From an uncultured Candidatus Saccharibacteria bacterium (lineage in GTDB: Bacteria; Patescibacteriota; Minisyncoccia; UBA6257; 2-01-FULL-56-20): DNA of 64,000 bases. The stretch lies in NCBI GenBank assembly GCA_964365185.1, contig CAYIOP010000002.1, positions 66,684 through 130,683 of the forward strand. The letters are read 5' to 3'. Made by a program: the position numbers and the translations under genes. The notes below the pieces were generated by a model. It made no database searches. It was not told where the DNA came from and was given only the letters and a program-made list of their open reading frames with translations. The stretch's first letter is position 1, and the number at the start of each line of letters is the position of its first letter. Below are positions 1-64,000 of this stretch, in pieces.

Positions 1-294
1 TACGTCCATTGCGACCCCAGCGCGACGCACGCCTACCATTTATATCCCATTAAAATTCTAAAAGGCGAGCGTGAAAAAGTTTGCGAAGAGCTCAAGAAAC
101 GTGAAATCGGCACCATGCTTCATTATCCCGTGCTTGTTATAAACCAGCCCTTCTATCTTAAAAATTTGCCGCGCGATAACTGCCCAATCTCGGAGGAAAC
201 CGCGCGCGCCATTCTCTCCCTTCCTCTTCATGAATCCATAACCAAAGCGGAGCAGGAATACGTCATTGATTCTTTAAAATCAATTCTATCGTAG
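1..294 (+). CDS. DegT/DnrJ/EryC1/StrS-family PLP-dependent sugar aminotransferase, C-terminal fragment (5' end outside window)
   Basis: Frame 1 is open from base 1 to TAG at 292-294. The tail ...HAYHLYPIKILKGEREKVCEELKKREIGTMLHYPVLVINQPFY... matches the conserved C-terminal region of DegT-type aminotransferases. Confidence 0.6.
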   Translation, partial: YVHCDPSATHAYHLYPIKILKGEREKVCEELKKREIGTMLHYPVLVINQPFYLKNLPRDNCPISEETARAILSLPLHESITKAEQEYVIDSLKSILS

Positions 295-307
295 TTGCTT
301 CAAACAG

Positions 308-1237
308 ATGCTAAATCCAAAAAAATCGCTCGGCTCCCAGACGTTCTTCTTGGTTTTTCTTATTGCTTTAATTGGCGGCGGCACTGGCGCCTTCGCCAAA
401 ATATCTCTAGAAGAAATCACGCCGCTTTCACTCGGCTTTTTAAGATTTCTCTTGGCGGCCGGAATTTTTTTGCCGCTGGTTATTAGAAAAAAAGTTTCTT
501 GGGCCAAGATTAAAAAACTTTTTCCGCTATCACTGCTCTGTAGCGCCAACGTCATTTTTTATATTTTTGGTGTTCAAAAAACCACCGCCACCATTTCCCA
601 AATGCTCTACGCCTCAAGTCCTCTAATCATTGCTTTACTCTCATTGGTTTTCCTAAAAGAAAAATTATATTTGAAGCGCATCCTTGGGATAATTACTGGA
701 GCTCTGGGAGTTGCTTTGATAATTTTTCTCCCGCTTTTAAATAAATCTTCTATTTGGAACGGAGATCTTTTTGGAAACATTCTTATCCTAATTGCCATTC
801 TCTCCTTTTCTTTTTACGTCGTTTTATCGAAAAAACTTCAAGGGAAATTTACTCCCCTAGAATTAGTTGTTTCTTTTATTTTCACAACTGCCATTATCCA
901 GTTTCTTCTTTTGCCTTTTGATTTTATTAGTCAAAATTATTGGTGGCCAAATCTTACTTTAAATAGCATCTTAGGACTTCTTTATCTTGTGGTGTTTGCA
1001 ACGGCAATATCATATTTTCTAACCCAATATGCCATAAAAATCTCTACCCCTGTCATTTTTTCAATGACGTTTTACTTGCAACCGATTCTAGGTTATTTAT
1101 GGGCCTCGGTTCTTTTAGGAGAAAGAATTACTTTTGAATTTATTATTGGCGCTCTGCTTGCGTTTATCGGAGTGGCGTTGGTAACTAGTTTTAATAAAGA
1201 CAAACCTAAGTCAGGCGACTCAGGCCTCCAAACCTAA
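308..1237 (+). CDS. EamA/DMT-superfamily membrane transporter
   Basis: 309 aa with about 10 hydrophobic helices in two repeated halves, typical of EamA drug/metabolite transporters. Confidence 0.55.
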   Translation: MLNPKKSLGSQTFFLVFLIALIGGGTGAFAKISLEEITPLSLGFLRFLLAAGIFLPLVIRKKVSWAKIKKLFPLSLLCSANVIFYIFGVQKTTATISQMLYASSPLIIALLSLVFLKEKLYLKRILGIITGALGVALIIFLPLLNKSSIWNGDLFGNILILIAILSFSFYVVLSKKLQGKFTPLELVVSFIFTTAIIQFLLLPFDFISQNYWWPNLTLNSILGLLYLVVFATAISYFLTQYAIKISTPVIFSMTFYLQPILGYLWASVLLGERITFEFIIGALLAFIGVALVTSFNKDKPKSGDSGLQT

Positions 1238-1251
1238 CCCTTACTACTTTC

Positions 1252-2001
1252 TTAAGCAAGCTCAATCGGAAACTCTTTATTCTTTTTTAACATTAACACT
1301 GATGCGTGTAATAATGAATCAAATGTCCCAGCGTCAATCCATTCTCCTTCTATAACTTCGTATTTAGCCAATCCCTTCTCAACGTAATAATTATTAACAT
1401 CCGTAATTTCAAGCTCTCCTCGTTTTGAAGGCGTAAGTGTTTTAACAATTTGAAAAACATCTGAGTCGTAAAGATAAAGTCCGGTAACCGCAAAATTTGA
1501 AAGCGGTCGCTCCGGTTTTTCGATAATCGAAATGATTTTTGCTTGCTCAACTTGAGCAATGCCAAACCGTTCTGGGTCTGGAACTTCTTTTAGAAATAAT
1601 TTAGCCCCTTTCTCATGCAAGAATTTTGTAATGCCGTGTTTGATTTGCTCATAATCAATAAAAATATTATCTCCAAGCATCACCGCGATTTTAGAGCCAT
1701 CTGCGAATTTTTCTGCCAAACCAAGAGCGTGCGCAATTCCCCTAGGCCCGTCCTGCGGAGCATATTCTATCTGTAGATTAAACTCTGAACCATTACCCAA
1801 CAACTTTTTAAAACTCGACAAATCTTCTCGGTTGGATGTTAAAAGAATCTCACTTATACCAGAGTGTTTCATGGCTAAAAGGGGATAGTAAATGAGCGGC
1901 TTATCATAAACCGGCAAAAGGTGTTTGTTGATAAGGTGAGTGAAAGGTCTAAGGCGCGTGCCCTGACCTCCTGCCAATATAACTCCTTTAATCCTGGTCA
2001 T
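1252..2001 (-). CDS. sugar-1-phosphate nucleotidyltransferase (short glucose-1-phosphate thymidylyltransferase RmlA-like)
   Basis: N-terminus MTRIKGVILAGGQGTRLRPFT... carries the G-x-G-T-R-L nucleotidyltransferase signature. Its length and the adjacent RmlB fit a dTDP-sugar pathway. Confidence 0.65.
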   Translation of the reverse strand: MTRIKGVILAGGQGTRLRPFTHLINKHLLPVYDKPLIYYPLLAMKHSGISEILLTSNREDLSSFKKLLGNGSEFNLQIEYAPQDGPRGIAHALGLAEKFADGSKIAVMLGDNIFIDYEQIKHGITKFLHEKGAKLFLKEVPDPERFGIAQVEQAKIISIIEKPERPLSNFAVTGLYLYDSDVFQIVKTLTPSKRGELEITDVNNYYVEKGLAKYEVIEGEWIDAGTFDSLLHASVLMLKKNKEFPIELA

Positions 2002-2007
2002 TTTAAA

Positions 2008-3033
2008 TTATCTCTTAATATGTCCATTAAAAGCTCTACTCTTATTGGAAGATTTTTGGCCCCAATCTAGATTATCTTTATACCATAATATCGTTTTTGG
2101 CAAGTATATTTTAAGCCGGTGAGTTGCTCTCCAACCGAGCTTTTTTAGTTTTGAAGCATCAAGCGTATAACGCTCGTCATGTCCTGGCCTATCTGCCACG
2201 TGTTTTACTAAAGACCAGGGCTTTTCAAGGGTTTCGAGAATCCACCGTGTCGTCTGAAGGTTTGTGAGTTCTTCGTCCGATGTCGCGCAATAATTATCGC
2301 CAACCACTCCCTTCTCTAAGAGAGTCATAATTGCTGAGGCGCAATCATCGACGTGCAACCATGAACGGACATTTTTGCCGTGACCATAGATTGGTAAAGA
2401 CAAGTTCTTGAGCGCCCTTATCGTAAAAAAAGGTATCAACTTTTCCGGTAGTTGTCTTGGCCCGTAGTTATTCGCTGGATAAATGATTATAATCGGCAGC
2501 TTCCAAGTTTTGGTAAAAGCGCGAGCCAACATATCCGCCGAGGCCTTGGAAGCCGAATAAGGCGAATTTGGGAAGTACGGCGATAATTCATTGAACTTTC
2601 GTTTTGACTTTAAAGGTAGTGACCCAAAAACTTCATCCGTGGAAACGTGGATAAAAAGTTTTATGTTTGGCGACACGCGTAGGACTTGGAGTAAAGAATG
2701 CGTCCCTAAAACGTTGGTGACGATAAAATTTCTACTTGATTTATGGATTGAGCGATCAACGTGGGTCTCGGCGGCAAAGTGAATGACGTAATCTGTCTTC
2801 CGAAAAAGCTTAATCATCTTCCTCCTTTCGTTAATGTCAGCTTTCACGAAGGACACTCGATTCTTTGGAAGGCCATCTAGATTGTGTCTGTTGCCAGCGT
2901 AAGATAAATTATCAATGACGGCAACTTTGCTTCCCGGTATCCTAGTAAGTAAATAGCGAATAAAATTAGAGCCGATAAATCCGGCTCCGCCTGTCACTAA
3001 AAATCTAGCATTTTTTAAATTTCGTTTTGGCAT
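2008..3033 (-). CDS. rmlB: dTDP-glucose 4,6-dehydratase
   Basis: FLVTGGAGFIGSNF Rossmann motif and HFAAETHVDRS (the RmlB AAESHVDRS signature). 341 aa. Confidence 0.75.
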   Translation of the reverse strand: MPKRNLKNARFLVTGGAGFIGSNFIRYLLTRIPGSKVAVIDNLSYAGNRHNLDGLPKNRVSFVKADINERRKMIKLFRKTDYVIHFAAETHVDRSIHKSSRNFIVTNVLGTHSLLQVLRVSPNIKLFIHVSTDEVFGSLPLKSKRKFNELSPYFPNSPYSASKASADMLARAFTKTWKLPIIIIYPANNYGPRQLPEKLIPFFTIRALKNLSLPIYGHGKNVRSWLHVDDCASAIMTLLEKGVVGDNYCATSDEELTNLQTTRWILETLEKPWSLVKHVADRPGHDERYTLDASKLKKLGWRATHRLKIYLPKTILWYKDNLDWGQKSSNKSRAFNGHIKR

Positions 3034-3205
3034 GTAGCGTAAAGAAACTGTGGTTTCGGGCGAGTGCTTGATTTAAAAAGGCACTGTTCATAGTACACCA
3101 TTTTACGACGAATTCCCAGCGTTTTTTTGCTATGCTCTTAAAGCCAATCAAGAAGCGACTTCTCTATTTTTTATCTAAACCTAAGTTGGGACGCATCTCC
3201 TGGGC

Positions 3206-4459
3206 CTACTCTCTGTTTTTTTGTAAAACCACTCCGGCAATAATTCCCAGCACAAACCAAAATATCCTCACCTGAAAAAAATTAAAAGGAGTTATGTTGG
3301 CCAAAAGCGCGACCCCGGCAATAAGCCAAGAAATTTTTATGTAATCCGCATTATCTTGGATCGCTTGTTCAGCCGTAATCTTTGCCGCTTTTACAAGTTT
3401 AATTATGAGTGTCACAAAAGCCGCAAGCGCCAAAACACCTCCATATACCACCAACTCTAAAAATGTGCCCGTAAATCCCGGGTATTGATCTTTAGCCGCT
3501 AAATCCACAAAACCGAACCCAAAAGGAAAACGATAAATTCCCGCCGCGCTTTCTAACCAAAAATTAATTCGGCTTTCATAATAAGGATCGGGAGTGGTTA
3601 CTAACTCTACTGCGCGTCTTGTTAAATACGAATATGTTTGGTTACGAGATACATTATAGGTATAGTTATTTCCAATTAAAAAATAACCGGCTATAAAAAT
3701 AGCGGCCGTAGCCGTTAGGAAAAATTTTAATTTGTTCCAATCCTTTTGTTTCCATAAAATAATTAATAATAAAATCACAACCAATACTATTGACAGCCAC
3801 GCTGTCCGCGCGCCGCTCCACAAAAGAAACGCCGCAATAAAAGAGAGCCAAGCGCCAAGAGCGATTTTTTTCCACGCCTTTATATTTTCAAAGATAAATC
3901 CCGCGCCCAGAACCAATGCTATTGAAGCCCAAGCCCCAAAAACAATGGGATTTTCTATTAGCCCTGATAATCTAGCCGCTGAAAAATATATTGCCTGATT
4001 AGTACTGATCGTAAGAAAATAAACCGGAATAATTAGGACAAACGAAACGACTATCGCCAGACCTATAAAACGCAGAATCCGCGGATTTCTATAAACCATG
4101 AGCGCCGCCAAAATAAATATCCCTAAGTTAAAAATCAATCGAAAATAATCCATCAGCACTTCTCGGGCTAAAGGATTCGCTCCGAAACGCGCGAAACTAA
4201 ATATTTGGCCAGCAACGATCAATATTGCTACTACCCCCAACCATTTTAAATAAGGAATTAGCTTAGCAAAATTTTGGCGTATAAAATTTCTAAAATCGCC
4301 GCTTAAGAATACGGCCATTGTCGCCAAAATTAGTATGATATCAGCTAAATGTAAAAAGGGAACCAACATCAATTTTTCTGTTCGCAAGCTAAGAAAAAAA
4401 GCAGCGACGAGAAATAAATATTCCGCTATTTTAGCGAAATTCAAACTGAGTTTATTCAT
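3206..4459 (-). CDS. polytopic membrane protein, O-antigen ligase/Wzy-polymerase-like
   Basis: 417 aa with at least 10 transmembrane segments and one larger loop. Located inside a glycan locus. No sharp motif, so the call is tentative. Confidence 0.3.
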   Translation of the reverse strand: MNKLSLNFAKIAEYLFLVAAFFLSLRTEKLMLVPFLHLADIILILATMAVFLSGDFRNFIRQNFAKLIPYLKWLGVVAILIVAGQIFSFARFGANPLAREVLMDYFRLIFNLGIFILAALMVYRNPRILRFIGLAIVVSFVLIIPVYFLTISTNQAIYFSAARLSGLIENPIVFGAWASIALVLGAGFIFENIKAWKKIALGAWLSFIAAFLLWSGARTAWLSIVLVVILLLIILWKQKDWNKLKFFLTATAAIFIAGYFLIGNNYTYNVSRNQTYSYLTRRAVELVTTPDPYYESRINFWLESAAGIYRFPFGFGFVDLAAKDQYPGFTGTFLELVVYGGVLALAAFVTLIIKLVKAAKITAEQAIQDNADYIKISWLIAGVALLANITPFNFFQVRIFWFVLGIIAGVVLQKNRE

Positions 4460-4532
4460 TATATGTGGATCGTCTGGTTATTTATCTTCGATTGTGGTAA
4501 ATATATTATAATAAACTTCATCTACTAGCGCT

Positions 4533-5249
4533 ATGTGTATTCAATCGAAAGACGAACGTTCTCTGCTTTACGAATTCGCTCGTGACAGGTTGCAAAACTT
4601 TAAACAAGTGCTTGATTGCGCCTGCGGCGAAGGTCAAGGAACTTATATTTTAGCTTCTGGCTTGTCCGAGGCATCTTGTCTTGGTATTGATCAGGATTCA
4701 TACGCTATTCGCCTGGCGCGCGAAAGGTTCCATCAACCCAATCTTGCCTTCAAAGAAGGCAACGCCCTCTTACTTTCCGAGCCAGACGCGACATTTGATG
4801 CTGTGGTTAGTTGTCATACCATCGAGCACTTTTCCGATTCTGATCAAAAAAGGTTGCTTTCTGAACTCCGGCGAGTACTTATTCCTGGCGGAATTCTGAT
4901 TATGGCGACTCCAGACCGAGATGTTTGGCGAGCCCTTGGCATAGCCGGTGAGCAAAAAGATCACATTCGCGAACTCACCAAGCAAGAATTTATTAACGAG
5001 GTCTCCGTCGAGGGCTTTAAAGTTCTTGAAGTATTTGGCCAAAACTTATTAATCGCTAAAAATTCTCGTCTGCGCCCACTACTTAACTTGTTTAAAAAAT
5101 TCGATATTTTTTATCTACGCCGACTTCTAGGGAATTTAATCAAAAAAATCGACAAAAATACACAACCCATATCCTTAGACGCGTCTGTTCAACCGCTTCG
5201 AGACAAAGAAAAAGCATCAATCAGTATAATTGTTGCTGAGCGCAGCTAG
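4533..5249 (+). CDS. class I SAM-dependent methyltransferase
   Basis: Motif I VLDCACGEGQGTY and a downstream acidic motif (DAVVSCHTIEH) typical of Methyltransf_11/12. Confidence 0.6.
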   Translation: MCIQSKDERSLLYEFARDRLQNFKQVLDCACGEGQGTYILASGLSEASCLGIDQDSYAIRLARERFHQPNLAFKEGNALLLSEPDATFDAVVSCHTIEHFSDSDQKRLLSELRRVLIPGGILIMATPDRDVWRALGIAGEQKDHIRELTKQEFINEVSVEGFKVLEVFGQNLLIAKNSRLRPLLNLFKKFDIFYLRRLLGNLIKKIDKNTQPISLDASVQPLRDKEKASISIIVAERS

Positions 5250-5273
5250 GAAACACCCTCGCCACCTAAATTA

Positions 5274-6110
5274 ATGCTTGCCAGTCTTATAAAGCTCGCA
5301 AAAGCCATCACCCCGCCGGCAGTTCAAGCGGTCATTGCTGAATTTCGCAACCACCATACCTTGCGTTTTTTCGGAAAAACTTTTACCGGCACCTTTTCGA
5401 CTTTTAAAGAAGTCAATCATAATTTCCGAGGAGCGGTTGTCTATAATTCACAAGAATCAGAACAAGAAGAAATCGCCAATTTCACTAGCTCGCAGGCGGC
5501 AATCCAAGAAGCTAAGCGCGGCATCTCTCCTCAATCAACCGATCACCATTCGCTTCTTTGTGCTTTAACCGCTACCCTGTCTAGTCAAACACCCACTATT
5601 TTGGATATTGGCGGCGGCGCTGGTGAAACATTTGCCCACCTCATTTATTCCTGTCCCAAACAAAGTCCGTCTTTAATTGTTTATGAATTGCCGCCTATCG
5701 TTGAAACTGCGAAAGTAATATTTAAGGATGAAAAACGAATTCATTTTGTTGACTATCTAACCGATCTCAATCAAACAATTGATATTGTTTTTTTAGGGTC
5801 AAGTTTGCAATATTTTGAGGATTATCCATCACTTCTAAATCAAATCATGGCTTTTCATCCGCGAATAATCATTATTGCGTACACCCCCCTTACCAGCGCG
5901 CCGACTTTTGTAACTGCCCAGGTTAATATGCGCGAGCGCGTCATACCAATCAAGGTTATTAATCGCGAGGAGTTAATTAATTATTTAAGTCGTTTCGATT
6001 TCGTTTTGATTAATCAAAATCGATCACGCTCAACCGCTCACTTCCGCAATTTTCTTTCTCCGCAAAACTCGAGCTCCGTGATTAACTTGGTCTTTAAAGC
6101 CAAATCCTAG
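5274..6110 (+). CDS. putative SAM-dependent methyltransferase (TIGR04325-like)
   Basis: ILDIGGGAGETFAHL glycine-rich motif. Size and context resemble polysaccharide-cluster methyltransferases. Confidence 0.4.
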   Translation: MLASLIKLAKAITPPAVQAVIAEFRNHHTLRFFGKTFTGTFSTFKEVNHNFRGAVVYNSQESEQEEIANFTSSQAAIQEAKRGISPQSTDHHSLLCALTATLSSQTPTILDIGGGAGETFAHLIYSCPKQSPSLIVYELPPIVETAKVIFKDEKRIHFVDYLTDLNQTIDIVFLGSSLQYFEDYPSLLNQIMAFHPRIIIIAYTPLTSAPTFVTAQVNMRERVIPIKVINREELINYLSRFDFVLINQNRSRSTAHFRNFLSPQNSSSVINLVFKAKS

Positions 6111-6132
6111 CATCTCGAATTTTATCTCTACT

Positions 6133-6870
6133 ATGAAAACTATTCGCCGAATCAACCTTATTATTGCCGGGATCAAGTTGTTTAAAGATTGGCCCCTCTG
6201 GATTTTATCACGCTTTCATTTATTAAAGAAATCCGGCCTTGGTAAATTTCGATTACGAAACGGAACTGAATTTATAATTGATTTTTCTCATAACAACCTC
6301 GGTACTTTTCAAGAAATTTGGCTGATGGACGTCTATCAAAAAAATCGCCGGCTTAAGCCCAGTGACATCGTTGTAGATATTGGCGCGTCTTTCGGCGCCT
6401 TTTCAGTGTTAGCCGCGAAACAAGGAGCTAAAGTCTATGCTTATGAACCCACTCCTCGGTCCTTTGAACTGCTGGTTAAAAATACCGAAATTTATGGCGT
6501 TAAAGCTTATAATCTCGCGGTTGCTGGCAAAACCGGCCTAGCTGAACTATTCAGCTCTGGCGGCGATGAAGGCAATAGCTTAATTCCTCAGCTGGCCCCC
6601 AGCCAATCTTTCAAAGTCAAAACCACCACTTTAAATGATATTTTAGATCAAATCGGCCACTGCGATTTTTTAAAAATTGACTGCGAAGGCGGAGAAATTG
6701 ATATTTTAAAAAATACCCTAACAAAAACTTTTAATCAGATTGATTACATTGTGCTTGAATATCACCGTAACCTTCCCGAGGTTCTGGACTTATTTAAAAG
6801 TAAAAACTACGAAGTTACCTTTCATGGCAATGATTACGGTTATTTATTCGCTCAAAAACCTAAGAAATAA
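6133..6870 (+). CDS. FkbM-family methyltransferase
   Basis: VVDIGASFGAFSVLAAKQGAKVYAYEPTPRSFELLVKN matches the FkbM-family core. Confidence 0.65.
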   Translation: MKTIRRINLIIAGIKLFKDWPLWILSRFHLLKKSGLGKFRLRNGTEFIIDFSHNNLGTFQEIWLMDVYQKNRRLKPSDIVVDIGASFGAFSVLAAKQGAKVYAYEPTPRSFELLVKNTEIYGVKAYNLAVAGKTGLAELFSSGGDEGNSLIPQLAPSQSFKVKTTTLNDILDQIGHCDFLKIDCEGGEIDILKNTLTKTFNQIDYIVLEYHRNLPEVLDLFKSKNYEVTFHGNDYGYLFAQKPKK

Positions 6871-6944
6871 TTTTAACCATTTAAATCCAACTAGTAATGA
6901 AGTTATCTTGACCCGACCTCTTTAAATTGTATACTAACTTCATA

Positions 6945-7751
6945 ATGGGTACGCTGGAAAAAAATAATCCGCCCAAAGTGGTTATCCTCTGCGGCGGCAA
7001 AGGGAATCGCCTTCGTGAATTAACCGAATTTATACCCAAGCCCCTAGTGACTATCGGGTCTGCTCCTATTCTTTGGCATATCATGAAAATCTATGCCCAC
7101 TTCGGGTTTAAGGATTTTATTCTTTGTTTAGGGTATAAAGGCGAGATGATTAAAAATTATTTCTTAAACCTCGCTGAAAGAACTAACGATTTTACTTTGG
7201 ATTTAAATTTTGGTGATAAGCGGATTACTTATCATCATCCTAAATTATTAAATGACTGGCGAATTACTTTTGTTGATACCGGCGCTGAAGCGCAAACTGG
7301 CGCCAGAATTTATCGAATTCGCGATTTTGTAAAAAATGATCAAGAATTTTTCTTAACTTATAGTGATGCCGTTTCCGATATTAATCTAGAAAAATTATTG
7401 ACTCATCATCGCGAAAAAAATAAAATTTTAACTGTCACCGGTATTCATGCCGCTTCATCCTTCGGAGTTATTGAGCACGAATCTGGGCTAGTAAAAAGAT
7501 TTCAAGAAAAACCCAAAACTAAAGAAATTATCTCCGGTGGTTTCTTTGTTTGCCAGAACGATATTTTTGAATATTTAGAAAATAATGATGAGTGTGTTTT
7601 TGAAAACCAACCCATGAAACAATTAGCTGAAAAAGGCCAGTTGGCGCTCTACGAGCATCCTGGATTTTGGAGCTGTATGGATACACAAAAACACGTTGAC
7701 GAATTAAATAATCTTTGGCAAAAAGGCGGCGCTCCCTGGCAAGTTTGGTAA
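6945..7751 (+). CDS. rfbF: glucose-1-phosphate cytidylyltransferase (CDP-glucose synthase)
   Basis: [64 protein letters not shown] is the RfbF/DdhA signature. The listed ORF starts at a TTG at 6927, so ATG at 6945 is preferred. Confidence 0.8.
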
Positions 7752-7755
7752 TTTT

Positions 7756-8757
7756 ATGAAAAATTCCTGGCAGCAAAAAAATGTTTTTGTAACCGGCGGC
7801 GCCGGATTTTTAGGTTCCTGGCTGGTTAAAGCTTTAATTGAACAAGGCGCTCGGGTAGTTGTCTTGGTTAGGGATTCTGTGCCGCAATCGGCCCTATTTT
7901 CAGATGGTCTTGGGTCAAAAGTCATTCTTGTTCACGGCTCTTTGATTGATTATTTTGTTCTCGAAAGAATCCTCGGTGAATATGAGATTGATACCGTGTT
8001 TCATCTAGCCGCTCAAGCGATTGCTCCCGTAGCCAACAAAAACCCTCTCTCCACCTTTGAAACCAATATCCAAGGCACATGGAACTTACTTGAAGCCGCT
8101 CGCCGCTCGCCGCTCGTCAAAAAAATTATCGTGGCTTCCTCAGACAAGGCCTACGGCGACTCCAGAGAATTACCCTACACCGAAGACATTCCTCTTAGAG
8201 GCGTTCATCCCTATGATGTTTCCAAGACCTGCGCCGATTTAATTGCTCAAGCCTATTTTATTTCTTACGGTTTACCGGTTTGCATTACGCGCTGTGGCAA
8301 TTTATTCGGCGGAGGCGACTTAAATTTTAGTCGGTTAATTCCCGGCGTCATCCGCTCAATCCTTCTTAATGAGCCGCCGGTTTTGCGTAGTAATGGCGAA
8401 TATATCCGCGATTTTCTCTATGTTGAGGATGCCGTTTCTGCTCTGCTTACTCTCGCTGAGGCGATGGATAAAAAAGATGTACTTGGCAATGCTTTTAATT
8501 TTGGCAACGGCAATCAATGGACTGTGCTTCAAATTGCGCGGCTGATTTTAGAAAGGATGGGGTCAAAAGCCGAACTCGTAATTTTAAATGAATCGCCGAA
8601 CGAAATACTTTCTCAGTATCTATCTTCCAAAAAAGCCGAAGCAATATTGGGTTGGCATTCTCGTCATAATATAGAAGAAGCGCTTGATCGCACGATTGCT
8701 TGGTATCGCGATTTTTTTAAAAAGCAAACTCAAGCTCAAAGCGGTCAAGCCAATTAG
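7756..8757 (+). CDS. rfbG: CDP-glucose 4,6-dehydratase
   Basis: [15 protein letters not shown] Rossmann motif, SDR Y-x3-K, 333 aa, immediately downstream of rfbF. Confidence 0.75.
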
Positions 8758-8759
8758 CA

Positions 8760-9698
8760 ATGGGGAAAAGCGCTCTCGTTTTTTCTTCCAGTGACGCCTA
8801 CGCCCTCCTTCTTGGGGTTGCTTTATGTTCAATTTTTGAAAATCGAAAAAGCTACCACCCTTTTGATGTTTTTGTCATTGACGGAGGAATATCAAGCCGC
8901 AACCAACAAAGGTTAAATGTACTTGAAAAAAGATATGGCTTTACTATCACCTATCTTGTTCCCGACAAACACTTCTTTGAAAATCTACTGGCTACCGAAT
9001 TGCCTCAAGCGGGGTATTATCTGCCAGTCGAAGTTTATTATCGTCTAGCCATTGGGCGTATTCTTCCTAAGGAATACAGTCGAGCACTCTACCTGGACTG
9101 CGATATCGTTGTAAAGGGCGATCTGGCCGAACTGCTTAATTTTGATTTAGAAGATAAAGTTTTGGGGGCCGTAGCCGATTGCTTTCAGGATTTAAGGGAG
9201 AAGCATTTAAAACGGCTCTGTCAAAATGTCGGTCTTACTGAAATACCAAAAAAGCTCGTGTACTTTAACTCCGGCATTCTACTTGTCGATCTAAATCTTT
9301 GGAGAAAAAAGGAAATTGAAACCAAGCTTTTTTCGTTTATCAGCAAGAATTCTCACAAACTCTGGGCAGCTGATCAAGACGCTTTAAACATTGTCTTACT
9401 CTATGATTTTAGACAGCTTCCAGATAAATATAATTTTATTGCCGAACAAGCTTCTGGTTATCAGGAATCTAATCCTTTCATCATTCATTTTGCCGGCGGA
9501 TCAAAACCCTGGTATTTTTTCTCAGCTCTGCCATATCAATCAGAATATCTTTATTACGCGAGCAAAACCCCGTGGAAAAATAGAAAATATAGAAAGCCCA
9601 TGGACATCTTTTTTGCCAAGAAATATCATATCTACCAGTTGATGTGGGGAGTATGGAGTGTTTATAAAAAAATAAAAAAATCTTTAGCCAAAATATGA
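8760..9698 (+). CDS. glycosyltransferase family 8 (LPS alpha-1,3-galactosyl/glucosyltransferase-like)
   Basis: YLDCDIVVKGDLAEL (DxD motif), NSGILLVDLNLWRK and HFAGGSKPW are typical GT8 motifs. The TGA stop overlaps the next ATG (ATGA). Confidence 0.7.
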   Translation: MGKSALVFSSSDAYALLLGVALCSIFENRKSYHPFDVFVIDGGISSRNQQRLNVLEKRYGFTITYLVPDKHFFENLLATELPQAGYYLPVEVYYRLAIGRILPKEYSRALYLDCDIVVKGDLAELLNFDLEDKVLGAVADCFQDLREKHLKRLCQNVGLTEIPKKLVYFNSGILLVDLNLWRKKEIETKLFSFISKNSHKLWAADQDALNIVLLYDFRQLPDKYNFIAEQASGYQESNPFIIHFAGGSKPWYFFSALPYQSEYLYYASKTPWKNRKYRKPMDIFFAKKYHIYQLMWGVWSVYKKIKKSLAKI

Positions 9699-10597
9699 AA
9701 ATTATTATCACCGGCGGCACCGGTTTTGTGGGTTCCAACTTAACTCTAGACCTTATTAAAAAAGGTCACACGGTTTTTATAACCGGCCGCGAAGCCGCCG
9801 AAGAACTTCAAAGTCCTCTCATCACTTATCTTGGTCCGGATTTTATTAATTTGTCTTGGGAAAAAATCGGGCCGATTGACGTTGTTTTCCACGAGGCCGC
9901 CTGTAACGACACTACTCTTCTGGACAAAGAAGAGATGTTTAAAGTAAATTTTGATTGGTCGCGACAGTTGTTTAAAGAAGCCCAAAACGCCGGCGTCAAA
10001 AAAATTATCTACGCCTCCTCAACCGCGGTCTATGGCAACACCCCGCCTCCTTTTAAAGAATCCGGTCCCTTTAAACCTTTAAATCCTTACGCCGAGTCCA
10101 AAAAACTCCTCGATGAATTTGCTGAAAAATTTATTAAGGAACATCCCGAGATGATTGTTGTCGGCCTTCGGTATTGCAATGTTTACGGCCCCGGAGAAGG
10201 CAAAAAAGGCAAGCGATCCACGCTTATCTATCAATTAGCTCGAATCATGCAAAAAGAGAATCCAAAAATTTTTAAAGATGGCGAGCAAAAAAGAGATTAT
10301 ATTTATATCAAAGACGTAGTTAGGGCCAATCTTTTATCTATGAACGCCACCGAGAGCGGCATTTATAACTGCGGCTTTGGCCAGGCCGTAAGTTTTAACG
10401 ACCTTATTAAAATCTTAAACGAGGTTTTGGGTTTGAATCGCAAACCCGAATATATCGATAATCCTTATATTGACCGCTATCAAAGTTTCACCGAGTGCGA
10501 TATGTCGCTTGCTAGCGAAAAACTGGGATTTATTCCCGAGTTTGATATTAAAAAAGGCATCCGCGACTATTTTGAAAGCGGCTTTTTAATCAATTAA
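9695..10597 (+). CDS. hldD: ADP-L-glycero-D-manno-heptose 6-epimerase
   Basis: Collinear similarity to E. coli HldD across three blocks: VFHEAACNDTT...IIYASSTAVYG, LRYCNVYGPGEGKKG and YIDNPYIDRYQSFTECD. Confidence 0.75.
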   Translation: MKIIITGGTGFVGSNLTLDLIKKGHTVFITGREAAEELQSPLITYLGPDFINLSWEKIGPIDVVFHEAACNDTTLLDKEEMFKVNFDWSRQLFKEAQNAGVKKIIYASSTAVYGNTPPPFKESGPFKPLNPYAESKKLLDEFAEKFIKEHPEMIVVGLRYCNVYGPGEGKKGKRSTLIYQLARIMQKENPKIFKDGEQKRDYIYIKDVVRANLLSMNATESGIYNCGFGQAVSFNDLIKILNEVLGLNRKPEYIDNPYIDRYQSFTECDMSLASEKLGFIPEFDIKKGIRDYFESGFLIN

Positions 10598-10613
10598 TTT
10601 TTTTGTCTATTCC

Positions 10614-11096
10614 TTAGAGATTTCTAATCTTCGCAATAACTTCTGTTGTTGACTTGCCTTTTGTAAGCGGCACTCTAACTAGTTTCGCGCCAATTTCTTT
10701 TAAGGTTGCTCGTTCGACAATTTGACTGGTTTTTCTATCCGCTCCTTTTACGTGAATGCTGGGTTTTATTAATTTCAGCCATTTCTCCGGCGTCCTATCT
10801 TTGAATATAAAAACATAATCCACCGCTCTTAAAGCCGCCACCACTTCCGCGCGTTCCGCTTGAGATACAATTGGCCGGCCCCTGCCTTTATTTTCCCGAA
10901 CCGAACTATCCGAGTTAACTCCCACAATTAAAACATCGCCGAAGCTTCCGGCTTTTTCTAAGTTTCTAACATGACCGATGTGTAAAATGTCAAAGCAGCC
11001 ATTGGTCGTTACTATTTTCTTGCCGGCTCGGCGCTTTCTTCTCGCTATCTTAGCGACCTCAGCCAAAGTTTTTATTTTTGATTTTGCGGCTTCCAT
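10614..11096 (-). CDS. hldC: D-beta-D-heptose 1-phosphate adenylyltransferase (stand-alone HldE domain II)
   Basis: KKIVTTNGCFDILHIGHVRNLEKA cytidylyltransferase HxGH motif and ...IHVKGAD end as in RfaE domain II. 160 aa. Confidence 0.7.
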   Translation of the reverse strand: MEAAKSKIKTLAEVAKIARRKRRAGKKIVTTNGCFDILHIGHVRNLEKAGSFGDVLIVGVNSDSSVRENKGRGRPIVSQAERAEVVAALRAVDYVFIFKDRTPEKWLKLIKPSIHVKGADRKTSQIVERATLKEIGAKLVRVPLTKGKSTTEVIAKIRNL

Positions 11097-11146
11097 AATT
11101 CCTTTTTTTGACTTAAGCTATTATATGTTAATTCAAGTCAAGGTTC

Positions 11147-11731
11147 ATGACTAGACCCGATAACTCACAGCTTATTTTAAATGCCTTTAAACGACACCTC
11201 GAAACAGTTAGTCGTTCCGAGGCCACGGTTTTAAATGAGGTCTCAAAAGCTTTCGCGATTCTTGAAGAGATTGTTAAAAATCGCCGCGTTCTTTTTATCT
11301 GTGGCAATGGTGGTTCGGCCGCGCAAAGCCAACACTTTGCTGCTGAATGGGTCTGTCGCTATAAAAAAGAAAGGCCAGCCCTTAAAGCCATTGCCCTAAC
11401 CACCGACACCTCGGCCCTAACCGCCATCGGCAATGACTATGGTTTTGAAAATATCTTTGCCCGCCAAGTTGAGGCCCTAGCCTCTAAAGACGACTGCCTG
11501 GTTGTTATTTCAACCAGCGGCCGGTCGCCTAATATCTTAAAAGCCATTGATAAAGCCAAAACCATTGGGTTAAAAACCATTGCTTTAAGCGGCCAAAAAG
11601 GCGCGGCGCTTAAAAATCTGGTTGATGTCGCTATCTTAGTTCCATCCGATGAGACCGCCCGCATCCAAGAAGTTCACGATTTAATTCTACATGCTTGGTG
11701 CGAGGCGATTGATGAAAATTTCACCTCTTAA
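11147..11731 (+). CDS. gmhA: D-sedoheptulose 7-phosphate isomerase
   Basis: LFICGNGGSAAQSQHFAAEW is the canonical GmhA SIS motif. 194 aa. Confidence 0.8.
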   Translation: MTRPDNSQLILNAFKRHLETVSRSEATVLNEVSKAFAILEEIVKNRRVLFICGNGGSAAQSQHFAAEWVCRYKKERPALKAIALTTDTSALTAIGNDYGFENIFARQVEALASKDDCLVVISTSGRSPNILKAIDKAKTIGLKTIALSGQKGAALKNLVDVAILVPSDETARIQEVHDLILHAWCEAIDENFTS

Positions 11732-11740
11732 TTTTTATTT

Positions 11741-12709
11741 ATGGATATTTTAAAAACCATCAAGGAGTTTAATCAGAAGAAAATTCTAGTGGTCGGCGAC
11801 ATTATGTTAGACCATTATTTAAAAGGCGGTGTTTCTCGCATTTCGCCCGAAGCGCCTGTGCCAGTATTGGCGAAATCTTCCGAAAGTTATGCCTTGGGCG
11901 GCGCCGGCAATGTGGCCGCTAATATCGCTTCTTTAAAAGGCCGGGTTACTCTTTTAGGCGTTACCGGCGATGATCCCGAGTCAGGAATTATCAAAAAAAT
12001 TTGCGCTGGCCTAAAAATAACTCCGCGGCTTATCATTGAAAAGAAAAGGCCCACCACCCTTAAAACCCGGGTTGTCTCCGGCCGCCATCAACTTTTAAGA
12101 ATCGACACCGAAACCACTGCCCGCCCCAAAACCCAAACCGAAAATGAACTTATTAAAACCATTAACCGCTTACCCAATTTTAATATTATTGTAATTTCCG
12201 ATTATGCCAAAGGTTGCTTAACTAAGAAAGTTTTTACGGCGCTTAAAAATCGTTTTAAAAATGTTCAAATTATCGCGGATATAAAACCATCTCAAGCCAA
12301 TCTCTACTCAAATGTTTTCCTAATTACACCCAATCTTAAAGAAACTTACGACTTAACCGGTTTAAACGCCCAAGAACCTAAGTCAGCTGAAAAATCCGCT
12401 AAACTTTTATCCGACCGTTTTTCTTCTTCGGTTATTATCACTCGCGGAGAGCACGGGCTCACGCTCTACGAAAAAGAAACAAAAAAAATCACCCATATCC
12501 CGTCGCATACTATCCATATTTTTGACGTAACCGGCGCCGGAGATACTGTTGTTGCCGTTTTAGCTTTGATGGTTGCTTTAGGCGAAGACCTTAAAATTTC
12601 TGCCCGAGTGGCCAATTTGGCCGCTGGTCTGGTTGTGAGCGAAGAGGGAACCGCCACTCTCTCTCCGCAAGTTTTAATCGCTGCTCTTAAAAATCGCCGT
12701 GTTTTCTAA
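11741..12709 (+). CDS. hldA: D-beta-D-heptose 7-phosphate kinase (stand-alone HldE domain I)
   Basis: ILVVGDIMLDHYLKGGVSRISPEAPVPVL is the RfaE domain I ribokinase-like signature. C-terminal DVTGAGD motif. Confidence 0.8.
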   Translation: MDILKTIKEFNQKKILVVGDIMLDHYLKGGVSRISPEAPVPVLAKSSESYALGGAGNVAANIASLKGRVTLLGVTGDDPESGIIKKICAGLKITPRLIIEKKRPTTLKTRVVSGRHQLLRIDTETTARPKTQTENELIKTINRLPNFNIIVISDYAKGCLTKKVFTALKNRFKNVQIIADIKPSQANLYSNVFLITPNLKETYDLTGLNAQEPKSAEKSAKLLSDRFSSSVIITRGEHGLTLYEKETKKITHIPSHTIHIFDVTGAGDTVVAVLALMVALGEDLKISARVANLAAGLVVSEEGTATLSPQVLIAALKNRRVF

Positions 12710-15023
12710 TTTCCTTAAACATTTCATCAAAGTTAGATTTGTCGGTTTTCTCCGGTCCCTCTTTTTATTTTTAATCAACCCACGGACTAATCAAAAAAAT
12801 TGGGAGGAGCGCCTGCTTCTTATCAATCTTCAAGGCATCGGCGATCTTGTTGTTTTTACTTCGGTCTTGAAACATTATCACCAAGCTTTCCCTAGTAAAA
12901 AAATCTATCTTCTTATTAAAGAAGACACTGGTCTTAAAAAAGCGTTATCCGCAGTCGGGCAATGCGAAGTTATCACTCTTAACTATCGTCGCTTCACCAC
13001 CGACCCTTTTTATGGTTTTTCTCTAATTTCAAAATTGAAGCAGATTGGTTTTGAAACTGTTTTAAATCATGATTTCAGCGCCGCCGAAATTATGGGTAAA
13101 TTTATCGCCGTCGGGCTTGGCGCTAAACAAGTTATCGGTTATGAGGGCATGGCTCTTGAATTTATCGCGCCCTTTAATCTTCAGCAACGTCTCAATATCC
13201 GCTACGCAATCAATCATCTTTTTCCCAGATTCACCGATCTTATCCCGCGCATTGATTATCGGTACGATCTTTTAGAGCGACTCCCAGGAGCAATTAGTCA
13301 TTACCTTGCTATCTTTGAGCACGCCTCTAAGCGAAAAGAAAATGACTATTCAACTTTTTTGCCATCTCCTTCGTCGCTTGAAAATCTCAATCTTCGTCTG
13401 CCTCCAAAACCCTACGCGGTTTTTAATCTTTCTGCTTCTAATACCTACAAACGTTGGCCTATAGAAAATTTCGCGGGCCTAGCCCAAAGCCTAAAAGCCA
13501 AAAACTTTGAAATTGTTTTAATTGGTCTAACTGAAAGCCAAAATCTGGGCCAGGAGTTTAAAAATAATTTCTCCGGAGAAGTTTTTAATTTAATCGGGCA
13601 AACGTCTTTAAACGATTTGATTTATGTTATTAGTCATTCATCCCTGGTTGTCTCAAACGACACTTCTTCCGTTCACATTGCCGTGGCGCTAAAAAAATCA
13701 TCTCTTTGCTTAACGGGTGGCGGGCAGTTTGGGATGTTTGCCGATTACGGCTATCAAAATTTAAACCATTGGGTTTATAAAAAAACCAATTGCTTCTGCG
13801 ATAATTGGCGCTGCGGAAAAAATCTTGAAAATCAGTCCGCGCCTTGTGTCTCCGCCATCACTCTTGATGAAGCCGAGCAAAAATTACAATCACTTCTCTC
13901 TGAAATTCAAAATCCCAATCCCGATTCTTTTTTGTTTAAAACCAGTTTTGCCCCGCCGCCGGTTAAAAGCGGAAAATTTAAAATTATTTTTTCAGGGATT
14001 CAATTCGAGAATTATAACTTTGGACGAAAAAGTTTTGAATATAGCAACTTTCTTTTGACCCTAAGAGCTATGCCCAATTTGGAAGCGTTGTTCTATCCTT
14101 TTGATTTTATTCTTCAAATGGGAAAAAAGAAATTCAACGAACGCCTGCTCGATTTAGTTCGGCGCGAAAAACCCGACCTTTTTTTCGCGTTTATGTATAC
14201 CGATGAACTGGATGTAAAAACGCTCTCTGAAATTAAAAAATTAACTAAGAGTGTTGCTTGGTTTGCCGACGATCACTGGCGACTTGATAACTATTCCCGT
14301 CTCTACGCTCCTTATTTTACTAAAGCGATTACAACCTGGAGTAAAGGTATCGAAAATTATAAACGCTACGGCATTGAGAACATCCTTCGCTCGCAGTGGG
14401 CGTGCAATCACTTTGTTTGGCATCCCGCCGCAGTTTCTAATCAGGATATCGATGTTAGTTTTGTGGGGCAGTATAATCCGGCTCGCGGGGAAATTATAAG
14501 AAAACTTCGGTCTTTAGGCGTTAATGTTTGGGTTCGTGGTTGGGGTTGGCCCGAAGGCCGCCTCCAGGGTGGCGACATGGTTCAGGCCTTTAGTCAGAGC
14601 AAAATTAACCTCAATTTTAACACGCCGCCTAGCCGCTTAACGCCTAAATTATTAGCCCGCCTTTTCTTTAGGCGTTCTCTAAATAGAATTCGTCCGAGCT
14701 GGCGCTTCGCCAGTAATTTTCGCTCCTGGCTTAATATTTCTATCCCTCAAATCAAAGCCCGCCCTTTTGAAGTTGTCGGCTGCCAGGCCTTTCTTATATC
14801 AGCTTTTGCCGATGATGTTCACAGTTACTATGAAGATAAGAAAGAAATTGTCTATTACCGCGATATTCCCGACTTGGTTCAAAAAATCCAGTTCTATCTT
14901 AAAAATCCTGAACTTAGAAAAAAAATCGCTGAAGACGGATACAGGCGCACTCTCAAAGAACATACCTATACAAAAAGATTCACTGAAATTTTTGAAAAAG
15001 TCGGATTTAAATACCACGCCTAA
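12699..15023 (+). CDS. two-domain glycosyltransferase: N-terminal GT9 heptosyltransferase fused to C-terminal CgeB-like (DUF3880/GT1-like) domain
   Basis: N-terminal ERLLLINLQGIGDLVVFTSVLKHY and LVVSNDTSSVHIAVAL are GT9 hallmarks. The C-terminal region (VWVRGWGWPEGRLQGGDMVQAFSQSKINLNFN ... KEHTYTKRFTEIF) resembles CgeB-family glycosyltransferases. The only in-frame start is GTG at 12699, overlapping the hldA stop. Confidence 0.6.
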   Translation: MFSNFLKHFIKVRFVGFLRSLFLFLINPRTNQKNWEERLLLINLQGIGDLVVFTSVLKHYHQAFPSKKIYLLIKEDTGLKKALSAVGQCEVITLNYRRFTTDPFYGFSLISKLKQIGFETVLNHDFSAAEIMGKFIAVGLGAKQVIGYEGMALEFIAPFNLQQRLNIRYAINHLFPRFTDLIPRIDYRYDLLERLPGAISHYLAIFEHASKRKENDYSTFLPSPSSLENLNLRLPPKPYAVFNLSASNTYKRWPIENFAGLAQSLKAKNFEIVLIGLTESQNLGQEFKNNFSGEVFNLIGQTSLNDLIYVISHSSLVVSNDTSSVHIAVALKKSSLCLTGGGQFGMFADYGYQNLNHWVYKKTNCFCDNWRCGKNLENQSAPCVSAITLDEAEQKLQSLLSEIQNPNPDSFLFKTSFAPPPVKSGKFKIIFSGIQFENYNFGRKSFEYSNFLLTLRAMPNLEALFYPFDFILQMGKKKFNERLLDLVRREKPDLFFAFMYTDELDVKTLSEIKKLTKSVAWFADDHWRLDNYSRLYAPYFTKAITTWSKGIENYKRYGIENILRSQWACNHFVWHPAAVSNQDIDVSFVGQYNPARGEIIRKLRSLGVNVWVRGWGWPEGRLQGGDMVQAFSQSKINLNFNTPPSRLTPKLLARLFFRRSLNRIRPSWRFASNFRSWLNISIPQIKARPFEVVGCQAFLISAFADDVHSYYEDKKEIVYYRDIPDLVQKIQFYLKNPELRKKIAEDGYRRTLKEHTYTKRFTEIFEKVGFKYHA

Positions 15024-16031
15024 ATGATTTCTAAACTCGTCTCAATTATTATTCCGGCTTGGAACGCTGAAAAATATATTAAAGAAGCGATTGATTCAGC
15101 CCTAAATCAAACCCATCCCAATACAGAAGTGATTGTTGTAAACGACGGCTCAACCGATGGAACTGAATCAATTCTGAAATCTTATCAAAATCCCAAGCTT
15201 CGCTATTTTAATCAAGAGAATCAAGGTTTGGCTGGAGCTAGAAATACTGGCATCAAAAATTCTCAAGGTGAGTATATTGCCCTTCTAGACAGCGATGATA
15301 TTTTTCTGCCGAGCAAAGTCGAGCGCCAAGCCGAAATTTTAGAAGATAATCCCGACTACGGCATTTGCTATTCCGACCTTCTGCACTTTAACGACCCGCC
15401 TGACCCAGCCCGCTTCGAGTCGCGAAGCGAATCTGGCGGGTCGCCTAGTGGAACATGGCGGGCAGGCGAAAGCCACAGAAAATTTTTTCATCACCGCTAC
15501 CGCTATCCATCTGGCGATATTTTTGGTGAGATTATTCATCGGCAATTCATTAATCCTTTAGCTGTGATGATTCGCCGCGGAATCTTCAATCAGTTTGGGC
15601 TCTTTGACCAAAATCTCCGGCGCTCCGAGGACTGGGAGCTTTGGTTGCGTTTAGCCAAAAATGGAGTTAAATTTTATTACTTAAACGAAGTTTTAGCCCA
15701 CTATCGCGTCCGCTCGATTGGCAACTTAAGTTCTCTAGAATCCGAGCCGGAAATGAAAGAAAAAAATCTGGAAATTTTCACTCGCCTTGCGGCATCTTTA
15801 ACTTTGCTTCAAAAAAAGCAATACCGTTTCTATAAAATTTTAAAAAAGTTAAGATTAAAAGTGGTCTTTGCCAGCTTAATTGTCGGCGACCGAAAAAAAG
15901 CGCTTTTCTTTGTTCGAGAACTTTCCCCCTCTTGGAAATTTTTAGTCAGTGTTTTACCGGTTGCCTTCTGGAAATTTTTTCTTAGATTCATAAGAAAAAT
16001 CAAACATCGTCTTCTGCTAAAAAAAATGTAA
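15024..16031 (+). CDS. glycosyltransferase family 2
   Basis: VSIIIPAWNAEKYIKEAIDSALNQTHPNTEVIVVNDGSTDGT and LDSDD motifs. It contains a GC-rich in-frame segment around 15395-15500 (see findings). Confidence 0.75.
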   Translation: MISKLVSIIIPAWNAEKYIKEAIDSALNQTHPNTEVIVVNDGSTDGTESILKSYQNPKLRYFNQENQGLAGARNTGIKNSQGEYIALLDSDDIFLPSKVERQAEILEDNPDYGICYSDLLHFNDPPDPARFESRSESGGSPSGTWRAGESHRKFFHHRYRYPSGDIFGEIIHRQFINPLAVMIRRGIFNQFGLFDQNLRRSEDWELWLRLAKNGVKFYYLNEVLAHYRVRSIGNLSSLESEPEMKEKNLEIFTRLAASLTLLQKKQYRFYKILKKLRLKVVFASLIVGDRKKALFFVRELSPSWKFLVSVLPVAFWKFFLRFIRKIKHRLLLKKM

Positions 16032-16041
16032 TATTCTTCTA

Positions 16042-17019
16042 ATGCACCACCTCCTTTCGCTTAAAAACCAAACCCGAGAAGAACTTAAAGCAATTTTAGA
16101 TTTAGCCGGAAAAATCAAACAAGAGTACCGTCTTAAAAAACTTACTCCTTATCTGGCTGGTCAAACTCTAATTATGCTTTTTCAAAAGACCTCCACGCGC
16201 ACCCGACTTTCTTTTGAAGCCGGAATGACCGAACTTGGCGGGCATGCCATCTTTCTCGACTCTCGTACCACTCAGCTCGGCTTGTCGGATTTTGCTGATG
16301 AAATCCGAGCGATTATGAGAATGGGGGATATTTTGATGTTTCGGGCCTTGCGGGCCGCGGATGTCGAACTCGCCGCCTCAATGAATGTTATTCCTGTTAT
16401 TGATGCTTGTAGCGAAAAATATCATCCCTGCCAAGCTCTGGGCGATATTCTGACAATGTCTGAAATAGCTGGGGGGTTGGATAAAATCCGTAAAGTTGTT
16501 TGGTTGGGAATCGAAAATAATGTCTCCAATACCTTAATGCTCGCTTGCGCCAAACTCGGCATCGAAATTTTCATTGTTGCTCCCGAAAGGCATGCGGCCA
16601 GTCGCGATGAGGAACTTATTAGTCAAGCTGAAAGCACTGGTAAAGTTCATCGCACTTTGGATTTAGAATTCGCTCTTGATGGAGCTGATTTTGTGCATAC
16701 GGATACCTGGATGGATATGGAATTTTTTTCCACCGAAGGTGGATCGGCCTCTGGCGGGGAAAATAGCCAGGTTCGTCCGGAATTTAAACAAGAATACGAG
16801 CGCCGGATAAAAATTTTTTCTCCTTTTCAACTTAACCAAAAACTATTGCTTAAATACGCTCCTCGAGCAAAAATTATGCATTGTATGCCTTGCCACATTG
16901 GCTATGAAATTACCAGAGACGCCATAGACAGTCCTAATTCAGTAATTTTTGATCAAGCCGAAAATCGCAAGCATATCCAAAAAGGAATTCTCCTTTGGCT
17001 TCTCGGTCGTAGCCGTTAA
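16042..17019 (+). CDS. aspartate/ornithine carbamoyltransferase-family protein (OTC-like)
   Basis: STRTRLSFEAGMTELGG carbamoyl-phosphate binding motif, HCMPCH (compare the OTC HCLPA motif) and a VIFDQAENRKH C-terminal block. It carries an inserted EGGSASGGEN peptide. Confidence 0.6.
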   Translation: MHHLLSLKNQTREELKAILDLAGKIKQEYRLKKLTPYLAGQTLIMLFQKTSTRTRLSFEAGMTELGGHAIFLDSRTTQLGLSDFADEIRAIMRMGDILMFRALRAADVELAASMNVIPVIDACSEKYHPCQALGDILTMSEIAGGLDKIRKVVWLGIENNVSNTLMLACAKLGIEIFIVAPERHAASRDEELISQAESTGKVHRTLDLEFALDGADFVHTDTWMDMEFFSTEGGSASGGENSQVRPEFKQEYERRIKIFSPFQLNQKLLLKYAPRAKIMHCMPCHIGYEITRDAIDSPNSVIFDQAENRKHIQKGILLWLLGRSR

Positions 17020-17064
17020 CGCTTTTGTTATTCTTCGAAATTCTTTATTCTTAATTCTAACCGT

Positions 17065-18879
17065 ATGAATATTTTAGGTATATCGGCTTTTTATCACGAC
17101 AGCGCCGCTTGTTTAGTCAAGGACGGCAAAATTTTAGCCGCTGCTCAGGAAGAAAGGTTTACCAGAAAAAAACATGATGCTCGGTTTCCTAAACATGCTG
17201 TCGCATATTGTTTGGAATCTCAAAGTTTAGATATAAAAAATATCGATTATGTCGCCTTTTATGAAAAACCATTCCTAAAATTTGAACGTCTACTCGAGAC
17301 CTATCTCGCTTTTGCTCCCAAGGGATTTACATCCTTTATTCAAGCCATGCCAATTTGGTTGAAGGAAAAGCTTTGGATGAAATCCTATCTATCTAAGGAG
17401 TTGGGTTTTAATGGAAAAATTATTTTTCCCGAACATCATCAATCTCATGCCGCCTCCGCTTTCTATCCCTCACCTTTTAAACAAGCCGCGTTTCTTACCG
17501 CTGATGGAGTTGGCGAGTGGTCAACGACTAGTTACGGTGTTGGTTCCGGAAGTAAACTCAAAATGATCGCCGACATCAAATTTCCTCATTCTTTAGGTAT
17601 GCTCTATTCCGCTTTTACTTACTATACGGGTTTCAAAGTTAATTCCGGCGAATATAAAGTTATGGGGCTCGCTCCTTATGGTCGCCCCGAATACAAAAAT
17701 AGAATTTTTGAAAATTTAATTGATCTTAAAGAAGATGGTTCTTTCAGTATGAATATGGAATATTTTAACTACTGCACCGGGCTTACTATGACTAGTAAAA
17801 AATTTGACCAACTTTTCGGCGGCCCTCCTCGGAAGCCCGAATCACCCCTTACTCAAAAAGAAATGGACCTTGCCCGCTCCATCCAAGAAGTTGCCGAAGA
17901 AGTTATGTTAAGGATGGCTCGCCATATTCGTAAAGAAACAGGAGAAAAGTATCTTTGTTTAGCCGGCGGGGTGGCTCTAAATTGTGTTGCCAACGGGAAA
18001 ATTCTGGATGAAAAGATCTTCGATGATATTTGGATTCAGCCCGCCTCTGGTGATGCCGGTGGCGCCTTAGGCGCTGCTCTTGTTGTTTGGCACGAATATT
18101 TGCAAAAACCTAAACTAACCCCTGAAGGTCAAGATTTAATGGGGGGTGCCTATCTTGGTCCAAGTTTTAGCCCAAAAGACATCGAAATTTATCTTCAGGA
18201 AAATAAAATTCCTTACACCGAGTACCTAACCGATCAATTAATCAATAAGGTCTCCGATTTATTGGGCAACGAAAAGGTTATCGGCTGGTTTCAGGGGAAA
18301 ATGGAATTTGGTCCAAGGGCCTTGGGTAATCGATCAATTATTGGGGATGCCCGCTCTCCAAAAATGCAGGAAGTCATGAATTTAAAAATAAAATTCCGGG
18401 AAAGTTTCCGGCCTTTTGCTCCTTCAGTCATAATTGAAAAGGTCTCTGAGTGGTTTGAAACTAACCACGAAAGTCCTTACATGCTTTTAGTTGCTAACGT
18501 CAAAAAAGAAAAAAGAAAATCTGCTCCTGGCGAAGAAAAGCTTTTTGGCATCGAGCGCCTCAAAGTGCTCCGGTCAGAAATTCCAGCTGTTACCCACGTT
18601 GATTTTTCAGCTCGGCTCCAAACAGTTCACAAAGAAACCAATCCGCTTTACCACCAACTCATCGCGGCTTTTGATAAAAAATTTAACTGCCCGGTTATTG
18701 TTAACACTTCTTTCAATGTGAGAGGCGAGCCGATCGTCTGTACCCCCGAGGACGCCTACCGCTGTTTTATGAGAACCAATATCGATTACCTCGTTTTAGG
18801 TAATTTTCTAATCGATAAAAAAGATCAACCCAAAAACAATCAGAACGACGATTGGAAAAAAGAATTTGAGCTTGATTAA
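17065..18879 (+). CDS. NodU/CmcH/TobZ-family carbamoyltransferase
   Basis: MNILGISAFYHDSAACLVKDGKILAAAQEERFTRKKHDARFPKHA is the diagnostic N-terminal (Kae1/YgjD-like) signature of carbamoyl-phosphate-dependent O-carbamoyltransferases. 604 aa, the usual length. Confidence 0.8.
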   Translation: MNILGISAFYHDSAACLVKDGKILAAAQEERFTRKKHDARFPKHAVAYCLESQSLDIKNIDYVAFYEKPFLKFERLLETYLAFAPKGFTSFIQAMPIWLKEKLWMKSYLSKELGFNGKIIFPEHHQSHAASAFYPSPFKQAAFLTADGVGEWSTTSYGVGSGSKLKMIADIKFPHSLGMLYSAFTYYTGFKVNSGEYKVMGLAPYGRPEYKNRIFENLIDLKEDGSFSMNMEYFNYCTGLTMTSKKFDQLFGGPPRKPESPLTQKEMDLARSIQEVAEEVMLRMARHIRKETGEKYLCLAGGVALNCVANGKILDEKIFDDIWIQPASGDAGGALGAALVVWHEYLQKPKLTPEGQDLMGGAYLGPSFSPKDIEIYLQENKIPYTEYLTDQLINKVSDLLGNEKVIGWFQGKMEFGPRALGNRSIIGDARSPKMQEVMNLKIKFRESFRPFAPSVIIEKVSEWFETNHESPYMLLVANVKKEKRKSAPGEEKLFGIERLKVLRSEIPAVTHVDFSARLQTVHKETNPLYHQLIAAFDKKFNCPVIVNTSFNVRGEPIVCTPEDAYRCFMRTNIDYLVLGNFLIDKKDQPKNNQNDDWKKEFELD

Positions 18880-19297
18880 AATGCTGTCTAAAGAAATAAA
18901 AAATATTAGTAGCACCAAGAAAGACCTCCGCAATTTCAGTTTAGTTATCGGCGGAGTTTTAGTTGTCCTTAGTTTATGGTGGCTAACTCACCAGCGATCA
19001 AGCTGGTTATGGCCTGCCCTTTTAGGATTACTAATTATTGCCGCCGGCTTTATTGTTCCATCTTTACTAAAACCCCTTCAGAAGACCTGGATGATTCTAG
19101 CGGTTCTAATGGGTTGGATTATGACTAAGGTTATACTTTTTATTGCCTTCTTTATGATTTTTATGCCCATCAACTTGATATTAAAAATTCTAAAAAAGAA
19201 AATTTTCGATTTCGGCATAAAATCAGATCAAAAAAGTTACTGGATTCCTCGCGACCAGCCAGAATTTTCAAAGGCCAGTCTCGAGAAACAATTTTAA
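18866..19297 (+). CDS. SxtJ-like small membrane protein
   Basis: 143 aa with 3 transmembrane segments, immediately downstream of and overlapping the carbamoyltransferase. The carbamoyltransferase, SxtJ, DUF5989 trio is a recurrent arrangement. Confidence 0.4.
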   Translation: MSLIKMLSKEIKNISSTKKDLRNFSLVIGGVLVVLSLWWLTHQRSSWLWPALLGLLIIAAGFIVPSLLKPLQKTWMILAVLMGWIMTKVILFIAFFMIFMPINLILKILKKKIFDFGIKSDQKSYWIPRDQPEFSKASLEKQF

Positions 19298-19299
19298 CA

Positions 19300-20529
19300 A
19301 TGAAAGAACTAAGCTTTAAAAAAAAGATTTTCTTCACAATTGTTATCATCTTATTCCTGCTTATCTTTGCCGAAATTATTGCCAGAGTAATTTTAAACAA
19401 CAACGGTTCAATTAGTATCAACGAGCGGAAGAATAAATTCGAACCCTATCAAAATAAGGCCTGGGCCGAGCAATATTTTAAAGACGAAGCTTTATGTGCC
19501 AAACAGAGAGATAATTTCAAAGCCACTACTAGTAGTTTTGCTCGGTATATTATTTACGACGTTGGCTATCCCGGTTGTGAGTCAGAAACTATTAATTACT
19601 TTGGCGGGAACAGAAGAAAAACCTGGAATCCCGAATACAATCCCGAAAAAACAAAGCCTAAAATTTATCACGTCGGATTTTTTGGCGGATCAACCACTCA
19701 GGGCGCGGGCGTCCCGGATGCTTTAACCATCCCCTCTTTTTTTTCTAAAATAGTGAATAAATCAACCAGTACTATTATTTATAATGTTGAAAATTTTGGT
19801 GTTTCTGGTTACACCTACACCCAGGCCATGGTCAAACTCATATTTCTTCTGAAAGAAGGAACCAAGTTTGATTATGTGATTTTCTACAACGGAGCCAACG
19901 ATATTGATAATGCTTATGAAGCTGGATTGGTTGGGGCAATTTATGGAGAGAAAACAGTTGAAAATCGTCTCTATGGAGGCCTTATCGGTCAAATCAAAGA
20001 AGTATTTAAAGACCAGATAGGTTCCTGTGGATTATGCCGTTTTGTTATCACCTTTTCCAGAAACACCCCGTTTCTTAAAGATCAACTAACTCCACTGTTG
20101 GTCAAGATTAGAAAGGTCTTACTTTTCAAGGAAGGAGCCAAGACGAGCGAGGAATCGCTTGACCATTTCGCTCAAGGTATCGCTGATAACTACATTCAAT
20201 CTCATAAATTTTTAGATCACCTTTCAAACGCTTACGGCTTCAAGTACCTCGATTTTTGGCAACCCTCGCTTCAGTATGAAGACGGTCCGGTCGGAGGAGA
20301 AAAAATATATTGGAATATTGACAATCGTCTCACTGATGAAAAACTCAAAGCACTTTACCGTCTAACTCTAGAAGATGTAATCTCCGCCAACCTTAATAAT
20401 TTTTATGACTTATCTCAATCTCTTGCCGGCAGAAAAAAAGCTTATTATCTCGATGCCGTCCATATTAGTGATGAAGGTAATGAAGCTGTCGCTAAAAAAA
20501 TCTCTGATATATTTGAAAAAAGGTTCTAG
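19300..20529 (+). CDS. SGNH/GDSL-type hydrolase with N-terminal membrane anchor
   Basis: Block I YHVGFFGGSTTQG, block III FYNGANDI and block V DAVHISDEG match the SGNH hydrolase catalytic motifs. An N-terminal transmembrane segment is present. Confidence 0.55.
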   Translation: MKELSFKKKIFFTIVIILFLLIFAEIIARVILNNNGSISINERKNKFEPYQNKAWAEQYFKDEALCAKQRDNFKATTSSFARYIIYDVGYPGCESETINYFGGNRRKTWNPEYNPEKTKPKIYHVGFFGGSTTQGAGVPDALTIPSFFSKIVNKSTSTIIYNVENFGVSGYTYTQAMVKLIFLLKEGTKFDYVIFYNGANDIDNAYEAGLVGAIYGEKTVENRLYGGLIGQIKEVFKDQIGSCGLCRFVITFSRNTPFLKDQLTPLLVKIRKVLLFKEGAKTSEESLDHFAQGIADNYIQSHKFLDHLSNAYGFKYLDFWQPSLQYEDGPVGGEKIYWNIDNRLTDEKLKALYRLTLEDVISANLNNFYDLSQSLAGRKKAYYLDAVHISDEGNEAVAKKISDIFEKRF

Positions 20530-20548
20530 GTATTGTAAGATTTTTTAA

Positions 20549-20707
20549 ATGAATAAACTCGGCATTCTTAAAGAATTTTGGGATTTTTTAAAGTCTCGTC
20601 GAAAATGGTGGATTTTCATTGTTGCCTTTTTCTTGATCTTGATAGCAAGTTTTGTTTTCCTCTCTCAAGGTTCTGTTGTTGCGCCTTTCATCTACACCAT
20701 CTTTTAA
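20549..20707 (+). CDS. DUF5989-family small membrane protein (not in the supplied ORF track, 52 aa)
   Basis: Translation MNKLGILKEFWDFLKSRRKWWIFIVAFFLILIASFVFLSQGSVVAPFIYTIF matches the DUF5989 consensus (EFW.FLK.RKKWW, APFIY.LF) found beside carbamoyltransferase/SxtJ genes. The listed ORF 20578-20787 is an out-of-frame overlap. Confidence 0.6.
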   Translation: MNKLGILKEFWDFLKSRRKWWIFIVAFFLILIASFVFLSQGSVVAPFIYTIF

Positions 20708-20713
20708 CTGAGC

Positions 20714-21817
20714 ATGAAAAAAGTACTCATCACCGGAGGGGCCGGATTCATCGGCAGCCATACCGCCGATGCCCTAAAAAAACTTAGGTATAAAATAAAA
20801 ATCCTCGACAATCTCGCCCCACCCACCCATAAGACACCAAAATGGCCCGCCTATGTTTTAGGCAAGGGCTATGAACTTATTAAGGGCGATGTCTGCGATC
20901 GCCGGGTTGTATCGAGAGCCCTCCAAGGAGTTGATTTTATCTTTCATTTCGCGGCCTACCAAGACCAAAGGAATGACTTCTCTCATTTTTTTAAAATTAA
21001 TACCTTAAGTTCCGCCTTGCTCTATGAGCTTATCACTGAGAAAAAATTCCCGGTTAAAAAAATAATTCTGGCTAGCACTCAGTTTGTTTATGGCGATGGC
21101 AAATATTTATGTTCCCGCTCTAAAAAAGAATTTTTTCCCGAACCCCGCGCTTTGTCGGCACTAAAAAAAGGGGACTGGTCTATTAAATGTCCCAACGGCC
21201 ACCCTGCCACTTTTTTGAAATTTGAAGAAGATCAAAAACTCACCCCCACCAATTCCTACGGTCTCTCCAAGCAAGCCATGGAAAATTTGGCTCTTCGCTT
21301 TGGCAAAACCCATGGCCTTTCCACTACCATCCTTCGTTATTCTATAGTCCAGGGTCCACGACAATCTCCGCATAATCTTTATTCCGGCGCTATGCGGATT
21401 TTTGTAAGCCAAGCCCTGGCCAGCGTTCCACTGACTGTTTATGAAGATGGCCTAGAAACCAGAGATTTTGTAAATATTGAAGATGTCGTCCGAGCCAATC
21501 TCCTTACCCTTAAAAACCCAAAAACAAATTTTCAGATATTGAATGTTGGCGGTGGTCGCGGCTATCGAGTGATTGATTTTGCCAAACTTATTAAAAAAAT
21601 TAGCCGCTCCTCTTCGTCGATTCTAGTCGGCTCTTTCCGTCGTACTGATACTCGCCACGCCGTCTCTGATATCTCTAAAATAAAAAAATTGGGCTGGTCT
21701 CCCCGACGTGGAATTGATTATTCAATTAAAACTTATCTTGAGTGGTTTACTGATAATGGTTTCGATAAAAAACTTCATTCTCAAGACCTCGTTAAACTCC
21801 AAGAAGGCATAAAATAA
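20714..21817 (+). CDS. NAD-dependent epimerase/dehydratase-family protein with Cys-containing insertion
   Basis: MKKVLITGGAGFIGSH Rossmann motif and SDR fold. An insertion ...KYLCSRSKKEFF...WSIKCPNGHP... separates the YGDG and YxxxK regions. Confidence 0.55.
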   Translation: MKKVLITGGAGFIGSHTADALKKLRYKIKILDNLAPPTHKTPKWPAYVLGKGYELIKGDVCDRRVVSRALQGVDFIFHFAAYQDQRNDFSHFFKINTLSSALLYELITEKKFPVKKIILASTQFVYGDGKYLCSRSKKEFFPEPRALSALKKGDWSIKCPNGHPATFLKFEEDQKLTPTNSYGLSKQAMENLALRFGKTHGLSTTILRYSIVQGPRQSPHNLYSGAMRIFVSQALASVPLTVYEDGLETRDFVNIEDVVRANLLTLKNPKTNFQILNVGGGRGYRVIDFAKLIKKISRSSSSILVGSFRRTDTRHAVSDISKIKKLGWSPRRGIDYSIKTYLEWFTDNGFDKKLHSQDLVKLQEGIK

Positions 21818-21867
21818 TAAGCTAATTTTATTGACTTATTGGTCGGCTTGTTTTAATCTACCTAAAC

Positions 21868-22890
21868 ATGATTGTTGTTCGCGCTCCCTTAAGAATTAGC
21901 TTTGTTGGCGGCGGCACCGACCTCCCCGATTTTTATCATCAGCGTCCTGGCCGCGTTATTTCAACCGCCATCGACAAGTTTGTCTATGTGGTAGTCAATC
22001 GTACCCCCATGATCGATAAAGTCGTGGCGCGTTATTCTATTACTGAATCAGTCAGCCACCCCAGCGAACTCGAGCACACCCGCATCAAAGCTGCTCTAAC
22101 GGATTTGGGCATTCACAAAAATATTGAAATTTCTTCTTTCGCCACCATGCCCTCTAAAACTGGTCTTGGTTCCTCCTCCAGTTTTTCAGTGGCTTTAATC
22201 AAGGCCCTAAACGCTTTTCAAGGTAAAAAAATTGATGCTCGCGAAGCCGCTGAAGCTGCTAGTCGTCTTGAGATTGAATTGGTAGGTGAGCCTATTGGCA
22301 AACAAGATCAATACGCTGCTTCCTTAGGCGGTTTTAATGTGATTCAGTTTAATCCCGATGAATCAGTTGATGTCTCCCCGGTTTTAATTGATTATAAAAA
22401 ACGTTTGGCTTTAGAGAGTAGCATCCTTTTGTTTTTTACGGGCATCACTCGCTCTACTTCTTCGGTTCTAACCGAGCAAAAAGCCAATATCGACAGTAAG
22501 TTTGGGACTCTCTCTGAGATGGCGGATTCGGTTCCGGAATTTAGCAACCTTGTTCTTGAAGGCGATATTCCGGCTATGGGTGCCATGCTTCATCAGGGTT
22601 GGTTAAAGAAAAAAAGCTTAGCGTCTAATTTATCTAATTCTTTAATTGATGATCTTTATAATTCTGGAATTTCCTCTGGCGCTTATGGCGGCAAGATTTT
22701 GGGCGCTGGCGGCGGTGGCTGTATTCTATTTTTAAGCCCTCAGGATAAAAAAGATTCTATTCGCGAAGCAGTCAAAACCGTGGCCGAAAAAAATAATCTT
22801 GTCGGTTTTCGCGAGATTCCAGTTGAATTTGTTCAAAGTGGCGCCGAAGTTTTATATAACGGTGATCATTTCCATTCTCATTTTTCGTAA
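21868..22890 (+). CDS. hddA: D-glycero-alpha-D-manno-heptose 7-phosphate kinase (GHMP kinase)
   Basis: MIVVRAPLRISFVGGGTDLPDFY N-terminus is characteristic of HddA-type GHMP kinases, plus the GLGSSSS ATP-binding motif. Confidence 0.65.
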   Translation: MIVVRAPLRISFVGGGTDLPDFYHQRPGRVISTAIDKFVYVVVNRTPMIDKVVARYSITESVSHPSELEHTRIKAALTDLGIHKNIEISSFATMPSKTGLGSSSSFSVALIKALNAFQGKKIDAREAAEAASRLEIELVGEPIGKQDQYAASLGGFNVIQFNPDESVDVSPVLIDYKKRLALESSILLFFTGITRSTSSVLTEQKANIDSKFGTLSEMADSVPEFSNLVLEGDIPAMGAMLHQGWLKKKSLASNLSNSLIDDLYNSGISSGAYGGKILGAGGGGCILFLSPQDKKDSIREAVKTVAEKNNLVGFREIPVEFVQSGAEVLYNGDHFHSHFS

Positions 22891-22894
22891 AATT

Positions 22895-23500
22895 ATGAAA
22901 ACTCACATCGAAGATTTTAAAAACAAAGTTGATCTGGCTTTAAAAGCCCTGCCCACCGAAGAAATTGCCAAGGCCTTGAATATTCTGGAAGCTGTTTATG
23001 AACGGGATGGCCGCATCTATGTTTTTGGCAACGGCGGCTCTTTGGCCATCGCCACCCATTGGGTGAGCGATTTTAATAAAACCGTTTTCAGCCATCATTT
23101 AGATAAGCATCATCGTCGCTTTCAAGCTATTCGCGTGCCGACCACCGAGGAAGAATTAACCGCTTGGGCCAACGATGCTGGTTTTGATATGGTTTTTGCC
23201 GGCCCCCTTGAAAACTACTTGCAAGATCCGGATGTCGTAATTGCCATCTCTAGCTCCGGCGCTTCCCCGAATGTTATTAAAGCTGTCGAGCTTGCCCGAA
23301 GTCGCAAAGTTCCTGTTATTGGGATTTCTGGTTTTGGCTCTGATAATCAGTTAAATCAACTCGCCACCGTCAAGATTCATGTCCCGGCTGAAAAAGGGGA
23401 ATATGAAATTGTTGAAGGCGTTCACGGGATTATCCTGCATCTCATGACTAAATATTTCAAAGATTATTTCGATCACATAGTAGCCAAGTCAGAAAACTAA
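22895..23500 (+). CDS. gmhA: SIS-domain phosphoheptose isomerase (second GmhA paralog)
   Basis: YVFGNGGSLAIATHWVSDF SIS motif. ATG at 22895 is chosen because the listed ORF start at 22799 would overlap hddA. Confidence 0.6.
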   Translation: MKTHIEDFKNKVDLALKALPTEEIAKALNILEAVYERDGRIYVFGNGGSLAIATHWVSDFNKTVFSHHLDKHHRRFQAIRVPTTEEELTAWANDAGFDMVFAGPLENYLQDPDVVIAISSSGASPNVIKAVELARSRKVPVIGISGFGSDNQLNQLATVKIHVPAEKGEYEIVEGVHGIILHLMTKYFKDYFDHIVAKSEN

Positions 23501-24051
23501 TGAAAGCAGTTTTCTTAGATCGTGACGGGACTATTAATAAGGAAGTTAACCTCCTAAGAAATCTAAAACAGCTGAAAATCCTTCCCAAAGCCGCCGAAGC
23601 CATCAGGAAAATCAACCAACTTGGTTTTCTGGTGGTTGTGATTACTAATCAAGCTGTGGTGGCCCGCGGCTGGCTAACTGAAAAAGGCGTGGATGAAATT
23701 CACGCTGTTTTAATAAAGCGCCTGGCAAAAAAAGGCGCCAAAATTGATGCTATCTATTACTGCCCGCACCATCCCGAAGCTAATTTTAAAAAATATCGCG
23801 TTAAATGTCGCTGCCGCAAACCGAATCTTGGTATGATTTTAAAAGCCGCCAAAAAGTTCAAAATTAATTTTAAAAAAAGTTTTATGGTCGGCGACCACAC
23901 CCGCGACATTTTAACCGGCCATCGCGCTAGCCTCAAAACCATTTTAGTTAAAACTGGCTACGCTGGCAAAGATGGCTACCACGACATAAAGCCCGATTTC
24001 ACAGCCAAGAATCTTTTTGAAGCTGTAAAAATTATCAAACGTAATTCTTAA
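23500..24051 (+). CDS. gmhB: D-glycero-D-manno-heptose 1,7-bisphosphate phosphatase (HAD IIIA)
   Basis: VFLDRDGTIN HAD motif I and the GmhB zinc-binding C-x-H-x...C-x-C motif (YYCPHHPEANFKKYRVKCRCRKPNLGMI). Confidence 0.8.
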   Translation: MKAVFLDRDGTINKEVNLLRNLKQLKILPKAAEAIRKINQLGFLVVVITNQAVVARGWLTEKGVDEIHAVLIKRLAKKGAKIDAIYYCPHHPEANFKKYRVKCRCRKPNLGMILKAAKKFKINFKKSFMVGDHTRDILTGHRASLKTILVKTGYAGKDGYHDIKPDFTAKNLFEAVKIIKRNS

Positions 24052-24111
24052 TTCCTATTTCGTAATTCATAATTCGTCACTCATGATTCATAATTCATCA
24101 CTCATTAATCA
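24042..24111. repeat. heptamer-periodic array (TAATTCN units x about 10) spanning the gmhB stop and hddC start
   Basis: taattct taattcc tatttcg taattca taattcg tcactca tgattca taattca tcactca ttaatca. Confidence 0.6.
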
Positions 24112-24859
24112 AGCCATCCTTCTCTCCGCCGGCCTAGGCACTCGTCTCCGTGATATTACCAAAGGCGAAATTCCAAAAGTTATGGTCCCGCTTCTTGGTA
24201 AGCCGCTTTTGGAGTGGCACCTTGAGGCTTTCAAAAAATACGGCGTGAGTGATTTTTTCATCAATCTTCATTATCTCCCCGAAGTTATTAAAAATTATTT
24301 TGGCGACGGCTCTAAATGGGGAGTTAAAATTCAATACAATTTCGAACCAGAAATCATGGGTACCGCGGGCGGTATCAAAGGTTTCTCCGCTGAAGGCGGA
24401 TCCGCCTCTGGCGGAGAAAACCAGCTCGCTGATAATTTTTTTGTCATCTACGCCGACACCTTTTATCAAATCAATTATAATCGCATTGCCGACCTTTATT
24501 TTTCACTTGAAAACCCGATTGGTTTAGGCACTGTGAGAATCACCGATCACCCCGAGGATTCTGATTTGGCTATCGTCGGAGAAAACAACGAAGTCAAAGA
24601 ATTTCTAATTAAACCGCATAAAAAACTCCCCGAAAAAAGTTTTTATGGCACTTCTGCTCCCTATATCTTTTCCAAAAAAATTCTGGAATATATTCCAGAA
24701 AATAAATATTACGAAATTGATCATAATCTTGTGCCGGATCTCTTAGCTCGTGGCTTTAAATATTACGCTTATAAATTAAAAAGCGATGAATTCCGAAAAG
24801 ACATTGGCACTGCCGATCGCTACCATTTTGTTGAAAATTATCTGAAAAATTTAAAATAA
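24083..24859 (+). CDS. hddC: D-glycero-alpha-D-manno-heptose 1-phosphate guanylyltransferase-like sugar nucleotidyltransferase
   Basis: AILLSAGLGTRLRDIT nucleotidyltransferase motif and GTAGGI. Position after gmhB as in GDP-heptose clusters. It carries the inserted EGGSASGGEN peptide. Confidence 0.6.
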   Translation: MIHNSSLINQAILLSAGLGTRLRDITKGEIPKVMVPLLGKPLLEWHLEAFKKYGVSDFFINLHYLPEVIKNYFGDGSKWGVKIQYNFEPEIMGTAGGIKGFSAEGGSASGGENQLADNFFVIYADTFYQINYNRIADLYFSLENPIGLGTVRITDHPEDSDLAIVGENNEVKEFLIKPHKKLPEKSFYGTSAPYIFSKKILEYIPENKYYEIDHNLVPDLLARGFKYYAYKLKSDEFRKDIGTADRYHFVENYLKNLK

Positions 24860-24919
24860 AAAGGCCGATATGTGTTTTCACTCATCGGCCCCATTGAATT
24901 CGAATTGGGTCAGTTCCAG

Positions 24920-25669
24920 TTAACTTTCCCCTTCAAATGATTTGAGTAAATTCTCAATCCCGATTTGTTTCCAACTGGTAAATATCGGCATCGCTCCCGC
25001 ATCAACGAGTTTTGCCACCGTTTCCCCCTTGTAATTAACCGGCATTCCGACCGCTCTCGATTCAGCCGCTATCGCAGCTTGCACGCCCCTAGGAGAATCT
25101 TCAAAAACAAGCTGTTGTTTTGAAGGTATACCCATTCTCTCGGCTGTTAAGAGAAAAACCTCCGGGTGCGGCTTTAATTCTTTGACGTGACTATGAAGTA
25201 TTATGTTGGCGGGCCGGAATATTTTAGTCAACCCTGCCTTTTTAAGGATAAAATTAGCTTCATCTTCCCGTGTAAGAGAACCAATCGCTAATCCCAACCC
25301 CATATGTTCCAATTTATGGAAAATATCCAGAAATCCCGGACGAGGTTGAATTTCGGGAATTGCAAACAAACTTTCCCGATAGCCCGCAACGTCAAAATCT
25401 TCGATATCTTTGACAGAAAGATTCTTGTCGCTTAACTCAAAGATTTCCTCCGCTACCCTTCTATCGGGTCCTCCGATCGAATGAGGCAGAACTCTAAACA
25501 TTTCATCAAAATCCCCAATTTTAACTCCCGCTTTTTCGGCCGCCAGAATGTGTCCTTGCCAATGAAATTTTTCTAAATCCACCACCGTTCCCTCTAAATC
25601 AAAGGCAATTCCTAGAGTTGCTTGATTGTTCACATAAACTCCTTTCTTAAAATCTTTATTTCGTCGCAA
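24920..25669 (-). CDS. HAD-superfamily hydrolase (subfamily IA, beta-phosphoglucomutase-like)
   Basis: LGIAFDLEGTVVD motif I and downstream HAD motifs. Confidence 0.5.
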   Translation of the reverse strand: MRRNKDFKKGVYVNNQATLGIAFDLEGTVVDLEKFHWQGHILAAEKAGVKIGDFDEMFRVLPHSIGGPDRRVAEEIFELSDKNLSVKDIEDFDVAGYRESLFAIPEIQPRPGFLDIFHKLEHMGLGLAIGSLTREDEANFILKKAGLTKIFRPANIILHSHVKELKPHPEVFLLTAERMGIPSKQQLVFEDSPRGVQAAIAAESRAVGMPVNYKGETVAKLVDAGAMPIFTSWKQIGIENLLKSFEGES

Positions 25670-26129
25670 TTAGATATACCGCTCCCAGCGCCACCACAAA
25701 CCCAAGCGCCTTCCGAATAGAAAAATCTGCTCCCAGCATTGTTATCCCACAGAGCTCATTCACCGCGATCTGAGTCAGAACGATTACTAAAATCACGGTA
25801 GAAGCTTTTTCTTGCTGAGCAGCGCGTAAGTTCCCCAAAAGCTTGATAGTGCCCAGTCCGTTTAGCATCCCCGCAATTATGGCGATTGGATAAACAGTCA
25901 ATGGTATTAATCCCAGGCCCACTCCGATTCCTAGAGCCAGTGTGGCTGCAAGAAAAGTGTTAAATATCACCCCACTCATAACTCCTGTAAAGTAAGCCGC
26001 AAGGATGATGGCGGTAGTCGGCAAAGCCAGCATAAGCGACTGGTTAATGTCAGGTAAGTTGCTCTTCCTCATAATCAGAGGCCAGAGTCCAAAGCAAGTT
26101 CCAGCCAAAAAGCATCCTAATAAGTTCAT
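25656..26129 (-). CDS. small polytopic membrane protein (4-5 TM, EamA-half-like)
   Basis: 157 aa, almost entirely hydrophobic helices. Confidence 0.35.
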   Translation of the reverse strand: MNLLGCFLAGTCFGLWPLIMRKSNLPDINQSLMLALPTTAIILAAYFTGVMSGVIFNTFLAATLALGIGVGLGLIPLTVYPIAIIAGMLNGLGTIKLLGNLRAAQQEKASTVILVIVLTQIAVNELCGITMLGADFSIRKALGFVVALGAVYLIATK

Positions 26130-26278
26130 CTTTCTCTCCTTTATTTCAATCTTTCATTTTTTCAATTGTCAAAAGTGCACCATATCATAAATTATTCAAA
26201 TGATTTTGTAAAGAATTTTTATAAAATAAAAAACCACCACTTCCTCCGAAATGATGGTTTGTTGTTTTTAAAAAGTGA

Positions 26279-27193
26279 TTAAGCCAGAAGATACTCGACT
26301 GTTGTCTCATGCGGCCACGGGAGAATAATGCGCCCATCTCCTAAGAGGGCCAAATATTCCGTGGCGCCCCAATGATTCAAAATCGGCAAGTAAAATCCAT
26401 AGCTGAAATTCCCTTTTAAGAATTTGAGGGCCACCATGTAATCCGGTCGCAAACCCTTATCTTCACTTCTGAATTTCGTGTTGTAAAGATTAACTATCAT
26501 TGAGATCGCAGAGGCGAGGTTGCTTATATTGCTTTCTGTCATCTCAAAGTTTGTATTGCGGGGAACAATAAAACATTGTCCAGCCCTATGACCTCCTGCC
26601 ACGACCGCGAAGTCGCTATCAGCAGCGATCGTAAATTCTCGAGGAGAAATTAAAGCGGTTCTTATCTCCTTTTCAATAAGCGCTCCGCTTTGTAGACCCG
26701 GCGTACGTATGCTATTCCTGCCGCCAACGCCCCACATAAGTTCCGGCTCATAGCCCTCAAATCCATACTTAATCCTATGAAAATGAAGGTGAGGAAAATT
26801 CTGTCCTGCCAGATAACCAATATGGGCGCTTAAGATTAATTCCTCTTCTTTGAATTCTTCTATCAGCATAGAATTTATGGTCAGTACGTCAGTAATGATT
26901 GAAGGGCCGCCTAATCTCCAAAGTCGGTCAATCCTCCAACATTTATCCGATATGATCAGCTGGTGAGATAAAAAAGGTGTGAACTTGTTTGAGATTACTC
27001 TCAATTCTCCCTTTCTCGTAATTGTCCGATTATAAAGATCATCTTCCTTTTCAAACGGACATTTTGATGGATCGACTCTAACTCTTGGTTGCCACGGCCT
27101 TTTTAGTTTAACTTCAGTCCTTGTCCCGCCATAAGCAATTTGCATGCCGCCGGGGACAATCTTTATCATAGTCTTTGGTTTTTTCACTTCCAC
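26279..27193 (-). CDS. galactose-1-phosphate uridylyltransferase-like (GalT/HIT superfamily) protein
   Basis: KLKRPWQP (compare E. coli GalT RAKRPWQG), VISNKFTPFL (GalT VFTNDFAAL) and GQNFPHLHFH (GalT SNPHPHGQ His-x-His). Confidence 0.5.
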   Translation of the reverse strand: MEVKKPKTMIKIVPGGMQIAYGGTRTEVKLKRPWQPRVRVDPSKCPFEKEDDLYNRTITRKGELRVISNKFTPFLSHQLIISDKCWRIDRLWRLGGPSIITDVLTINSMLIEEFKEEELILSAHIGYLAGQNFPHLHFHRIKYGFEGYEPELMWGVGGRNSIRTPGLQSGALIEKEIRTALISPREFTIAADSDFAVVAGGHRAGQCFIVPRNTNFEMTESNISNLASAISMIVNLYNTKFRSEDKGLRPDYMVALKFLKGNFSYGFYLPILNHWGATEYLALLGDGRIILPWPHETTVEYLLA

Positions 27194-27197
27194 CTCC

Positions 27198-28064
27198 TTA
27201 AGGTTTTTTTCTTTCCAATAAGTCGAGAAGTTTAGCTGACGTTGATAAAACCGCTAATATTTCCCCTCCGTCTTCAGGATTGGCAAAAGCCAATATATCA
27301 GCGCAATCATCTGGCGTGGCTGGGGTGCCGTCAAATTTCACTACTCCGCCATCAGTTTCTCGTGTCGCTTCTTGGGCAAAGAGCAAAATCGGCCAGTTAT
27401 CCCACGGTTGATTGCCTTTGGTTATAATGGCGCTTGTTTTGCCCAGAACAAAAGTGATTGCCGCCACTGAACTAGAATGGCTCGGTCTTGTTGTAAAGGT
27501 TTTTATCACATCCGCAACCGGCGGAACACCAAATTTTGTAGCCCTTCCTTCTGGCATAATCATAATCCGCTTTAATTCTTTTGGTCGGGCTGCGGACAGT
27601 TTCTCGAATGCACTTTGTTCTCCGCGCCACACATAAACACCTTTGCTGTTTTCGGCGTAGAAAAATCCATCACTATGAATTTTCTCTCTTGACGGAATAA
27701 AGATAATCGCCAAAAGAATTTCATTTCCCTTGCGGAATGAAAGCATGGCGCCAAAAGAATATAGTTCCATGGCTCTGTTACCAGTGCCATCCAAACCATC
27801 GATGGTGGCATAAATCTGATTTTGATCAGCCAGGAATCTGCTCATCGCCTCCGGACTGTTTCTATCTTCCTCGGCAATGATGGTAACATTAGGGAAATGT
27901 TTCTTAATTATTCTGGCCAAGACGTCTCTGGCATAGAGATCAAGATTGGAAACCGGAGTTTTATCCTCTTTTAATCGAATCTTATCCCCACTCGAACGGT
28001 CAAGATATAACGGCAGCATCTTAAGAAATTCTTGCCGAACCTCCTCATTAAATTTCTTGTACAT
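27198..28064 (-). CDS. inositol monophosphatase-family phosphatase
   Basis: IYATIDGLDGTGN (the DPIDGT motif) and a WDNWP...AQEAT (WD-x-AAG-like) block. Confidence 0.55.
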   Translation of the reverse strand: MYKKFNEEVRQEFLKMLPLYLDRSSGDKIRLKEDKTPVSNLDLYARDVLARIIKKHFPNVTIIAEEDRNSPEAMSRFLADQNQIYATIDGLDGTGNRAMELYSFGAMLSFRKGNEILLAIIFIPSREKIHSDGFFYAENSKGVYVWRGEQSAFEKLSAARPKELKRIMIMPEGRATKFGVPPVADVIKTFTTRPSHSSSVAAITFVLGKTSAIITKGNQPWDNWPILLFAQEATRETDGGVVKFDGTPATPDDCADILAFANPEDGGEILAVLSTSAKLLDLLERKKP

Positions 28065-38178: not shown

Positions 38179-39102
38179 ATGAAATATCAACTAATCATCA
38201 TTGGCGGTGGTCCGGGCGGCGTGGCTGCGGGCGTTTACGCTGCCAGAAAAAAAATCAAAACTGCTTTAATTGCCGAAGAGTTCGGCGGCCAATCTTTGGT
38301 TTCGGCTGATGTCAAAAATTGGATCGGCACTAAATCCATCTCTGGTTTTGATTTGGCTCAAAACCTAGAGAGTCATCTGCGAGATCAAGAGGGAATTGAT
38401 ATTTTTGCCGGCGAGAAAGCCGTTAAAGTTGAAAAAGCTGGCGATTCTTTCAAAGTTGAAACTTCATCCGGTAAAACTTTCGAAACCAAGTATCTTCTAA
38501 TTGTCTCCGGCAGCCGCCGGAAGCGTCTTAGCGTCCCTGGCGAAAATAAACATGAGGGTAAAGGCGTAGCTTATTGTTCCATTTGCGACGCGCCGCTTTT
38601 TAATGATAAGGAGGTGGTGGTTGTAGGCGGCGGCAACGCCGGTCTTGAAGCTGTGGTTGATCTTTTACCCTACGCTAAAAAAATCTTTCTTTTAGTCCGT
38701 GGTGATTCTCCTAAAGGCGACCCAATTACTTTAGATAAGATTAAACAAAATCCCAAGGTTGAAATTATTTTAAGCGCCCAAACATTGGAAATTTTAGGTG
38801 AAGAAAATGTTAGCGGTCTTAAATACCAAGACCTGAAATCCAACGAAGAAAAAACCATCGCTATTCAGGGGGTATTTGTCGAAATAGGCATTGTCCCAAA
38901 CTCCGATTTTGTAAAAGATTTGGTGGCGTTAAACGAGCGCAAGGAGATCATCTCCGATCCCCGCACCAAGCGCGCCTCTCTTTCCGGCATCTGGGCCGTT
39001 GGCGATGTTACCGATGCCCTCTACCGCCAGAACAACATCTCCGCCGGCGACGCCATCACCGCTGTTTTAAATATTTATGATGAAATTAATAAATCTTCAT
39101 AA
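38179..39102 (+). CDS. trxB: thioredoxin-disulfide reductase
   Basis: MKYQLIIIGGGPGGVAAGVYAARK FAD motif, CSICDA redox CxxC and VVGGGNAGLE NADPH motif. ATG at 38179 is preferred over the low-complexity upstream extension. Confidence 0.8.
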   Translation: MKYQLIIIGGGPGGVAAGVYAARKKIKTALIAEEFGGQSLVSADVKNWIGTKSISGFDLAQNLESHLRDQEGIDIFAGEKAVKVEKAGDSFKVETSSGKTFETKYLLIVSGSRRKRLSVPGENKHEGKGVAYCSICDAPLFNDKEVVVVGGGNAGLEAVVDLLPYAKKIFLLVRGDSPKGDPITLDKIKQNPKVEIILSAQTLEILGEENVSGLKYQDLKSNEEKTIAIQGVFVEIGIVPNSDFVKDLVALNERKEIISDPRTKRASLSGIWAVGDVTDALYRQNNISAGDAITAVLNIYDEINKSS

Positions 39103-39172
39103 TTTCCATTTTAAAAATCCGTTTTTCCTAAAAAAATTAGTTCAATTTTCAACAAAATCTTATAATCCCACT

Positions 39173-39472
39173 GTGTCAAAGAAAATAATTTATACCACCC
39201 ATCTTCTTTCAAGAATTAATATCCGCAGAATTCCCAGAGGACTACCCCTCCAAATTTACAAAAACTCCGACAATTATTACTTTGATATTGAAACCAATCT
39301 TTTCATAGCGGTAAAAGCTGTTGGTCGGGGCAAAAACAAAAAGAAATACGCGCTTGCTTTTGAAGTCAAAAATGATACAATCTTTTTAATCACCATTCAT
39401 CCAATTAAGAAAAATCAAGAAGAAAATCGTATCCGTTCAAAAAGATGGCAAAAAATAATTCTCAAAATTTAA
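39173..39472 (+). CDS. DUF4258-family protein (putative toxin of DUF4258/DUF2283 pair)
   Basis: KKIIYTTHLLSRINIRRIPRGLP...TIFLITIHPIK fits the DUF4258 pattern. The start is uncertain: GTG at 39173, or ATG at 39077 with a low-complexity N-terminus overlapping trxB. Confidence 0.4.
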   Translation: MSKKIIYTTHLLSRINIRRIPRGLPLQIYKNSDNYYFDIETNLFIAVKAVGRGKNKKKYALAFEVKNDTIFLITIHPIKKNQEENRIRSKRWQKIILKI

Positions 39473-39684
39473 TCGTTAACTACGACCCTGCCTCCGACAG
39501 TTTGCTTCTGGCTATCAAAAAAGGCAAAGAAGAAAGTTTCGAAGAAATTGCCCCCGGCGTCTCCGTTGAATTTGATAGTAAGGGAAACATTTTGGGTTTT
39601 GAAATCTTAAAGGCCTCTCGGCATTTCAAAAAATCCCTGCCCGATCTCGCCAAAAAAGCTAGAGAACTAGCTCTGGTAAAATAA
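39445..39684 (+). CDS. DUF2283-family protein (putative antitoxin partner)
   Basis: LIVNYDPASDSLLLAIKKGKEE...SVEFDSKGNILGFEILKAS matches DUF2283 (YD-x-E-x-D-x-L ... D-x-D-x-x-G-x-I-x-G-x-E-I). Confidence 0.55.
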   Translation: MAKNNSQNLIVNYDPASDSLLLAIKKGKEESFEEIAPGVSVEFDSKGNILGFEILKASRHFKKSLPDLAKKARELALVK

Positions 39685-39713
39685 TCGATATCTAATTTAT
39701 TTTTCGCAAAATT

Positions 39714-40325
39714 ATGAACAAAAAAGGATCAGCCAATCTAGCTGTAATATTAATCATCGTGGCCGTCGTGATTGTTGGTGGTTATTTAGTATTAAGCAAA
39801 AAATCTTCTGCGCCCAATTCCGATCAAAACTCCACCTCCACTAGTGGCGGCATACCCGATAACGTAAACGGCGTTCAAGACGAAACCGCCAACTGGCAAA
39901 CCTATCGCAATGATATCTATAAGTTCGAAATTAAATATCCCGAAGAGCTTGTAGGCCCCGCTAATCCAAATATGGGTATCGGCGATGGCGGTACTTTTCA
40001 CTTCGATTTTAAGGAAAGAACAGGCCAATCTATTATATTTTTAACCATGTATCCTAAAGTTTTCGGTAGGCCACCAGTTAATCTTGAAAGTTATTTGACA
40101 AGTGGAGGATTTAACTGGATCAAAGGAGATCTCAGAAATGTTCATGTAGATAATTTGCCAGCAAAGGAGTATTTAAATTTAACTCCAAGCGGCAAAAGCT
40201 CAATCCATGTTTTCTTTGTAAAAGACGATAATGTTTTTGAGTTTGGAACTACTGGGCTTAGTGAAGGAGAGGAGACGGTTGATTTAGTAAGACAAATCTT
40301 ATCAACTCTAAAGTTTTTTGAATAA
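39714..40325 (+). CDS. N-terminally anchored hypothetical protein, paralog family A
   Basis: MNKKGSANLAVILIIVAVVIVGGYLVL anchor, SSAP..QNSTSTS linker and a conserved ETANWQTYRNDIYKFEIKYP block shared with 40968-41585. Confidence 0.5.
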   Translation: MNKKGSANLAVILIIVAVVIVGGYLVLSKKSSAPNSDQNSTSTSGGIPDNVNGVQDETANWQTYRNDIYKFEIKYPEELVGPANPNMGIGDGGTFHFDFKERTGQSIIFLTMYPKVFGRPPVNLESYLTSGGFNWIKGDLRNVHVDNLPAKEYLNLTPSGKSSIHVFFVKDDNVFEFGTTGLSEGEETVDLVRQILSTLKFFE

Positions 40326-40473
40326 AAAAGACATTCTTATACCAAAGTAGGGGAGTTGTTAGTAGCTTCTTTAATATTTAAGTGCGGGGGTATACACGAA
40401 ATCAAAAAATCTGAAAATTAAATTGTCCCGCGGGAAAATTTACTTCCTGCGTTTTTTAAGTTAGTATAAAAAC

Positions 40474-40716
40474 ATGAATGTAGTTACTATCCCCAAAAAA
40501 TTCTCCTCCAAAGACCTAGTGATTATTCCTCGAGAAGAATACGAGAAACTTTTAAAGCTCAAATCAATCCTGCCTTTTTTCAAACCCACCCGTGGCGAAC
40601 TTAAGGTCATTGCCCGCGGTCGTCGGGAAGTTGCTAAAGGCAAATATACTCCTTGGGGCGCAGTTAAAAATGAACTGGAAAATTTATCTAACCGATCACG
40701 CAAGAAAACAAGCTAG
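40474..40716 (+). CDS. putative antitoxin (Phd/YefM- or AbrB-like) of RelE module
   Basis: VVTIPKKFSSKDLVIIPREEYEKLL resembles antitoxin DNA-binding/neutralisation regions. It overlaps the relE start. Confidence 0.4.
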   Translation: MNVVTIPKKFSSKDLVIIPREEYEKLLKLKSILPFFKPTRGELKVIARGRREVAKGKYTPWGAVKNELENLSNRSRKKTS

Positions 40717-40927
40717 AAAAATTCCTGTTTTTGATCTTGCTAGGATCAATAAAACCATCGATAATCTAGAAATAAATCCATTCGCTGGCGATATTCAAAA
40801 ACTTGAAGGTGAAGAAAATGTCTGGCGACGTCGAATTGGGAACTATAGAATCACTTATGAAGTTATGATTAGTCAAAAGAAAGTTTTTATCTACGAAATT
40901 AAGAGGCGAACTTCATCAACTTATTAG
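40670..40927 (+). CDS. relE: RelE/ParE-family type II toxin
   Basis: MNWKIYLTDHARKQARKIP...FAGDIQKLEGEENVWRRRIGNYRITYEV...VFIYEIKRR matches the RelE/ParE consensus (W.I..t..A...l..l ... wRlRiGdYRiiYe). Confidence 0.65.
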   Translation: MNWKIYLTDHARKQARKIPVFDLARINKTIDNLEINPFAGDIQKLEGEENVWRRRIGNYRITYEVMISQKKVFIYEIKRRTSSTY

Positions 40928-40967
40928 TCAATTCAGAAAATAACGAAAAATAAATAAAATCTAAATA

Positions 40968-41585
40968 ATGAACAAAAAAGGAGTAGCTAATATAGTTGTA
41001 ATCTTAATCATCGTGGTCGTGGCCATAGTCGTTGTCGCGGGTTATCTGGTCTTCAAAAATAAATCTTCCGCCCCAAGTGCGAACCAAAATTCAACTTCAA
41101 CTAGTCAGGTATGGGAAGATGATTTCAGTGAAACCCAAGGAAATCATCAGATCGCTAGCGAAACCGCTAACTGGCAAACCTACAAAAACGAAAAATACGG
41201 TTTTGAATTTCGATATCCTAGTAATTGGGTGATTACCCTCGATGCAGATACGCCAAATCAATCAGCTTTGACAGTAATGTTTAGTGATAATTCGGGTAAA
41301 AATGTTTTTATCGCCGGAACAGGTTCTTCTGACGATTTAAAAAACTTCAAAACAGGATTTAATTCTATCAAAGAGGAAAAAAATATAACTTTACTTGGTT
41401 TGCCAGCCACTATGGTTATTGGCACTCAGCAGCATTTTGATGGCAGCGGTAAAGAAATAAAAGAAGTAATAGTTGAGGAAATTTTGGTAGCAGTCCAAAA
41501 ATCAGGTACGGTCTATATTTTAAGCGGACCCGTATCTGCGGATATTATGAACCAAATCTTAAGCACCCTTAAAATTAAAAAATAA
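40968..41585 (+). CDS. N-terminally anchored hypothetical protein, paralog family A
   Basis: MNKKGVANIVVILIIVVVAIVVVAGYLVF anchor and ETANWQTYKNEKYGFEFRYP block. About 75% nucleotide identity to the 5' end of 39714-40325. Confidence 0.5.
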   Translation: MNKKGVANIVVILIIVVVAIVVVAGYLVFKNKSSAPSANQNSTSTSQVWEDDFSETQGNHQIASETANWQTYKNEKYGFEFRYPSNWVITLDADTPNQSALTVMFSDNSGKNVFIAGTGSSDDLKNFKTGFNSIKEEKNITLLGLPATMVIGTQQHFDGSGKEIKEVIVEEILVAVQKSGTVYILSGPVSADIMNQILSTLKIKK

Positions 41586-41699
41586 ATGAGTAAAAAATTA
41601 ATTTTAACTATTGCATTTATTTTAATAATTATTGTAGGAATTATAATTTTCAGGGCGTTCTCCCTACCTACCCCCCCTGCATTTCCTAACTAAGAAGAA

Positions 41700-42407
41700 A
41701 TGATGAAATTCAAAAAGAATCACCTCAAATTTATCGTACTGTTTTTTGTTACCGCCTTTTCCGTTTTTACACTATTTTATTCAGCTAACGCCGAAGATAT
41801 AAAACAACCATATTTAGTTGGGCATAATATTAAGATCACTAAAGGGTGGAATCTACTTATTAATACTGACTTTAATCCTTATCCCTATAATCCAGAAAAT
41901 ACAACTAAAGAAGGCGATATTAGCAAAGACGACATATTAGTTCGTTATAATTGGTTAAATCCTTTAAACAAATATATTCGTGGAGATAAAGATATTTCTA
42001 AAAAAGACCAGAAAAAAATGGCTGAACTAAAGAATCAATTAGGCGTGGACGCCGAATTTTATACTAGTAATAATGCCTCGTTTGTTTATTTCAAAAAATC
42101 TGGCACGTTTACAGCATCTAAATATAAAGGGGTAAATAATTCATATATTAGCGCTTCTCCCTATCACCGGGTCAAACTCTTCAAAGGATGGAATCTAAAA
42201 TACATTGATCAATGGATGGTATCAAATGAGGGTAGAAGTATCGATGATTTTAAAGGCAACTGTACTGTTGAAAAACTATATCTTTATGACGGCGAAAATG
42301 GGGATTGGCAATCTTATTTGCAAAGTAAGTTTACGGACGAGATGGTTTTTAGGGGTTTCGCAATTAAAGTATCCGATAATTGTGAATTTAATAATCCTCA
42401 AACATAG
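41700..42407 (+). CDS. hypothetical secreted protein
   Basis: N-terminal signal peptide (...FYSANA). Internal repeat KITKGWNLL / KLFKGWNLKYI. Confidence 0.4.
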   Translation: MMKFKKNHLKFIVLFFVTAFSVFTLFYSANAEDIKQPYLVGHNIKITKGWNLLINTDFNPYPYNPENTTKEGDISKDDILVRYNWLNPLNKYIRGDKDISKKDQKKMAELKNQLGVDAEFYTSNNASFVYFKKSGTFTASKYKGVNNSYISASPYHRVKLFKGWNLKYIDQWMVSNEGRSIDDFKGNCTVEKLYLYDGENGDWQSYLQSKFTDEMVFRGFAIKVSDNCEFNNPQT

Positions 42408-42618
42408 TAAATTCACCCTTGACAAAAAGCAGAAAAAAGAATACAATTTAGGCCTCAAAATACCCAGCTTTAAGTCAGGTATTTTTGTTAATAAGTAGTA
42501 ACTTGAAATCTAAATAAACCTTTGCCCAAAGAAGGAGGTAAACCAATGTAGGTTAAAAGGATTTAACCCGCTCACAAAAACTAGGGGGTAATCACTTAAA
42601 TTTCAGAAAGGAAAAAAA

Positions 42619-43518
42619 GTGAAACAGCTCTTCAGTATTCTGGTTATCTTTGTCGCTGCCGTCTTCTTTTTCGGTTGCGATAGATCAAGCAACACAGTTG
42701 CTCCCGAGGAAAGTTCCAACACGGCTTTTCTCAAAATCACTTTCGTCACCCCGTCTACCTACGACATTAACGTTGAAAAAAATCAGCTTGTCGTGAGCGT
42801 GACTTCCGTGGACGGAAAAATTTCCAGCTACACACTGGAAAATCCTAAGCCAACCGCAAGCGACGCCGGTGTTTATTACATTTTCCACGACAGCGTAGCT
42901 GTCGAAGTCCCCGAATACGGAAAGAAAAATACCTATTCTATCCGGGTTTCCTACCTCGGATTTTCAGAGAGGGCGAATACTTTTTCTCCGTCCCAAGATG
43001 TGAGTCATTGGGCGTTCATTAACGAACAATCGCCCTATCAATTCGCGTCTGACGGCTCGATCGTCATTTCTATAGATGCGGCCGGAAATACCAGTTTGTA
43101 TTCCAACACTAGGGATTATCTCTATCCCATCTATATTGCGGCGAGCAACACGTATTCCTATGATTTTGGCGGCCCGGTCACTATTACCGTCGATCACCTC
43201 ATCGCGACTTCAGACGGGCAAACACTCTGGCAGCCCCTACTGATCGTCTCCTCGTATTTTAATACTTATCGGACGGCCGTAAGATACGATATAAACTCTT
43301 CAAACCCGTGGTCGGTTACCTCGAAGTTTCTGACCGGCGGATATTCCGAGGAAAATCTTCGTATTCGGGCCGTGGTTAACTATTCTTGGGGAGGCACCTC
43401 GGTAGTAACCAATTTACTTGCGATTGATGTGAATGGGTGGAGAAATCCCCCAGCCAGTCGAGTTGAAAATGGCTATACCATTTTTCAACTTCCATTCTCC
43501 GGCGGCGGCAAAGGTTAA
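42619..43518 (+). CDS. hypothetical lipoprotein (GC-richer region)
   Basis: GTG start. Signal peptide with lipobox VFFFGC. Local GC is visibly higher than its neighbours. Confidence 0.4.
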   Translation: MKQLFSILVIFVAAVFFFGCDRSSNTVAPEESSNTAFLKITFVTPSTYDINVEKNQLVVSVTSVDGKISSYTLENPKPTASDAGVYYIFHDSVAVEVPEYGKKNTYSIRVSYLGFSERANTFSPSQDVSHWAFINEQSPYQFASDGSIVISIDAAGNTSLYSNTRDYLYPIYIAASNTYSYDFGGPVTITVDHLIATSDGQTLWQPLLIVSSYFNTYRTAVRYDINSSNPWSVTSKFLTGGYSEENLRIRAVVNYSWGGTSVVTNLLAIDVNGWRNPPASRVENGYTIFQLPFSGGGKG

Positions 43519-43683
43519 GAAAAAGTCGTATACTGCTGGCCAAGATTTCGCTCCACGCGAACGGCAGTAGCGGCCAATGCCTCGATCTATGTATCGGGGC
43601 ATTTTTTTATTGACTTATTTAAAAACTCGGAGTATAAAATAATCTGACAAACTTGAAAACTAACCATTAACCGGAGGGTTAAA

Positions 43684-43890
43684 ATGAATATTGTTTACTG
43701 GGACTGGTTTAGCAAACCCAAGGAATTAATGAAGAGATACCAGGTAGGTTTATGGATCATCCTTGTTTGTTCCTTAGCGGCGCTTATTACTCTTATAGCC
43801 ACCACTAAAAATGAACAAGATTTTACTTTCACAGGGCTACTCGTTATTGTTTCTATTTTGACATCTATAGTCGTTCCCATAGCATCATGA
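43684..43890 (+). CDS. small hypothetical membrane protein
   Basis: 68 aa with two hydrophobic helices. The stop overlaps the next start. Confidence 0.3.
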   Translation: MNIVYWDWFSKPKELMKRYQVGLWIILVCSLAALITLIATTKNEQDFTFTGLLVIVSILTSIVVPIAS

Positions 43891-44279
43891 TTTCCAAGCT
43901 GGGGACTACAGACGCAATAGAAACTGAACTAACTCGCCTTGTGCTCGGCCAGCCAATCTATCCAAGCTTCATCAGTCAGCACACCCTTTTCTCTCTCCTC
44001 TACGTTTGCTCAATTGCAGACAGAAAAAATGACCCCTCAACCATCATCCTGCTTTTAAGAGAAGAAAACAGCGATAAACTTCTTTTAGTGGGTATTCCAG
44101 AATCAACAGGCATGGAAAAAACAACGGTCACTTTTGAAATAGTCAAATCCTTAGAAGGAGAAAAAGTTCGGATCATACCAATCGAGGGTGGATATCGTGT
44201 TGTTCAAGAAAAAATTTTACCTCCATCTATTCTCCCAGAACCAGGAAGAGACACAATCAAAACGCCAGTTACTGCCTAA
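43887..44279 (+). CDS. hypothetical protein
   Basis: 130-aa ORF translationally coupled to the upstream small ORF. Followed by the terminator at 44314-44346. Confidence 0.35.
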   Translation: MISKLGTTDAIETELTRLVLGQPIYPSFISQHTLFSLLYVCSIADRKNDPSTIILLLREENSDKLLLVGIPESTGMEKTTVTFEIVKSLEGEKVRIIPIEGGYRVVQEKILPPSILPEPGRDTIKTPVTA

Positions 44280-44313
44280 CCTTACCAACTATCGCCAACA
44301 TGGCAATGCCAAA

Positions 44314-44346
44314 GGCGGCTCGATTCATTTCGAGGCCGCCTTTTTC
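44314..44346 (+). terminator. intrinsic terminator
   Basis: ggcggctcg-attcatttc-gaggccgcc hairpin followed by TTTTTCTTT. Confidence 0.6.
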
Positions 44347-44555
44347 TTTGCAATCTCCGGAGCGAATTTTATTTTCGGGAAGTCCCTATGTATTCCTCCA
44401 CCTAAGCGAGTTTTTGTCTTGAGAGAAGCTTTCGGACTGAGCCGTAGCTTGGTCCCGAAGCTTTAGCAAGGGTACGGCGAAGGAGAAGCAGGGGTATTTT
44501 AATTCGCTGGAAATTAAATAACTCCGGTTCTCTCAAGGCAAAAACGAGCGACCTC

Positions 44556-44612
44556 TTGACAGGATTTAGCCCCCCGACTACACTATTAGCACTCTTAGGT
44601 CGAGAGTGCTAA
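44556..44612 (+). promoter_or_regulatory. groESL promoter (TTGACA-17-TACACT) with CIRCE/HrcA operator
   Basis: TTGACA at 44556-44561, 17-nt spacer, TACACT at 44579-44584. A perfect CIRCE TTAGCACTC-N9-GAGTGCTAA spans 44586-44612. Confidence 0.75.
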
Positions 44613-44624
44613 TAAATACAAAAA

Positions 44625-44915
44625 ATGAATTTCAAACCCTTATCCAACCATCTCTTCCTCGAACCGCTCGAAGAAGAGAAAACCACCAAGTCCGGCATTG
44701 TTTTGCCCGACTCAGCGGAAAAAGAAAAACCCATCCGGGGTAAAGTCCTCTCTATTGGCCCCGGCAAGCTAAACGACAAAAGCGAGAGAATCCCGATGTC
44801 GGTCAAGGTCGGAGACATCGTCCTCTTTAAAAAATACGGACCAGATGAAGTTGAAATCGAAGACAAAAAATATCTGGTCGGCGACGAGGACGATATTTTA
44901 GCAATCATTGAATAG
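44625..44915 (+). CDS. groES: co-chaperonin GroES
   Basis: 96 aa, ...GIVLPDSAEKEKPIRGKVLSIGPGK... with the mobile-loop and core GroES pattern. Confidence 0.9.
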   Translation: MNFKPLSNHLFLEPLEEEKTTKSGIVLPDSAEKEKPIRGKVLSIGPGKLNDKSERIPMSVKVGDIVLFKKYGPDEVEIEDKKYLVGDEDDILAIIE

Positions 44916-44982
44916 TGTTGCGCATCAAGTATTAGGTATTAAGTTAAAAATTCTTACCTAATACATGACACCCGACACTTGA

Positions 44983-46650
<1,668 letters not shown>

Positions 46651-46679
46651 AATTCCAGAAAACCTTAGAAACAAAAAAA

Positions 46680-46712
46680 CCACTGAGTTAATATCTCAGC
46701 GGTTTTTGTTTT
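46680..46712 (+). terminator. intrinsic terminator after groEL, plausibly also serving the convergent gene
   Basis: ccactgag-ttaatat-ctcagcgg hairpin followed by TTTTTGTTTT. Confidence 0.6.
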
Positions 46713-46728
46713 CTGTGTTTATAGAGAA

Positions 46729-47562
46729 TTAGGGCAGTCCACCCTTCATTCCTAGTATGGCTGCCATTAATAGAAGTATGCCTAAGTCGAGATTTTGATA
46801 TTTTACCTTTAGCTTGGAAGCAAAAATCAATCTCGAAGCCAGCAAAGCGAACAGACAGATAGCTGATAATATCAGTAGAAAAGGCATAATCGGGTGTTCG
46901 GGTATCTTGAGCGCGACTTGTAAATAGAAAACTACGCTTGCAAGTAAGCACCATCCTGCTACTCGCATCGCGGCTAATTTTCCCATCATCATTGGTAACG
47001 TGAATCGAATGCCTCGGTTCGCTTCAATATCCTCTGTGTCTTTGATGCCTTCTCTTCCTAAATAAACACAGAGTGTTCCCAAAATAAGAGATGGTATGAT
47101 TGGATTTAATCGATTACCAGCCAGCCACCCCATAATAATTGGCGAGACACAAACCATTGCCGCCGTAATATTTTTTATCGGCCAAATTCGGTCAAGCACC
47201 TTACCGTATAAAGCAATAATGACAAAATTCCCGGCTGCAACTACTGCGCAGGCCGCCCCCACAAATATCATTACGATTAAAATCGAAATAACAAATATAG
47301 ATGCTCTCAGCGCGAGTAAGATGATTGGTTTCTTTATTACCACTGGATCCCACCACTTCTTCGCATACATTTCACGACGCATCCCATAATGAAATAAACT
47401 CGACCCAAGGCAACTAAACGCTGCGCAAAAAGCTACTGCGATTTTGGGTTGGTTTAACCACTCTGGTCCATTCGAGATTAAAGCGATAATCCAAGCTCCT
47501 ATTCCTGCTAAAAGACATTGCTTCGGTAAAGAAACCTTAATAGCCAATTCCCAAGTATTCAT
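46729..47562 (-). CDS. UbiA-family prenyltransferase-like membrane protein
   Basis: Polytopic. IKDTEDIEANRGIRFTLP resembles the second Asp-rich motif (DxxxD...R..G.RTLPV) of UbiA prenyltransferases. Confidence 0.45.
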   Translation of the reverse strand: MNTWELAIKVSLPKQCLLAGIGAWIIALISNGPEWLNQPKIAVAFCAAFSCLGSSLFHYGMRREMYAKKWWDPVVIKKPIILLALRASIFVISILIVMIFVGAACAVVAAGNFVIIALYGKVLDRIWPIKNITAAMVCVSPIIMGWLAGNRLNPIIPSLILGTLCVYLGREGIKDTEDIEANRGIRFTLPMMMGKLAAMRVAGWCLLASVVFYLQVALKIPEHPIMPFLLILSAICLFALLASRLIFASKLKVKYQNLDLGILLLMAAILGMKGGLP

Positions 47563-47652
47563 TTTAGCTCCTCGTTCCGAATTGATGTTTCAAAAATAAA
47601 TCAAGTTCCTGAAGTTAGGTTAAAAAATATCTAATCAATTGTCAAAAATTTA

Positions 47653-47681
47653 TTGACAAACACAAAAAGATAATATATAAT
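47653..47681 (+). promoter_or_regulatory. consensus sigma70-type promoter TTGACA-17-TATAAT, overlapped by near-palindrome TTGTCAAAAATTTATTGACAA
   Basis: ttgaca 47653-47658, 17-nt spacer, tataat 47676-47681. AAGGAGG RBS 7 nt upstream of ATG 47763. Confidence 0.6.
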
Positions 47682-47762
47682 TTAAATTAGAAATCAGAGT
47701 TAATTCTCTGTTTTGAAATCATCCAAAAACCGTTAACGTCATGAACCATAAGGAGGAGCATC

Positions 47763-48182
47763 ATGACAACCACTTATTTCTGCATCTTGACCTTCCAGTT
47801 GAAGCCGGAAGATCCAGAGACAAAAATCACTTTCCGTATTCACGTCAACGTCGATCCAACCTTCTTTGCTTCATTTATAAAACAACCCGATCCGCAATGG
47901 AATTTTTACCAACAGCAAGCGACCGATGCTGCTACTATATTGATAGTTGAGCTTCCAAGGGATAAAAAGGGAGAGGCGCCTAAGGCTTGTCTCTCCATCA
48001 AAAACTATCCCGATCAATTTTTTGTATACGAACAAGAAATTCGGATTGACCCGGTGGACAGAAACGAAGGGTGGAAAATCCAGGAAGGATCTCGATATAT
48101 GTATTTTTCTAAAGCAGAAGCAAATCGACACGGACTATTTTATACCCTAACTTCTCTTCTCATATTTCCCAAGTCGAGCTGA
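47763..48182 (+). CDS. hypothetical protein (strongly signalled small gene)
   Basis: 139 aa. Consensus promoter, strong SD and a strong downstream terminator. No recognisable family. Confidence 0.5.
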   Translation: MTTTYFCILTFQLKPEDPETKITFRIHVNVDPTFFASFIKQPDPQWNFYQQQATDAATILIVELPRDKKGEAPKACLSIKNYPDQFFVYEQEIRIDPVDRNEGWKIQEGSRYMYFSKAEANRHGLFYTLTSLLIFPKSS

Positions 48183-48221
48183 TATTTCTATATCAAATCA
48201 AATCACCATCAAATCAAATCA

Positions 48222-48263
48222 CCCCTGTACTAATTTCTTAATTAGTCCAGGGGTTTCTTTTTT
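48222..48263 (+). terminator. intrinsic terminator
   Basis: cccctgtactaatt-tctt-aattagtccagggg 14-bp stem (one mismatch) followed by TTTCTTTTTT. Preceded by a (caaatcaaatcacc)x2 tandem repeat at 48194-48221. Confidence 0.7.
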
Positions 48264-48287
48264 ACCAAATAAAACTACAATTATCTT

Positions 48288-49076
48288 ATGGACCAACCCA
48301 CTCAAAACAAACAGGGCTTTATTAACGTAATTTCAATCATCGTCACTGTTGTAGTTGTTTTAGTCCTCGGCTACTTTGCGTTCAGCAAAAAATCCGAAGC
48401 GCCCCAAAACGGCGCGCCTGATAATGTAAGCGGTGTTCAAATTCCTAGCGGCACAGATGGTGGAGGTGGAGCTGGAGGTTCTGGATTACCAGACAACCCA
48501 CCCGCATCAGTAAACTGTGTCGATTATAATCTTCCAACCCCGCAAAACTATGGGACTGTGCTACAAGTAAGCTCAGATGAGACAAAAGTTTTCTGGAATA
48601 ACAAAGTTATTCTTGAAGTAAAACAACTTCCTACACGAATTAGAATTAACTCAGATAGTTCTTTTGATGTTACCAATCAAGGATTTACTAATGCTGTATT
48701 GTCGCCCACAAAGTCAATAGTTGCTTTCATTGTCAATAGTGGAATTCATCGTTGGGCAGGAATAAAGAATCTTCAAAACGGATCATTATATCCAGTAGCA
48801 TTTCAATTCGAGGGTGGTATAGACAAACCTATTTGGAACAAGGTTGGCAATTACATCTCGTTTTTCAAAGCCACTCCAAAAGGAACGAACATATTATCAC
48901 TGGTTAACACTGACAATACAGGTATTTACACATCAGATTTCGAAAAAATTTTGATTAAAAAACTATACAAAAACAAGAGCCAGCATAAGCTTTTAATTCT
49001 TGTGGCCGAAATTGTCGACAATCAATACAAAATCATAACCATTATTGAAACCTCAAAAATTAAAAAATATCTATGA
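48288..49076 (+). CDS. N-terminally anchored hypothetical protein, paralog family B
   Basis: NKQGFINVISIIVTVVVVLVLGYFAFSKKSEAPQNGAPDN N-terminal module, near-identical to the N-terminus of 49332-50477. The C-terminal about 30 aa resemble a DUF4258 tail. Confidence 0.5.
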   Translation: MDQPTQNKQGFINVISIIVTVVVVLVLGYFAFSKKSEAPQNGAPDNVSGVQIPSGTDGGGGAGGSGLPDNPPASVNCVDYNLPTPQNYGTVLQVSSDETKVFWNNKVILEVKQLPTRIRINSDSSFDVTNQGFTNAVLSPTKSIVAFIVNSGIHRWAGIKNLQNGSLYPVAFQFEGGIDKPIWNKVGNYISFFKATPKGTNILSLVNTDNTGIYTSDFEKILIKKLYKNKSQHKLLILVAEIVDNQYKIITIIETSKIKKYL

Positions 49077-49312
49077 AAAAAAAATCTCCCAAAATTTTTT
49101 ACGACAAAGAAAATAAAGTTCTTTCTTTTGAGATTAAGGAAGCGAAAAGCGTTGACTCTGATATTCAGGGCAATTTTGTGATCGATTACGATAAAAACGG
49201 CGAAATCGTGAGAGTCAATATCTATAGCTTCAATTTCGACAATTTCAAAAATAATTTAAAAGATTTAAAAAACTTCGGCAAAGCTTCCGATATTTTAGTT
49301 TCAGCAAAATAA
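49073..49312 (+). CDS. DUF2283-family protein (orphan antitoxin-like)
   Basis: IFYDKENKVLSFEIKEAKSVDSDIQGNFVIDYDKNGEIVRVNIYSF matches DUF2283. The start overlaps the upstream stop. Confidence 0.55.
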   Translation: MKKKSPKIFYDKENKVLSFEIKEAKSVDSDIQGNFVIDYDKNGEIVRVNIYSFNFDNFKNNLKDLKNFGKASDILVSAK

Positions 49313-49331
49313 AAATCTAACGTCTAGATTT

Positions 49332-50477
49332 ATGAACCAATCTATCCAAGAATCAAAAAACAAACAGGGCTTTATTAACGTAATTTCAATCGTTGTTACA
49401 GTTGTGGTTGTTTTAGTCCTTGGCTACTTTGCTTTTAGCAAAAAATCCGAAGCGCCCCAAAACGGTGTGCCGGATAATAAAGCTATCCCGCCGGAAAAAA
49501 TCCTAAAAATTGCTATTGGTCTTATACCCAATCAATTTTCACCGGATTTTTATCCAAAGGTTTCCGCCGACGGCTCTAATATTGTTTTTTGGAAATCAGG
49601 AGCAGGAGCAGGAGGAAGCGAAGGAAAACCAGAAGAAAGAGGATTGTGGATTATGAATACTGACGGCACTGGTATAAAGCAGTTGATCAAAGATCTAAAT
49701 ATTGTCGGTATTGACTTTGAGTGGTTGCGGATAGTTGATACTCATTATAATGAAAGATATGTCTTTTATCTTATGAGAAAGGAAATTCCTACTCAAGGAA
49801 AATTCCCCGACACAACATACGTTCTTAAAGTTGTAAATCAGAATGGTGATTATGTAAAAGAACTTACTACAATCGATGAATTTGTTATGTTCCCTCGCTG
49901 GATTTCTGTAACCGATATTGCCTACATTGACCGTAATCAAAATAACAAATTGAAATTTATAGATGTTGATGGGCGTCGGCCTACCAAACGGGGCAGTGAA
50001 GTTGCGTTAGTTTACACAGATTACCTCAATAATGCTCTTGATCATGGCGTAATTAAATCAGTTACTTTCGACGGCATTGTTAAACAACTAACTCCAGATA
50101 CAGAAAGCGCTTCTTCTCCTGTTTTATCTCCTGACGGGAAAAAAGTGGCTTATATTTCTTTTGGGTCGGGGCCGCAAAAGATTATTGTTATGAATATTGA
50201 TGGTAGTGACAAAGTTCAAGTCGGTTCAGGCGGTAGTCCTTCGTGGTCATTTGATAGTTCAAAAATTGCTTATAATCTTGTCACAGAGAGCCATTACGAC
50301 ATTGAGGCGTCCGATATCTACATCGTGAACGCTGATGGAACGGGAAGTAGGAAAATAGAAACAGAAATAGAGAAGGGACCAGCGCTCAATCCACAATGGT
50401 TTCCTGACGGCAAATATATTGTGTTTGAATACTCGGATAAAGGAGTAGGGACTATCGAAATTTTGCCGGTTAAATAA
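49332..50477 (+). CDS. N-terminally anchored protein with TolB-like (PD40) beta-propeller repeats, paralog family B
   Basis: Same N-terminal module as 48288-49076. Repeats such as SPDGKKVAYISFGSGPQKIIVMNIDGSD and WFPDGKYIVFEYSD resemble PD40/TolB blades. Confidence 0.5.
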   Translation: MNQSIQESKNKQGFINVISIVVTVVVVLVLGYFAFSKKSEAPQNGVPDNKAIPPEKILKIAIGLIPNQFSPDFYPKVSADGSNIVFWKSGAGAGGSEGKPEERGLWIMNTDGTGIKQLIKDLNIVGIDFEWLRIVDTHYNERYVFYLMRKEIPTQGKFPDTTYVLKVVNQNGDYVKELTTIDEFVMFPRWISVTDIAYIDRNQNNKLKFIDVDGRRPTKRGSEVALVYTDYLNNALDHGVIKSVTFDGIVKQLTPDTESASSPVLSPDGKKVAYISFGSGPQKIIVMNIDGSDKVQVGSGGSPSWSFDSSKIAYNLVTESHYDIEASDIYIVNADGTGSRKIETEIEKGPALNPQWFPDGKYIVFEYSDKGVGTIEILPVK

Positions 50478-50514
50478 TTAGCGTCTTACTTATTTTTCAG
50501 CTATTCTTTTAAGA

Positions 50515-52179
50515 ATGGACGCCGAAGTTTATAAACCCGCCTTCTCCGGCGATAATTTCTCCGAGCGCGACCTCTATTACCTAGAGCCCTTTGCCACCAA
50601 CCCCCAAGGCCTGATTTCGGTTTTAAGGAATTTACCACCAGAACTTGTGGGCGCTCTGTGTTCTCGCGCCAGCCGTGCTCAGGGGTCGCTCCTCCGCGTG
50701 CTTTTAGACGAATACCTCTACCCGATTTTAGAGGGCGTTGATAAAAATCTAGCCCAAGAACTCGAAGAAACCGTCAAGTTTTTAAAAACCAAGGGCTTCA
50801 AAAATATCTTAAACAACCAGCGCGCCCAGGCCTTCTACGCCAAATGGCTCTCGCAATACGGCGACGATTCAATCGCTCAGATGACCGGCGCCCACGTTGT
50901 CTTTTGGGGCATCTCGCAGGTGGCGATGAAATTTATCGAAGACCGCCGCCTCGGGCTAGAGCCGATTGAAAAATCCACCCGCTATGTGAATTTCGGCAAC
51001 AAGATTAATGGTAGTTACTTGTATTACACTCCCACGCCAGACCTAGAAAAAATCGGCCTGTTTGAAGAATACCAAAAAACTCTTGACCAGCTTTTTAATA
51101 CTTATGTGGATTTACTTCCCAAACTGCAGGCCTGGCTCGAAAAAACTTACGACGACAAAAAATCCATTCTCGAAAAAAAGGCCTTTGACACTTTGCGCGG
51201 CCTGCTCCCAATGGCTACCTTAGGCCAAGTGGCTTTCCGCGGCAACGCCCAGGCCTTTGAGTATCTATTGAGTCGCACTCTAAAACACCCGCTTGGTGAA
51301 CTGCGTTTTATTGCCACCGCGCTTAAAACCGAACTCGACAAGGAAATCCCCTCGCTCCTCCTACGTTTAAATGAAGAAAAATCTCAAGATTACCAGGAAT
51401 ATCTTGTCGGCCGTCCCTCTCGCGTTCGCCAGTCGCTAAAAGAAGAAAATTCTAAATCCATCAATTCAATCTTATCTCCCGAAGCTCGTCTCATTGAATA
51501 CGATCCCGAGGCAGAAAATAAAATTATCGCCGCCATTATTTTCCCCGAAACCCACGCCTCTTATGAAAAAATTAACGAGCAAGTTAAAAAAATGTCTGCC
51601 ACCGAAAAAGAAAAAATTCTGGAATCCTACTTCGGAGAGAGGAAGGGTAGGTGGTATAAAGTCGGCCGCGCGCTCGAAAATTCCTATCTAAAATTTGAAA
51701 TTATTATGGATATCGGCAGTTATCGCGATTTGCACCGTCACCGCATTATGACCCAAGAACGTCAGCTTTTCTCCTGTCACCACGGCTACAATATCCCGAA
51801 AGAAATCGAAGAAGCGGGACTGGTAGAAGATTTTAAAAAGCCACTCGAAGCCGTTAAAACTCTTTTTGACAAAATCGAATCCCAAAATCCGGAACTTGCT
51901 CAATATGTCGTGCCGCTCGCTTATCGGATGCGTTTTTATCAGTGGCAAAATATCCGTGAGTTTTTCTGGGAAACCGAACTGCGCACTATCTCTCAAGGCC
52001 ACCCCGACTATCGCCTAATCGAGCAAAAAAAGTTTGAACTTTTCAAAGAAAAATTCCCCTTAATTTCAAAATATTTACTCGTTGATATGGCGGATTACGC
52101 CATTGCCAGAAGGGGGACAGAGGAGGGCATTAAGAAAAAAGAGGAATTTCTGCTTAAAAAATTCGGCGAAAAGAATTGA
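50515..52179 (+). CDS. thyX: tandem ThyX-like protein (flavin-dependent thymidylate synthase domain, duplicated)
   Basis: The C-terminal half aligns with ThyX: GSYRDLHRHRIMTQERQ (RHR-x7-S-x-R-like), MRFYQWQNIREFFWETELRT, LFKEKFP. The N-terminal half is a degenerate copy ending in STRYV that lacks RHR. Confidence 0.5.
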   Translation: MDAEVYKPAFSGDNFSERDLYYLEPFATNPQGLISVLRNLPPELVGALCSRASRAQGSLLRVLLDEYLYPILEGVDKNLAQELEETVKFLKTKGFKNILNNQRAQAFYAKWLSQYGDDSIAQMTGAHVVFWGISQVAMKFIEDRRLGLEPIEKSTRYVNFGNKINGSYLYYTPTPDLEKIGLFEEYQKTLDQLFNTYVDLLPKLQAWLEKTYDDKKSILEKKAFDTLRGLLPMATLGQVAFRGNAQAFEYLLSRTLKHPLGELRFIATALKTELDKEIPSLLLRLNEEKSQDYQEYLVGRPSRVRQSLKEENSKSINSILSPEARLIEYDPEAENKIIAAIIFPETHASYEKINEQVKKMSATEKEKILESYFGERKGRWYKVGRALENSYLKFEIIMDIGSYRDLHRHRIMTQERQLFSCHHGYNIPKEIEEAGLVEDFKKPLEAVKTLFDKIESQNPELAQYVVPLAYRMRFYQWQNIREFFWETELRTISQGHPDYRLIEQKKFELFKEKFPLISKYLLVDMADYAIARRGTEEGIKKKEEFLLKKFGEKN

Positions 52180-52239
52180 TTTATTTTTTGATTCCTATTA
52201 AAATTCAACTAGATCTTTTATTTAACACGGAGGTGTATT

Positions 52240-52422
52240 TTGCTTTTGATTAATACTCCAAATTTCCTAAGCGTAGCTATCATAATTTTCGTCGTGATTG
52301 CTATTATCGAATCCATAATTCTTTTCTTCAATTTTCTAATCAAGAAGAAAGAATCCAAATCTCCCCACCTCAAGCCGCCCGATAAATACCCTTCTAATCC
52401 GAGTTACGAATCCGATTATTGA
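52240..52422 (+). CDS. small hypothetical membrane protein (TTG start)
   Basis: GGAGGTG SD 5 nt upstream of TTG. 60 aa with one transmembrane helix. Confidence 0.3.
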   Translation: MLLINTPNFLSVAIIIFVVIAIIESIILFFNFLIKKKESKSPHLKPPDKYPSNPSYESDY

Positions 52423-52574
52423 AGGAAACATTAGGCCAGTCCACAGTCCTTAAAAAGCCATTTCGTCCAGAAGTGGCTTTATTTTTTAATTAAAAACCTC
52501 TATAATACAAGAAACTAAAAGTCGTTCACCCTCCTAAATTTTATAGAAATTTTGGCGGGAAAAATAAACATAAA

Positions 52575-53132
52575 ATGACAATATTACTTATCGTAATTGG
52601 CGTTATAATCCTCTGGTTTATCTTTGCCTATAACAGTTTTGTTCGTTTAAATAATCGCGTTAAAGAAGCGTGGTCAGACATCGAGGTTCAGCTAAAACGT
52701 CGCTACGACTTGATTCCTAATATCATGGAATCCGTTAAGGGTTACGCCAAGCATGAAAGCGGCGTTTTTGAAAAAGTTACCGAAGCCCGCACTCGCGCTA
52801 TGGGAGCGGAATCAAAAGGGGATATGAAAGAAATCGCCAAAGCCGAAAATATGCTCGCTGGCACCTTGAAAACCCTTTTTGCCGTGGCTGAAAACTATCC
52901 CACCCTTAGAGCCACTGAAAACTTCCAAAAACTTCAAGACGAACTCTCCGACACCGAAAACAAAATCCAAGCCGCTCGCCGGTTTTACAACGGCAATGTC
53001 CGTGACTTCAACACTAAAGTTGAAACTTTCCCTTCAAATCTAATCGCCAAAATATTTAGTTTTGCCGCCAAAGAATTCTTCGACATTGATGAAAAAGGCC
53101 CAGAAGGCCAACCCGTAACTGTTAAGTTCTAA
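52575..53132 (+). CDS. lemA: LemA-family protein
   Basis: N-terminal TM, then NSFVRLNNRVKEAWSDIEVQLKRRYDLIPNIMESVKGYAKHE, the LemA signature. Confidence 0.8.
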   Translation: MTILLIVIGVIILWFIFAYNSFVRLNNRVKEAWSDIEVQLKRRYDLIPNIMESVKGYAKHESGVFEKVTEARTRAMGAESKGDMKEIAKAENMLAGTLKTLFAVAENYPTLRATENFQKLQDELSDTENKIQAARRFYNGNVRDFNTKVETFPSNLIAKIFSFAAKEFFDIDEKGPEGQPVTVKF

Positions 53133-53560
53133 TGGAAATTAATTTTATTATTATTGCACCTATAGTATTCTTTACTAGCGTTTTTTGGTTAGCAAAAATT
53201 CACTTTCAAAATAAAAAATTAAGAGAATTAGGATTTAATATCAATCCAAAACAAACCACCCTGTACTTGTTGGTTGCTTTTTTATTGGTCCACTTTATTC
53301 CTAGTTATTATTTTAATTATCTTTTTCAGGATTCTTTTGTAATGATGCAGTTATCTCCTAATGCTCCACTTATTTTTTTTATTCATTTATTTATAACACT
53401 TCTCCCTATTCTTCTCTTATCTTTTTATACTCTATTTAGAAAGCAAAAATATAAGGGGATGCCCAATGTTTCGGTATCAATAAAAAATAAGTTATCTTTG
53501 ATAATTATCTCCATTTTTGTTTTTATTATTTGGATGTTTTTTGTTATTAAAGATCTTTGA
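53132..53560 (+). CDS. hypothetical membrane protein
   Basis: 142 aa, 4 hydrophobic segments, coupled to lemA (ATG overlaps the stop). Confidence 0.35.
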   Translation: MEINFIIIAPIVFFTSVFWLAKIHFQNKKLRELGFNINPKQTTLYLLVAFLLVHFIPSYYFNYLFQDSFVMMQLSPNAPLIFFIHLFITLLPILLLSFYTLFRKQKYKGMPNVSVSIKNKLSLIIISIFVFIIWMFFVIKDL

Positions 53561-53653
53561 ATTTATTACAACGAAATCTTAAGTTTTATTATTAGAATTT
53601 TGATATTGTATATTATTTAGGATTTAGAAATTAGAGCTTAGAATTTATTTATT

Positions 53654-54562
53654 ATGGCCACTCTCTATACCCACAAATCCTCAAATATCCGCAAAACTTT
53701 TCTCTTATTCACTCTCTTTTTCGGCGCGGTGATTGGCATCGGCTTTGTTATCTCGCAGGCCTACGGCAATCCCGGTATTTTATATATTGCGGTTATTTTT
53801 TCCTGCCTAATGAGTTTTATTAGTTTTTGGTATTCGGATAAAATTGTGCTCTCTATGGCCAAGGCAGTGCCGGTTGATAGAAACACCCACCGTGAACTCT
53901 ATAGCATTGTCGAAAATTTAAGTATTACTGCCGGCCTACCCACTCCTAAAATTTATATTATTCCCGAGTCCGCTTTAAACGCTTTTGCCACCGGCCGCGA
54001 CCCTAAGCACGCGGTGGTGGCGGTCACCCGCGGACTTTTAGAAAAATTAAATAGAACCGAACTTGAGGGCGTGCTTGCTCACGAACTCTCCCACATTGGC
54101 AACCGCGATATATTGGTGAGCACCATCGCCGTTATTTTAGTTGGGTTTATCTCTATCTTATCCGACTTTTTCTTGCGTTCAGTGTTTTGGGGCGGAGGCA
54201 GAAGGCGCAGCAGTGAGGGCGGAGGTCAATCTCAAGCTATTATATTTTTAATCGGTGTTGGCCTTTCAATTCTCGCTCCCATCTCCGCCACTCTTATTCA
54301 ACTCGCCATCTCAAGAAAGCGGGAATTTCTAGCCGATACCTCTGGCGCCCTGCTCACCCGTTATCCCGAAGGTCTGGCGAGTGCGCTTGAAAAAATCGCC
54401 ATTGATGTCACTCCCATGCGGGTGGCTAAAAACACCACCTCTCATCTTTGGATTGATGACCCCTTCCCGGGCAAATCCCGCACTTCTTGGTTCCATAAGT
54501 TGTTTCAAACGCATCCGCCCATCGAAGAAAGAATTAAAATCTTGCGCGGGATGTCGGTTTAA
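53654..54562 (+). CDS. htpX: M48-family zinc metalloprotease HtpX-like
   Basis: HELSHIGNRD (HExxH) after two N-terminal TM helices. Downstream GG-rich insert and C-terminal TM helices as in HtpX. Confidence 0.75.
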   Translation: MATLYTHKSSNIRKTFLLFTLFFGAVIGIGFVISQAYGNPGILYIAVIFSCLMSFISFWYSDKIVLSMAKAVPVDRNTHRELYSIVENLSITAGLPTPKIYIIPESALNAFATGRDPKHAVVAVTRGLLEKLNRTELEGVLAHELSHIGNRDILVSTIAVILVGFISILSDFFLRSVFWGGGRRRSSEGGGQSQAIIFLIGVGLSILAPISATLIQLAISRKREFLADTSGALLTRYPEGLASALEKIAIDVTPMRVAKNTTSHLWIDDPFPGKSRTSWFHKLFQTHPPIEERIKILRGMSV

Positions 54563-54580
54563 ATTGACTCCTGTATTTTT

Positions 54581-54817
54581 TTGAAATATCATATTTATAT
54601 GCGAAATTTCACCGCTGTCTATAAAAAAACTGGCAAGTGGTATTCCGCTTGGGTAGAAGAAATCCCAGGCGTGAACACCCAAGGGAAAACTTTAAAAGAA
54701 GCCAAAACCAATCTTTTAGATGCCCTCCTATTAGTGCTTGAAACCAATAAAATTCTTACCCAAAAAGATTCTTCCGGCGGCAAAACCATTCGTGAGTCCA
54801 TCGCCGTTTCCGTCTAA
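54581..54817 (+). CDS. hicB: HicB-family antitoxin
   Basis: FTAVYKKTGKWYSAWVEEIPGVNTQGKTLKEAKTNLLDALLLVLE fits the HicB/UPF0150 RNase-H-like fold consensus. Confidence 0.6.
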   Translation: MKYHIYMRNFTAVYKKTGKWYSAWVEEIPGVNTQGKTLKEAKTNLLDALLLVLETNKILTQKDSSGGKTIRESIAVSV

Positions 54818-55015
54818 ATGAAGCGGCGGGATTTAATCACTCATTTAAATTCACAAGGTTGTGTTTTTATAAGAGAAGGCGCTCGGCATAGCGTCTTTTT
54901 TAATCCACAAACCCGCCGAGTTTCTACCGTGCCCCGTCATAACGAAATTAATAATTTTCTAGCCAAAAAAATTTGTCGCGATCTTGGAATTCCAGAAATA
55001 AAAAGAAAATCATGA
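54818..55015 (+). CDS. hicA: HicA-family mRNA interferase toxin
   Basis: RRDLITHLNSQGCVFIREGARHSVFFNP...VPRHNEI matches the HicA/YcfA consensus (G.H.i...p......vPrH.ei). Confidence 0.6.
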   Translation: MKRRDLITHLNSQGCVFIREGARHSVFFNPQTRRVSTVPRHNEINNFLAKKICRDLGIPEIKRKS

Positions 55016-55716
55016 ACTATAACTTCAAAAAAATAATCGTGGTGAGCTTAGGCGGCTCCATTATTTACCCCGACCAAATCGATATTAAATTCTTAAAACA
55101 ATTCAACTCATTAATTCGTAAATTTATTAAAAAAGGTTATAAATTTATTATCATAACCGGCGGCGGCAAACCCGCCCGCATTTTCCAAAATGCCGCTTAT
55201 CAAATTTCTAGGATTAACGATGAGGACAAGGATTGGCTCGGCATCCACGCCACTCGCTTAAATGCCCATCTCATTCGAACGATTTTTCGCGATATCGCTG
55301 ACCCTCAAATTCTTGATTCCCCTAAAAAAGTTTTAAAAAGAAAGAAAAAGTTAAAATACTCAGTCACTATTGGTTCTGGTTGGCGACCTGGTTGGTCCAC
55401 TGATTATGTTTCTGTCCAAATCGCAGCCGCCTTTAAAGCCAAAGAGTTTGTGAATACTGGTAAACCCGCCTATGTTTACGAAAAAGACCCCGCTAAATTT
55501 CCTAAAGCCAAGAAATTTAGCCAAATTTCCTGGGCTAAATACCGTAAGCTTATCCCTAGAAAATGGACTCCTGGTTTTAGTTCTCCCATCGATCCGGTTG
55601 CCGCTCAGATCTGCCAAAAAAAGAAAATCAAAGCCATTGTGGTGAGCGGTAAAAACCTCAAAAATTTTGAAAACCTCTTGAAAGGTAAGGATTTTAGAGG
55701 GACAATTATAGAATAA
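55012..55716 (+). CDS. amino-acid-kinase-family protein, UMP kinase-like
   Basis: IVVSLGGSII and ITGGGKPARIF glycine motifs as in archaeal-type UMP kinases. Isopentenyl phosphate kinase is an alternative call. ATG at 55012 is preferred. Confidence 0.45.
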   Translation: MNYNFKKIIVVSLGGSIIYPDQIDIKFLKQFNSLIRKFIKKGYKFIIITGGGKPARIFQNAAYQISRINDEDKDWLGIHATRLNAHLIRTIFRDIADPQILDSPKKVLKRKKKLKYSVTIGSGWRPGWSTDYVSVQIAAAFKAKEFVNTGKPAYVYEKDPAKFPKAKKFSQISWAKYRKLIPRKWTPGFSSPIDPVAAQICQKKKIKAIVVSGKNLKNFENLLKGKDFRGTIIE

Positions 55717-55718
55717 AT

Positions 55719-55949
55719 ATGCTTGAAAAATTAAATTTTTCCAGAAATCTAGTCGATATTATTGGCTTTACCATGCCGATTATATTTATCAGTTTGATAA
55801 TAGTTTTTTTGATACTAGCTGTTATTTTAAGCTATCACTGGCGAAAATATGGCGTCGGTCGCCTCAAAGCCGCTCTTTTTATGTTAATTTACTTAATCGG
55901 TGGGATAGTTTTAGTAGGCGTCATGGCCATCGCCAAACTCTCCTACTGA
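55719..55949 (+). CDS. small hypothetical membrane protein
   Basis: 76 aa with 2 TM helices. Confidence 0.3.
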   Translation: MLEKLNFSRNLVDIIGFTMPIIFISLIIVFLILAVILSYHWRKYGVGRLKAALFMLIYLIGGIVLVGVMAIAKLSY

Positions 55950-55983
55950 AACCTATAACCTATAATCTAACACCTAATTTAAA

Positions 55984-56520
55984 ATGATTGACTTACACCC
56001 TAAAGAAGAAATTATTTTAACCGTCCGCCGTCACTGGCTAATTTTTATCGGTGAAATTTCCGCGCTTATTATCGCTTTCTTCCTACCGATTTTTTTTGTT
56101 GTTTTTTCTGGTTATATTCATGAAGCCGGCGTTCAGTATTTGAGTTTTTCAGAAATTACCTCCACTTTAATTTTTATTTCCGCCGCCTGGATTTCGGTTT
56201 TATGGATGATATTTTTTGTTATCTTCACTGATTATTATCTTGATGTTTTAGTCATTACCAACCAGCGGATTATTGATATTGAGCAAGCTGGTCTTTTCGC
56301 CCGCGACATAGCTACGGCTCCGCTTGAAAACATTGAAGACATTAAAATCGAAATTTTGGGAGTCATGGCCACGGCGTTTAATTTTGGCAATCTTCATCTT
56401 CAGACCGCTGGCTCAGACAAGGAAATTTTAATTCGTGGCATCAAAAATCCCGAGTTTGTTAAGAAATTAATTATGTCTACCTATCAAAGAGAAACTGCTC
56501 TTTCGCAAAACTCTAAGTAA
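55984..56520 (+). CDS. bacterial PH-domain (DUF304/YdbT-like) membrane protein
   Basis: Two TM helices followed by YYLDVLVITNQRIIDIEQAGLFARD, typical of bPH_2. Confidence 0.45.
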   Translation: MIDLHPKEEIILTVRRHWLIFIGEISALIIAFFLPIFFVVFSGYIHEAGVQYLSFSEITSTLIFISAAWISVLWMIFFVIFTDYYLDVLVITNQRIIDIEQAGLFARDIATAPLENIEDIKIEILGVMATAFNFGNLHLQTAGSDKEILIRGIKNPEFVKKLIMSTYQRETALSQNSK

Positions 56521-56569
56521 CCGCGCTTGAATTTATCTTGATTCAAAGGCAGAATAGTTAAAACCCTCG

Positions 56570-56654
56570 GGAGGCGTCGCATAGTGGCTTAGTGCACCAT
56601 CTTGGAAAGGTGGCATACCGAAAGGTATCGTGAGTTCAAATCTCACCGCCTCCG
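56570..56654 (+). tRNA. tRNA-Ser (anticodon GGA)
   Basis: Manual fold: acceptor GGAGGCG/CGCCTCC; D-arm GCAT/GTGC with GG in the loop; anticodon stem CCATC/GGTGG with loop TTGGAAA (anticodon GGA); 16-nt variable arm ATACC-GAAA-GGTAT (class II); T-arm GTGAG-TTCAAAT-CTCAC; discriminator G. CCA is not encoded. Confidence 0.85.
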
Positions 56655-56730
56655 CAATGAGCGGGAGAAAGATTTTTATTAAATCTCTCGCCCTTCGCCA
56701 ATTAGAATCGCTTAGCGATCCAGCAAATGC

Positions 56731-57732
56731 ATGTTTTTATTCAAATCTCCAAAATTCATTTTTGCTCTAGTGGCTCTAATAGTTTTTATTTTAGGGGTTT
56801 TTATCTACCTCAATCTTTTTGTTGCCAACCAAAAAACCGCCTCTTTAGAGAATTTTGTGGCTCCGCTTAATTCAGAAAATTCTGACATTATTTCTAATCT
56901 AAAAACCAGCGGCTTTATCAAAAATCAATTTGTTTTTAATCTTGCCCGCGTCCTTAAAAGCGGGGGAGATATTACGCCTGGTGGTTATAAAATTTCAAAA
57001 TCTATGACTCCTTGGCAGATCGCTGGAGTTTTAACTAAAGCCCCCTATCTGAAATGGGTGGTTATTCCCGAAGGTCGCCGCAAAGAGCAAATCGCCGACA
57101 TCTTAGCTGAGGCCTTGAGATGGAACGACGAGATAAAAACAAAATGGATTAAAGAAGACACCGCCCAAAAATCCGACTACCTCGAAGGCGTCTATTTTCC
57201 AGACACTTATTTAATCCCGATTGACGAAACACCCCTTGAAGTCGCCAATCGCCTCATTGGAAGGTTCAACGAAAAATTTTCGCCTTATCTTCAAGAAGCG
57301 GTAAAACAAAATATCAAATGGACCACGCTTATCAAAATTGCTTCTCTTATTGAGCGCGAAACCGGCGGCCCGGAAGATATGCCGCTTATCTCTGGCATTA
57401 TCTGGAATCGACTCCTTAAAAAAATGAAACTGGATATTGACGCCACCCTTCAATACGCTCGCGACTCCGCTCTTTGGGAGGCCCAAACGCAAGTGGAGTG
57501 GTGGGCCTCTCTTAAAACCGAAGACAAAAAAATTGATTCCAAATACAACACCTATCTTTACGCTGGCCTGCCGCCGCATCCCATTGCGAACCCCGGCCTA
57601 GATGCCATCGCGGCCGCGCTTAACCCAGAGAAAACTGATTGTTTTTACTATCTTCATGATTCTTCAAAACAAATTCATTGCGCCAAAACTTATACCGAGC
57701 ATAAACAAAACATCGACAGATATTTAAAATGA
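56731..57732 (+). CDS. mltG: endolytic murein transglycosylase MltG/YceG-family protein
   Basis: N-terminal TM anchor. ...LIKIASLIERETGGPEDMPLISGIIWNRL... is the YceG catalytic region. Confidence 0.65.
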   Translation: MFLFKSPKFIFALVALIVFILGVFIYLNLFVANQKTASLENFVAPLNSENSDIISNLKTSGFIKNQFVFNLARVLKSGGDITPGGYKISKSMTPWQIAGVLTKAPYLKWVVIPEGRRKEQIADILAEALRWNDEIKTKWIKEDTAQKSDYLEGVYFPDTYLIPIDETPLEVANRLIGRFNEKFSPYLQEAVKQNIKWTTLIKIASLIERETGGPEDMPLISGIIWNRLLKKMKLDIDATLQYARDSALWEAQTQVEWWASLKTEDKKIDSKYNTYLYAGLPPHPIANPGLDAIAAALNPEKTDCFYYLHDSSKQIHCAKTYTEHKQNIDRYLK

Positions 57733-57771
57733 AGTAACTATTGATATAAATTATCTTCAAATTACCTCCTC

Positions 57772-57800
57772 TTGACATATATATTTACAAAGATTACAAT
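57772..57800 (+). promoter_or_regulatory. sigma70-type promoter TTGACA-17-TACAAT
   Basis: ttgaca 57772-57777 and tacaat 57795-57800. AAGGAAG RBS precedes ATG 57856. Confidence 0.55.
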
Positions 57801-57855
57801 ACACCCAGCTTTTTTGTTATTCTGCGGGGAAAATTTTAAGGTAAGGAAGTCTTAG

Positions 57856-64000: not shown

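Follow-up and report, generated by a model that had tools for sequence, protein, structure and literature searches.

Both of the heptose activation routes considered here, with one shared GmhB, have been documented in Campylobacter jejuni (PMC10680097). ADP-heptose genes were reported earlier in Paceibacteria (PMC9166423). CPR bacteria have been characterized as monoderm and S-layer-bearing, and the occurrence of LPS-type genes in their genomes has drawn comment before (PMC6146748). In the literature searched, no sugar composition or enzyme assay was found for any CPR bacterium. We analyzed a 64,000-nucleotide stretch of DNA (hereafter the window). Its contig was placed in Parcubacteria (CPR) by GroEL, which is 76–87% identical to proteins named Colwellbacteria, Liptonbacteria or Parcubacteria, and by genes of the locus. 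The host is an ultra-small groundwater CPR/Parcubacteria bacterium, in keeping with the probably LPS-less, small-genome host of the initial annotation. The region 1–35.5 kb is best read as a lipid-carrier (Wzx-type) surface-glycan assembly locus with a heptose core at 8760–24859, and its product is probably a heptose-containing surface glycan, linked to a lipid carrier and made with two donors whose anomeric configurations are opposite.

All genes named in the initial annotation (two GmhA, HldA, HldC, HldD, HddA, GmhB, HddC, GT9, GT8 and GT2) were recovered in place as ORFs. Seven genes within the core had gone unmentioned, including those for an OTCase-like protein, an O-carbamoyltransferase, a GDSL protein, the SxtJ-like and SxtK-like proteins and the epimerase-like SDR that adjoins the HddA set. 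In the ORF map the genes of the heptose region are tightly packed and co-oriented, with overlaps of 1–14 nt and HldC as the minus-strand exception; one larger gap, from GDSL to SDR, is mostly filled by the small SxtK-like ORF. No heptose enzyme reached its NCBIfam equivalog cut-off, the first set falling just below and HddA, GmhA2 and the HddC-like protein far below, so that the assignments are made at the level of family plus context and are not curated equivalog calls. Coordinates below refer to the plus strand unless marked (−).

The first gene set encodes a beta, ADP-type pathway comprising a PfkB kinase, a cytidylyltransferase-fold HldC and HldD, and characterized enzymes were the best PDB matches of those proteins compared with the PDB (HldD, HldC and HldA). 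The HldD-like ADP-glycero-manno-heptose 6-epimerase (9695–10597; TIGR02197, 249 bits vs. a cut-off of 275) was closest to the ADP-heptose 6-epimerases 3sxp (8e-50) and 1eq2 (3e-42), and its orthologues at the same position in the related loci L003, L004, L005 and L086 are 57–64% identical. The stand-alone heptose-1-P adenylyltransferase HldC, equivalent to HldE domain II (10614–11096 (−); TIGR02199, 177 vs. 181.5), had B. pseudomallei HldC as top match (5x9q, 2.7e-26); its HxGH motif (HIGH) aligned, and its C-terminal motif is LTKGKSTT. GmhA1 (11147–11731; TIGR00441, 192 vs. 209; NF010546, 208 vs. 276) is a sedoheptulose-7-P isomerase of canonical type that retains H61, E65, Q172 and H180. The split PfkB kinase HldA (11741–12709; TIGR02198, 329 vs. 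345) had a single strong PDB match, HldA 4e84 (1.3e-50), and among its homologues it is closest to stand-alone kinases that carry the names Ca. Liptonbacteria and Ca. Ryanbacteria. In the proposed route, sedoheptulose-7-P would be isomerized by GmhA1, HldA would form the beta-1,7-bisphosphate, GmhB would remove the 7-phosphate, and HldC would add AMP before epimerization at C6 by HldD.

The second set comprises a GHMP kinase, a second isomerase, GmhB and an NTP-transferase. The HddA-like kinase (D-glycero-D-manno-heptose-7-P 1-kinase of the alpha-anomer type, 21868–22890) had NF049969 as its best family, although the score was low (141 bits vs. a cut-off of 600). Its four best PDB matches, however, are all heptose-7-P kinases (among them WcbL 4usm, 8e-46; 3k85, 8.5e-40; 4n3o, 3e-31), with fucokinase far behind (2e-17). 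GmhA2 is a divergent sedoheptulose-7-P isomerase. Its mechanical ORF spans 22799–23500 with a TTG start, but the orthologues begin at M33, so the true gene is probably 22895–23500. GmhA2 retains H61, H180 and the Ser-loop, E65 and Q172 being replaced by D and E, respectively, and scored 89 vs. 276 on the equivalog. Phosphoheptose isomerases made up the best 13 of its 15 PDB matches (top, 1tk9, 6.7e-19), the other two being DiaA.

The sole GmhB in the window, as the initial annotation had noted, is the heptose-1,7-bisphosphate 7-phosphatase at 23500–24051 (NF006506, 166 vs. 178; alpha-type domain model, 109 vs. 250). It matched E. coli GmhB (3l8e, 5.5e-32) and shows the DxDGT motif and the CxH...CxCRKP Zn site. 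L086 and more than a dozen metagenome loci have GmhB at this position, whereas L003, L004, L005, L094, L096 and L106 do not have the gene. Several dual loci (L003, L004, L005, L096 and L106) lack it within 10 kb, which leaves the phosphatase step without a uniform explanation. In the window, GmhB would be common to both routes.

The last member is an HddC-like sugar-1-P nucleotidyltransferase (24083–24859; PF00483, 89 bits). In loci with enough sequence it lies 3′ of HddA-GmhA2(-GmhB) or, in HddA-only variants, 5′ of GmhB. The protein scored 74 vs. 300 on the HddC equivalog and 94 vs. 440 on a ManC-like model. It is closer to UGPase-like (UTP-glucose-1-P uridylyltransferase 8x7s, 1e-25) and ManC-like enzymes than to the solved HddC (5xhw, 1e-14). 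A beta, ADP-type and an alpha-type pathway are thus both encoded, but the nucleotidyltransferase is not assignable to HddC, and "GDP" comes from context and not from a profile match; the profile-HMM comparison favored the HddA family for the kinase and gave the nucleotidyltransferase only its low HddC score. By analogy, GDP is assumed as the nucleotide. The gene also carries a 10-aa insertion encoded by a palindrome. A 38-nt palindromic element is inserted in frame in several genes.

These scores, together with the two GmhA2 substitutions and the low HddA score, would fit a locus that makes only one true heptose donor, the second set activating another sugar or loading heptose on a non-GDP nucleotide (UDP, CDP or dTDP). 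In that case the label "GDP-D,D-heptose pathway" would misname either the substrate or the carrier. We consider this unlikely. The kinase and GmhA2 matches, and the presence of a bona fide GmhB within the set in the window, L086 and the metagenome loci, make heptose a well-supported substrate, with only the nucleotide presumptive; the kinase, isomerase and phosphatase identities are themselves well supported. In the preferred two-donor reading, GmhA2, HddA and the HddC-like enzyme, acting with the same GmhB, would yield an alpha-linked NDP-D-glycero-D-manno-heptose. The adjacent extended SDR of the GalE/UDP-GlcA 4-epimerase type (20714–21817; Pfam and NCBIfam) is a candidate for modifying this second NDP-heptose. 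The SDR contains a ~40-aa insertion, matched 4zrm (4e-36), 6wjb and 6zl6 in the PDB, and has orthologues (58–81% identical) directly upstream of HddA in many loci.

Glycosyltransferases accompany the two sets. A retaining GT8 enzyme (8760–9698; PF01501, 153 bits) opens the core; its orthologue was not found in six related loci, and among the loci compared it is specific to this genome. A 774-aa fusion (12699–15023; PF01075, 81 bits vs. a cut-off of 22; PF13524) combines an N-terminal GT9 heptosyltransferase fold (~residues 35–405) with a C-terminal GT4-like/Glyco_trans_1_2 GT-B module (~residues 425–774). Foldseek with the AF2 model (pLDDT 91.5) returned WaaF, WaaC and the GT9 protein 3tov first (TMt 0.72–0.76), then GT4 enzymes. 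At least 24 full-length fusions of this type were found, every named one from Patescibacteria; the two halves are separate neighboring genes in L086, L087, L088 and L120. An inverting GT2 enzyme of the GT-A fold (15024–16031; PF00535, 140 bits) is conserved between the two heptose sets, with same-position orthologues 45–63% identical.

The GT9 domain contains three invariant cysteines (C365, C372 and C383), which we take to be reminiscent of the Cys-rich metal site in autotransporter (TibC-type) heptosyltransferases. These residues, and TibC-type protein heptosyltransferases at ranks 31–48 of the Foldseek matches, raise the prospect that the two donors feed two products: GT9 might O-heptosylate a surface protein directly, as autotransporter heptosyltransferases do, with the alpha-linked donor going to a Wzx-dependent polymer. 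Some loci have HldA without HddA and others HddA without HldA, which shows that each module can function on its own. This arrangement nevertheless appears distinctly unlikely. TibC (0.53–0.57) scored well below WaaF, WaaC and 3tov, and GT9, which is physically fused to the second transferase in at least 24 proteins, is embedded in a single co-oriented gene string, as would suit successive additions to the same acceptor. Under the single-glycan model, ADP-heptose would be the donor for the GT9 half, and the alpha-linked donor would be used by the GT4-like half and/or GT2.

The order HldD-HldC(−)-[GmhA1]-HldA-GT9/GT4-like-GT2-SDR-HddA-GmhA2-[GmhB]-HddC is shared by the window and at least eight other CPR contigs (L003, L004, L005, L086, L094, L096, L106 and L120), each of which need not hold every element. 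Having both pathways in one locus, judged unusual in the initial annotation, is so for bacteria generally but not for this lineage. Across the shared-order loci HldA is 40–51% identical and HddA 68–82%; HddA-related metagenome loci number 39. Eleven loci have a GT9 domain and extend far enough upstream, and HldA is present in all of them. The suggestion that ADP-heptose serves another role found no support, HldA always lying beside a GT9 transferase. L095 and L097 carry the HddA set only and keep the GT4-like half alone; HldA, HldC and HldD were not found there within 10 kb. In L088, HldA, GT9 and the GT4-like gene are present with no HddA nearby, so the link between the GT4-like half and the second route is not a strict one.

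Between GT2 and the SDR lie the decoration genes. The OTCase-like protein (16042–17019; TIGR00658, 277.4 vs. 280.85) may supply carbamoyl phosphate from citrulline. Its gene was not found in the related loci compared and is specific to this genome; it carries an in-frame palindromic insertion at 16735–16763. It is followed by a NodU/CmcH-family O-carbamoyltransferase (17065–18879; PF02543, 348 bits; PF16861, 251 bits), whose orthologues in L003 and L102 are 69% identical, and an SxtJ-like membrane protein (18866–19297; PF19588, 28 bits vs. 24.4), a pairing also seen in those two loci. The GDSL/SGNH-like protein (19300–20529; PF00657, 33.5 bits), with orthologues in the same loci, may be an esterase or transferase for O-acyl groups on the glycan. 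The DUF5989/SxtK-like membrane protein of 52 aa (20549–20707), absent from the ORF list, was found by tblastn with the L003 DUF5989 protein (PF19451; 67% identity over 52 aa, E = 1.7e-21).

The core is flanked by Wzx, Wzy_C, a phosphoglycosyltransferase and additional GT2 and GT8 genes, which fits the heptose-containing surface glycoconjugate suggested initially. Upstream, an RmlA-like glucose-1-P thymidylyltransferase (1252–2001 (−); TIGR01207, 257 bits) and a dTDP-glucose 4,6-dehydratase (2008–3033 (−); TIGR01181, 376 bits, over the cut-off of 365) would supply a further donor sugar to the locus. The Wzy_C/O-antigen-ligase-family membrane protein (3206–4459 (−); PF04932, 36 bits vs. 31.7) could be a polymerase, ligase or O-oligosaccharyltransferase. 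Three SAM-methyltransferases identified with Pfam (4533–5249, 5274–6110 and the FkbM-type 6133–6870) probably O-methylate sugars; FkbM-type enzymes are also present in related loci. They precede a glucose-1-P cytidylyltransferase-like protein (6927–7751; TIGR02623, 298.6 vs. 300.25) and a CDP-glucose 4,6-dehydratase-like SDR (7756–8757; TIGR02622, 207 vs. 278).

Downstream, Pfam and NCBIfam searches placed a HAD (beta-PGM-like) hydrolase (24920–25669 (−)), conserved genes for proteins of 157 aa (25656–26129 (−)) and 304 aa (26279–27193 (−)), and an IMPase/FBPase-family phosphatase (27198–28064 (−)); their orthologues lie 3′ of HddC in L003, L005, L086, L096, L100 and L120. A second GT2 (28443–29270; PF00535, 119 bits; orthologues 58–70% identical) is conserved and adjoins a Wzx-type flippase of the MOP family (29215–30714 (−); PF01943, 136 bits), also kept in related loci. 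A second cytidylyltransferase-fold protein (30767–31276) scored only 68.5 vs. 181.5 on TIGR02199 and matched ethanolamine-P cytidylyltransferase (1.6e-13) and TagD (1.6e-9) in the PDB; it lies beside Wzx even in loci with the HddA set only (orthologues 55–63% identical). The initiating polyprenyl-phosphate glycosyl-1-phosphate transferase is at 34126–35463 (−) (PF02397, 179 bits; TIGR03025, 295.4 vs. 295.55).

LPS-core synthesis is the classical function of both the GT9 family and the ADP-L,D-heptose route, the GT9 domain's only equivalog matches are LPS heptosyltransferase models, and an O-antigen-ligase-family gene is present. With the LPS-type genes remarked on in CPR genomes, these features would suit a diderm host or an anchored LPS-like molecule. 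The locus would then be an ordinary O-antigen/core cluster, with ADP-L,D-heptose going into an inner core of the lipid A-Kdo kind. We regard this as highly improbable. The contig belongs to Parcubacteria within the CPR, a group described as monoderm, the fusion is confined to Patescibacteria among named matches, and the LPS heptosyltransferase I, II and III equivalogs gave 52–63 bits against cut-offs of 135–185. A scan of the 64 kb, covering ORFs of 100 aa or longer, turned up no genes for lipid A, Kdo or Lpt functions and no member of the Lpx, Kds, WaaA, Lpt or Bam families.

These data suggest that (i) a polyprenyl-PP-linked acceptor would be started by the phosphoglycosyltransferase and receive heptoses through the genes between the two sets; and (ii) the glycan would be methylated and O-carbamoylated, flipped by Wzx, and then polymerized or transferred to its presumed final acceptor by the Wzy_C protein. 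Every component of the locus comes from an already known enzyme family, and the layout recurs in related genomes. As in C. jejuni, where both routes occur with one shared GmhB, the window has one GmhB for its two gene sets.

The gene order between positions 8760 and 24859 was assigned with Pfam and NCBIfam. The region holds 17 genes that overlap or are set apart by very short gaps; 16 are ORFs of 140 aa or more, and the plus strand carries all but one. A GT8 gene (8760-9698) and an HldD-like gene (9695-10597) are followed by HldC (HldE domain II; 10614-11096, the only gene on the minus strand), GmhA1 (11147-11731), HldA (HldE domain I; 11741-12709), a 774-aa protein with GT9 and Glyco_trans_1_2 domains (12699-15023, hereafter the GT9 fusion) and a GT2 (15024-16031). 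The string continues with an OTCase-like protein (16042-17019), a NodU/CmcH O-carbamoyltransferase (17065-18879), an SxtJ-like protein (18866-19297), a GDSL-like protein (19300-20529), a 52-aa SxtK-like (DUF5989) protein (20549-20707), which is contained in the seemingly intergenic interval 20530-20713 (DUF5989/SxtK-like), and an epimerase-type SDR with an internal insertion (20714-21817). It ends with an HddA-like GHMP kinase (21868-22890), GmhA2 (22895-23500), GmhB (23500-24051) and an NTP-transferase (HddC-like, 24083-24859). The genes listed in the initial annotation are confirmed by the ORFs and by Pfam/NCBIfam, and the seven genes between the two heptose sets were missing from that list.

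The heptose genes lie in the middle of a single glycan-assembly locus that spans 1-35.5 kb and also encodes RmlA, RmlB, a CDP-glucose synthase and dehydratase pair, three methyltransferases, a second GT2 (GT2b, next to Wzx), a second cytidylyltransferase-fold protein and further SDRs. The components of a Wzx/Wzy-type assembly system are present: an initiating polyprenyl-phosphate glycosyl-1-phosphate transferase (PGT, 34126-35463; PF02397, TIGR03025), a Wzx flippase (29215-30714; PF01943) and a Wzy_C-family membrane protein (3206-4459; PF04932). No chain-length regulator was recognised in the glycan locus. The second cytidylyltransferase-fold gene (30767-31276, 169 aa) adjoins Wzx, is weakly HldC-like and is kept even in loci that carry the HddA set only. 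We rejected it as a second HldC: it scored 68.5 vs. 181.5, and its best PDB matches were ethanolamine-phosphate and glycerol-3-phosphate cytidylyltransferases. Its presence hints at a CDP-alcohol or a phospho-substituent on the glycan. Rfam and tRNA scans of the window returned one tRNA-Ser only, unrelated to the locus. Outside the locus, a 554-aa ORF (50515-52179) has a ThyX (Thy1) domain at residues 325-515 only, and its N-terminal ∼320 residues have no Pfam match.

All five activities of the first route (GmhA1, HldA, GmhB, HldC and HldD, the ADP-heptose set) are encoded, and the best-scoring NCBIfam family of each ORF is the expected one. The equivalog scores fall narrowly below their cut-offs for HldA (329 vs. 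345), HldC (177 vs. 181.5), HldD (249 vs. 275), GmhA1 (192 vs. 209) and GmhB (166 vs. 178), as expected for a deep-branching lineage. PDB sequence searches covered four of these ORFs. The best match was 4e84 for HldA (1.3e-50, the sole strong match), B. pseudomallei HldC 5x9q for HldC (2.7e-26), the ADP-heptose 6-epimerases 3sxp and 1eq2 for HldD, and E. coli GmhB 3l8e for GmhB (5.5e-32). The motifs of HldC (HIGH and KSTT), HldA (GG and DVTGAGD), HldD (GxxGxxG and YxxxK) and GmhB (DxDGT and the Cys/His Zn site CxH...CxCRKP) are intact, and GmhA1 retains H61, E65, Q172 and H180 in an alignment with an E. coli GmhA reference sequence. The predicted product of this route, as judged from sequence, is ADP-heptose. 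The motif (F/L)XXGRSTT (STTR5) marks heptose nucleotidyltransferases that also accept CTP and UTP (PMC11573728). The window HldC has LTKGKSTT, with Lys at the fifth position in place of the Arg of STTR5, and the CPR orthologues vary at this position, with K (L004, L005 and L086), H (L003), R (L087) or Y (L088).

The kinase of the second route is of the HddA/WcbL type: its four best PDB matches are heptose-7-phosphate kinases (8e-46 to 3e-31), far ahead of a fucokinase, which comes next (2e-17). The GHMP motif PSKTGLGSSSS is present, and the protein scores 141 vs. 600 on the NCBIfam equivalog, below the cut-off. GmhA2 is divergent (89 bits vs. a cut-off of 276); of its 15 PDB matches, 13 (the best one included) are phosphoheptose isomerases and two are DiaA. 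Read against the same E. coli sequence, it retains H61, H180 and the serine loop that binds phosphate, and shows conservative changes of E65 to D and Q172 to E. GmhA2 and GmhB sit between the kinase and the nucleotidyltransferase, an arrangement found again in many loci. The HddC-like protein is a member of the NTP_transferase family. It scores 74 vs. 300 on the HddC model, ManC-like, archaeal GlmU-like and MurU models score better, and in the PDB a UGPase (1e-25) precedes HddC 5xhw (1e-14). An HddC assignment from sequence is therefore not possible, and the protein is tied to heptose-1-phosphate by gene position only. In related loci with sufficient sequence it comes after HddA-GmhA2(-GmhB), and it precedes GmhB or lies apart in some HddA-only variants. 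Of the proposed GDP-D,D-heptose pathway, the heptose substrate is well supported by the HddA and GmhA2 matches; GDP, taken by analogy as the nucleotide, is unproven.

The SDR gene at 20714-21817 was considered as a GDP-heptose 4,6-dehydratase or as a second HldD. Both assignments were rejected: its PDB matches are GalE- and UDP-GlcA 4-epimerase-like, and its HldD-type scores are low. At 24043-24100, a 14-nt unit (approximately ATTCGTAATTCATA) is repeated three times head to tail across the GmhB stop, the GmhB-HddC spacer and the HddC-like start, and a fourth similar stretch lies at 31268-31297.

Between the two enzyme sets lies the GT9 fusion. Its PF01075 (GT9) match reached 81 bits against a cut-off of 22. 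An AlphaFold2 model built with 33 homologues had a mean pLDDT of 91.5 and a pTM of 0.86. With this model, Foldseek against the PDB returned at the top WaaF 1psw, the Veillonella GT9 3tov and WaaC 6dfe and 2h1h (target-normalised TM 0.72-0.76, E-values down to 1e-13), next the retaining GT4 enzymes MshA, BshA, PimB' and GlgM, and lower down TibC-type protein heptosyltransferases (TM 0.53-0.57). From these matches, the 774-aa protein consists of two GT-B modules, GT9 and then GT4-like. The two modules are fused in at least 24 proteins, all named homologues being from Patescibacteria or Liptonbacteria, and in L086, L087, L088 and L120 they are encoded by two neighbouring genes. On the equivalogs of LPS heptosyltransferases I, II and III, the protein scored 63, 63 and 52 bits vs. 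185, 135 and 170. By sequence criteria, the protein is a member of the GT9 family, and orthology to WaaC, WaaF or WaaQ is excluded.

At the end of the GT9 module (residues 358-383, CFxDNWxC...PSPC), C365, C372 and C383 are invariant across the 33 homologues, as are D368 and W358. The three cysteines may form a metal site. The cluster resembles the Cys-rich iron site of the TibC-type heptosyltransferases, which are the weaker structural matches here.

The relatives of the window were the contigs of six CPR HldA homologues and 39 metagenome loci from a scan with the HddA-like protein, all mapped by tblastn with the window proteins. A search of genome contigs with HldA found no relative, and a search with a CPR-only HldA alignment gave, among the matches listed, Gram-negative HldA/HldE loci only (37-42% identity). 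The order HldD-HldC(-)-[GmhA1]-HldA-GT9/GT4-like-GT2-SDR-HddA-GmhA2-[GmhB]-HddC recurs in L003, L004, L005, L086, L094, L096, L106 (which the identical fragment L105 overlaps) and L120, with elements missing from some of these loci. Across the dual loci, HldA is 40-51% and HddA 68-82% identical to the window proteins. The downstream block GT2b-Wzx-cytidylyltransferase-like-SDR-PGT is also conserved, and GroEL lies on the same contig as the locus in several relatives. The recurrence of gene order and downstream block, with GroEL on the shared contigs, argues that the dual arrangement is a conserved, selected architecture in a Parcubacteria clade. The pairing of the two routes, described as unusual by the initial annotation, is so outside this lineage and not within it.

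Loci with a partial set of genes bear on the donor of the GT9 module. In L088, the ADP set is present with a GT9 and a GT4-like gene, and HddA was not found within 10 kb; L087 is a partial locus. L095 and L097 have the HddA set only, with the GT4-like half alone as a separate gene, and HldA, HldC, HldD and GT9 were not found in the 10 kb upstream. L115 likewise has the GT4-like half only, with just ∼2.8 kb of upstream sequence, too short to judge HldA. The GT9 domain and HldA always occur together in the 11 loci with enough flank, and neither is found in L095 and L097. This co-occurrence is the main argument that the GT9 domain uses ADP-heptose. It also bears on the suggestion that ADP-heptose might be made for another, non-structural role, which we rejected because every HldA in the loci compared adjoins a GT9 gene.

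GmhB occupies the position between GmhA2 and HddC in the window, in more than a dozen metagenome loci and in L086, where it is an intact ORF that the gene caller split. It was not found by tblastn in L003, L004, L005, L094, L096 and L106. Downstream of the HddC-like gene, the window carries a β-PGM-like HAD hydrolase (24920-25669) and an IMPase/FBPase-family phosphatase (27198-28064), and both genes are conserved in L003, L005, L086, L096, L100 and L120, GmhB-less loci included. We infer that their products are candidates for a non-orthologous heptose-1,7-bisphosphate 7-phosphatase.

The window is identical to contigs of a Hainich groundwater metagenome collected on a 0.1-μm filter, and its proteins lie on a contig of 134 kb. 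The HldA homologues nearest to that of the window (45-54% identity) are stand-alone kinases that carry the names Candidatus Liptonbacteria and Candidatus Ryanbacteria, and GroEL (44992-46650) shares 76-87% identity with proteins named Colwellbacteria, Liptonbacteria, Parcubacteria, Paceibacterota and Wolfebacteria; Liptonbacteria fall within the Parcubacteria group of Patescibacteria. The earlier description of the host as a small-genome bacterium is right; the taxon was read from the named homologues of GroEL, HldA and the GT9 fusion. CPR cells have been described as monoderm with an S-layer, and "LPS-type" genes in CPR have been noted in soda-lake MAGs (PMC6146748). Among the scanned ORFs of at least 100 aa (nearly all) of the 64-kb window, no lipid A, Kdo, Lpt or Bam families were found. 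If the host lacks LPS, the acceptor of the heptosyl residues cannot be Kdo-lipid A.

The genes at 16042-20707 form an O-carbamoylation module, in which the OTCase-like gene lies directly upstream of NodU/CmcH and is followed by the SxtJ-like, GDSL-like and SxtK/DUF5989-like genes. The carbamoyltransferase and SxtJ recur in the glycan loci of L003 (with DUF5989 as well) and L102, without the OTCase-like gene, which is unique to the window genome among the loci compared. The OTCase-like protein may be a source of carbamoyl phosphate, from citrulline. That an SxtI/J/K-like trio also exists away from toxin clusters points to SxtJ and SxtK as general partners of carbamoyltransferases associated with membranes. 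The OTCase gene of the sister contig L002 is split; a frameshift or the insertion of an element was rejected, as the break is a run of N at a scaffolding gap.

A near-perfect palindrome of 38 nt (TTTCTCCGCTGAAGGCGGATCCGCCTCTGGCGGAGAAA; 35-39 nt across the copies) is found in-frame inside unrelated genes. Through its two window copies (16723-16763 and 24382-24419, vs. 0 expected), both the OTCase-like and the HddC-like protein gain the peptide EGGSASGGEN, and these 10 residues are not present in four HddC-like orthologues. Another copy (L004, 17452-17487) lies at the 3′-end of the HddA gene and alters the HddA C-terminus, and one in the opposite orientation lies inside an SDR gene (L122, 4655-4681). 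The predicted hairpin has −25 kcal/mol (z = −5.2). The element behaves like a small mobile palindromic repeat tolerated in coding sequence. The in-frame palindromic elements of Rickettsia are similar; the window palindrome is much shorter. The window GT2 (15024-16031) is 335 aa long, ∼20 aa longer than its orthologues (312-315 aa), and contains an odd G/S/P-rich stretch (ESRSESGGSPSGTWRAGESH, 15403-15480) whose DNA is GC-rich and hairpin-forming. An inverted-repeat partner of this stretch lies in the intergenic region upstream of GT2b (28323-28346), and the two may represent a second class of small inserted repeat.

The locus holds two enzyme sets that follow opposite anomeric logic; transferase genes lie between the two sets, and genes for assembly and export surround them. 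A PfkB kinase yields a β-1-phosphate and then ADP-β-heptose for inverting GT9 enzymes, whereas a GHMP kinase yields an α-1-phosphate and then an α-linked NDP-heptose (PMC4691232; PMC10680097). We propose that (i) a single GmhB would serve both routes; (ii) ADP-L,D-heptose would be used by the GT9 module, and the α donor, possibly modified first by the adjacent 4-epimerase-like SDR, by the GT4-like module and/or the conserved GT2; (iii) the acceptor would be a polyprenyl-PP-linked oligosaccharide, and the glycan would be methylated and O-carbamoylated; and (iv) Wzx would flip the glycan, which the Wzy_C protein would polymerise or transfer to an anchor. The heptose-rich surface glycoconjugate proposed initially is supported in part: a heptose-containing surface glycoconjugate is the best reading, given Wzx, Wzy_C, the PGT and the glycosyltransferases in the locus.

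A broader reading, which we regard as improbable, would make this a Parcubacteria-wide, vertically inherited, heptose-based envelope glycoconjugate, a functional counterpart of the LPS core or of teichoic acid in cells that lack an outer membrane. One bifunctional GT9-GT4 "heptan synthase" would build the backbone, alternating inverting transfer from ADP-L,D-heptose (the β donor) with retaining transfer from α-linked NDP-D,D-heptose, so that both anomeric routes would be needed, and the IMPase/FBPase-like phosphatase would replace GmhB where it is absent.

Two tandem paralogous gene pairs (39709-41585 and 48288-50477) match no Pfam family except for PD40 repeats in one, and share conserved 5′ regions of 72-122 nt that encode N-terminal hydrophobic segments. 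They probably encode secreted or surface proteins, which could serve as acceptors of the glycan.

The cell-surface chemistry of CPR/Patescibacteria is almost unknown, and the surface is what meets hosts. Read as the source of a heptose-containing surface glycoconjugate, the locus offers a concrete, conserved and tractable prediction, a methylated and carbamoylated glycan with both L,D-heptose and D,D-heptose, and supplies a few soluble enzymes that could be expressed to test it. If true, GT9 and ADP-L,D-heptose chemistry would reach into a monoderm lineage that has no LPS, and the locus would be a natural example of β/ADP and α/NDP heptose routes joined in a single assembly line. Metabolites of the ADP-heptose type act as agonists of innate immunity (PMC11573728), which gives some wider relevance to an ADP-heptose capacity in abundant environmental and host-associated ultra-small bacteria. 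As the enzymology is known already, the gain is incremental and brings no new principle; it is a testable handle on CPR envelope chemistry.

Campylobacter jejuni NCTC 11168 likewise has both PfkB/HldE-type and GHMP/HddA-type routes, two GmhA copies, a single GmhB (Cj1152) for both routes and SDR enzymes that modify GDP-heptose (PMC10680097). A combination of the two routes with one GmhB is thus already known. In C. jejuni, however, the routes occupy separate loci and feed separate molecules (LOS core and capsule) in a diderm host, whereas in the window they flank shared glycosyltransferases in one co-oriented CPR locus. The C. jejuni GmhB gene belongs to the ADP-heptose/LOS cluster and works for the capsule route too (PMC10680097), whereas that of the window lies in the HddA set. 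HldE is split into two genes in the window, and its SDR is of the GalE/UDP-GlcA-epimerase type; no structure of a GDP-heptose-modifying enzyme was among the PDB matches of the SDR at 20714-21817.

In Burkholderia (B. pseudomallei/B. cenocepacia), a split HldA and HldC serve the LPS core, as the two genes are split in the window, and a parallel GHMP heptokinase route (PMC4691232), WcbL-WcbN-WcbM-GmhA, serves a 6-deoxy-heptan capsule. The best structures for three of the enzymes come from this genus (HldA 4e84, HldC 5x9q and WcbL 4usm). The Burkholderia loci, in contrast, are separate, and a gene of the GDP-heptose 4,6-dehydratase type was not recognised in the window locus. The Burkholderia HldC motif is FEHDRSTT, with the Arg linked to ATP/CTP/UTP use (PMC11573728), rather than LTKGKSTT.

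Compared with WaaC and WaaF, the N-terminal half of the GT9 fusion has the same GT-B GT9 fold (TM 0.72-0.76 to WaaF 1psw and WaaC 6dfe), and its gene always adjoins ADP-heptose synthesis genes. Identity, however, is only 15-17%, all LPS heptosyltransferase equivalog cut-offs are far missed, the GT9 domain is fused to or lies beside a GT4-like transferase, and it carries an N-terminal helix and the conserved three-cysteine cluster.

Heptose nucleotidyltransferases and kinases that stand alone occur widely outside the LPS producers (Tang, Chen and colleagues; PMC11573728), and an ADP-heptose module has already been reported in freshwater Paceibacteria (PMC9166423). The accessible portions of these reports describe no HddA-type route, GT9-GT4 fusion or joint CPR locus. 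Full-text searches on heptose in Patescibacteria, Parcubacteria or the candidate phyla radiation likewise returned nothing on a second route, a joint locus or a GT9-GT4 fusion. The enzymes and pathways are familiar from the known systems, and the novelty is that they are wired together, and conserved so, in a CPR lineage, along with a lineage-specific two-module transferase.

What the first reader, a model, noticed from the sequence alone, without database searches (positions are those of the whole stretch)
12699..15023. Fusion of a GT9 heptosyltransferase with a CgeB-like glycosyltransferase domain in one 774-aa protein
Seen: the N-terminal 400 aa carry GT9 motifs (LINLQGIGDLVVFTSVL, VVSNDTSSVHIAVAL). 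The C-terminal 340 aa carry CgeB/DUF3880-type motifs (GWGWPEG...INLNFN...FEVVGCQAF...KEHTYTKRF). The only in-frame start is a GTG overlapping the hldA stop. Inference: a bifunctional enzyme that adds a heptose and a second sugar in sequence. Such a fusion is not a standard architecture I recognise.
Basis: partly seen in the sequence, partly recalled or inferred. Interest (0 to 1): 0.55.

Follow-up and report, generated by a model that had tools for sequence, protein, structure and literature searches.

The report
Fused heptosyltransferase–CgeB-like glycosyltransferase in Patescibacteria
A real 774-residue protein in an ultra-small groundwater bacterium joins two neighbouring sugar-adding enzymes of a heptose-glycan gene cluster; relatives carry the same pair fused or as separate genes, so it is a modest variant of a common theme.

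Summary
ORF 12699-15023 (+, GTG start, 774 aa) carries a GT9 domain (Pfam 8.6e-23) and a complete CgeB-like GT-B domain (PF13524, 2.2e-27).

It is not an assembly artefact. Two replicate metagenome assemblies carry identical DNA. More than 24 homologues at 45-62% identity, from independent Patescibacteria MAGs, have the same architecture, with catalytic residues conserved in both halves.

Relatives also carry the two halves as adjacent separate genes. In one case only TAG-AAC-ATG separates them. A bootstrapped tree needs at least 4 fused/split transitions.

Two modules meet at the junction:
- hldD-hldC-gmhA-hldA-GT9, the ADP-heptose module. HldA is found with GT9 in 13 of 16 loci and in 0 of 25 loci without GT9.
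- CgeB-like-GT2-SDR-GHMP kinase-GmhA-GmhB-nucleotidyltransferase, a GDP-heptose-type module that also occurs without GT9.

The window also holds a phosphoglycosyl transferase, Wzx and a Wzy_C protein.

Most likely this is a bifunctional cytoplasmic glycosyltransferase extending a lipid-linked heptose-containing surface glycan. The GT9 half would use ADP-heptose. The donor of the second half is unknown; NDP-heptose is a hypothesis. Whether the two steps are consecutive is not shown.

This is a new variant of a known kind, of modest interest.

The parts
12699..15023 (+). Whole fused gene, 774 aa. The GTG start overlaps the hldA stop by 11 nt. The stop codon at 15021-15023 abuts the ATG of the next GT2 gene at 15024.
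   Evidence: The exact protein and identical DNA occur in two replicate assemblies.
12699..12776 (+). N-terminal hydrophobic and basic helix (aa 1-26), absent from WaaC and WaaF. Conserved in fused and stand-alone members of this GT9 subfamily. Possibly a membrane-association or packing helix (inference).
   Evidence: AF2 model gives helix 2-26 with pLDDT 83-89. Alignments. Hydrophobic moment.
12810..13913 (+). GT9 (heptosyltransferase-type) GT-B domain, about aa 38-405. It carries G48-D49 (= WaaC D13), K251 (= K192), D321 (= D261) and H326.
   Evidence: Pfam PF01075 E 8.6e-23. Foldseek hits WaaF 1psw at E 1e-13 with TM 0.75, then 3tov and WaaC. Residue correspondence from HMMER alignments. 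Conservation.
13791..13847 (+). Invariant C365-x2-D368-x3-C372-x10-C383 cluster at the end of the GT9 C-lobe. A possible metal-binding knuckle (untested).
   Evidence: Invariant in 31 fused and stand-alone sequences down to 27% identity. The TibC iron finger is compared.
13914..13976 (+). Variable linker (about aa 406-426). It corresponds to the GT9 C-terminal tail plus the former intergenic spacer.
   Evidence: Variable length and sequence in A1 columns ~420-460. Lower pLDDT of 73-82. Split junctions in L001 and L015.
13977..15008 (+). CgeB-like (PF13524) complete GT-B glycosyltransferase domain, aa 427-770. Invariant residues include G590, R596, R688, F690 and E691.
   Evidence: Pfam E 2.2e-27. 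AF2 model with pLDDT 96.3 and pTM 0.92. Foldseek top hits are GT4 enzymes: PimB', ManT, GlgM, MshA, BshA. 46-65% identity to stand-alone 345-350 aa proteins.
9695..12709 (.). ADP-heptose module directly upstream: hldD-like epimerase 9695-10597 (+), hldC-like adenylyltransferase 10614-11096 (-), gmhA 11147-11731 (+), hldA kinase 11741-12709 (+).
   Evidence: Pfam. NCBIfam best hits lie just under the cutoffs: 249/275, 177/181.5, 208/276 and 329/345 bits. Synteny across loci.
15024..16031 (+). GT2 glycosyltransferase immediately downstream. It is the usual partner of the CgeB-like gene and is fused to it in other organisms.
   Evidence: A GT2 gene lies downstream of the CgeB-like gene in 26 of 41 loci.
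20714..24859 (+). Second, GDP-heptose-type module: SDR epimerase/dehydratase 20714-21817, GHMP (HddA-like) kinase 21868-22890, second GmhA 22799-23500, GmhB 23500-24051, HddC-like nucleotidyltransferase 24083-24859.
   Evidence: Conserved downstream of the CgeB-like gene with or without GT9.
3206..4459 (-). Wzy_C-family protein: a polymerase, ligase or O-oligosaccharyltransferase type.
29215..30714 (-). Wzx-type flippase (Polysacc_synt).
34126..35463 (-). Bac_transf initiating phosphoglycosyl transferase.

Best explanation
The gene encodes a genuine two-enzyme polypeptide of a Patescibacteria (CPR) surface-glycan locus. The N-terminal half is a GT9 GT-B enzyme. It most likely transfers heptose from ADP-L-glycero-beta-D-manno-heptose, which is made by the genes immediately upstream and translationally coupled to it. 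The C-terminal half is a complete, GT4-like (CgeB-type, PF13524) GT-B glycosyltransferase that adds another sugar to the same growing chain. Both halves probably act at the cytoplasmic face of the membrane on a polyprenyl-diphosphate-linked oligosaccharide. That oligosaccharide would be started by the Bac_transf enzyme, extended together with the adjacent GT2 and GT8 enzymes, flipped by Wzx and handled by the Wzy_C protein. The fusion arose by loss of the stop codon and short spacer between two tightly packed neighbouring genes, where an ADP-heptose/GT9 module abuts a CgeB-like/GT2/NDP-heptose module. Shown here: the ORF, both domains, conservation of catalytic residues, synteny, and fused and split relatives. 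Inferred: donors, acceptor, membrane location and any coupling of the two steps.
For: The ORF is real. Identical DNA occurs in two replicate assemblies plus the MAG contig. Twenty-four full-length homologues at 45-62% identity have invariant residues in both halves.

The GT9 assignment is supported by Pfam, by fold matches to WaaF and WaaC, and by conservation of D49, K251 and D321, which align with WaaC D13, K192 and D261.

The ADP-heptose donor is supported by synteny. HldA is found in 13 of 16 loci that have the GT9 gene and in 0 of 25 loci that lack it. The gene order HldD-HldC-GmhA-HldA-GT9 is constant, and the neighbours are identified by NCBIfam.

The C-terminal half is a full GT-B. The model has pLDDT 96 and its top structural hits are GT4 enzymes. 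The R596 and R688-x-F-E691 motifs are invariant in 61 sequences.

Fused and split forms both occur. L001, L006, L015, L025 and L036 carry adjacent separate genes with their own ATG. At least 4 fused/split transitions are needed in 200 of 200 bootstrap trees.

Wzx, Wzy_C and a phosphoglycosyl transferase are present in the window.

In the window no Met lies at the start of the second domain. F427 replaces the stand-alone Met, so here the second enzyme can only be made as part of the fusion.
Against: There is no biochemical evidence for either activity. GT9 also contains non-heptose transferases (CAZy knowledge). NCBIfam HepI/II/III models score far below their cutoffs, at 63 bits against 135-185. 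The second Glu of the GT4 EX7E motif is absent (L699), and Pfam Glycos_transf_1 is below threshold. The CgeB-like gene is present without GT9 in most related loci (25 of 41). In L029 and L034 the two genes are separated by other genes, so consecutive action is not required. The acceptor is unknown. The lack of LPS in this genome is assumed from general knowledge of CPR and was not tested on the 64-kb window.
Confidence: 0.62

Rival explanations
1. The fusion is an evolutionarily neutral by-product of tight gene packing. A stop codon is lost between two co-transcribed genes. The two enzymes work in the same pathway but at non-consecutive steps, and fusion brings no channelling or obligate partnership.
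For: Fused and split states flip repeatedly: at least 4 transitions. In L015 only TAG-AAC-ATG separates the genes, in the same frame. The CgeB-like gene occurs without GT9 in 25 of 41 loci. The genes are separated by another gene in L029 and by about 2.7 kb in L034. The linker is variable.
Against: The GT9 gene, when present, nearly always lies directly upstream of the CgeB-like gene. Fused forms persist over 45-62% divergence with both halves conserved. The full-length AF2 model has pTM 0.72, which hints weakly at a defined relative arrangement of the two halves.
Confidence: 0.3
2. One half is catalytically inactive and serves as a scaffold or acceptor-binding module for the other.
For: The canonical second Glu of the GT4 EX7E motif is missing. 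Scores against the Glycos_transf_1 and HepI/II/III models are weak.
Against: Catalytic and donor-binding residues of GT9 (D49, K251, D321, H326) and conserved Arg/Glu motifs of the CgeB-like half are invariant or nearly so across fused and stand-alone homologues. The stand-alone forms are abundant as independent enzymes.
Confidence: 0.08
3. The GT9 half is a protein O-heptosyltransferase of the TibC/AAH (BAHT) type. It would decorate a surface protein directly, and the second domain would extend the protein-linked heptose.
For: An invariant Cys/Asp cluster lies at the end of the C-lobe, in roughly the position of the TibC four-Cys iron finger. TibC appears among the Foldseek hits at E ~6e-7. 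CgeB itself is proposed to glycosylate a protein.
Against: WaaF and WaaC match much better (E 1e-13, TM 0.75). There is no N-terminal beta-barrel: the model has a helix followed by a Rossmann fold. The Cys spacing differs, and only three Cys are invariant. phmmer finds no TibC match at E<=1. The locus has the hallmarks of lipid-linked assembly: a phosphoglycosyl transferase, Wzx and Wzy_C.
Confidence: 0.07
4. The fused ORF is an assembly or sequencing artefact: a frameshift or chimera joining two genes.
For: Related fused genes with frameshifts exist (L005/L024 and L016), so errors or pseudogenes do occur in this family.
Against: Two independent replicate assemblies carry identical DNA over 3.4-4.3 kb. 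Twenty-four homologous fused ORFs come from other samples. There is no start codon for a separate second gene in the window.
Confidence: 0.01

Closest known systems
LPS inner-core heptosyltransferases WaaC (HepI) and WaaF (HepII), CAZy GT9
   Same: GT-B fold (Foldseek E 1e-13 to 1e-10, TM 0.7-0.78). A Pfam PF01075 match. A catalytic Asp in the N-terminal G-D loop. Lys and Asp residues that contact ADP-heptose are conserved. Genes for ADP-L,D-heptose synthesis lie alongside.
   Different: Only 15-18% identity, and far below the NCBIfam equivalog cutoffs. It has an extra N-terminal helix, a Cys/Asp cluster and a fused second enzyme. The host is a Patescibacterium, a group generally held to lack LPS and an outer membrane, so the acceptor cannot be Kdo2-lipid A. 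The locus is of the Wzx/Wzy type.
CgeB-type glycosyltransferases (Pfam PF13524 Glyco_trans_1_2; B. subtilis spore-crust CgeB)
   Same: PF13524 match well above cutoff. JGI labels close stand-alone homologues 'spore maturation protein CgeB'. Predicted two-lobed GT-B with a C-terminal helical tail, as modelled for CgeB.
   Different: DUF3880 is below threshold. No direct comparison with the B. subtilis CgeB sequence was made. CgeB is proposed to act on a protein (CgeA Thr112) with a UDP-sugar (PMC13577073). Here the context is a lipid-linked glycan locus with heptose-nucleotide genes.
Retaining GT4 GT-B enzymes (PimB', ManT, MshA, BshA, PglA)
   Same: Best structural matches of the C-terminal half (E 4e-11 to 1e-8, TM ~0.6). 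An Arg after the first strand of the C-lobe and a Glu in the position of the first Glu of EX7E.
   Different: About 10% identity. Glycos_transf_1 is below the Pfam cutoff. The second Glu of EX7E is replaced by Leu. The stereochemical outcome is unknown.
Multidomain polysaccharide glycosyltransferases (for example the A. pleuropneumoniae capsule multienzyme 8qoy; CgeB-like-GT2, CgeB-like-GT4 and CgeB-like-TPR fusions)
   Same: Several glycan-building catalytic modules on one polypeptide. The same CgeB-like module is fused to GT2 (either order), GT4 or TPR domains in other organisms.
   Different: The partner here is GT9. Among the 150 best hits in 1.84 billion representatives, that pairing was seen only in one 50%-identity cluster plus one frameshifted member.
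TibC/AAH autotransporter heptosyltransferases (BAHT)
   Same: An ADP-heptose-dependent GT-B related to GT9, with a Cys-based metal finger inserted near the end of the C-lobe.
   Different: No beta-barrel, different Cys spacing, weaker structural match, and no sequence match.

Membership tests
GT9 (Pfam PF01075, heptosyltransferase family) | Profile match above the curated threshold | tested here: met
   81.4 bits against a cutoff of 22, E 8.6e-23, aa 132-348
GT9 (Pfam PF01075, heptosyltransferase family) | GT-B fold superposable on WaaC/WaaF | tested here: met
   Foldseek hits 1psw at E 1.1e-13 (TMt 0.75), 3tov at TMt 0.78 and WaaC at TMt 0.70-0.73. Model pLDDT 88.
GT9 (Pfam PF01075, heptosyltransferase family) | Catalytic Asp (WaaC D13) and ADP-heptose-contacting Lys192 and Asp261 | tested here: met
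   HMMER alignments place D49, K251 and D321 at these positions. G48-D49 is invariant, and K251, D321 and H326 are invariant or nearly so.
GT9 (Pfam PF01075, heptosyltransferase family) | Uses ADP-heptose as donor | not testable with these tools
   Only indirect support. HldA co-occurs with GT9 in 13 of 16 loci and in 0 of 25 loci without GT9. hldA and the fusion gene overlap by 11 nt.
LPS heptosyltransferase I/II/III equivalogs (NCBIfam TIGR02193/02195/02201) | Score above the equivalog cutoff | tested here: not met
   63.1 against 185.3, 62.7 against 134.6 and 52.4 against 170.2 bits
CgeB-like glycosyltransferase (Pfam PF13524 Glyco_trans_1_2) | Profile match above the curated threshold | tested here: met
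   96.2 bits against a cutoff of 25, E 2.2e-27
CgeB-like glycosyltransferase (Pfam PF13524 Glyco_trans_1_2) | N-terminal DUF3880 region | tested here: not met
   14.5 bits against a cutoff of 25.2, E 0.042
CgeB-like glycosyltransferase (Pfam PF13524 Glyco_trans_1_2) | Detectable similarity to B. subtilis CgeB itself | not tested
The only link is the JGI label on close homologues.
GT4 (retaining GT-B, Pfam Glycos_transf_1) | Profile match and EX7E motif | tested here: not met
   Glycos_transf_1 scores 12.6 bits against 26.4. E691 is present, but position +8 is Leu. Fold similarity only.
BAHT (TibC/AAH protein heptosyltransferases) | N-terminal beta-barrel, beta-hairpin thumb and four-Cys iron finger | tested here: not met
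   The model starts with a helix and then a Rossmann fold. Three invariant Cys plus Asp have different spacing. No sequence match at E<=1.
Genuine gene fusion (Rosetta-stone type) rather than artefact | Same fused ORF in independent assemblies, plus orthologous split pairs in relatives | tested here: met
   Identical DNA in two replicate assemblies. Ten fused and five adjacent split loci among species representatives. Junction sequences.

The most novel reading that the evidence does not exclude
The protein is a dual-donor heptosyltransferase. The GT9 half would use ADP-beta-L,D-heptose (inverting). The GT4-like half would use the GDP/NDP-alpha-heptose made by the second pathway of the same locus. 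Together they would build a heptose-rich hetero-glycan on a polyprenyl carrier. A Wzy_C/PglL-like enzyme would then transfer that glycan to pili or S-layer proteins of LPS-less ultra-small bacteria. This would give GT9 and ADP-heptose a role outside LPS in the CPR.
Probability: 0.2. Interest if true: 0.55.

Novelty: new variant of a known kind. Interest (0 to 1): 0.33.

Why it matters
It shows that ADP-heptose and a GT9 enzyme, classically tied to the LPS inner core, belong to a conserved Wzx/Wzy-type glycan locus in Patescibacteria. These organisms are thought to lack an outer membrane, and their surface chemistry is essentially unknown.

The fused and split pair functionally links a poorly characterised glycosyltransferase family (CgeB-like, PF13524) to heptose glycan synthesis. 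It also gives a natural two-enzyme construct for biochemical work.

The practical value is modest. It offers an annotation improvement ('bifunctional GT9/CgeB-like glycosyltransferase' instead of 'glycosyltransferase') and a lead for CPR surface-glycan studies.

Tried and rejected
- The first bootstrap script timed out. It was redone with a fast distance routine.
- Literature searches found nothing on this architecture. The terms tried were heptosyltransferase + Patescibacteria, CgeB + heptose, and bifunctional/GT9/fusion. The one relevant statement found is that ADP-L,D-heptose synthesis is encoded in Paceibacteria (PMC9166423).
- A BAHT/TibC relationship was considered because of the Cys cluster. 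It was rejected on fold, on sequence and on the missing beta-barrel.
- An assembly artefact was rejected.
- Independent translation of the second domain from an internal start was rejected for the window, because F427 sits at the position of the stand-alone Met.
- The N-terminal helix was examined for amphipathicity. It is only weakly amphipathic beyond the first 11 residues and is not a clear transmembrane segment, so membrane anchoring remains an inference.
The geometry of the Cys cluster and the inter-domain interface could not be checked.
Full report
**Observation.** The ORF at 12699-15023 (+) exists as described: 774 codons from a GTG. In its frame the nearest upstream stop is TAA at 12675-12677. 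No ATG, GTG or TTG lies between that stop and the GTG. The upstream PfkB-type kinase gene ends at 12709, so the two genes overlap by 11 nt. The stop codon of the ORF (15021-15023) directly abuts the ATG of a GT2 gene at 15024. Pfam gives Glyco_transf_9 (aa 132-348, E 8.6e-23) and Glyco_trans_1_2 (aa 669-765, E 2.2e-27). DUF3880 is sub-threshold. NCBIfam models for heptosyltransferases I, II and III hit at about 1e-17 but far below their equivalog cutoffs.

**Is the fusion real?** Yes.
- The exact 774-aa protein is in the public collection.
- It is encoded, with identical DNA across 3.4-4.3 kb, on contigs of two replicate assemblies named Hain_H43_01um_R1 and R2.
- Twenty-four full-length homologues (766-794 aa, 45-62% identity) from other Patescibacteria/Parcubacteria MAGs have the same two Pfam domains.
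- In their alignment both halves carry many invariant residues, while the segment between them varies in length and sequence.
- In the window no Met lies at the start of the second half. F427 occupies the position of the initiator Met of stand-alone homologues.

**Fused or split in relatives?** Both.
- In L001 the order is PfkB kinase, GT9 (431 aa), a stop, a 45-nt spacer, then an ATG-initiated CgeB-like gene (351 aa), then GT2. The CgeB-like protein is 46% identical to aa 429-769 of the window protein.
- L006 has the same split arrangement, with a CgeB-like protein 65% identical to the window's second half.
- In L015 the two genes are in the same frame and separated only by TAG-AAC-ATG. L025 and L036 are also true splits with their own ATG.
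- In L029 a 242-aa ORF lies between the two genes.
- L005/L024 and L016 are fused genes broken by frameshifts.
- Among 41 Patescibacteria loci from species-representative genomes that carry the CgeB-like orthologue, 10 are fused, 5 have GT9 upstream of the CgeB-like gene as a separate ORF (four directly adjacent; in L029 one ORF intervenes), 2 have GT9 nearby, and the rest have no GT9 within 6 kb.
- In a search of 1.84 billion 50%-identity representatives, only one cluster representative (P0004) and the frameshifted P0025 span both halves among the 150 best hits. Stand-alone GT9 proteins (~420-435 aa) and CgeB-like proteins (~345-360 aa) are numerous.
- Domain trees interleave fused and split forms congruently. 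A concatenated NJ tree with 200 bootstraps groups split L001 with fused P0024 (98%) and split L025 with a fused clade (100%). It requires 4-6 fused/split transitions in every replicate.
- The fusion is thus a labile, recurrent event between neighbours. It is not an artefact and not a single ancient invention.

**The N-terminal half.** The full-length AlphaFold model (pLDDT 88.3, pTM 0.72) matches WaaF (1psw, E 1e-13, TM 0.75), a Veillonella GT9 (3tov) and WaaC best. HMMER alignments to WaaC and WaaF place D49 at WaaC D13, K251 at K192 and D321 at D261. G48-D49 is invariant, and the others are invariant or nearly so in fused and stand-alone members. Two features are specific to this subfamily:
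- a conserved hydrophobic and basic N-terminal helix (aa 1-26);
- an invariant C365-x2-D368-x3-C372-x10-C383 cluster.

The cluster recalls the four-Cys iron finger of TibC (Cys339, 342, 358 and 370; PMC4358343). However, the spacing differs, TibC's beta-barrel is absent, and TibC is a much weaker structural match. I do not file the domain under BAHT.

**The C-terminal half.** Modelled with 60 stand-alone homologues, it gives pLDDT 96.3 and pTM 0.92. It is a complete two-lobed GT-B. The best PDB matches are retaining GT4 enzymes: PimB' with GDP-Man, ManT, GlgM, MshA, BshA and PglA, at E 4e-11 to 1e-8, TM about 0.6 and about 10% identity. Invariant G590/R596 and R688-x-F690-E691 occupy the positions of the diphosphate-binding Arg and the first Glu of EX7E. 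The second Glu is Leu. No solved structure of this family was found by sequence. The family's namesake, CgeB of B. subtilis, is only a putative glycosyltransferase with weak in vitro activity on CgeA (PMC13577073). Elsewhere the same module is fused to GT2 (in either order), GT4 or TPR domains.

**Context.**
- Upstream lies an ADP-heptose set. NCBIfam gives HldD-like epimerase (249 of 275 bits), HldC (177 of 181.5), GmhA (208 of 276) and HldA (329 of 345).
- Downstream lie GT2, an OTCase-like protein, a NodU/CmcH carbamoyltransferase, SxtJ-like and GDSL proteins.
- Next comes a second, GDP-heptose-type set: an SDR, a GHMP kinase (best hit HddA), a second GmhA, GmhB (166 of 178 bits) and an HddC-like nucleotidyltransferase.
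- The wider window holds methyltransferases, GT8, a further GT2, a Wzy_C protein, a Wzx flippase and a Bac_transf phosphoglycosyl transferase.
- Across loci, the block CgeB-like-GT2-SDR-GHMP kinase-GmhA-(GmhB)-nucleotidyltransferase recurs with or without GT9. The block HldD-HldC(-)-GmhA-HldA-GT9, when present, sits directly upstream.
- HldA is present in 13 of 16 loci with GT9 and in 0 of 25 without it.
- ADP-L,D-heptose synthesis in Paceibacteria has been noted before (PMC9166423).

**Mechanism proposed.** The protein is a bifunctional cytoplasmic glycosyltransferase that extends a polyprenyl-PP-linked oligosaccharide of a heptose-containing surface glycan. The GT9 half transfers heptose from ADP-heptose. 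This is well supported by residues and synteny but not demonstrated. The CgeB-like half adds another sugar. Its tight linkage to the second heptose-nucleotide pathway makes NDP-heptose a reasonable but unproven donor. The order of the two steps, and whether they are consecutive, is unknown. The frequent occurrence of the CgeB-like gene without GT9, together with the repeated fusion and fission, argues that fusion is facilitated by gene packing rather than required for function.

**Comparison and novelty.** Each half belongs to a known family, and multi-domain glycan glycosyltransferases are common. The GT9/CgeB-like pairing appears restricted to a narrow set of Patescibacteria and is undescribed in the searched literature. 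Public records call these proteins simply 'glycosyltransferase'. I rate it a new variant of a known kind, with modest interest. The more interesting aspect is the surrounding biology: GT9 and two heptose-nucleotide pathways in a Wzx/Wzy-type locus of bacteria thought to lack LPS.

Noticed in passing
window 13791-13847 (aa 365-383): An invariant C-x2-D-x3-C-x10-C cluster with flanking invariant Trp lies at the end of the GT9 C-lobe. It is conserved in 31 fused and stand-alone sequences down to 27% identity. It may be a metal-binding knuckle, loosely analogous to the TibC iron finger.
   Followed up: partly
window 9695-12709 and 20714-24859: Two separate heptose-nucleotide pathways lie in one locus. 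One is the ADP-L,D-heptose type (HldD, HldC, GmhA, HldA). The other is a GDP-heptose type (SDR, HddA-like GHMP kinase, second GmhA, GmhB, HddC-like transferase).
   Followed up: partly
window 16042-19297; also L005 4450-7421: An OTCase-like protein, a NodU/CmcH-type carbamoyltransferase and an SxtJ-like small protein sit inside the glycan locus, with DUF5989 as well in L005. This suggests a carbamoylated sugar. The SxtI/J/K-like trio is unexpected in a CPR genome.
   Followed up: no
L006 10939-12339: A bAvd-like gene and a reverse transcriptase (RVT_1), which are parts of a diversity-generating retroelement, are inserted between the SDR and GHMP-kinase genes of the orthologous glycan locus.
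   Followed up: no
L015 3320-3340: The GT9 and CgeB-like genes are in the same reading frame and separated only by TAG-AAC-ATG. A one-nucleotide change would create the fusion.
   Followed up: yes
L005/L024 (11764-11863 region of L005) and L016 667-946: Two orthologous fused genes are interrupted by frameshifts. These are either sequencing errors or decaying genes.
   Followed up: partly
L003 1-5874: ATP-sulfurylase, APS kinase, a sulfatase and a phosphodiesterase lie next to the orthologous locus. This hints at sulfated glycans in that lineage.
   Followed up: no
window 21868-23500: The mechanically listed start (TTG at 22799) of the second GmhA ORF overlaps the GHMP-kinase gene by 92 nt. The true start is probably further downstream.
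   Followed up: no
window 3206-4459 (-); L006 558-2873: Wzy_C-domain proteins lie in these loci, one of them fused to TPR repeats in L006. The domain is shared by O-antigen polymerases and ligases and by PglL-type protein O-oligosaccharyltransferases, so the glycan could end up on a protein.
   Followed up: no

Follow-up and report, generated by a model that had tools for sequence, protein, structure and literature searches.

Among the described systems, the gene run sxtI-J-K-L of the cyanobacterial saxitoxin (sxt) clusters encodes, in this order, a 612-aa O-carbamoyltransferase, the 134-aa SxtJ, the 54-aa SxtK and SxtL, a 426-aa GDSL lipase that is a proposed decarbamoylase (PMC2679770). The functions of SxtJ, SxtK and SxtL lack experimental demonstration. 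In Pseudomonas, heptose II of the LPS core is O-carbamoylated by WapO (PA5005), a putative heptose II 7-O-carbamoyltransferase that is encoded, like the enzyme analyzed here, among heptose and glycosyltransferase genes (PMC8005017). Supply of carbamoyl phosphate by an ornithine carbamoyltransferase (OTC) is described in Thermococcus kodakarensis, where carbamoyl phosphate synthetase is missing and ArcB, acting on citrulline, feeds carbamoyl phosphate to anabolic consumers (PMC13260591), namely pyrimidine synthesis and hydrogenase maturation rather than a sugar carbamoyltransferase.

The window, i.e., the whole 64-kb stretch of DNA that was analyzed, belongs to an ultra-small groundwater bacterium, and its carbamoyl genes are located within a very large locus for cell-surface sugar synthesis. 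All five ORFs that the preliminary description listed for 16042-20707 were recovered with the same coordinates, all on the plus strand, and the five gene identities, including that of the 52-aa DUF5989 ORF, were supported by Pfam profile searches, with both transferase domains scoring far above the cut-off. The genes of the locus are as follows:

10614-11096, minus strand, HldE adenylyltransferase domain (TIGR02199, 176.9 bits)
11147-11731, SIS/GmhA-like protein, upstream of the OTC gene
11741-12709, HldE kinase domain (TIGR02198, 328.8 bits)
12699-15023, GT9 heptosyltransferase fused to a GT1 domain, upstream of the OTC gene
15024-16031, GT2 glycosyltransferase, upstream of the OTC gene
16042-17019, plus strand, predicted ornithine carbamoyltransferase (clade name OTCL), 325 aa (Pfam OTCace_N 133.8 bits, OTCace 133.4 bits)
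17065-18879, plus strand, predicted O-carbamoyltransferase of the NodU/CmcH/TobZ family (SxtI-like), 604 aa (Carbam_trans_N 348.5 bits, Carbam_trans_C 251.5 bits)
18866-19297, plus strand, SxtJ-family small membrane protein, 143 aa (Pfam SxtJ 28.1 bits, cut-off 24.4)
19300-20529, plus strand, membrane-anchored SGNH/GDSL hydrolase in the SxtL position, 409 aa (Lipase_GDSL 33.5 bits, cut-off 23.6)
20549-20707, plus strand, DUF5989 single-pass membrane peptide, 52 aa (Pfam DUF5989 60.7 bits, cut-off 27)
20714-21817, plus strand, NAD epimerase/dehydratase, downstream of the cassette
21868-22890, plus strand, GHMP kinase (HddA-like), downstream of the cassette
22799-23500, plus strand, SIS protein, downstream of the cassette
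23500-24051, plus strand, HAD phosphatase, downstream of the cassette
24083-24859, plus strand, nucleotidyltransferase, downstream of the cassette

The products of 10614-16031 are assigned to ADP-heptose-type synthesis and glycosyltransferases, and the presence of the HldE domains, the SIS/GmhA-like protein and GT9 bears out the heptose glycan setting proposed earlier, with pathway names valid at the family level only because the heptose enzymes fall under the NCBIfam equivalog cut-offs. Only 10 nt separate the GT2 gene from the OTC gene. Besides these upstream heptose genes, 21868-24859 encodes a second GHMP kinase/SIS/HAD/nucleotidyltransferase set, and the gene order of 20714-24859 is retained in the relatives L161 and L164.

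Judging by gene content, 17065-20707 is a four-gene carbamoyl-transfer module equivalent to sxtI-J-K-L, with proteins of 604, 143/138, 52 and 409 aa that fall in the corresponding Pfam families. The two sets differ in order (transferase-SxtJ-hydrolase-DUF5989 in the window), in context (sugar-polymer as opposed to alkaloid synthesis) and in the OTC gene attached here. The hydrolase is likened to SxtL by family and position, and size and position make the DUF5989 peptide the likely counterpart of SxtK (PMC2679770).

The 604-aa protein matches end to end the solved carbamoyltransferases 7xb6, NovN (9s2t), GdmN (7vyj) and TobZ (3ven), with E-values of 1e-78 to 1e-91, and contains both the Kae1-like and the YrdC-like halves. 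These matches agree with its earlier description as a NodU/TobZ-type enzyme and identify it as a predicted full-length O-carbamoyltransferase of the TobZ/GdmN/NovN type, an ATP- and carbamoyl-phosphate-dependent family; as a NodU orthologue it was rejected (NF041651 score 144 bits, cut-off 1000). The N-terminal motif ILGISAFYHDSAA...QEERF is present, as are HHQSH (124-128), TADGVGE (145-151) and SGDAGG (328-333), the conserved His and Asp residues of which we take, from TobZ, to be metal ligands. Enzymes of this family convert carbamoyl phosphate and ATP to carbamoyl-AMP, from which the carbamoyl group is moved to a sugar hydroxyl. The structurally characterized members differ in that they act on antibiotic acceptors in actinomycete pathways, and we know of none reported with SxtJ or DUF5989 partners. 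WapO is comparable to the window transferase by family and context and has no reported OTC partner; Patescibacteria, unlike its host Pseudomonas, are not known as makers of LPS.

The OTC-like protein shares with canonical OTC (ArgF/ArcB, TIGR00658) the two-domain fold, STRTR (51-55), HPxQ (HPCQ, 128-131) and the catalytic Cys. Its closest solved structure is the Pyrococcus furiosus OTC (1a1s, E = 3e-61, about 40% similar), and its TIGR00658 score of 277.4 bits is just below the cut-off of 280.85. The carbamoyl-phosphate motifs are intact, and the Asn and Asp that presumably bind the amino-acid end of ornithine are retained, with ENNV at 158-161 (GIENNV versus canonical GDGNNV). In contrast, the loop at 221-228 reads DTWMDMEF, replacing DxxxSMG, and 280-285 reads HCMPCH where the family has HCLP; the motifs quoted in the preliminary description (STRTR, HCMPCH and the transferase N-terminus) are all present. 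On sequence, the protein is a member of an OTC clade of Patescibacteria and DPANN archaea, in which the substrate loop is DTWM[D/N]MEFF plus an insert of 10-20 aa. The variant ornithine loop and the sub-cut-off TIGR00658 score count against the interpretation favored below, in which OTC activity is a prediction from sequence.

The altered loop with its insert and the change of HCLP to HCMP, along with the amino-sugar enzymes encoded in the locus and its upstream extension (two DegT aminotransferases and one PglD-like acetyltransferase), speak for a new acceptor, in line with the earlier suggestion that this enzyme N-carbamoylates an amino sugar or another glycan amine alongside the O-carbamoyltransferase. 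We regard this as highly improbable: the variant loop is common to the entire clade, including members within pyrB-pyrI-pyrC-X-pyrD operons, beside arcC or argG, or adjoining an ornithine-aminotransferase-like gene; the protein shares its clade with OTCs located beside pyrimidine genes, carbamate kinase, argG or carAB; the cassette-linked copies form no separate subfamily; and a canonical OTC is used in an independent parallel (see below). Among the neighbors of clade OTCs in 80 genomes, pyr genes are found in 39 cases, arcC in 16, argG in 6, and carAB and an ArcE-like gene in 5 each. The latter encodes a 440-aa protein with a weak cobW match and a match to cyclic 2,3-diphosphoglycerate synthetase (E = 2e-8), a putative ArcE. 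The adjoining arcC and ArcE-like genes recall the ArcE/ArcB/ArcC arginine synthetase pathway of T. kodakarensis, from which the window OTC differs by its variant substrate loop.

Eleven distinct Patescibacteria loci, the one in the window among them, have the clade OTC next to the module; several gene orders occur, and the sugar loci involved differ. The transferase is within about 4 kb of the OTC in 5 of the 80 genome loci, with additional adjacencies in L161, L164, L165, L169, L170 and L171. The order in L041 (transferase-DUF5989-SxtJ-SGNH-OTC) is unlike that in the window. In our own conservative estimate, which assumes one transferase at a random position per 1-Mb genome, about 0.6 pairs within 4 kb are expected among the 80 loci as opposed to the 5 observed (Poisson P of about 5e-4). 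At least four recruitments of OTC to the cassette look independent because the closest kin of the OTCs in L032, L041, L061 and L068 are pyr- or kinase-linked OTCs. Furthermore, in an unrelated bacterial lineage (L117, L121 and L125), the genes for the same transferase and SxtJ are immediately followed by one for a canonical OTC (TIGR00658, 425 bits), apparently an independent parallel; in L117, an ArcE-like gene and carbamate kinase precede them, yielding an ArcE-like/ArcC/transferase/SxtJ/OTC operon.

These data bear directly on the possibility that the window OTC is a housekeeping enzyme of arginine or pyrimidine metabolism that came to neighbor the cassette by chance in small, shuffled genomes, without functional coupling. 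The protein does belong to the general clade with pyr, arcC and argG contexts, 21 of the 80 clade loci show none of these contexts and the gene therefore is mobile, and three Patescibacteria cassettes carry no OTC. We nevertheless consider chance proximity rather unlikely given that the 11 module-adjacent OTC sequences are distinct (61-75% identity) and occur in differing gene orders and flanks, and given the apparent independence of the recruitments, the canonical OTC in another lineage and the excess of close pairs over expectation. The preliminary description had listed three findings that would speak against its own proposal: clustering with arginine-pathway OTCs, occurrence in arc or arg operons, and no linkage to NodU-type genes. 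The first two are observed, pyr operons included, and the third is false. Clade-type OTCs are missing from all 80 metagenome transferase loci and no OTC is within reach of the cassettes in L166, L167 and L168, which counts against coupling.

Taking these observations together, we favor, with a probability of roughly 55%, the interpretation of 16042-20707 as a portable five-gene carbamoylation cassette in a surface-glycan locus, with the OTC supplying carbamoyl phosphate. Local production of carbamoyl phosphate from citrulline, one of the two roles initially proposed, is the most likely function of the OTC because the clade OTC recurs beside the module, far above chance, and a canonical OTC accompanies the transferase and SxtJ in an unrelated lineage. 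The enzyme would run phosphorolytically, converting citrulline and phosphate to ornithine and carbamoyl phosphate, which would pass to the transferase. The carbamoyl group probably ends up on a residue of the glycan that the surrounding genes build, or on a precursor of this glycan, and heptose is an attractive possibility. SxtJ and DUF5989 are likely membrane tethers for the soluble transferase, and the SGNH hydrolase is likely to trim or remove a carbamoyl or acyl group. The OTC equilibrium lies toward citrulline synthesis, so that phosphorolysis needs a pull; this equilibrium counts against supply by the OTC, as does the absence of arginine deiminase, ArcE and carbamate kinase from the 64-kb window.

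The module extends well beyond this lineage, contrary to the earlier view of a lineage-specific system: at about 70% identity, the transferase recurs in Liptonbacteria, Ignavibacteriales, Brocadia, Nitrospirae and Omnitrophica, SxtJ adjoins it in 77 of 80 related metagenome loci, DUF5989 accompanies both in 65 of the 80, and this core trio is kept over many phyla. Such identity points to a single conserved acceptor and away from a glycan particular to the locus, which counts against our favored interpretation. As an alternative, the cassette would carbamoylate a conserved small molecule or lipid-linked precursor shared by many phyla, with the OTC still the supplier. Many loci outside Patescibacteria contain the trio without conserved sugar-synthesis neighbors, no neighbor family beyond the trio and the SGNH gene exceeds 10 of 85 compared transferase loci, and the homologous sxtI-J-K set targets a small alkaloid. 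Conversely, most of the examined Patescibacteria cassettes are within glycosyltransferase or nucleotide-sugar loci, and a heptose-carbamoylating family member exists (PMC8005017). On the short contig of L170, RNase Y is the only upstream gene visible. We judge a shared acceptor of this kind doubtful, and a glycan residue of the locus remains our preferred target.

Of the smaller components, the hydrolase has an N-terminal hydrophobic anchor (3-35) and the blocks GGSTTQG (129-135), GVSGY (167-171), GANDI (198-202) and DAVH (385-388); a search for relatives of solved structure found none. With an iterative profile, 9 of 18 long loci had a member of its SGNH family no more than 6 kb from the transferase, and members were also detected in the Patescibacteria cassettes L032, L041 and L061; Pfam identified a GDSL gene inside those of L161, L164, L165 and L171. 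The O-acyl editing suggested initially is not a required role for this recurrent family, which takes the place of SxtL, itself a proposed decarbamoylase (PMC2679770). DUF5989 has a single hydrophobic segment (18-49). A hydropathy scan of SxtJ, initially described as a three-helix protein, gives three hydrophobic stretches (21-42, 45-72 and 74-111), the last of which is long enough for two helices, for a total of three to four. Its true start is probably ATG 18881 (138 aa) rather than TTG 18866, and SxtJ of L161 and L164 is also 138 aa long.

Profile searches with Pfam matched all five ORFs of the carbamoyltransferase region to the families named in the preliminary description. These ORFs are tightly packed on the plus strand, with intergenic gaps of -14 to 45 nt:

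16042-17019, plus strand, ornithine carbamoyltransferase (OTC)-like protein, 325 aa; OTCace_N and OTCace, 133.8 and 133.4 bits (cut-offs about 30)
17065-18879, plus strand, NodU/CmcH/TobZ-type O-carbamoyltransferase (hereinafter, the transferase), 604 aa; Carbam_trans_N and Carbam_trans_C, 348.5 and 251.5 bits
18866-19297, plus strand, SxtJ, 143 aa; 28.1 bits (cut-off 24.4)
19300-20529, plus strand, SGNH hydrolase (Lipase_GDSL), 409 aa; 33.5 bits (cut-off 23.6)
20549-20707, plus strand, DUF5989 protein, 52 aa; 60.7 bits (cut-off 27)

The more likely start of the SxtJ gene is the ATG at 18881, which gives a protein of 138 aa as in its relatives from the comparison loci L161 and L164.

The OTC-like protein of the window comprises both the carbamoyl phosphate-binding domain (OTCace_N) and the domain that binds the second substrate (OTCace), and its closest solved structure is the OTC of Pyrococcus furiosus (E 3e-61). 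The carbamoyl phosphate motifs STRTR (residues 51-55) and HPCQ (128-131) are present, the asparagine of NNV, the loop aspartate and the C-terminal ENR are also retained, and HCMPCH (280-285), the counterpart of HCLP, preserves the catalytic cysteine with methionine in place of leucine. The signature of the ornithine-binding loop in transcarbamylases is DxxxSMG. This signature is absent, its place being taken by DTWMDMEFF followed by a 20-aa insert, such that Asp and Met are retained, Ser is replaced by Asp or Asn, and Gly is replaced by Glu; furthermore, GIENNV is found where canonical OTCs have GDGNNV. All three differences (the loop with the insert, HCMPCH and GIENNV) recur in almost every one of the 120 nearest database proteins, which are 65-75% identical to the window OTC and mostly labelled Patescibacteria, and also in the relatives from 80 genome loci, some of which come from bins labelled DPANN archaea. 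At the loop position, nearly all of the 120 proteins contain D-x-W-x-[D/N]-M-E, and [D/N]MEF is present in 72 of the 80 genome-locus relatives. The insert shared by the clade is 10 aa long; the window OTC and the OTC of locus L018 contain a further Gly/Ser-rich insert of 10 aa directly after the substrate loop (residues about 230-240; STEGGSASGG and SAEGGSASGG, respectively). Because of the loop insert, the window OTC falls marginally below the OTC equivalog cut-offs, narrowly missing that of TIGR00658 (277.4 vs 280.85 bits) and also that of PRK00779 (288.1 vs 306). The identity of a putrescine carbamoyltransferase was rejected (TIGR04384, 235.9 bits against a cut-off of 500). The window protein appears to be the ordinary, albeit sequence-variant, OTC of its lineage.

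The neighborhoods of this variant OTC clade were explored in the 80 loci, which were taken from species-representative genomes; the ORFs were clustered, the clusters were named with NCBIfam, and genes within 10 kb were considered as context.

Gene contexts of the variant OTC clade (number of the 80 loci)
pyrimidine genes, 39
carbamate kinase (arcC), 16
argG, 6
carAB, 5
440-aa ArcE-like protein, 5
NodU-type transferase, 5
none of these contexts, 21

The most common arrangement is pyrB-pyrI-pyrC-OTC-pyrD-pyrK-pyrE-pyrF, and pyr operons were found in L003, L004 (around 10001-10936), L009, L011, L020, L040, L060 and about 30 further loci. Some of the OTCs linked to carbamate kinase have a class-III aminotransferase gene nearby. 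The 440-aa neighbor, which shows a weak match to the GTPase fold and a match to cyclic-diphosphoglycerate synthetase (E 2e-8), fits the published description of the arginine synthetase ArcE (PMC11032458). Since all of these neighbors act in the synthesis or use of carbamoyl phosphate, citrulline or ornithine or in a flanking step, the genomic context of the clade is that of a true OTC. The presence of the clade OTC in pyr operons in 39 of the 80 genomes, with carAB nearby in only 5, suggests that citrulline-derived carbamoyl phosphate feeds pyrimidine synthesis in the Patescibacteria and DPANN archaea that carry it. Such a role would fit the precedent of Thermococcus kodakarensis, which lacks carbamoyl phosphate synthetase and in which ArcB provides carbamoyl phosphate for anabolism (PMC13260591). 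Our literature search on OTC and carbamoyl phosphate in Patescibacteria found no paper describing this pyr-operon-embedded Patescibacteria/DPANN clade, which is the most useful by-product of the present analysis. The window itself contains no citrulline, arginine, carbamoyl phosphate or pyr-operon neighbors such as those of the clade relatives: no pyrB or carAB, and no gene for arginine deiminase or carbamate kinase, turned up in the 64 kb, and the sole amino-acid-kinase fold is that of a UMP kinase. The latter (54973-55716) is of the archaeal type, passing TIGR02076 with 183.8 bits and failing the bacterial model (55.5 bits).

In the transferase, the Kae1-like Carbam_trans_N and the YrdC-like Carbam_trans_C domains span the full length of the protein, which aligns end to end with solved O-carbamoyltransferases (residues 9-586 with 7xb6). 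The motifs HHQSH (124-128), TADGVGE (145-151) and SGDAGG (328-333) include a His-x3-His and two Asp that we take to be metal ligands, as in TobZ; thus, the protein is predicted to possess the metal-binding His/Asp set of the TobZ type. Enzymes of this type convert carbamoyl phosphate and ATP to carbamoyl-AMP and then carbamoylate a hydroxyl. Orthology with rhizobial NodU was rejected (NF041651, 144 bits against a cut-off of 1000), so the protein is a member of the family only. Homologs with about 70% identity are present in Liptonbacteria, Levybacteria, Ignavibacteriales, Brocadia, Nitrospirae, Omnitrophica and Bacteroidota.

In a separate set of 80 metagenome loci with the closest transferase homologs, SxtJ adjoins the transferase in 77 and DUF5989 in 65, many of the misses being on short contigs. 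For the hydrolase, a single-sequence search recovered 2 of the 80 loci, and an iterative profile was needed to detect the same SGNH family within 6 kb of the transferase in 9 of the 18 long loci as well as in the Patescibacteria cassettes of L032, L041 and L061; such profiles may drift, the E-values here being mostly below 1e-50. A Pfam GDSL gene is located inside the cassettes of L161, L164, L165 and L171. A search of the PDB with the hydrolase gave no useful match. Its SGNH blocks are all present, namely GGSTTQG (129-135), GVSGY (167-171), GANDI (198-202) and DAVH (385-388), with the catalytic Ser, Gly, Asn and Asp-x-x-His. The transferase contains no hydrophobic segments; SxtJ has three or four, DUF5989 one, and the hydrolase an N-terminal anchor. 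A soluble transferase accompanied by such hydrophobic and anchored partners is therefore likely to belong to a membrane-associated complex.

The gene content of this module is the same as that of sxtI-J-K-L in the saxitoxin clusters of cyanobacteria. SxtL resembles the window hydrolase by Pfam family and position in the neighborhood, and the 54-aa SxtK can be equated with DUF5989 by size and position only. SxtL is a GDSL lipase that has been proposed to remove carbamoyl groups, and SxtJ and SxtK have no known function (PMC2679770, PMC2885083). The unexplained companions of the saxitoxin carbamoyltransferase thus belong to a far more widespread and highly conserved module, so that their function should be easier to study outside toxin producers. 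What we describe is an OTC repeatedly co-located with a widespread SxtI/J/K/L-type module, not a new kind of system.

The neighborhood census showed that OTC genes of this clade recurrently lie beside NodU-type transferase genes in Patescibacteria. The transferase lies within about 4 kb of the clade OTC in 5 of the 80 genome loci, and context look-ups added L161, L164, L165 (with the same OTC as L001), L169, L170 and L171, for a total of 11 distinct transferase-linked OTC sequences, including that of the window, with 61-75% mutual identity. The flanks are diverse: L161 and L164 share the heptose locus of the window, L165 has a Wzy/cupin/TylF locus, the cassettes of L169 and L171 lie in GT10 and GT4 loci, respectively, and L170 is flanked by RNase Y. 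The gene order also varies: OTC-transferase-GDSL-SxtJ-DUF5989 in L171, transferase-DUF5989-SxtJ-SGNH-OTC in L041, and OTC-SGNH-SGNH-DUF5989-short ORF-transferase in L032. A neighbor-joining tree of the OTCs was poorly resolved, and their origins were judged by a best-hit test, in which the OTCs of L032, L041, L061 and L068 are nearest to OTCs linked to pyr genes or the kinase and those of the window group are each other's best matches. We read this as one older OTC-transferase linkage plus at least four recruitments that probably occurred independently. If every 1-Mb genome held a single transferase at a random position, chance would give about 0.6 matches, against the 5 that were observed (P about 5e-4). 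Not every cassette shows the linkage: no OTC lies within reach in L166 (Liptonbacteria), L167 or L168. At least some of the metagenome loci in the census of the nearest transferase homologs come from other phyla, and the absence of clade-type OTCs there is therefore no test of the linkage in Patescibacteria. In L166 (10669-14455), the transferase is separated from SxtJ/DUF5989 by a CN_hydrolase gene and two GDSL genes; N-carbamoyl amidases are among the members of the CN_hydrolase family.

In three of the 80 closest metagenome transferase loci (L117, L121 and L125, on contigs with a GC content of 0.30-0.34), a canonical OTC (DVWASMGQE, HCLPAHRG; TIGR00658, 425 bits) is located directly 3' of transferase-SxtJ. 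The operon in L117 (24-5541; contig of 30% GC) encodes an ArcE-like protein (439 aa), carbamate kinase, a NodU-type transferase, SxtJ and the canonical OTC; L121 and L125 contain the transferase-SxtJ-OTC part of this arrangement. That a different OTC subfamily has joined the same module within an operon for arginine breakdown speaks for a role in supplying carbamoyl phosphate and against a special acceptor of the OTC. Two roles had been considered for the OTC-like enzyme, namely local supply of carbamoyl phosphate and N-carbamoylation of an amino sugar. The latter found no support, given that the clade neighbors are those of a true OTC and that the parallel operon uses a canonical one, and it was rejected in view of the carbamoyl phosphate, citrulline and ornithine genes in the clade context. 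The recurrent linkage and the arginine-operon parallel favor the former: most plausibly, the window OTC is co-located with the module as its source of carbamoyl phosphate.

Patescibacteria are partner-dependent bacteria with tiny genomes, and to our knowledge their surface glycans are essentially uncharacterized. If the carbamoyl phosphate supply reading is correct, a cell-surface polymer of these bacteria would bear carbamoyl groups, with the donor derived from citrulline or arginine via a lineage-specific OTC rather than produced by carbamoyl phosphate synthetase. This OTC would also be the likely carbamoyl phosphate source of the pyrimidine operons, such that nucleotide synthesis and surface decoration would both be tied to an imported amino acid, and the 2026 result on ArcB as a carbamoyl phosphate source in Thermococcus would gain a bacterial counterpart with a new consumer.

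The cassette sits in a very large sugar-polymer locus:

upstream, first part: nucleotidyltransferase/dehydratase pair, Wzy-like polymerase, three methyltransferases, further nucleotide-sugar genes, GT8
upstream, then: ADP-heptose-type set (SIS, HldE kinase domain, HldE adenylyltransferase domain), GT9 heptosyltransferase-GT1 fusion, GT2
downstream of the cassette: epimerase/dehydratase; GHMP kinase/SIS/HAD/nucleotidyltransferase set resembling the GDP-heptose route
further downstream: GT2, Wzx-type flippase, more epimerases, Bac_transf initiating transferase

The locus contains two separate heptose-activation sets, at 10614-12709 (ADP-heptose-type; the two domains of HldE are encoded separately, on opposite strands) and at 21868-24859, all proteins of which score below equivalog cut-offs; we know of no lipopolysaccharide production in the group of this organism. 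Directly to the left of the window (L172, 1-10000), genes for two DegT aminotransferases, a PglD-like acetyltransferase, FdtA, dTDP-sugar isomerases and a NUDIX-acetyltransferase extend the sugar locus by at least 10 kb past the window start, so that the glycan region as a whole is longer than 45 kb. Record names for this DNA suggest an origin in groundwater of the Hainich (well H43, 0.1 µm fraction).

This setting bears on the acceptor of the transferase, for which two possibilities can be envisaged. The acceptor could be a glycan residue, in line with the location of most of the examined Patescibacteria cassettes among glycosyltransferase or nucleotide-sugar genes, the recurrence of heptose genes near the cassette (the window, L161, L164 and L166) and the carbamoylation of heptose II in Pseudomonas by a putative transferase of the family (PMC8005017). 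Alternatively, it could be a conserved precursor, which would fit the unusually high conservation of the transferase between phyla and its neighborhoods: beyond the transferase-SxtJ-DUF5989 trio and the SGNH gene, no neighbor family recurs in more than 10 of the 85 transferase loci. By analogy with the O-acetylation of peptidoglycan and O-antigen, which involves a membrane acyl-translocating protein and an SGNH domain outside the cell, the conserved gene set might even form a trans-membrane carbamoyl relay, a scenario that we consider improbable. In the cytoplasm, the soluble transferase would activate the carbamoyl group, for which the OTC encoded alongside would be the supplier in Patescibacteria; SxtJ and DUF5989 would carry it across the membrane, and the anchored SGNH protein would put it on an envelope polymer outside the cell; such a relay would also provide a function for SxtJ, SxtK and SxtL of the toxin clusters.

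A promoter and terminator scan of 10500-25500 gave counts similar to those in shuffled sequence, without a clear signal between genes, and shows no more than a tight co-directional block of genes. The GT9 heptosyltransferase and the Glyco_trans_1_2 domain form a single 774-aa ORF (12699-15023), which looks like a gene fusion with loss of a methyltransferase: in L161 and L164 the two are separately encoded (432 and 345-349 aa), on either side of a methyltransferase gene. The second SIS ORF (22799-23500, 233 aa) is listed from a TTG and shares 92 nt with the kinase gene before it; its relatives are 201-202 aa long, and therefore the true start is probably near 22890. Elsewhere in the window, a 554-aa ORF (50515-52179) contains two ThyX (Thy1) matches and is about twice the usual length of ThyX thymidylate synthase, and a ParE-type toxin ORF (40592-40927) is located among small unannotated ORFs in a stretch of low GC content (0.34 at 40-42 kb).

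Follow-up and report, generated by a model that had tools for sequence, protein, structure and literature searches.

How did two unrelated enzymes encoded in one stretch of bacterial DNA come to carry nearly the same 30 nucleotides (nt) in frame? The window, that is, the whole 64,000-nt stretch from an uncultured Candidatus Saccharibacteria bacterium that was analysed, contains an ornithine carbamoyltransferase (OTC)-like gene and a sugar-nucleotidyltransferase gene in which a preliminary description had noticed a shared decapeptide, EGGSASGGEN. Its authors proposed a small in-frame insertion element, or a gene-conversion tract, tolerated as a surface loop, and took the synonymous nature of the differences between the copies to mean that the peptide is maintained.

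Two copies of a 30-nt segment in unrelated hosts

The host enzymes are indeed unrelated, with different Pfam domains. In the intervals first described, copies A and B are identical at 26 of 30 positions, and the four differences are all synonymous third positions (ggt/ggc, tcg/tcc, ggg/gga and aat/aac). The perfect 12-nt palindrome noticed in copy B, GGCGGATCCGCC, was also recovered. Two exact occurrences of the core GGATCSGCCTCTGGCGG were counted against 0.10 expected by chance, and none of 100 shuffles reached a count of two. The insert was correctly described as ten residues long, but its boundaries were misplaced. Empty sites in the syntenic relative L121, together with the cross-genome consensus, put the start of the inserted unit 6 nt further upstream. 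The trailing GAA AAT or GAA AAC ('EN') is host sequence, which orthologs without the insert have too. The features of the two genes are as follows.

16042..17019, + strand: host gene 1, OTC-family protein, 325 aa; Pfam OTCace_N and OTCace
16729..16758, + strand: element copy A, TCCACCGAAGGTGGATCGGCCTCTGGCGGG; in-frame STEGGSASGG, OTC residues 230-239
16726..16761, + strand: copy A with target half-sites, TTT / element / GAA
24083..24859, + strand: host gene 2, sugar-nucleotidyltransferase (NTP-transferase), 258 aa, in a heptose/NDP-sugar gene cluster; Pfam NTP_transferase
24386..24415, + strand: element copy B, TCCGCTGAAGGCGGATCCGCCTCTGGCGGA; in-frame SAEGGSASGG, NTP-transferase residues 102-111
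24383..24418, + strand: copy B with target half-sites, TTC / element / GAA

With these boundaries the copies differ at 5 of 30 positions, one of which changes an amino acid (Thr/Ala), and each host protein gains exactly 10 residues. Both genes differ from their L121 counterparts by exactly 30 nt; the empty site matching copy B reads GAT TTT / GAA AAA. The closest OTC orthologs (70-75% identity) lack the insert, as do NTP-transferase orthologs of 74-80% identity, while more distant NTP-transferase orthologs have it at the same site. The exact additions relative to empty sites, together with a patchy occurrence in ortholog trees, bear out a small in-frame insertion element. The surface-loop proposal also agrees with the AlphaFold models, where each insert comes out as a predicted disordered loop and the rest of the fold is modelled with confidence: pLDDT falls below 50 at OTC residues 232-240 (model mean 93.2) and at NTP-transferase residues 108-112 (model mean 92.0). 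The OTC model resembles OTC/PTC crystal structures with a TM score of about 0.84. An assembly artefact is unlikely, since an independent ENA protein (P0003) also contains copy A, and two independent assemblies of Hainich groundwater (L119 and L120) have copy B unchanged.

Sequence, structure and distribution of element E

The consensus of the inserted unit, which we call element E, is TCCGCCGAAGGCGGATCCGCCTCTGGCGGA. Its 30 nt form two tandem 15-nt hairpins (stem 6 bp, loop 3 nt), and all six frames are free of stop codons. Copies A and B have four mismatches and one mismatch to the consensus, respectively. Extending the search beyond the window, we scanned one genome per species with the codon-degenerate pattern TCNRCNGARGGNGGNTCNGCNTCNGGNGG, in which third codon positions are free, and recovered at least 118 loci. 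Over 117 copies, the 10 free positions were 92-99% invariant, except loop position 24. At least 119 loci came from an independent metagenome scan with the exact pattern, and their flank logo and frame usage agreed with those of the genome scan. What is conserved is the DNA and not the peptide; copies also lie in spacers, in reverse and in other phases, and the conclusion that synonymous change reflects maintenance of the peptide is not supported.

In 870 kb of genome-scan loci, 113 perfect tandem double hairpins were found, compared to none in shuffled sequence. Other, mutually complementary stems, often unlike between the two hairpins, form 13 of these 113. The TCCACC/GGTGGA stem, whose compensated A-T pair sets hairpin 1 of copy A apart from the consensus, recurs among copies. 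Since variant hairpins were chosen for perfect pairing, a formal covariation test would be circular, and support for the structure is the count against shuffled sequence. By this measure, structure is the conserved feature of the E family. Copy B has a folding energy of -15.2 kcal/mol (z = -3.1). No Rfam family was found at either window site, and none overlaps E in the 19 loci with non-coding E.

Reduced and compound forms were also observed. Half-elements and two-residue (SA) remnants occur, as do a form of 51 nt with three hairpins and a nested insert of 57 nt. The window itself holds one further palindrome.

15396..15467, + strand: nested GC-rich palindrome, 72 nt; in-frame 24 aa, PPDPARFESRSESGGSPSGTWRAG; in the family-2 glycosyltransferase gene 15024-16031

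It is missing from L121, and glycosyltransferase orthologs carry variable PPA...RAG inserts at its site. Its folding energy is -25.5 kcal/mol (z = -3.6), with none of 200 shuffles folding as well. With E it has in common a CCCGCC/GGCGGG outer stem and TCTGGCGGG, and on this architecture it is probably a member of the same family. A GC-rich stretch at 14522-14596 was considered as a fourth insert and rejected, as it aligns to the relative without gaps.

Among the matches listed, E was found in Patescibacteria, Omnitrophota, Planctomycetota, Verrucomicrobiota, Bacteroidota and Gammaproteobacteria, a spread that represents a sample (at least 118 and at least 119 loci) and depends on MAG binning. 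Locus GC content ranged from 31 to 70% in the genomes and from 30 to 72% in the metagenomes. All matches listed came from MAGs or metagenome contigs; several MAGs carry E on two or three contigs, and E-bearing contigs reach chromosome size (e.g. CP070837.1, 1.55 Mb). Neither the exact nor the degenerate pattern matched any of the 2.9 million viral contigs from public metagenomes in IMG/VR, and no real match was found among PLSDB plasmids or INPHARED phages. The proteins that host E are unrelated and include OTC, NTP-transferase, AspRS, PheT, DnaG, MnmA, GatC, MurE and T9SS tails, and in the OTC tree the carriers are scattered over at least nine clades. About 55-60% of copies lie well inside long ORFs; the others include copies in spacers. 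The benign Ser/Ala/Gly phase was the commonest reading inside genes in both scans, although the reverse orientation reads SARGGSAFGG and another phase PPKADPPLA. Relative to the gene, genic copies were in the same orientation in 55 cases and in the opposite orientation in 21, compared to 8 and 11 for intergenic copies. These counts point to selection on copies inside genes only.

Insertion site and origin of the copies

In both sets of independent copies (117 and 115), the flank logo reads T/T/Y on the left of the element and R/A/A on its right, and the target is not duplicated. Kerfeldbacteria sisters repeat the pattern seen between the window and L121, with TTT-E-GAA in L123 and an uninterrupted TTT/GAA in L124. 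At a single site in the PheT N-terminus the element lies in opposite orientations in L006 and L086, and the same is true of one site in MnmA (L157 and L173). While the OTC flanks diverge by 27-37%, the copies of E differ at 0-5 of 30 positions; on these sequence comparisons, E is younger, or more constrained, than its host genes; gene conversion, or a strong constraint on the DNA, could give the same picture as a recent insertion. Some copies are flanked by direct repeats of 7-14 nt, which we considered as target-site duplications and rejected, because they are repeat units of tandem heptamer arrays occupying the spacers of these genomes. Apart from a few orthologous genes, the flanks of the 118 genome-scan loci are not homologous to one another, indicating that E stands alone. 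A simple gene conversion between the two window genes, one of the origins first suggested, is rejected because E occurs in many phyla with unrelated flanks. Together, these results demonstrate that E enters between TTY and RAA as an exact 30-nt unit, in either orientation and without duplicating its target, that it occurs in bacteria of many phyla, and that the same sites in conserved genes have received it repeatedly and independently.

We therefore consider it likely, judging from sequence, that each window segment is a copy of a mobile DNA element that is ultra-short, palindromic and non-autonomous. Its persistence inside genes appears to follow from a length that is a multiple of three, six stop-free frames and a commonest reading that gives a disordered, Ser/Ala/Gly-rich decapeptide loop. 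Peptide-level selection then appears to filter the copies, which decay by point mutation, loss of a single hairpin and nesting of further hairpins. The element may move as a folded single strand of DNA, or possibly RNA, handled by a trans-acting enzyme that recognises hairpins, for which a Y1/HUH-type protein (RAYT or IS200/IS605-like) would be the most plausible candidate. The target preference, TTY on the left and RAA on the right, is symmetric and counts against a Y1 model; it is unlike the one-sided target predicted for a Y1 transposase, yet follows if both strands are treated alike. No mobilising enzyme or autonomous partner was found in the locus DNA, where no gene family recurs beside E, and all-against-all clustering of 2,426 ORFs from the loci returned only housekeeping families. 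Within about 870 kb of genome-scan loci there was no larger parent element with E halves at its ends and no gene enclosed by a pair of E halves. With RAYT and TnpA consensus queries, tblastn on 1.69 Mb of locus DNA detected no TnpA and one RAYT-like gene (in L153), which is flanked by its own terminal repeats, unrelated to E. In our view, E is selfish or neutral, and not functional, for both window enzymes.

The alternative that survives best, though we think it unlikely, is retroposition of RNA. E would be the cDNA of a small two-hairpin RNA, made by target-primed reverse transcription at a blunt break between a T-run and an A-run, where the primer would pair with the A-run. Such a mechanism would account for the absent target duplication and for the T-run/A-run target, and a single fixed template would explain an identical sequence in unrelated hosts. 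Retroposition was argued likewise for the mitochondrial double-hairpin elements of Allomyces, in the part of PMC2800124 that cites Paquin et al. 2000. No reverse transcriptase was found among the locus ORFs near any copy, though, and there is neither a poly-A tail nor a series of 5' truncations. The perfectly complementary stem variants fit replication of a structured DNA family equally well.

Vertical inheritance of ancient insertions is improbable. In this case E would be immobile today, its DNA held by constraint or gene conversion, and its patchiness would reflect repeated precise loss. The Thr form that P0043 and P0045 have in common with the window, the clustering of P0009, P0014 and P0021, and the existence of decayed and half copies are in its favour. 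Counting against it are the opposite orientations at one site in PheT and MnmA, sister taxa that differ by exactly 30 nt without a scar, the low divergence of E (0-5 of 30 positions) beside that of its flanks, and its presence in many phyla with unrelated flanks.

We give a similarly low probability to a useful cis-element kept for its function, whether a site for protein binding, uptake, methylation or restriction, or a hairpin in the mRNA with an effect on translation or stability. The extreme conservation, which includes most third positions, is consistent with such a role, as are the GGATCC/GATC and four GGCGGA motifs at the centre of E, and a role as RNA elements has been proposed for REPs (PMC3733652). 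Nevertheless, copies follow no positional logic: they turn up anywhere in genes of any kind, in either orientation, and also in spacers. Close relatives manage without E. Many variants have other stems, which indicates that the structure is kept and a binding sequence is not. We know of no precedent for an uptake or binding signal common to many phyla.

A peptide module under selection at the protein level, in which the EGGSASGGEN loop serves the enzymes, was the idea of the preliminary description. It draws on the synonymous differences within the interval first described and on the prevalence of the Ser/Ala/Gly phase inside genes. It is already contradicted by the present data and very improbable: third positions are nearly invariant over 117 copies, copies of E are also non-coding, reversed or read in other phases, and the hosts are unrelated, with an insert that is predicted to be disordered and that their closest orthologs lack. 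Last, an assembly or library artefact, suspected at first sight from an identical sequence in many phyla and from matches that all lie in MAGs or metagenome contigs and never in plasmids or phages of cultured organisms, is very improbable, since locus-specific variants recur in independent assemblies, the additions are exact with intact flanking bases, diverged, half and nested copies occupy orthologous sites, the frame and orientation bias is confined to genes, and 2.9 million viral contigs drawn from public metagenomes gave no match.

Returning to the mobile-element reading, we raise tentatively, and with more doubt than confidence, that E and its stem variants are a previously undescribed, minimal class of mobile DNA. 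This class would consist of a 15-nt hairpin module, usually paired to 30 nt and adapted to protein-coding genes by a length divisible by three, six stop-free frames and translation into a flexible loop, that spreads across phyla in groundwater and sediment communities with machinery outside the known transposase types. E might then be inserted by a hairpin-specific strand-transfer enzyme, or a reverse transcriptase with a fixed template might write the identical 30 nt into TTY/RAA sites.

If E is mobile, a single 30-nt sequence has entered essential genes (aminoacyl-tRNA synthetases, primase, MurE, MnmA and GatC) and metabolic genes in many phyla, and stays nearly unchanged while its hosts diverge. 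To our knowledge, it would be among the smallest mobile elements of bacteria. It would be a non-coding element that spreads horizontally among very distant uncultivated lineages, and a natural, repeated experiment on how proteins tolerate a 10-residue loop. It would also be relevant to the annotation and alignment of CPR and MAG proteins, in which recurrent inserts regarded as 'lineage-specific' may be mobile DNA. E could mark DNA exchange within groundwater communities, and finding its mover could reveal a compact, sequence-specific DNA-insertion activity.

Comparison with known systems

Literature searches with the peptide, the palindrome and the hairpin core returned nothing relevant to E, and on the topics of CPR, palindromes and in-frame insertions the only papers found were organellar or dealt with REP/RPE. 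MITEs are non-autonomous elements of 70-300 bp that consist of little more than transposon ends and create target duplications. In contrast, E has 30 nt, its filled and empty sites differ by exactly that length without target duplication, and no autonomous parent with E ends was found in the genome-scan loci (about 870 kb). IS200/IS605-type elements have hairpins with guide and linker segments, and a Y1 transposase inserts them without duplication on the 3' side of a one-sided, sequence-specific target of 4-5 nt. The missing duplication and the TTY left flank of E fit such elements; its equally strong RAA right flank and its lack of room for guide or linker segments do not. DNA uptake sequences (USS/DUS) are competence-linked and family-specific and arise by point mutation in existing sequence, whereas E is an insertion relative to empty sites and crosses phyla.

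REP and REPIN sequences are GC-rich, hairpin-forming repeats of 20-40 bp, dispersed through genomes and often present as adjacent dimers; one end bears an unpaired tag, GTAG or CGTC (Di Nocera et al. 2013, PMC3733652). Intragenic REPs add 20-30 residues, and REPs in general are regarded as miniature transposons that are mobilised in trans (PMC3733652). Similarly, E is a short, GC-rich palindrome with two 6-bp stems, dispersed over at least 118 and at least 119 loci in the two scans. Unlike REPs, which are mainly extragenic and specific to a species or family, E is mostly intragenic and near-identical across many phyla. It inserts at a defined TTY/RAA site, GTAG and CGTC are absent from E and from its flank logo, where T-runs and A-runs are found instead, and no RAYT gene, which in REP genomes is flanked by the REP itself, is linked to it in 1.69 Mb of locus DNA. 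Rickettsia palindromic elements (RPE) are selfish palindromic DNA inserted in frame in unrelated housekeeping genes, where the extra peptide is compatible with the fold (reviewed in PMC10969869). E likewise inserts in frame as a palindrome and leaves the host protein intact. RPEs are about 100-150 bp long and limited to Rickettsia and relatives, compared to 30 nt for the cross-phylum E, which had no Rickettsiales among the matches listed.

The mitochondrial double-hairpin elements (DHEs) and GC clusters (Allomyces DHEs, yeast GC42 and sponge RHEs) are very short, sporadic, GC-rich units of one or two hairpins, sometimes in coding regions, whose modules merge, nest and shuffle (PMC2800124, PMC4478555). 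Flanking duplication is absent from the Allomyces DHEs, whereas yeast GC clusters have AG/ACT flanking repeats (PMC2800124, PMC4478555). E has no sequence similarity to DHEs, and these are organellar and lineage-restricted, while E is found, mostly within genes, in free-living or symbiotic bacteria of many phyla. With DHEs it has in common two adjacent GC-rich hairpins, a sporadic occurrence, nesting modules and the lack of flanking duplication. Collectively, these comparisons place E with the REP/RPE-like and mitochondrial double-hairpin palindromic elements, and the mitochondrial double-hairpin elements and GC clusters are its best match in architecture and behaviour.

Boundaries and empty sites of the inserts in the window

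The preliminary description had drawn attention to two 30-nt segments (16735-16764 and 24392-24421) encoding EGGSASGGEN in an ornithine-carbamoyltransferase-family (OTC) gene and an NTP-transferase gene. Inspection of the sequence located both 30-mers at these coordinates, with four differences, all at synonymous third positions, and confirmed the palindrome GGCGGATCCGCC in the second copy. The 17-nt core occurs exactly twice in the 64 kb compared to 0.10 occurrences expected from shuffles, and both host ORFs are long, with the domains OTCace_N/OTCace and NTP_transferase. The shared segment is real but starts 6 nt further upstream than proposed, F-S-(T/A)-E-G-G-S-A-S-G-G being common to both proteins. 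Boundaries were set by codon alignment to the syntenic relative L121, which has the same gene order and ~75% protein identity to the window and lacks both inserts, together with a cross-genome consensus.

16729-16758, copy A of the 30-nt element, in the OTC gene (16042-17019)
24386-24415, copy B of the 30-nt element, in the NTP-transferase gene (24083-24859)
15396-15467, 72-nt GC-rich nested palindrome, 24 residues, in frame in a family-2 glycosyltransferase gene (15024-16031), absent in L121

At the OTC site, TTT TTC/AAC AAA in L121 (slash, insertion point) aligns with TTT TTT (30 nt) GAA AAT in the window, and at the NTP-transferase site AAA GAT TTT/GAA AAA aligns with GGT TTC (30 nt) GAA AAC. 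The inserted unit encodes S(T/A)EGGSASGG, and the "EN" previously assigned to the insert is host sequence. Since the inserts are exact 30-nt additions relative to empty sites in relatives, the central proposal of an in-frame insertion element was correct. The sequence of copy B recurs unchanged in L119 and L120, two other assemblies from Hainich groundwater, and copy A is also present in an ENA protein of independent origin (P0003), so the inserts are not explained by chimeric assembly.

The 72-nt palindrome has a folding z-score of -3.6. Many glycosyltransferase orthologs carry variable PPA...RAG inserts at its site, which resemble CCCGCC...GGCGGG hairpins in another reading phase. From its architecture, this third insert is probably a relative of the 30-nt element.

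Two further features of the window were observed. The C-terminal half of a 774-aa ORF (12699-15023) corresponds to a separate 349-aa Glyco_trans_1_2 gene in L121, and the ORF appears to be fused from two genes or to start at a different position. The gene run at 20714-24859 (epimerase, GHMP sugar kinase, SIS isomerase, HAD phosphatase and NTP-transferase), which includes the host gene of copy B and has its synteny kept in L121, looks like a glycero-manno-heptose nucleotide-sugar pathway.

Occurrence across phyla and among orthologs

A scan in which each bacterial and archaeal species was represented by one genome used a pattern for S-(A/T)-E-G-G-S-A-S-G-G that left all third codon positions free, for which ~1 chance match is estimated. 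At least 118 loci were found. Hosts among the matches listed, assigned from MAG labels and GC content, are Patescibacteria of many candidate phyla, Omnitrophota, Planctomycetota, Verrucomicrobiota/Kiritimatiellae/Lentisphaerae, Bacteroidota/Ignavibacteria, Zixibacteria, Gamma- and Deltaproteobacteria, Desulfotomaculaceae and Dehalococcoidia. All the matches listed are MAGs, mostly from groundwater and sediments, with locus GC spanning 31-70%, so they do not represent one mis-binned lineage. In one of these MAGs (L036), a 23S rRNA gene match (3014-6165) extends over 3,152 nt where the model has 2,925 positions, suggesting an rRNA insertion.

At each free third position, 107-116 of 117 copies agree, loop position 24 excepted, giving the consensus TCCGCCGAAGGCGGATCCGCCTCTGGCGGA. 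A scan of metagenome contigs with the exact consensus yielded at least 119 loci (GC 30-72% among the matches listed). Flanks are unrelated between loci; the element is therefore a free-standing 30-nt unit. The earlier reasoning that the peptide is maintained was wrong, as conservation lies at the DNA level, and the unit is a DNA element rather than a conserved peptide. The phenomenon is far wider than two genes of one window, the two copies being members of a family of minimal hairpin elements that spans phyla.

The insert is missing from the closest of 120 OTC homologs (70-75% identity), and ~15 more distant ones carry S(A/T)EGGSASGG or a decayed form (SAQGGPASG, half-size SAEGG or bare SA) at exactly the window's position. 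The NTP-transferase orthologs follow the same pattern, some with extra material nested mid-insert. Carriers are spread over at least nine distinct clades of an OTC neighbour-joining tree computed after masking of the insert, and some sister pairs (P0007/P0107 and P0006/P0113) are discordant for its presence. The Kerfeldbacteria pair L123/L124 provides an exact filled and empty DNA site, GAG TTC TTT (element) GAA GAA GGA versus GAA TTT TTT/GAA GAA GGA. The 120 nt around the OTC site are 27-37% different between orthologs whereas the element copies show 0-5 differences over 30 positions; between L123 and L126, flanks are 37% different and the element 0/30.

Hairpins, target sites and reading frames

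The element consists of two tandem modules, TCCGCC-GAA-GGCGGA and TCCGCC-TCT-GGCGGA, and, together with the T-run and A-run that usually flank it, also forms a 36-nt near-perfect palindrome. Perfect tandem double hairpins number 113 in the 870 kb of fetched loci, compared to none after shuffling. Thirteen of these have other stems, including TCAGCC/GGCTGA, CCCTCC/GGAGGG, TCTGCC/GGCAGA and CCCGCC/GGCGGG, often with two unlike modules, and a compensated pair, TCCACC/GGTGGA, is present in copy A and several other copies. The excess over shuffles, the differing stems and the compensated pair favour two independent hairpins over a single long one. Composite forms also occur: a recurrent 51-nt three-hairpin form (L049 7122-7172; L113 1251-1301), also read as SAEGAAPAGGQGSASGG in an AspRS, a four-hairpin string (L089) and, in the NTP-transferase ortholog P0189 (L247), an element whose loop 1 harbours a nested 57-nt palindrome.

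In both samples the three bases preceding the element are T/T/Y and the three following are R/A/A, with T at -2 in 91/117 and 91/115 and A at +2 in 96/117 and 99/115 of the matches listed. No target duplication was found in the flanks of the listed copies. Direct repeats of 7-14 nt at ~15% of copies were considered as duplications and rejected, being units of spacer heptamer tandem arrays. Compared to a flank-swapped control, inverted repeats of 6 nt or more in the flanks are enriched ~2.5-fold, so the element tends to be centred within a local palindrome.

Heptamer arrays (e.g. TAATTCA, AATTCTT, CTAAATT) occupy many intergenic spacers of the window, where 7 is the commonest tandem period; similar arrays lie beside ~15% of copies in other phyla among the matches listed.

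17039-17058, heptamer array
24042-24098, heptamer array, extending into the NTP-transferase gene start
31278-31324, heptamer array
33997-34012, heptamer array
36657-36673, heptamer array
38099-38123, heptamer array
55950-55969, heptamer array

Several sites have been occupied repeatedly and independently. One PheT N-terminal site carries opposite orientations in L006 (SARGGSAFGG) and L086 (SAEGGSASGG), as does one MnmA site (L157 and L173). Also occupied are the AspRS site between the last two residues of DFP(F/L)FE (L010, L113, L220, L245), the GatC C-terminus (L057, L063, L087) and T9SS C-terminal domains (L059, L077, L101, L044). In other lineages the OTC site holds an unrelated palindromic insert (P0044 and P0068); in P0044 (L246, gene 301-1311), ~15 codons follow the MEFF motif at TTC/GAC, TTCGACTCGACAGGGTCGACCCTGAGCGAAGTCGAA..., read as DSTGSTLSEVERVHGS. 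Elements of this kind therefore have hot spots at certain TTY/RAA sites of conserved genes.

Six-frame translations of the element contain no stop codon.

Reading of the element in long ORFs, among the matches listed
Forward, phase 0 (SAEGGSASGG): genomes 40, metagenomes 37
Reverse, phase 0 (SARGGSAFGG): genomes 16, metagenomes 16
Forward, phase 1 (PPKADPPLA): genomes 10, metagenomes 5

The RRRRIRLWR phase is nearly absent because an in-gene TTYRAA cannot be read there with a TRA codon (TAA and TGA are stops). Among the matches listed, 55 genic copies share the gene's orientation and 21 oppose it, compared to 8 versus 11 for intergenic copies between co-directional genes. As the bias is restricted to genic copies, it suggests that the encoded peptide is under selection, rather than an intrinsic strand bias. 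AlphaFold models built from ortholog alignments had mean pLDDT of 93.2 (OTC) and 92.0 (NTP-transferase), and the OTC model superposed on crystal structures of OTC and of putrescine transcarbamylase (TM ~0.84). The low-confidence exceptions, OTC residues 232-240 and NTP-transferase 108-112, lie inside the inserts and are predicted as coil between regular elements, in line with the surface loop suggested earlier.

Proposed mobilisation and comparison with known elements

From the comparisons between genomes, we infer that the element is mobile. It had no match in 2.9 million viral contigs, was not found in plasmids or cultured phages, and adjoined no recurrent gene family among ORFs of the genome-scan loci. 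As for a RAYT partner, 1.7 Mb of sequence yielded a single RAYT-like tyrosine-transposase gene (L153 9081-9671). On its flanks are inverted repeats specific to it, GGTACCATTTCTAAAAGTGCC, and a duplication upstream; the gene lies 4.8 kb from a copy of the element, to which it and its terminal repeats are unrelated in sequence.

For a classical DDE transposase, a 30-bp duplex is too short for end-to-end synapsis. For this reason, and because intra-strand pairing is the conserved feature, we favour a route in which an enzyme that recognises structure, the best precedent being of the HUH/Y1 type, would transfer the element in folded, single-stranded form. The main alternative would be a route through RNA and reverse transcription, an origin proposed for the duplication-free double-hairpin elements of Allomyces (PMC2800124). 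There is a substantial chance that the insertion mechanism is new.

A full-text literature search found no description of the element's sequence or peptide. The element is classed with palindromic miniature mobile DNA, a known kind. REPs are hairpin repeats of 20-40 bp, at times intragenic and frequently dimeric, with GTAG/CGTC tags (PMC3733652); they are chiefly extragenic and lineage-specific, whereas the present element is cross-phylum. RPEs likewise insert in frame into genes, those of Rickettsia, but are ~150 bp (PMC10969869) rather than 30 nt. The best match is to mitochondrial GC clusters and double-hairpin elements, which share its size, two hairpins, nesting and merging, and occasional residence in coding regions, and whose enzymology is likewise unknown, although they are organellar (PMC4478555, PMC2800124).
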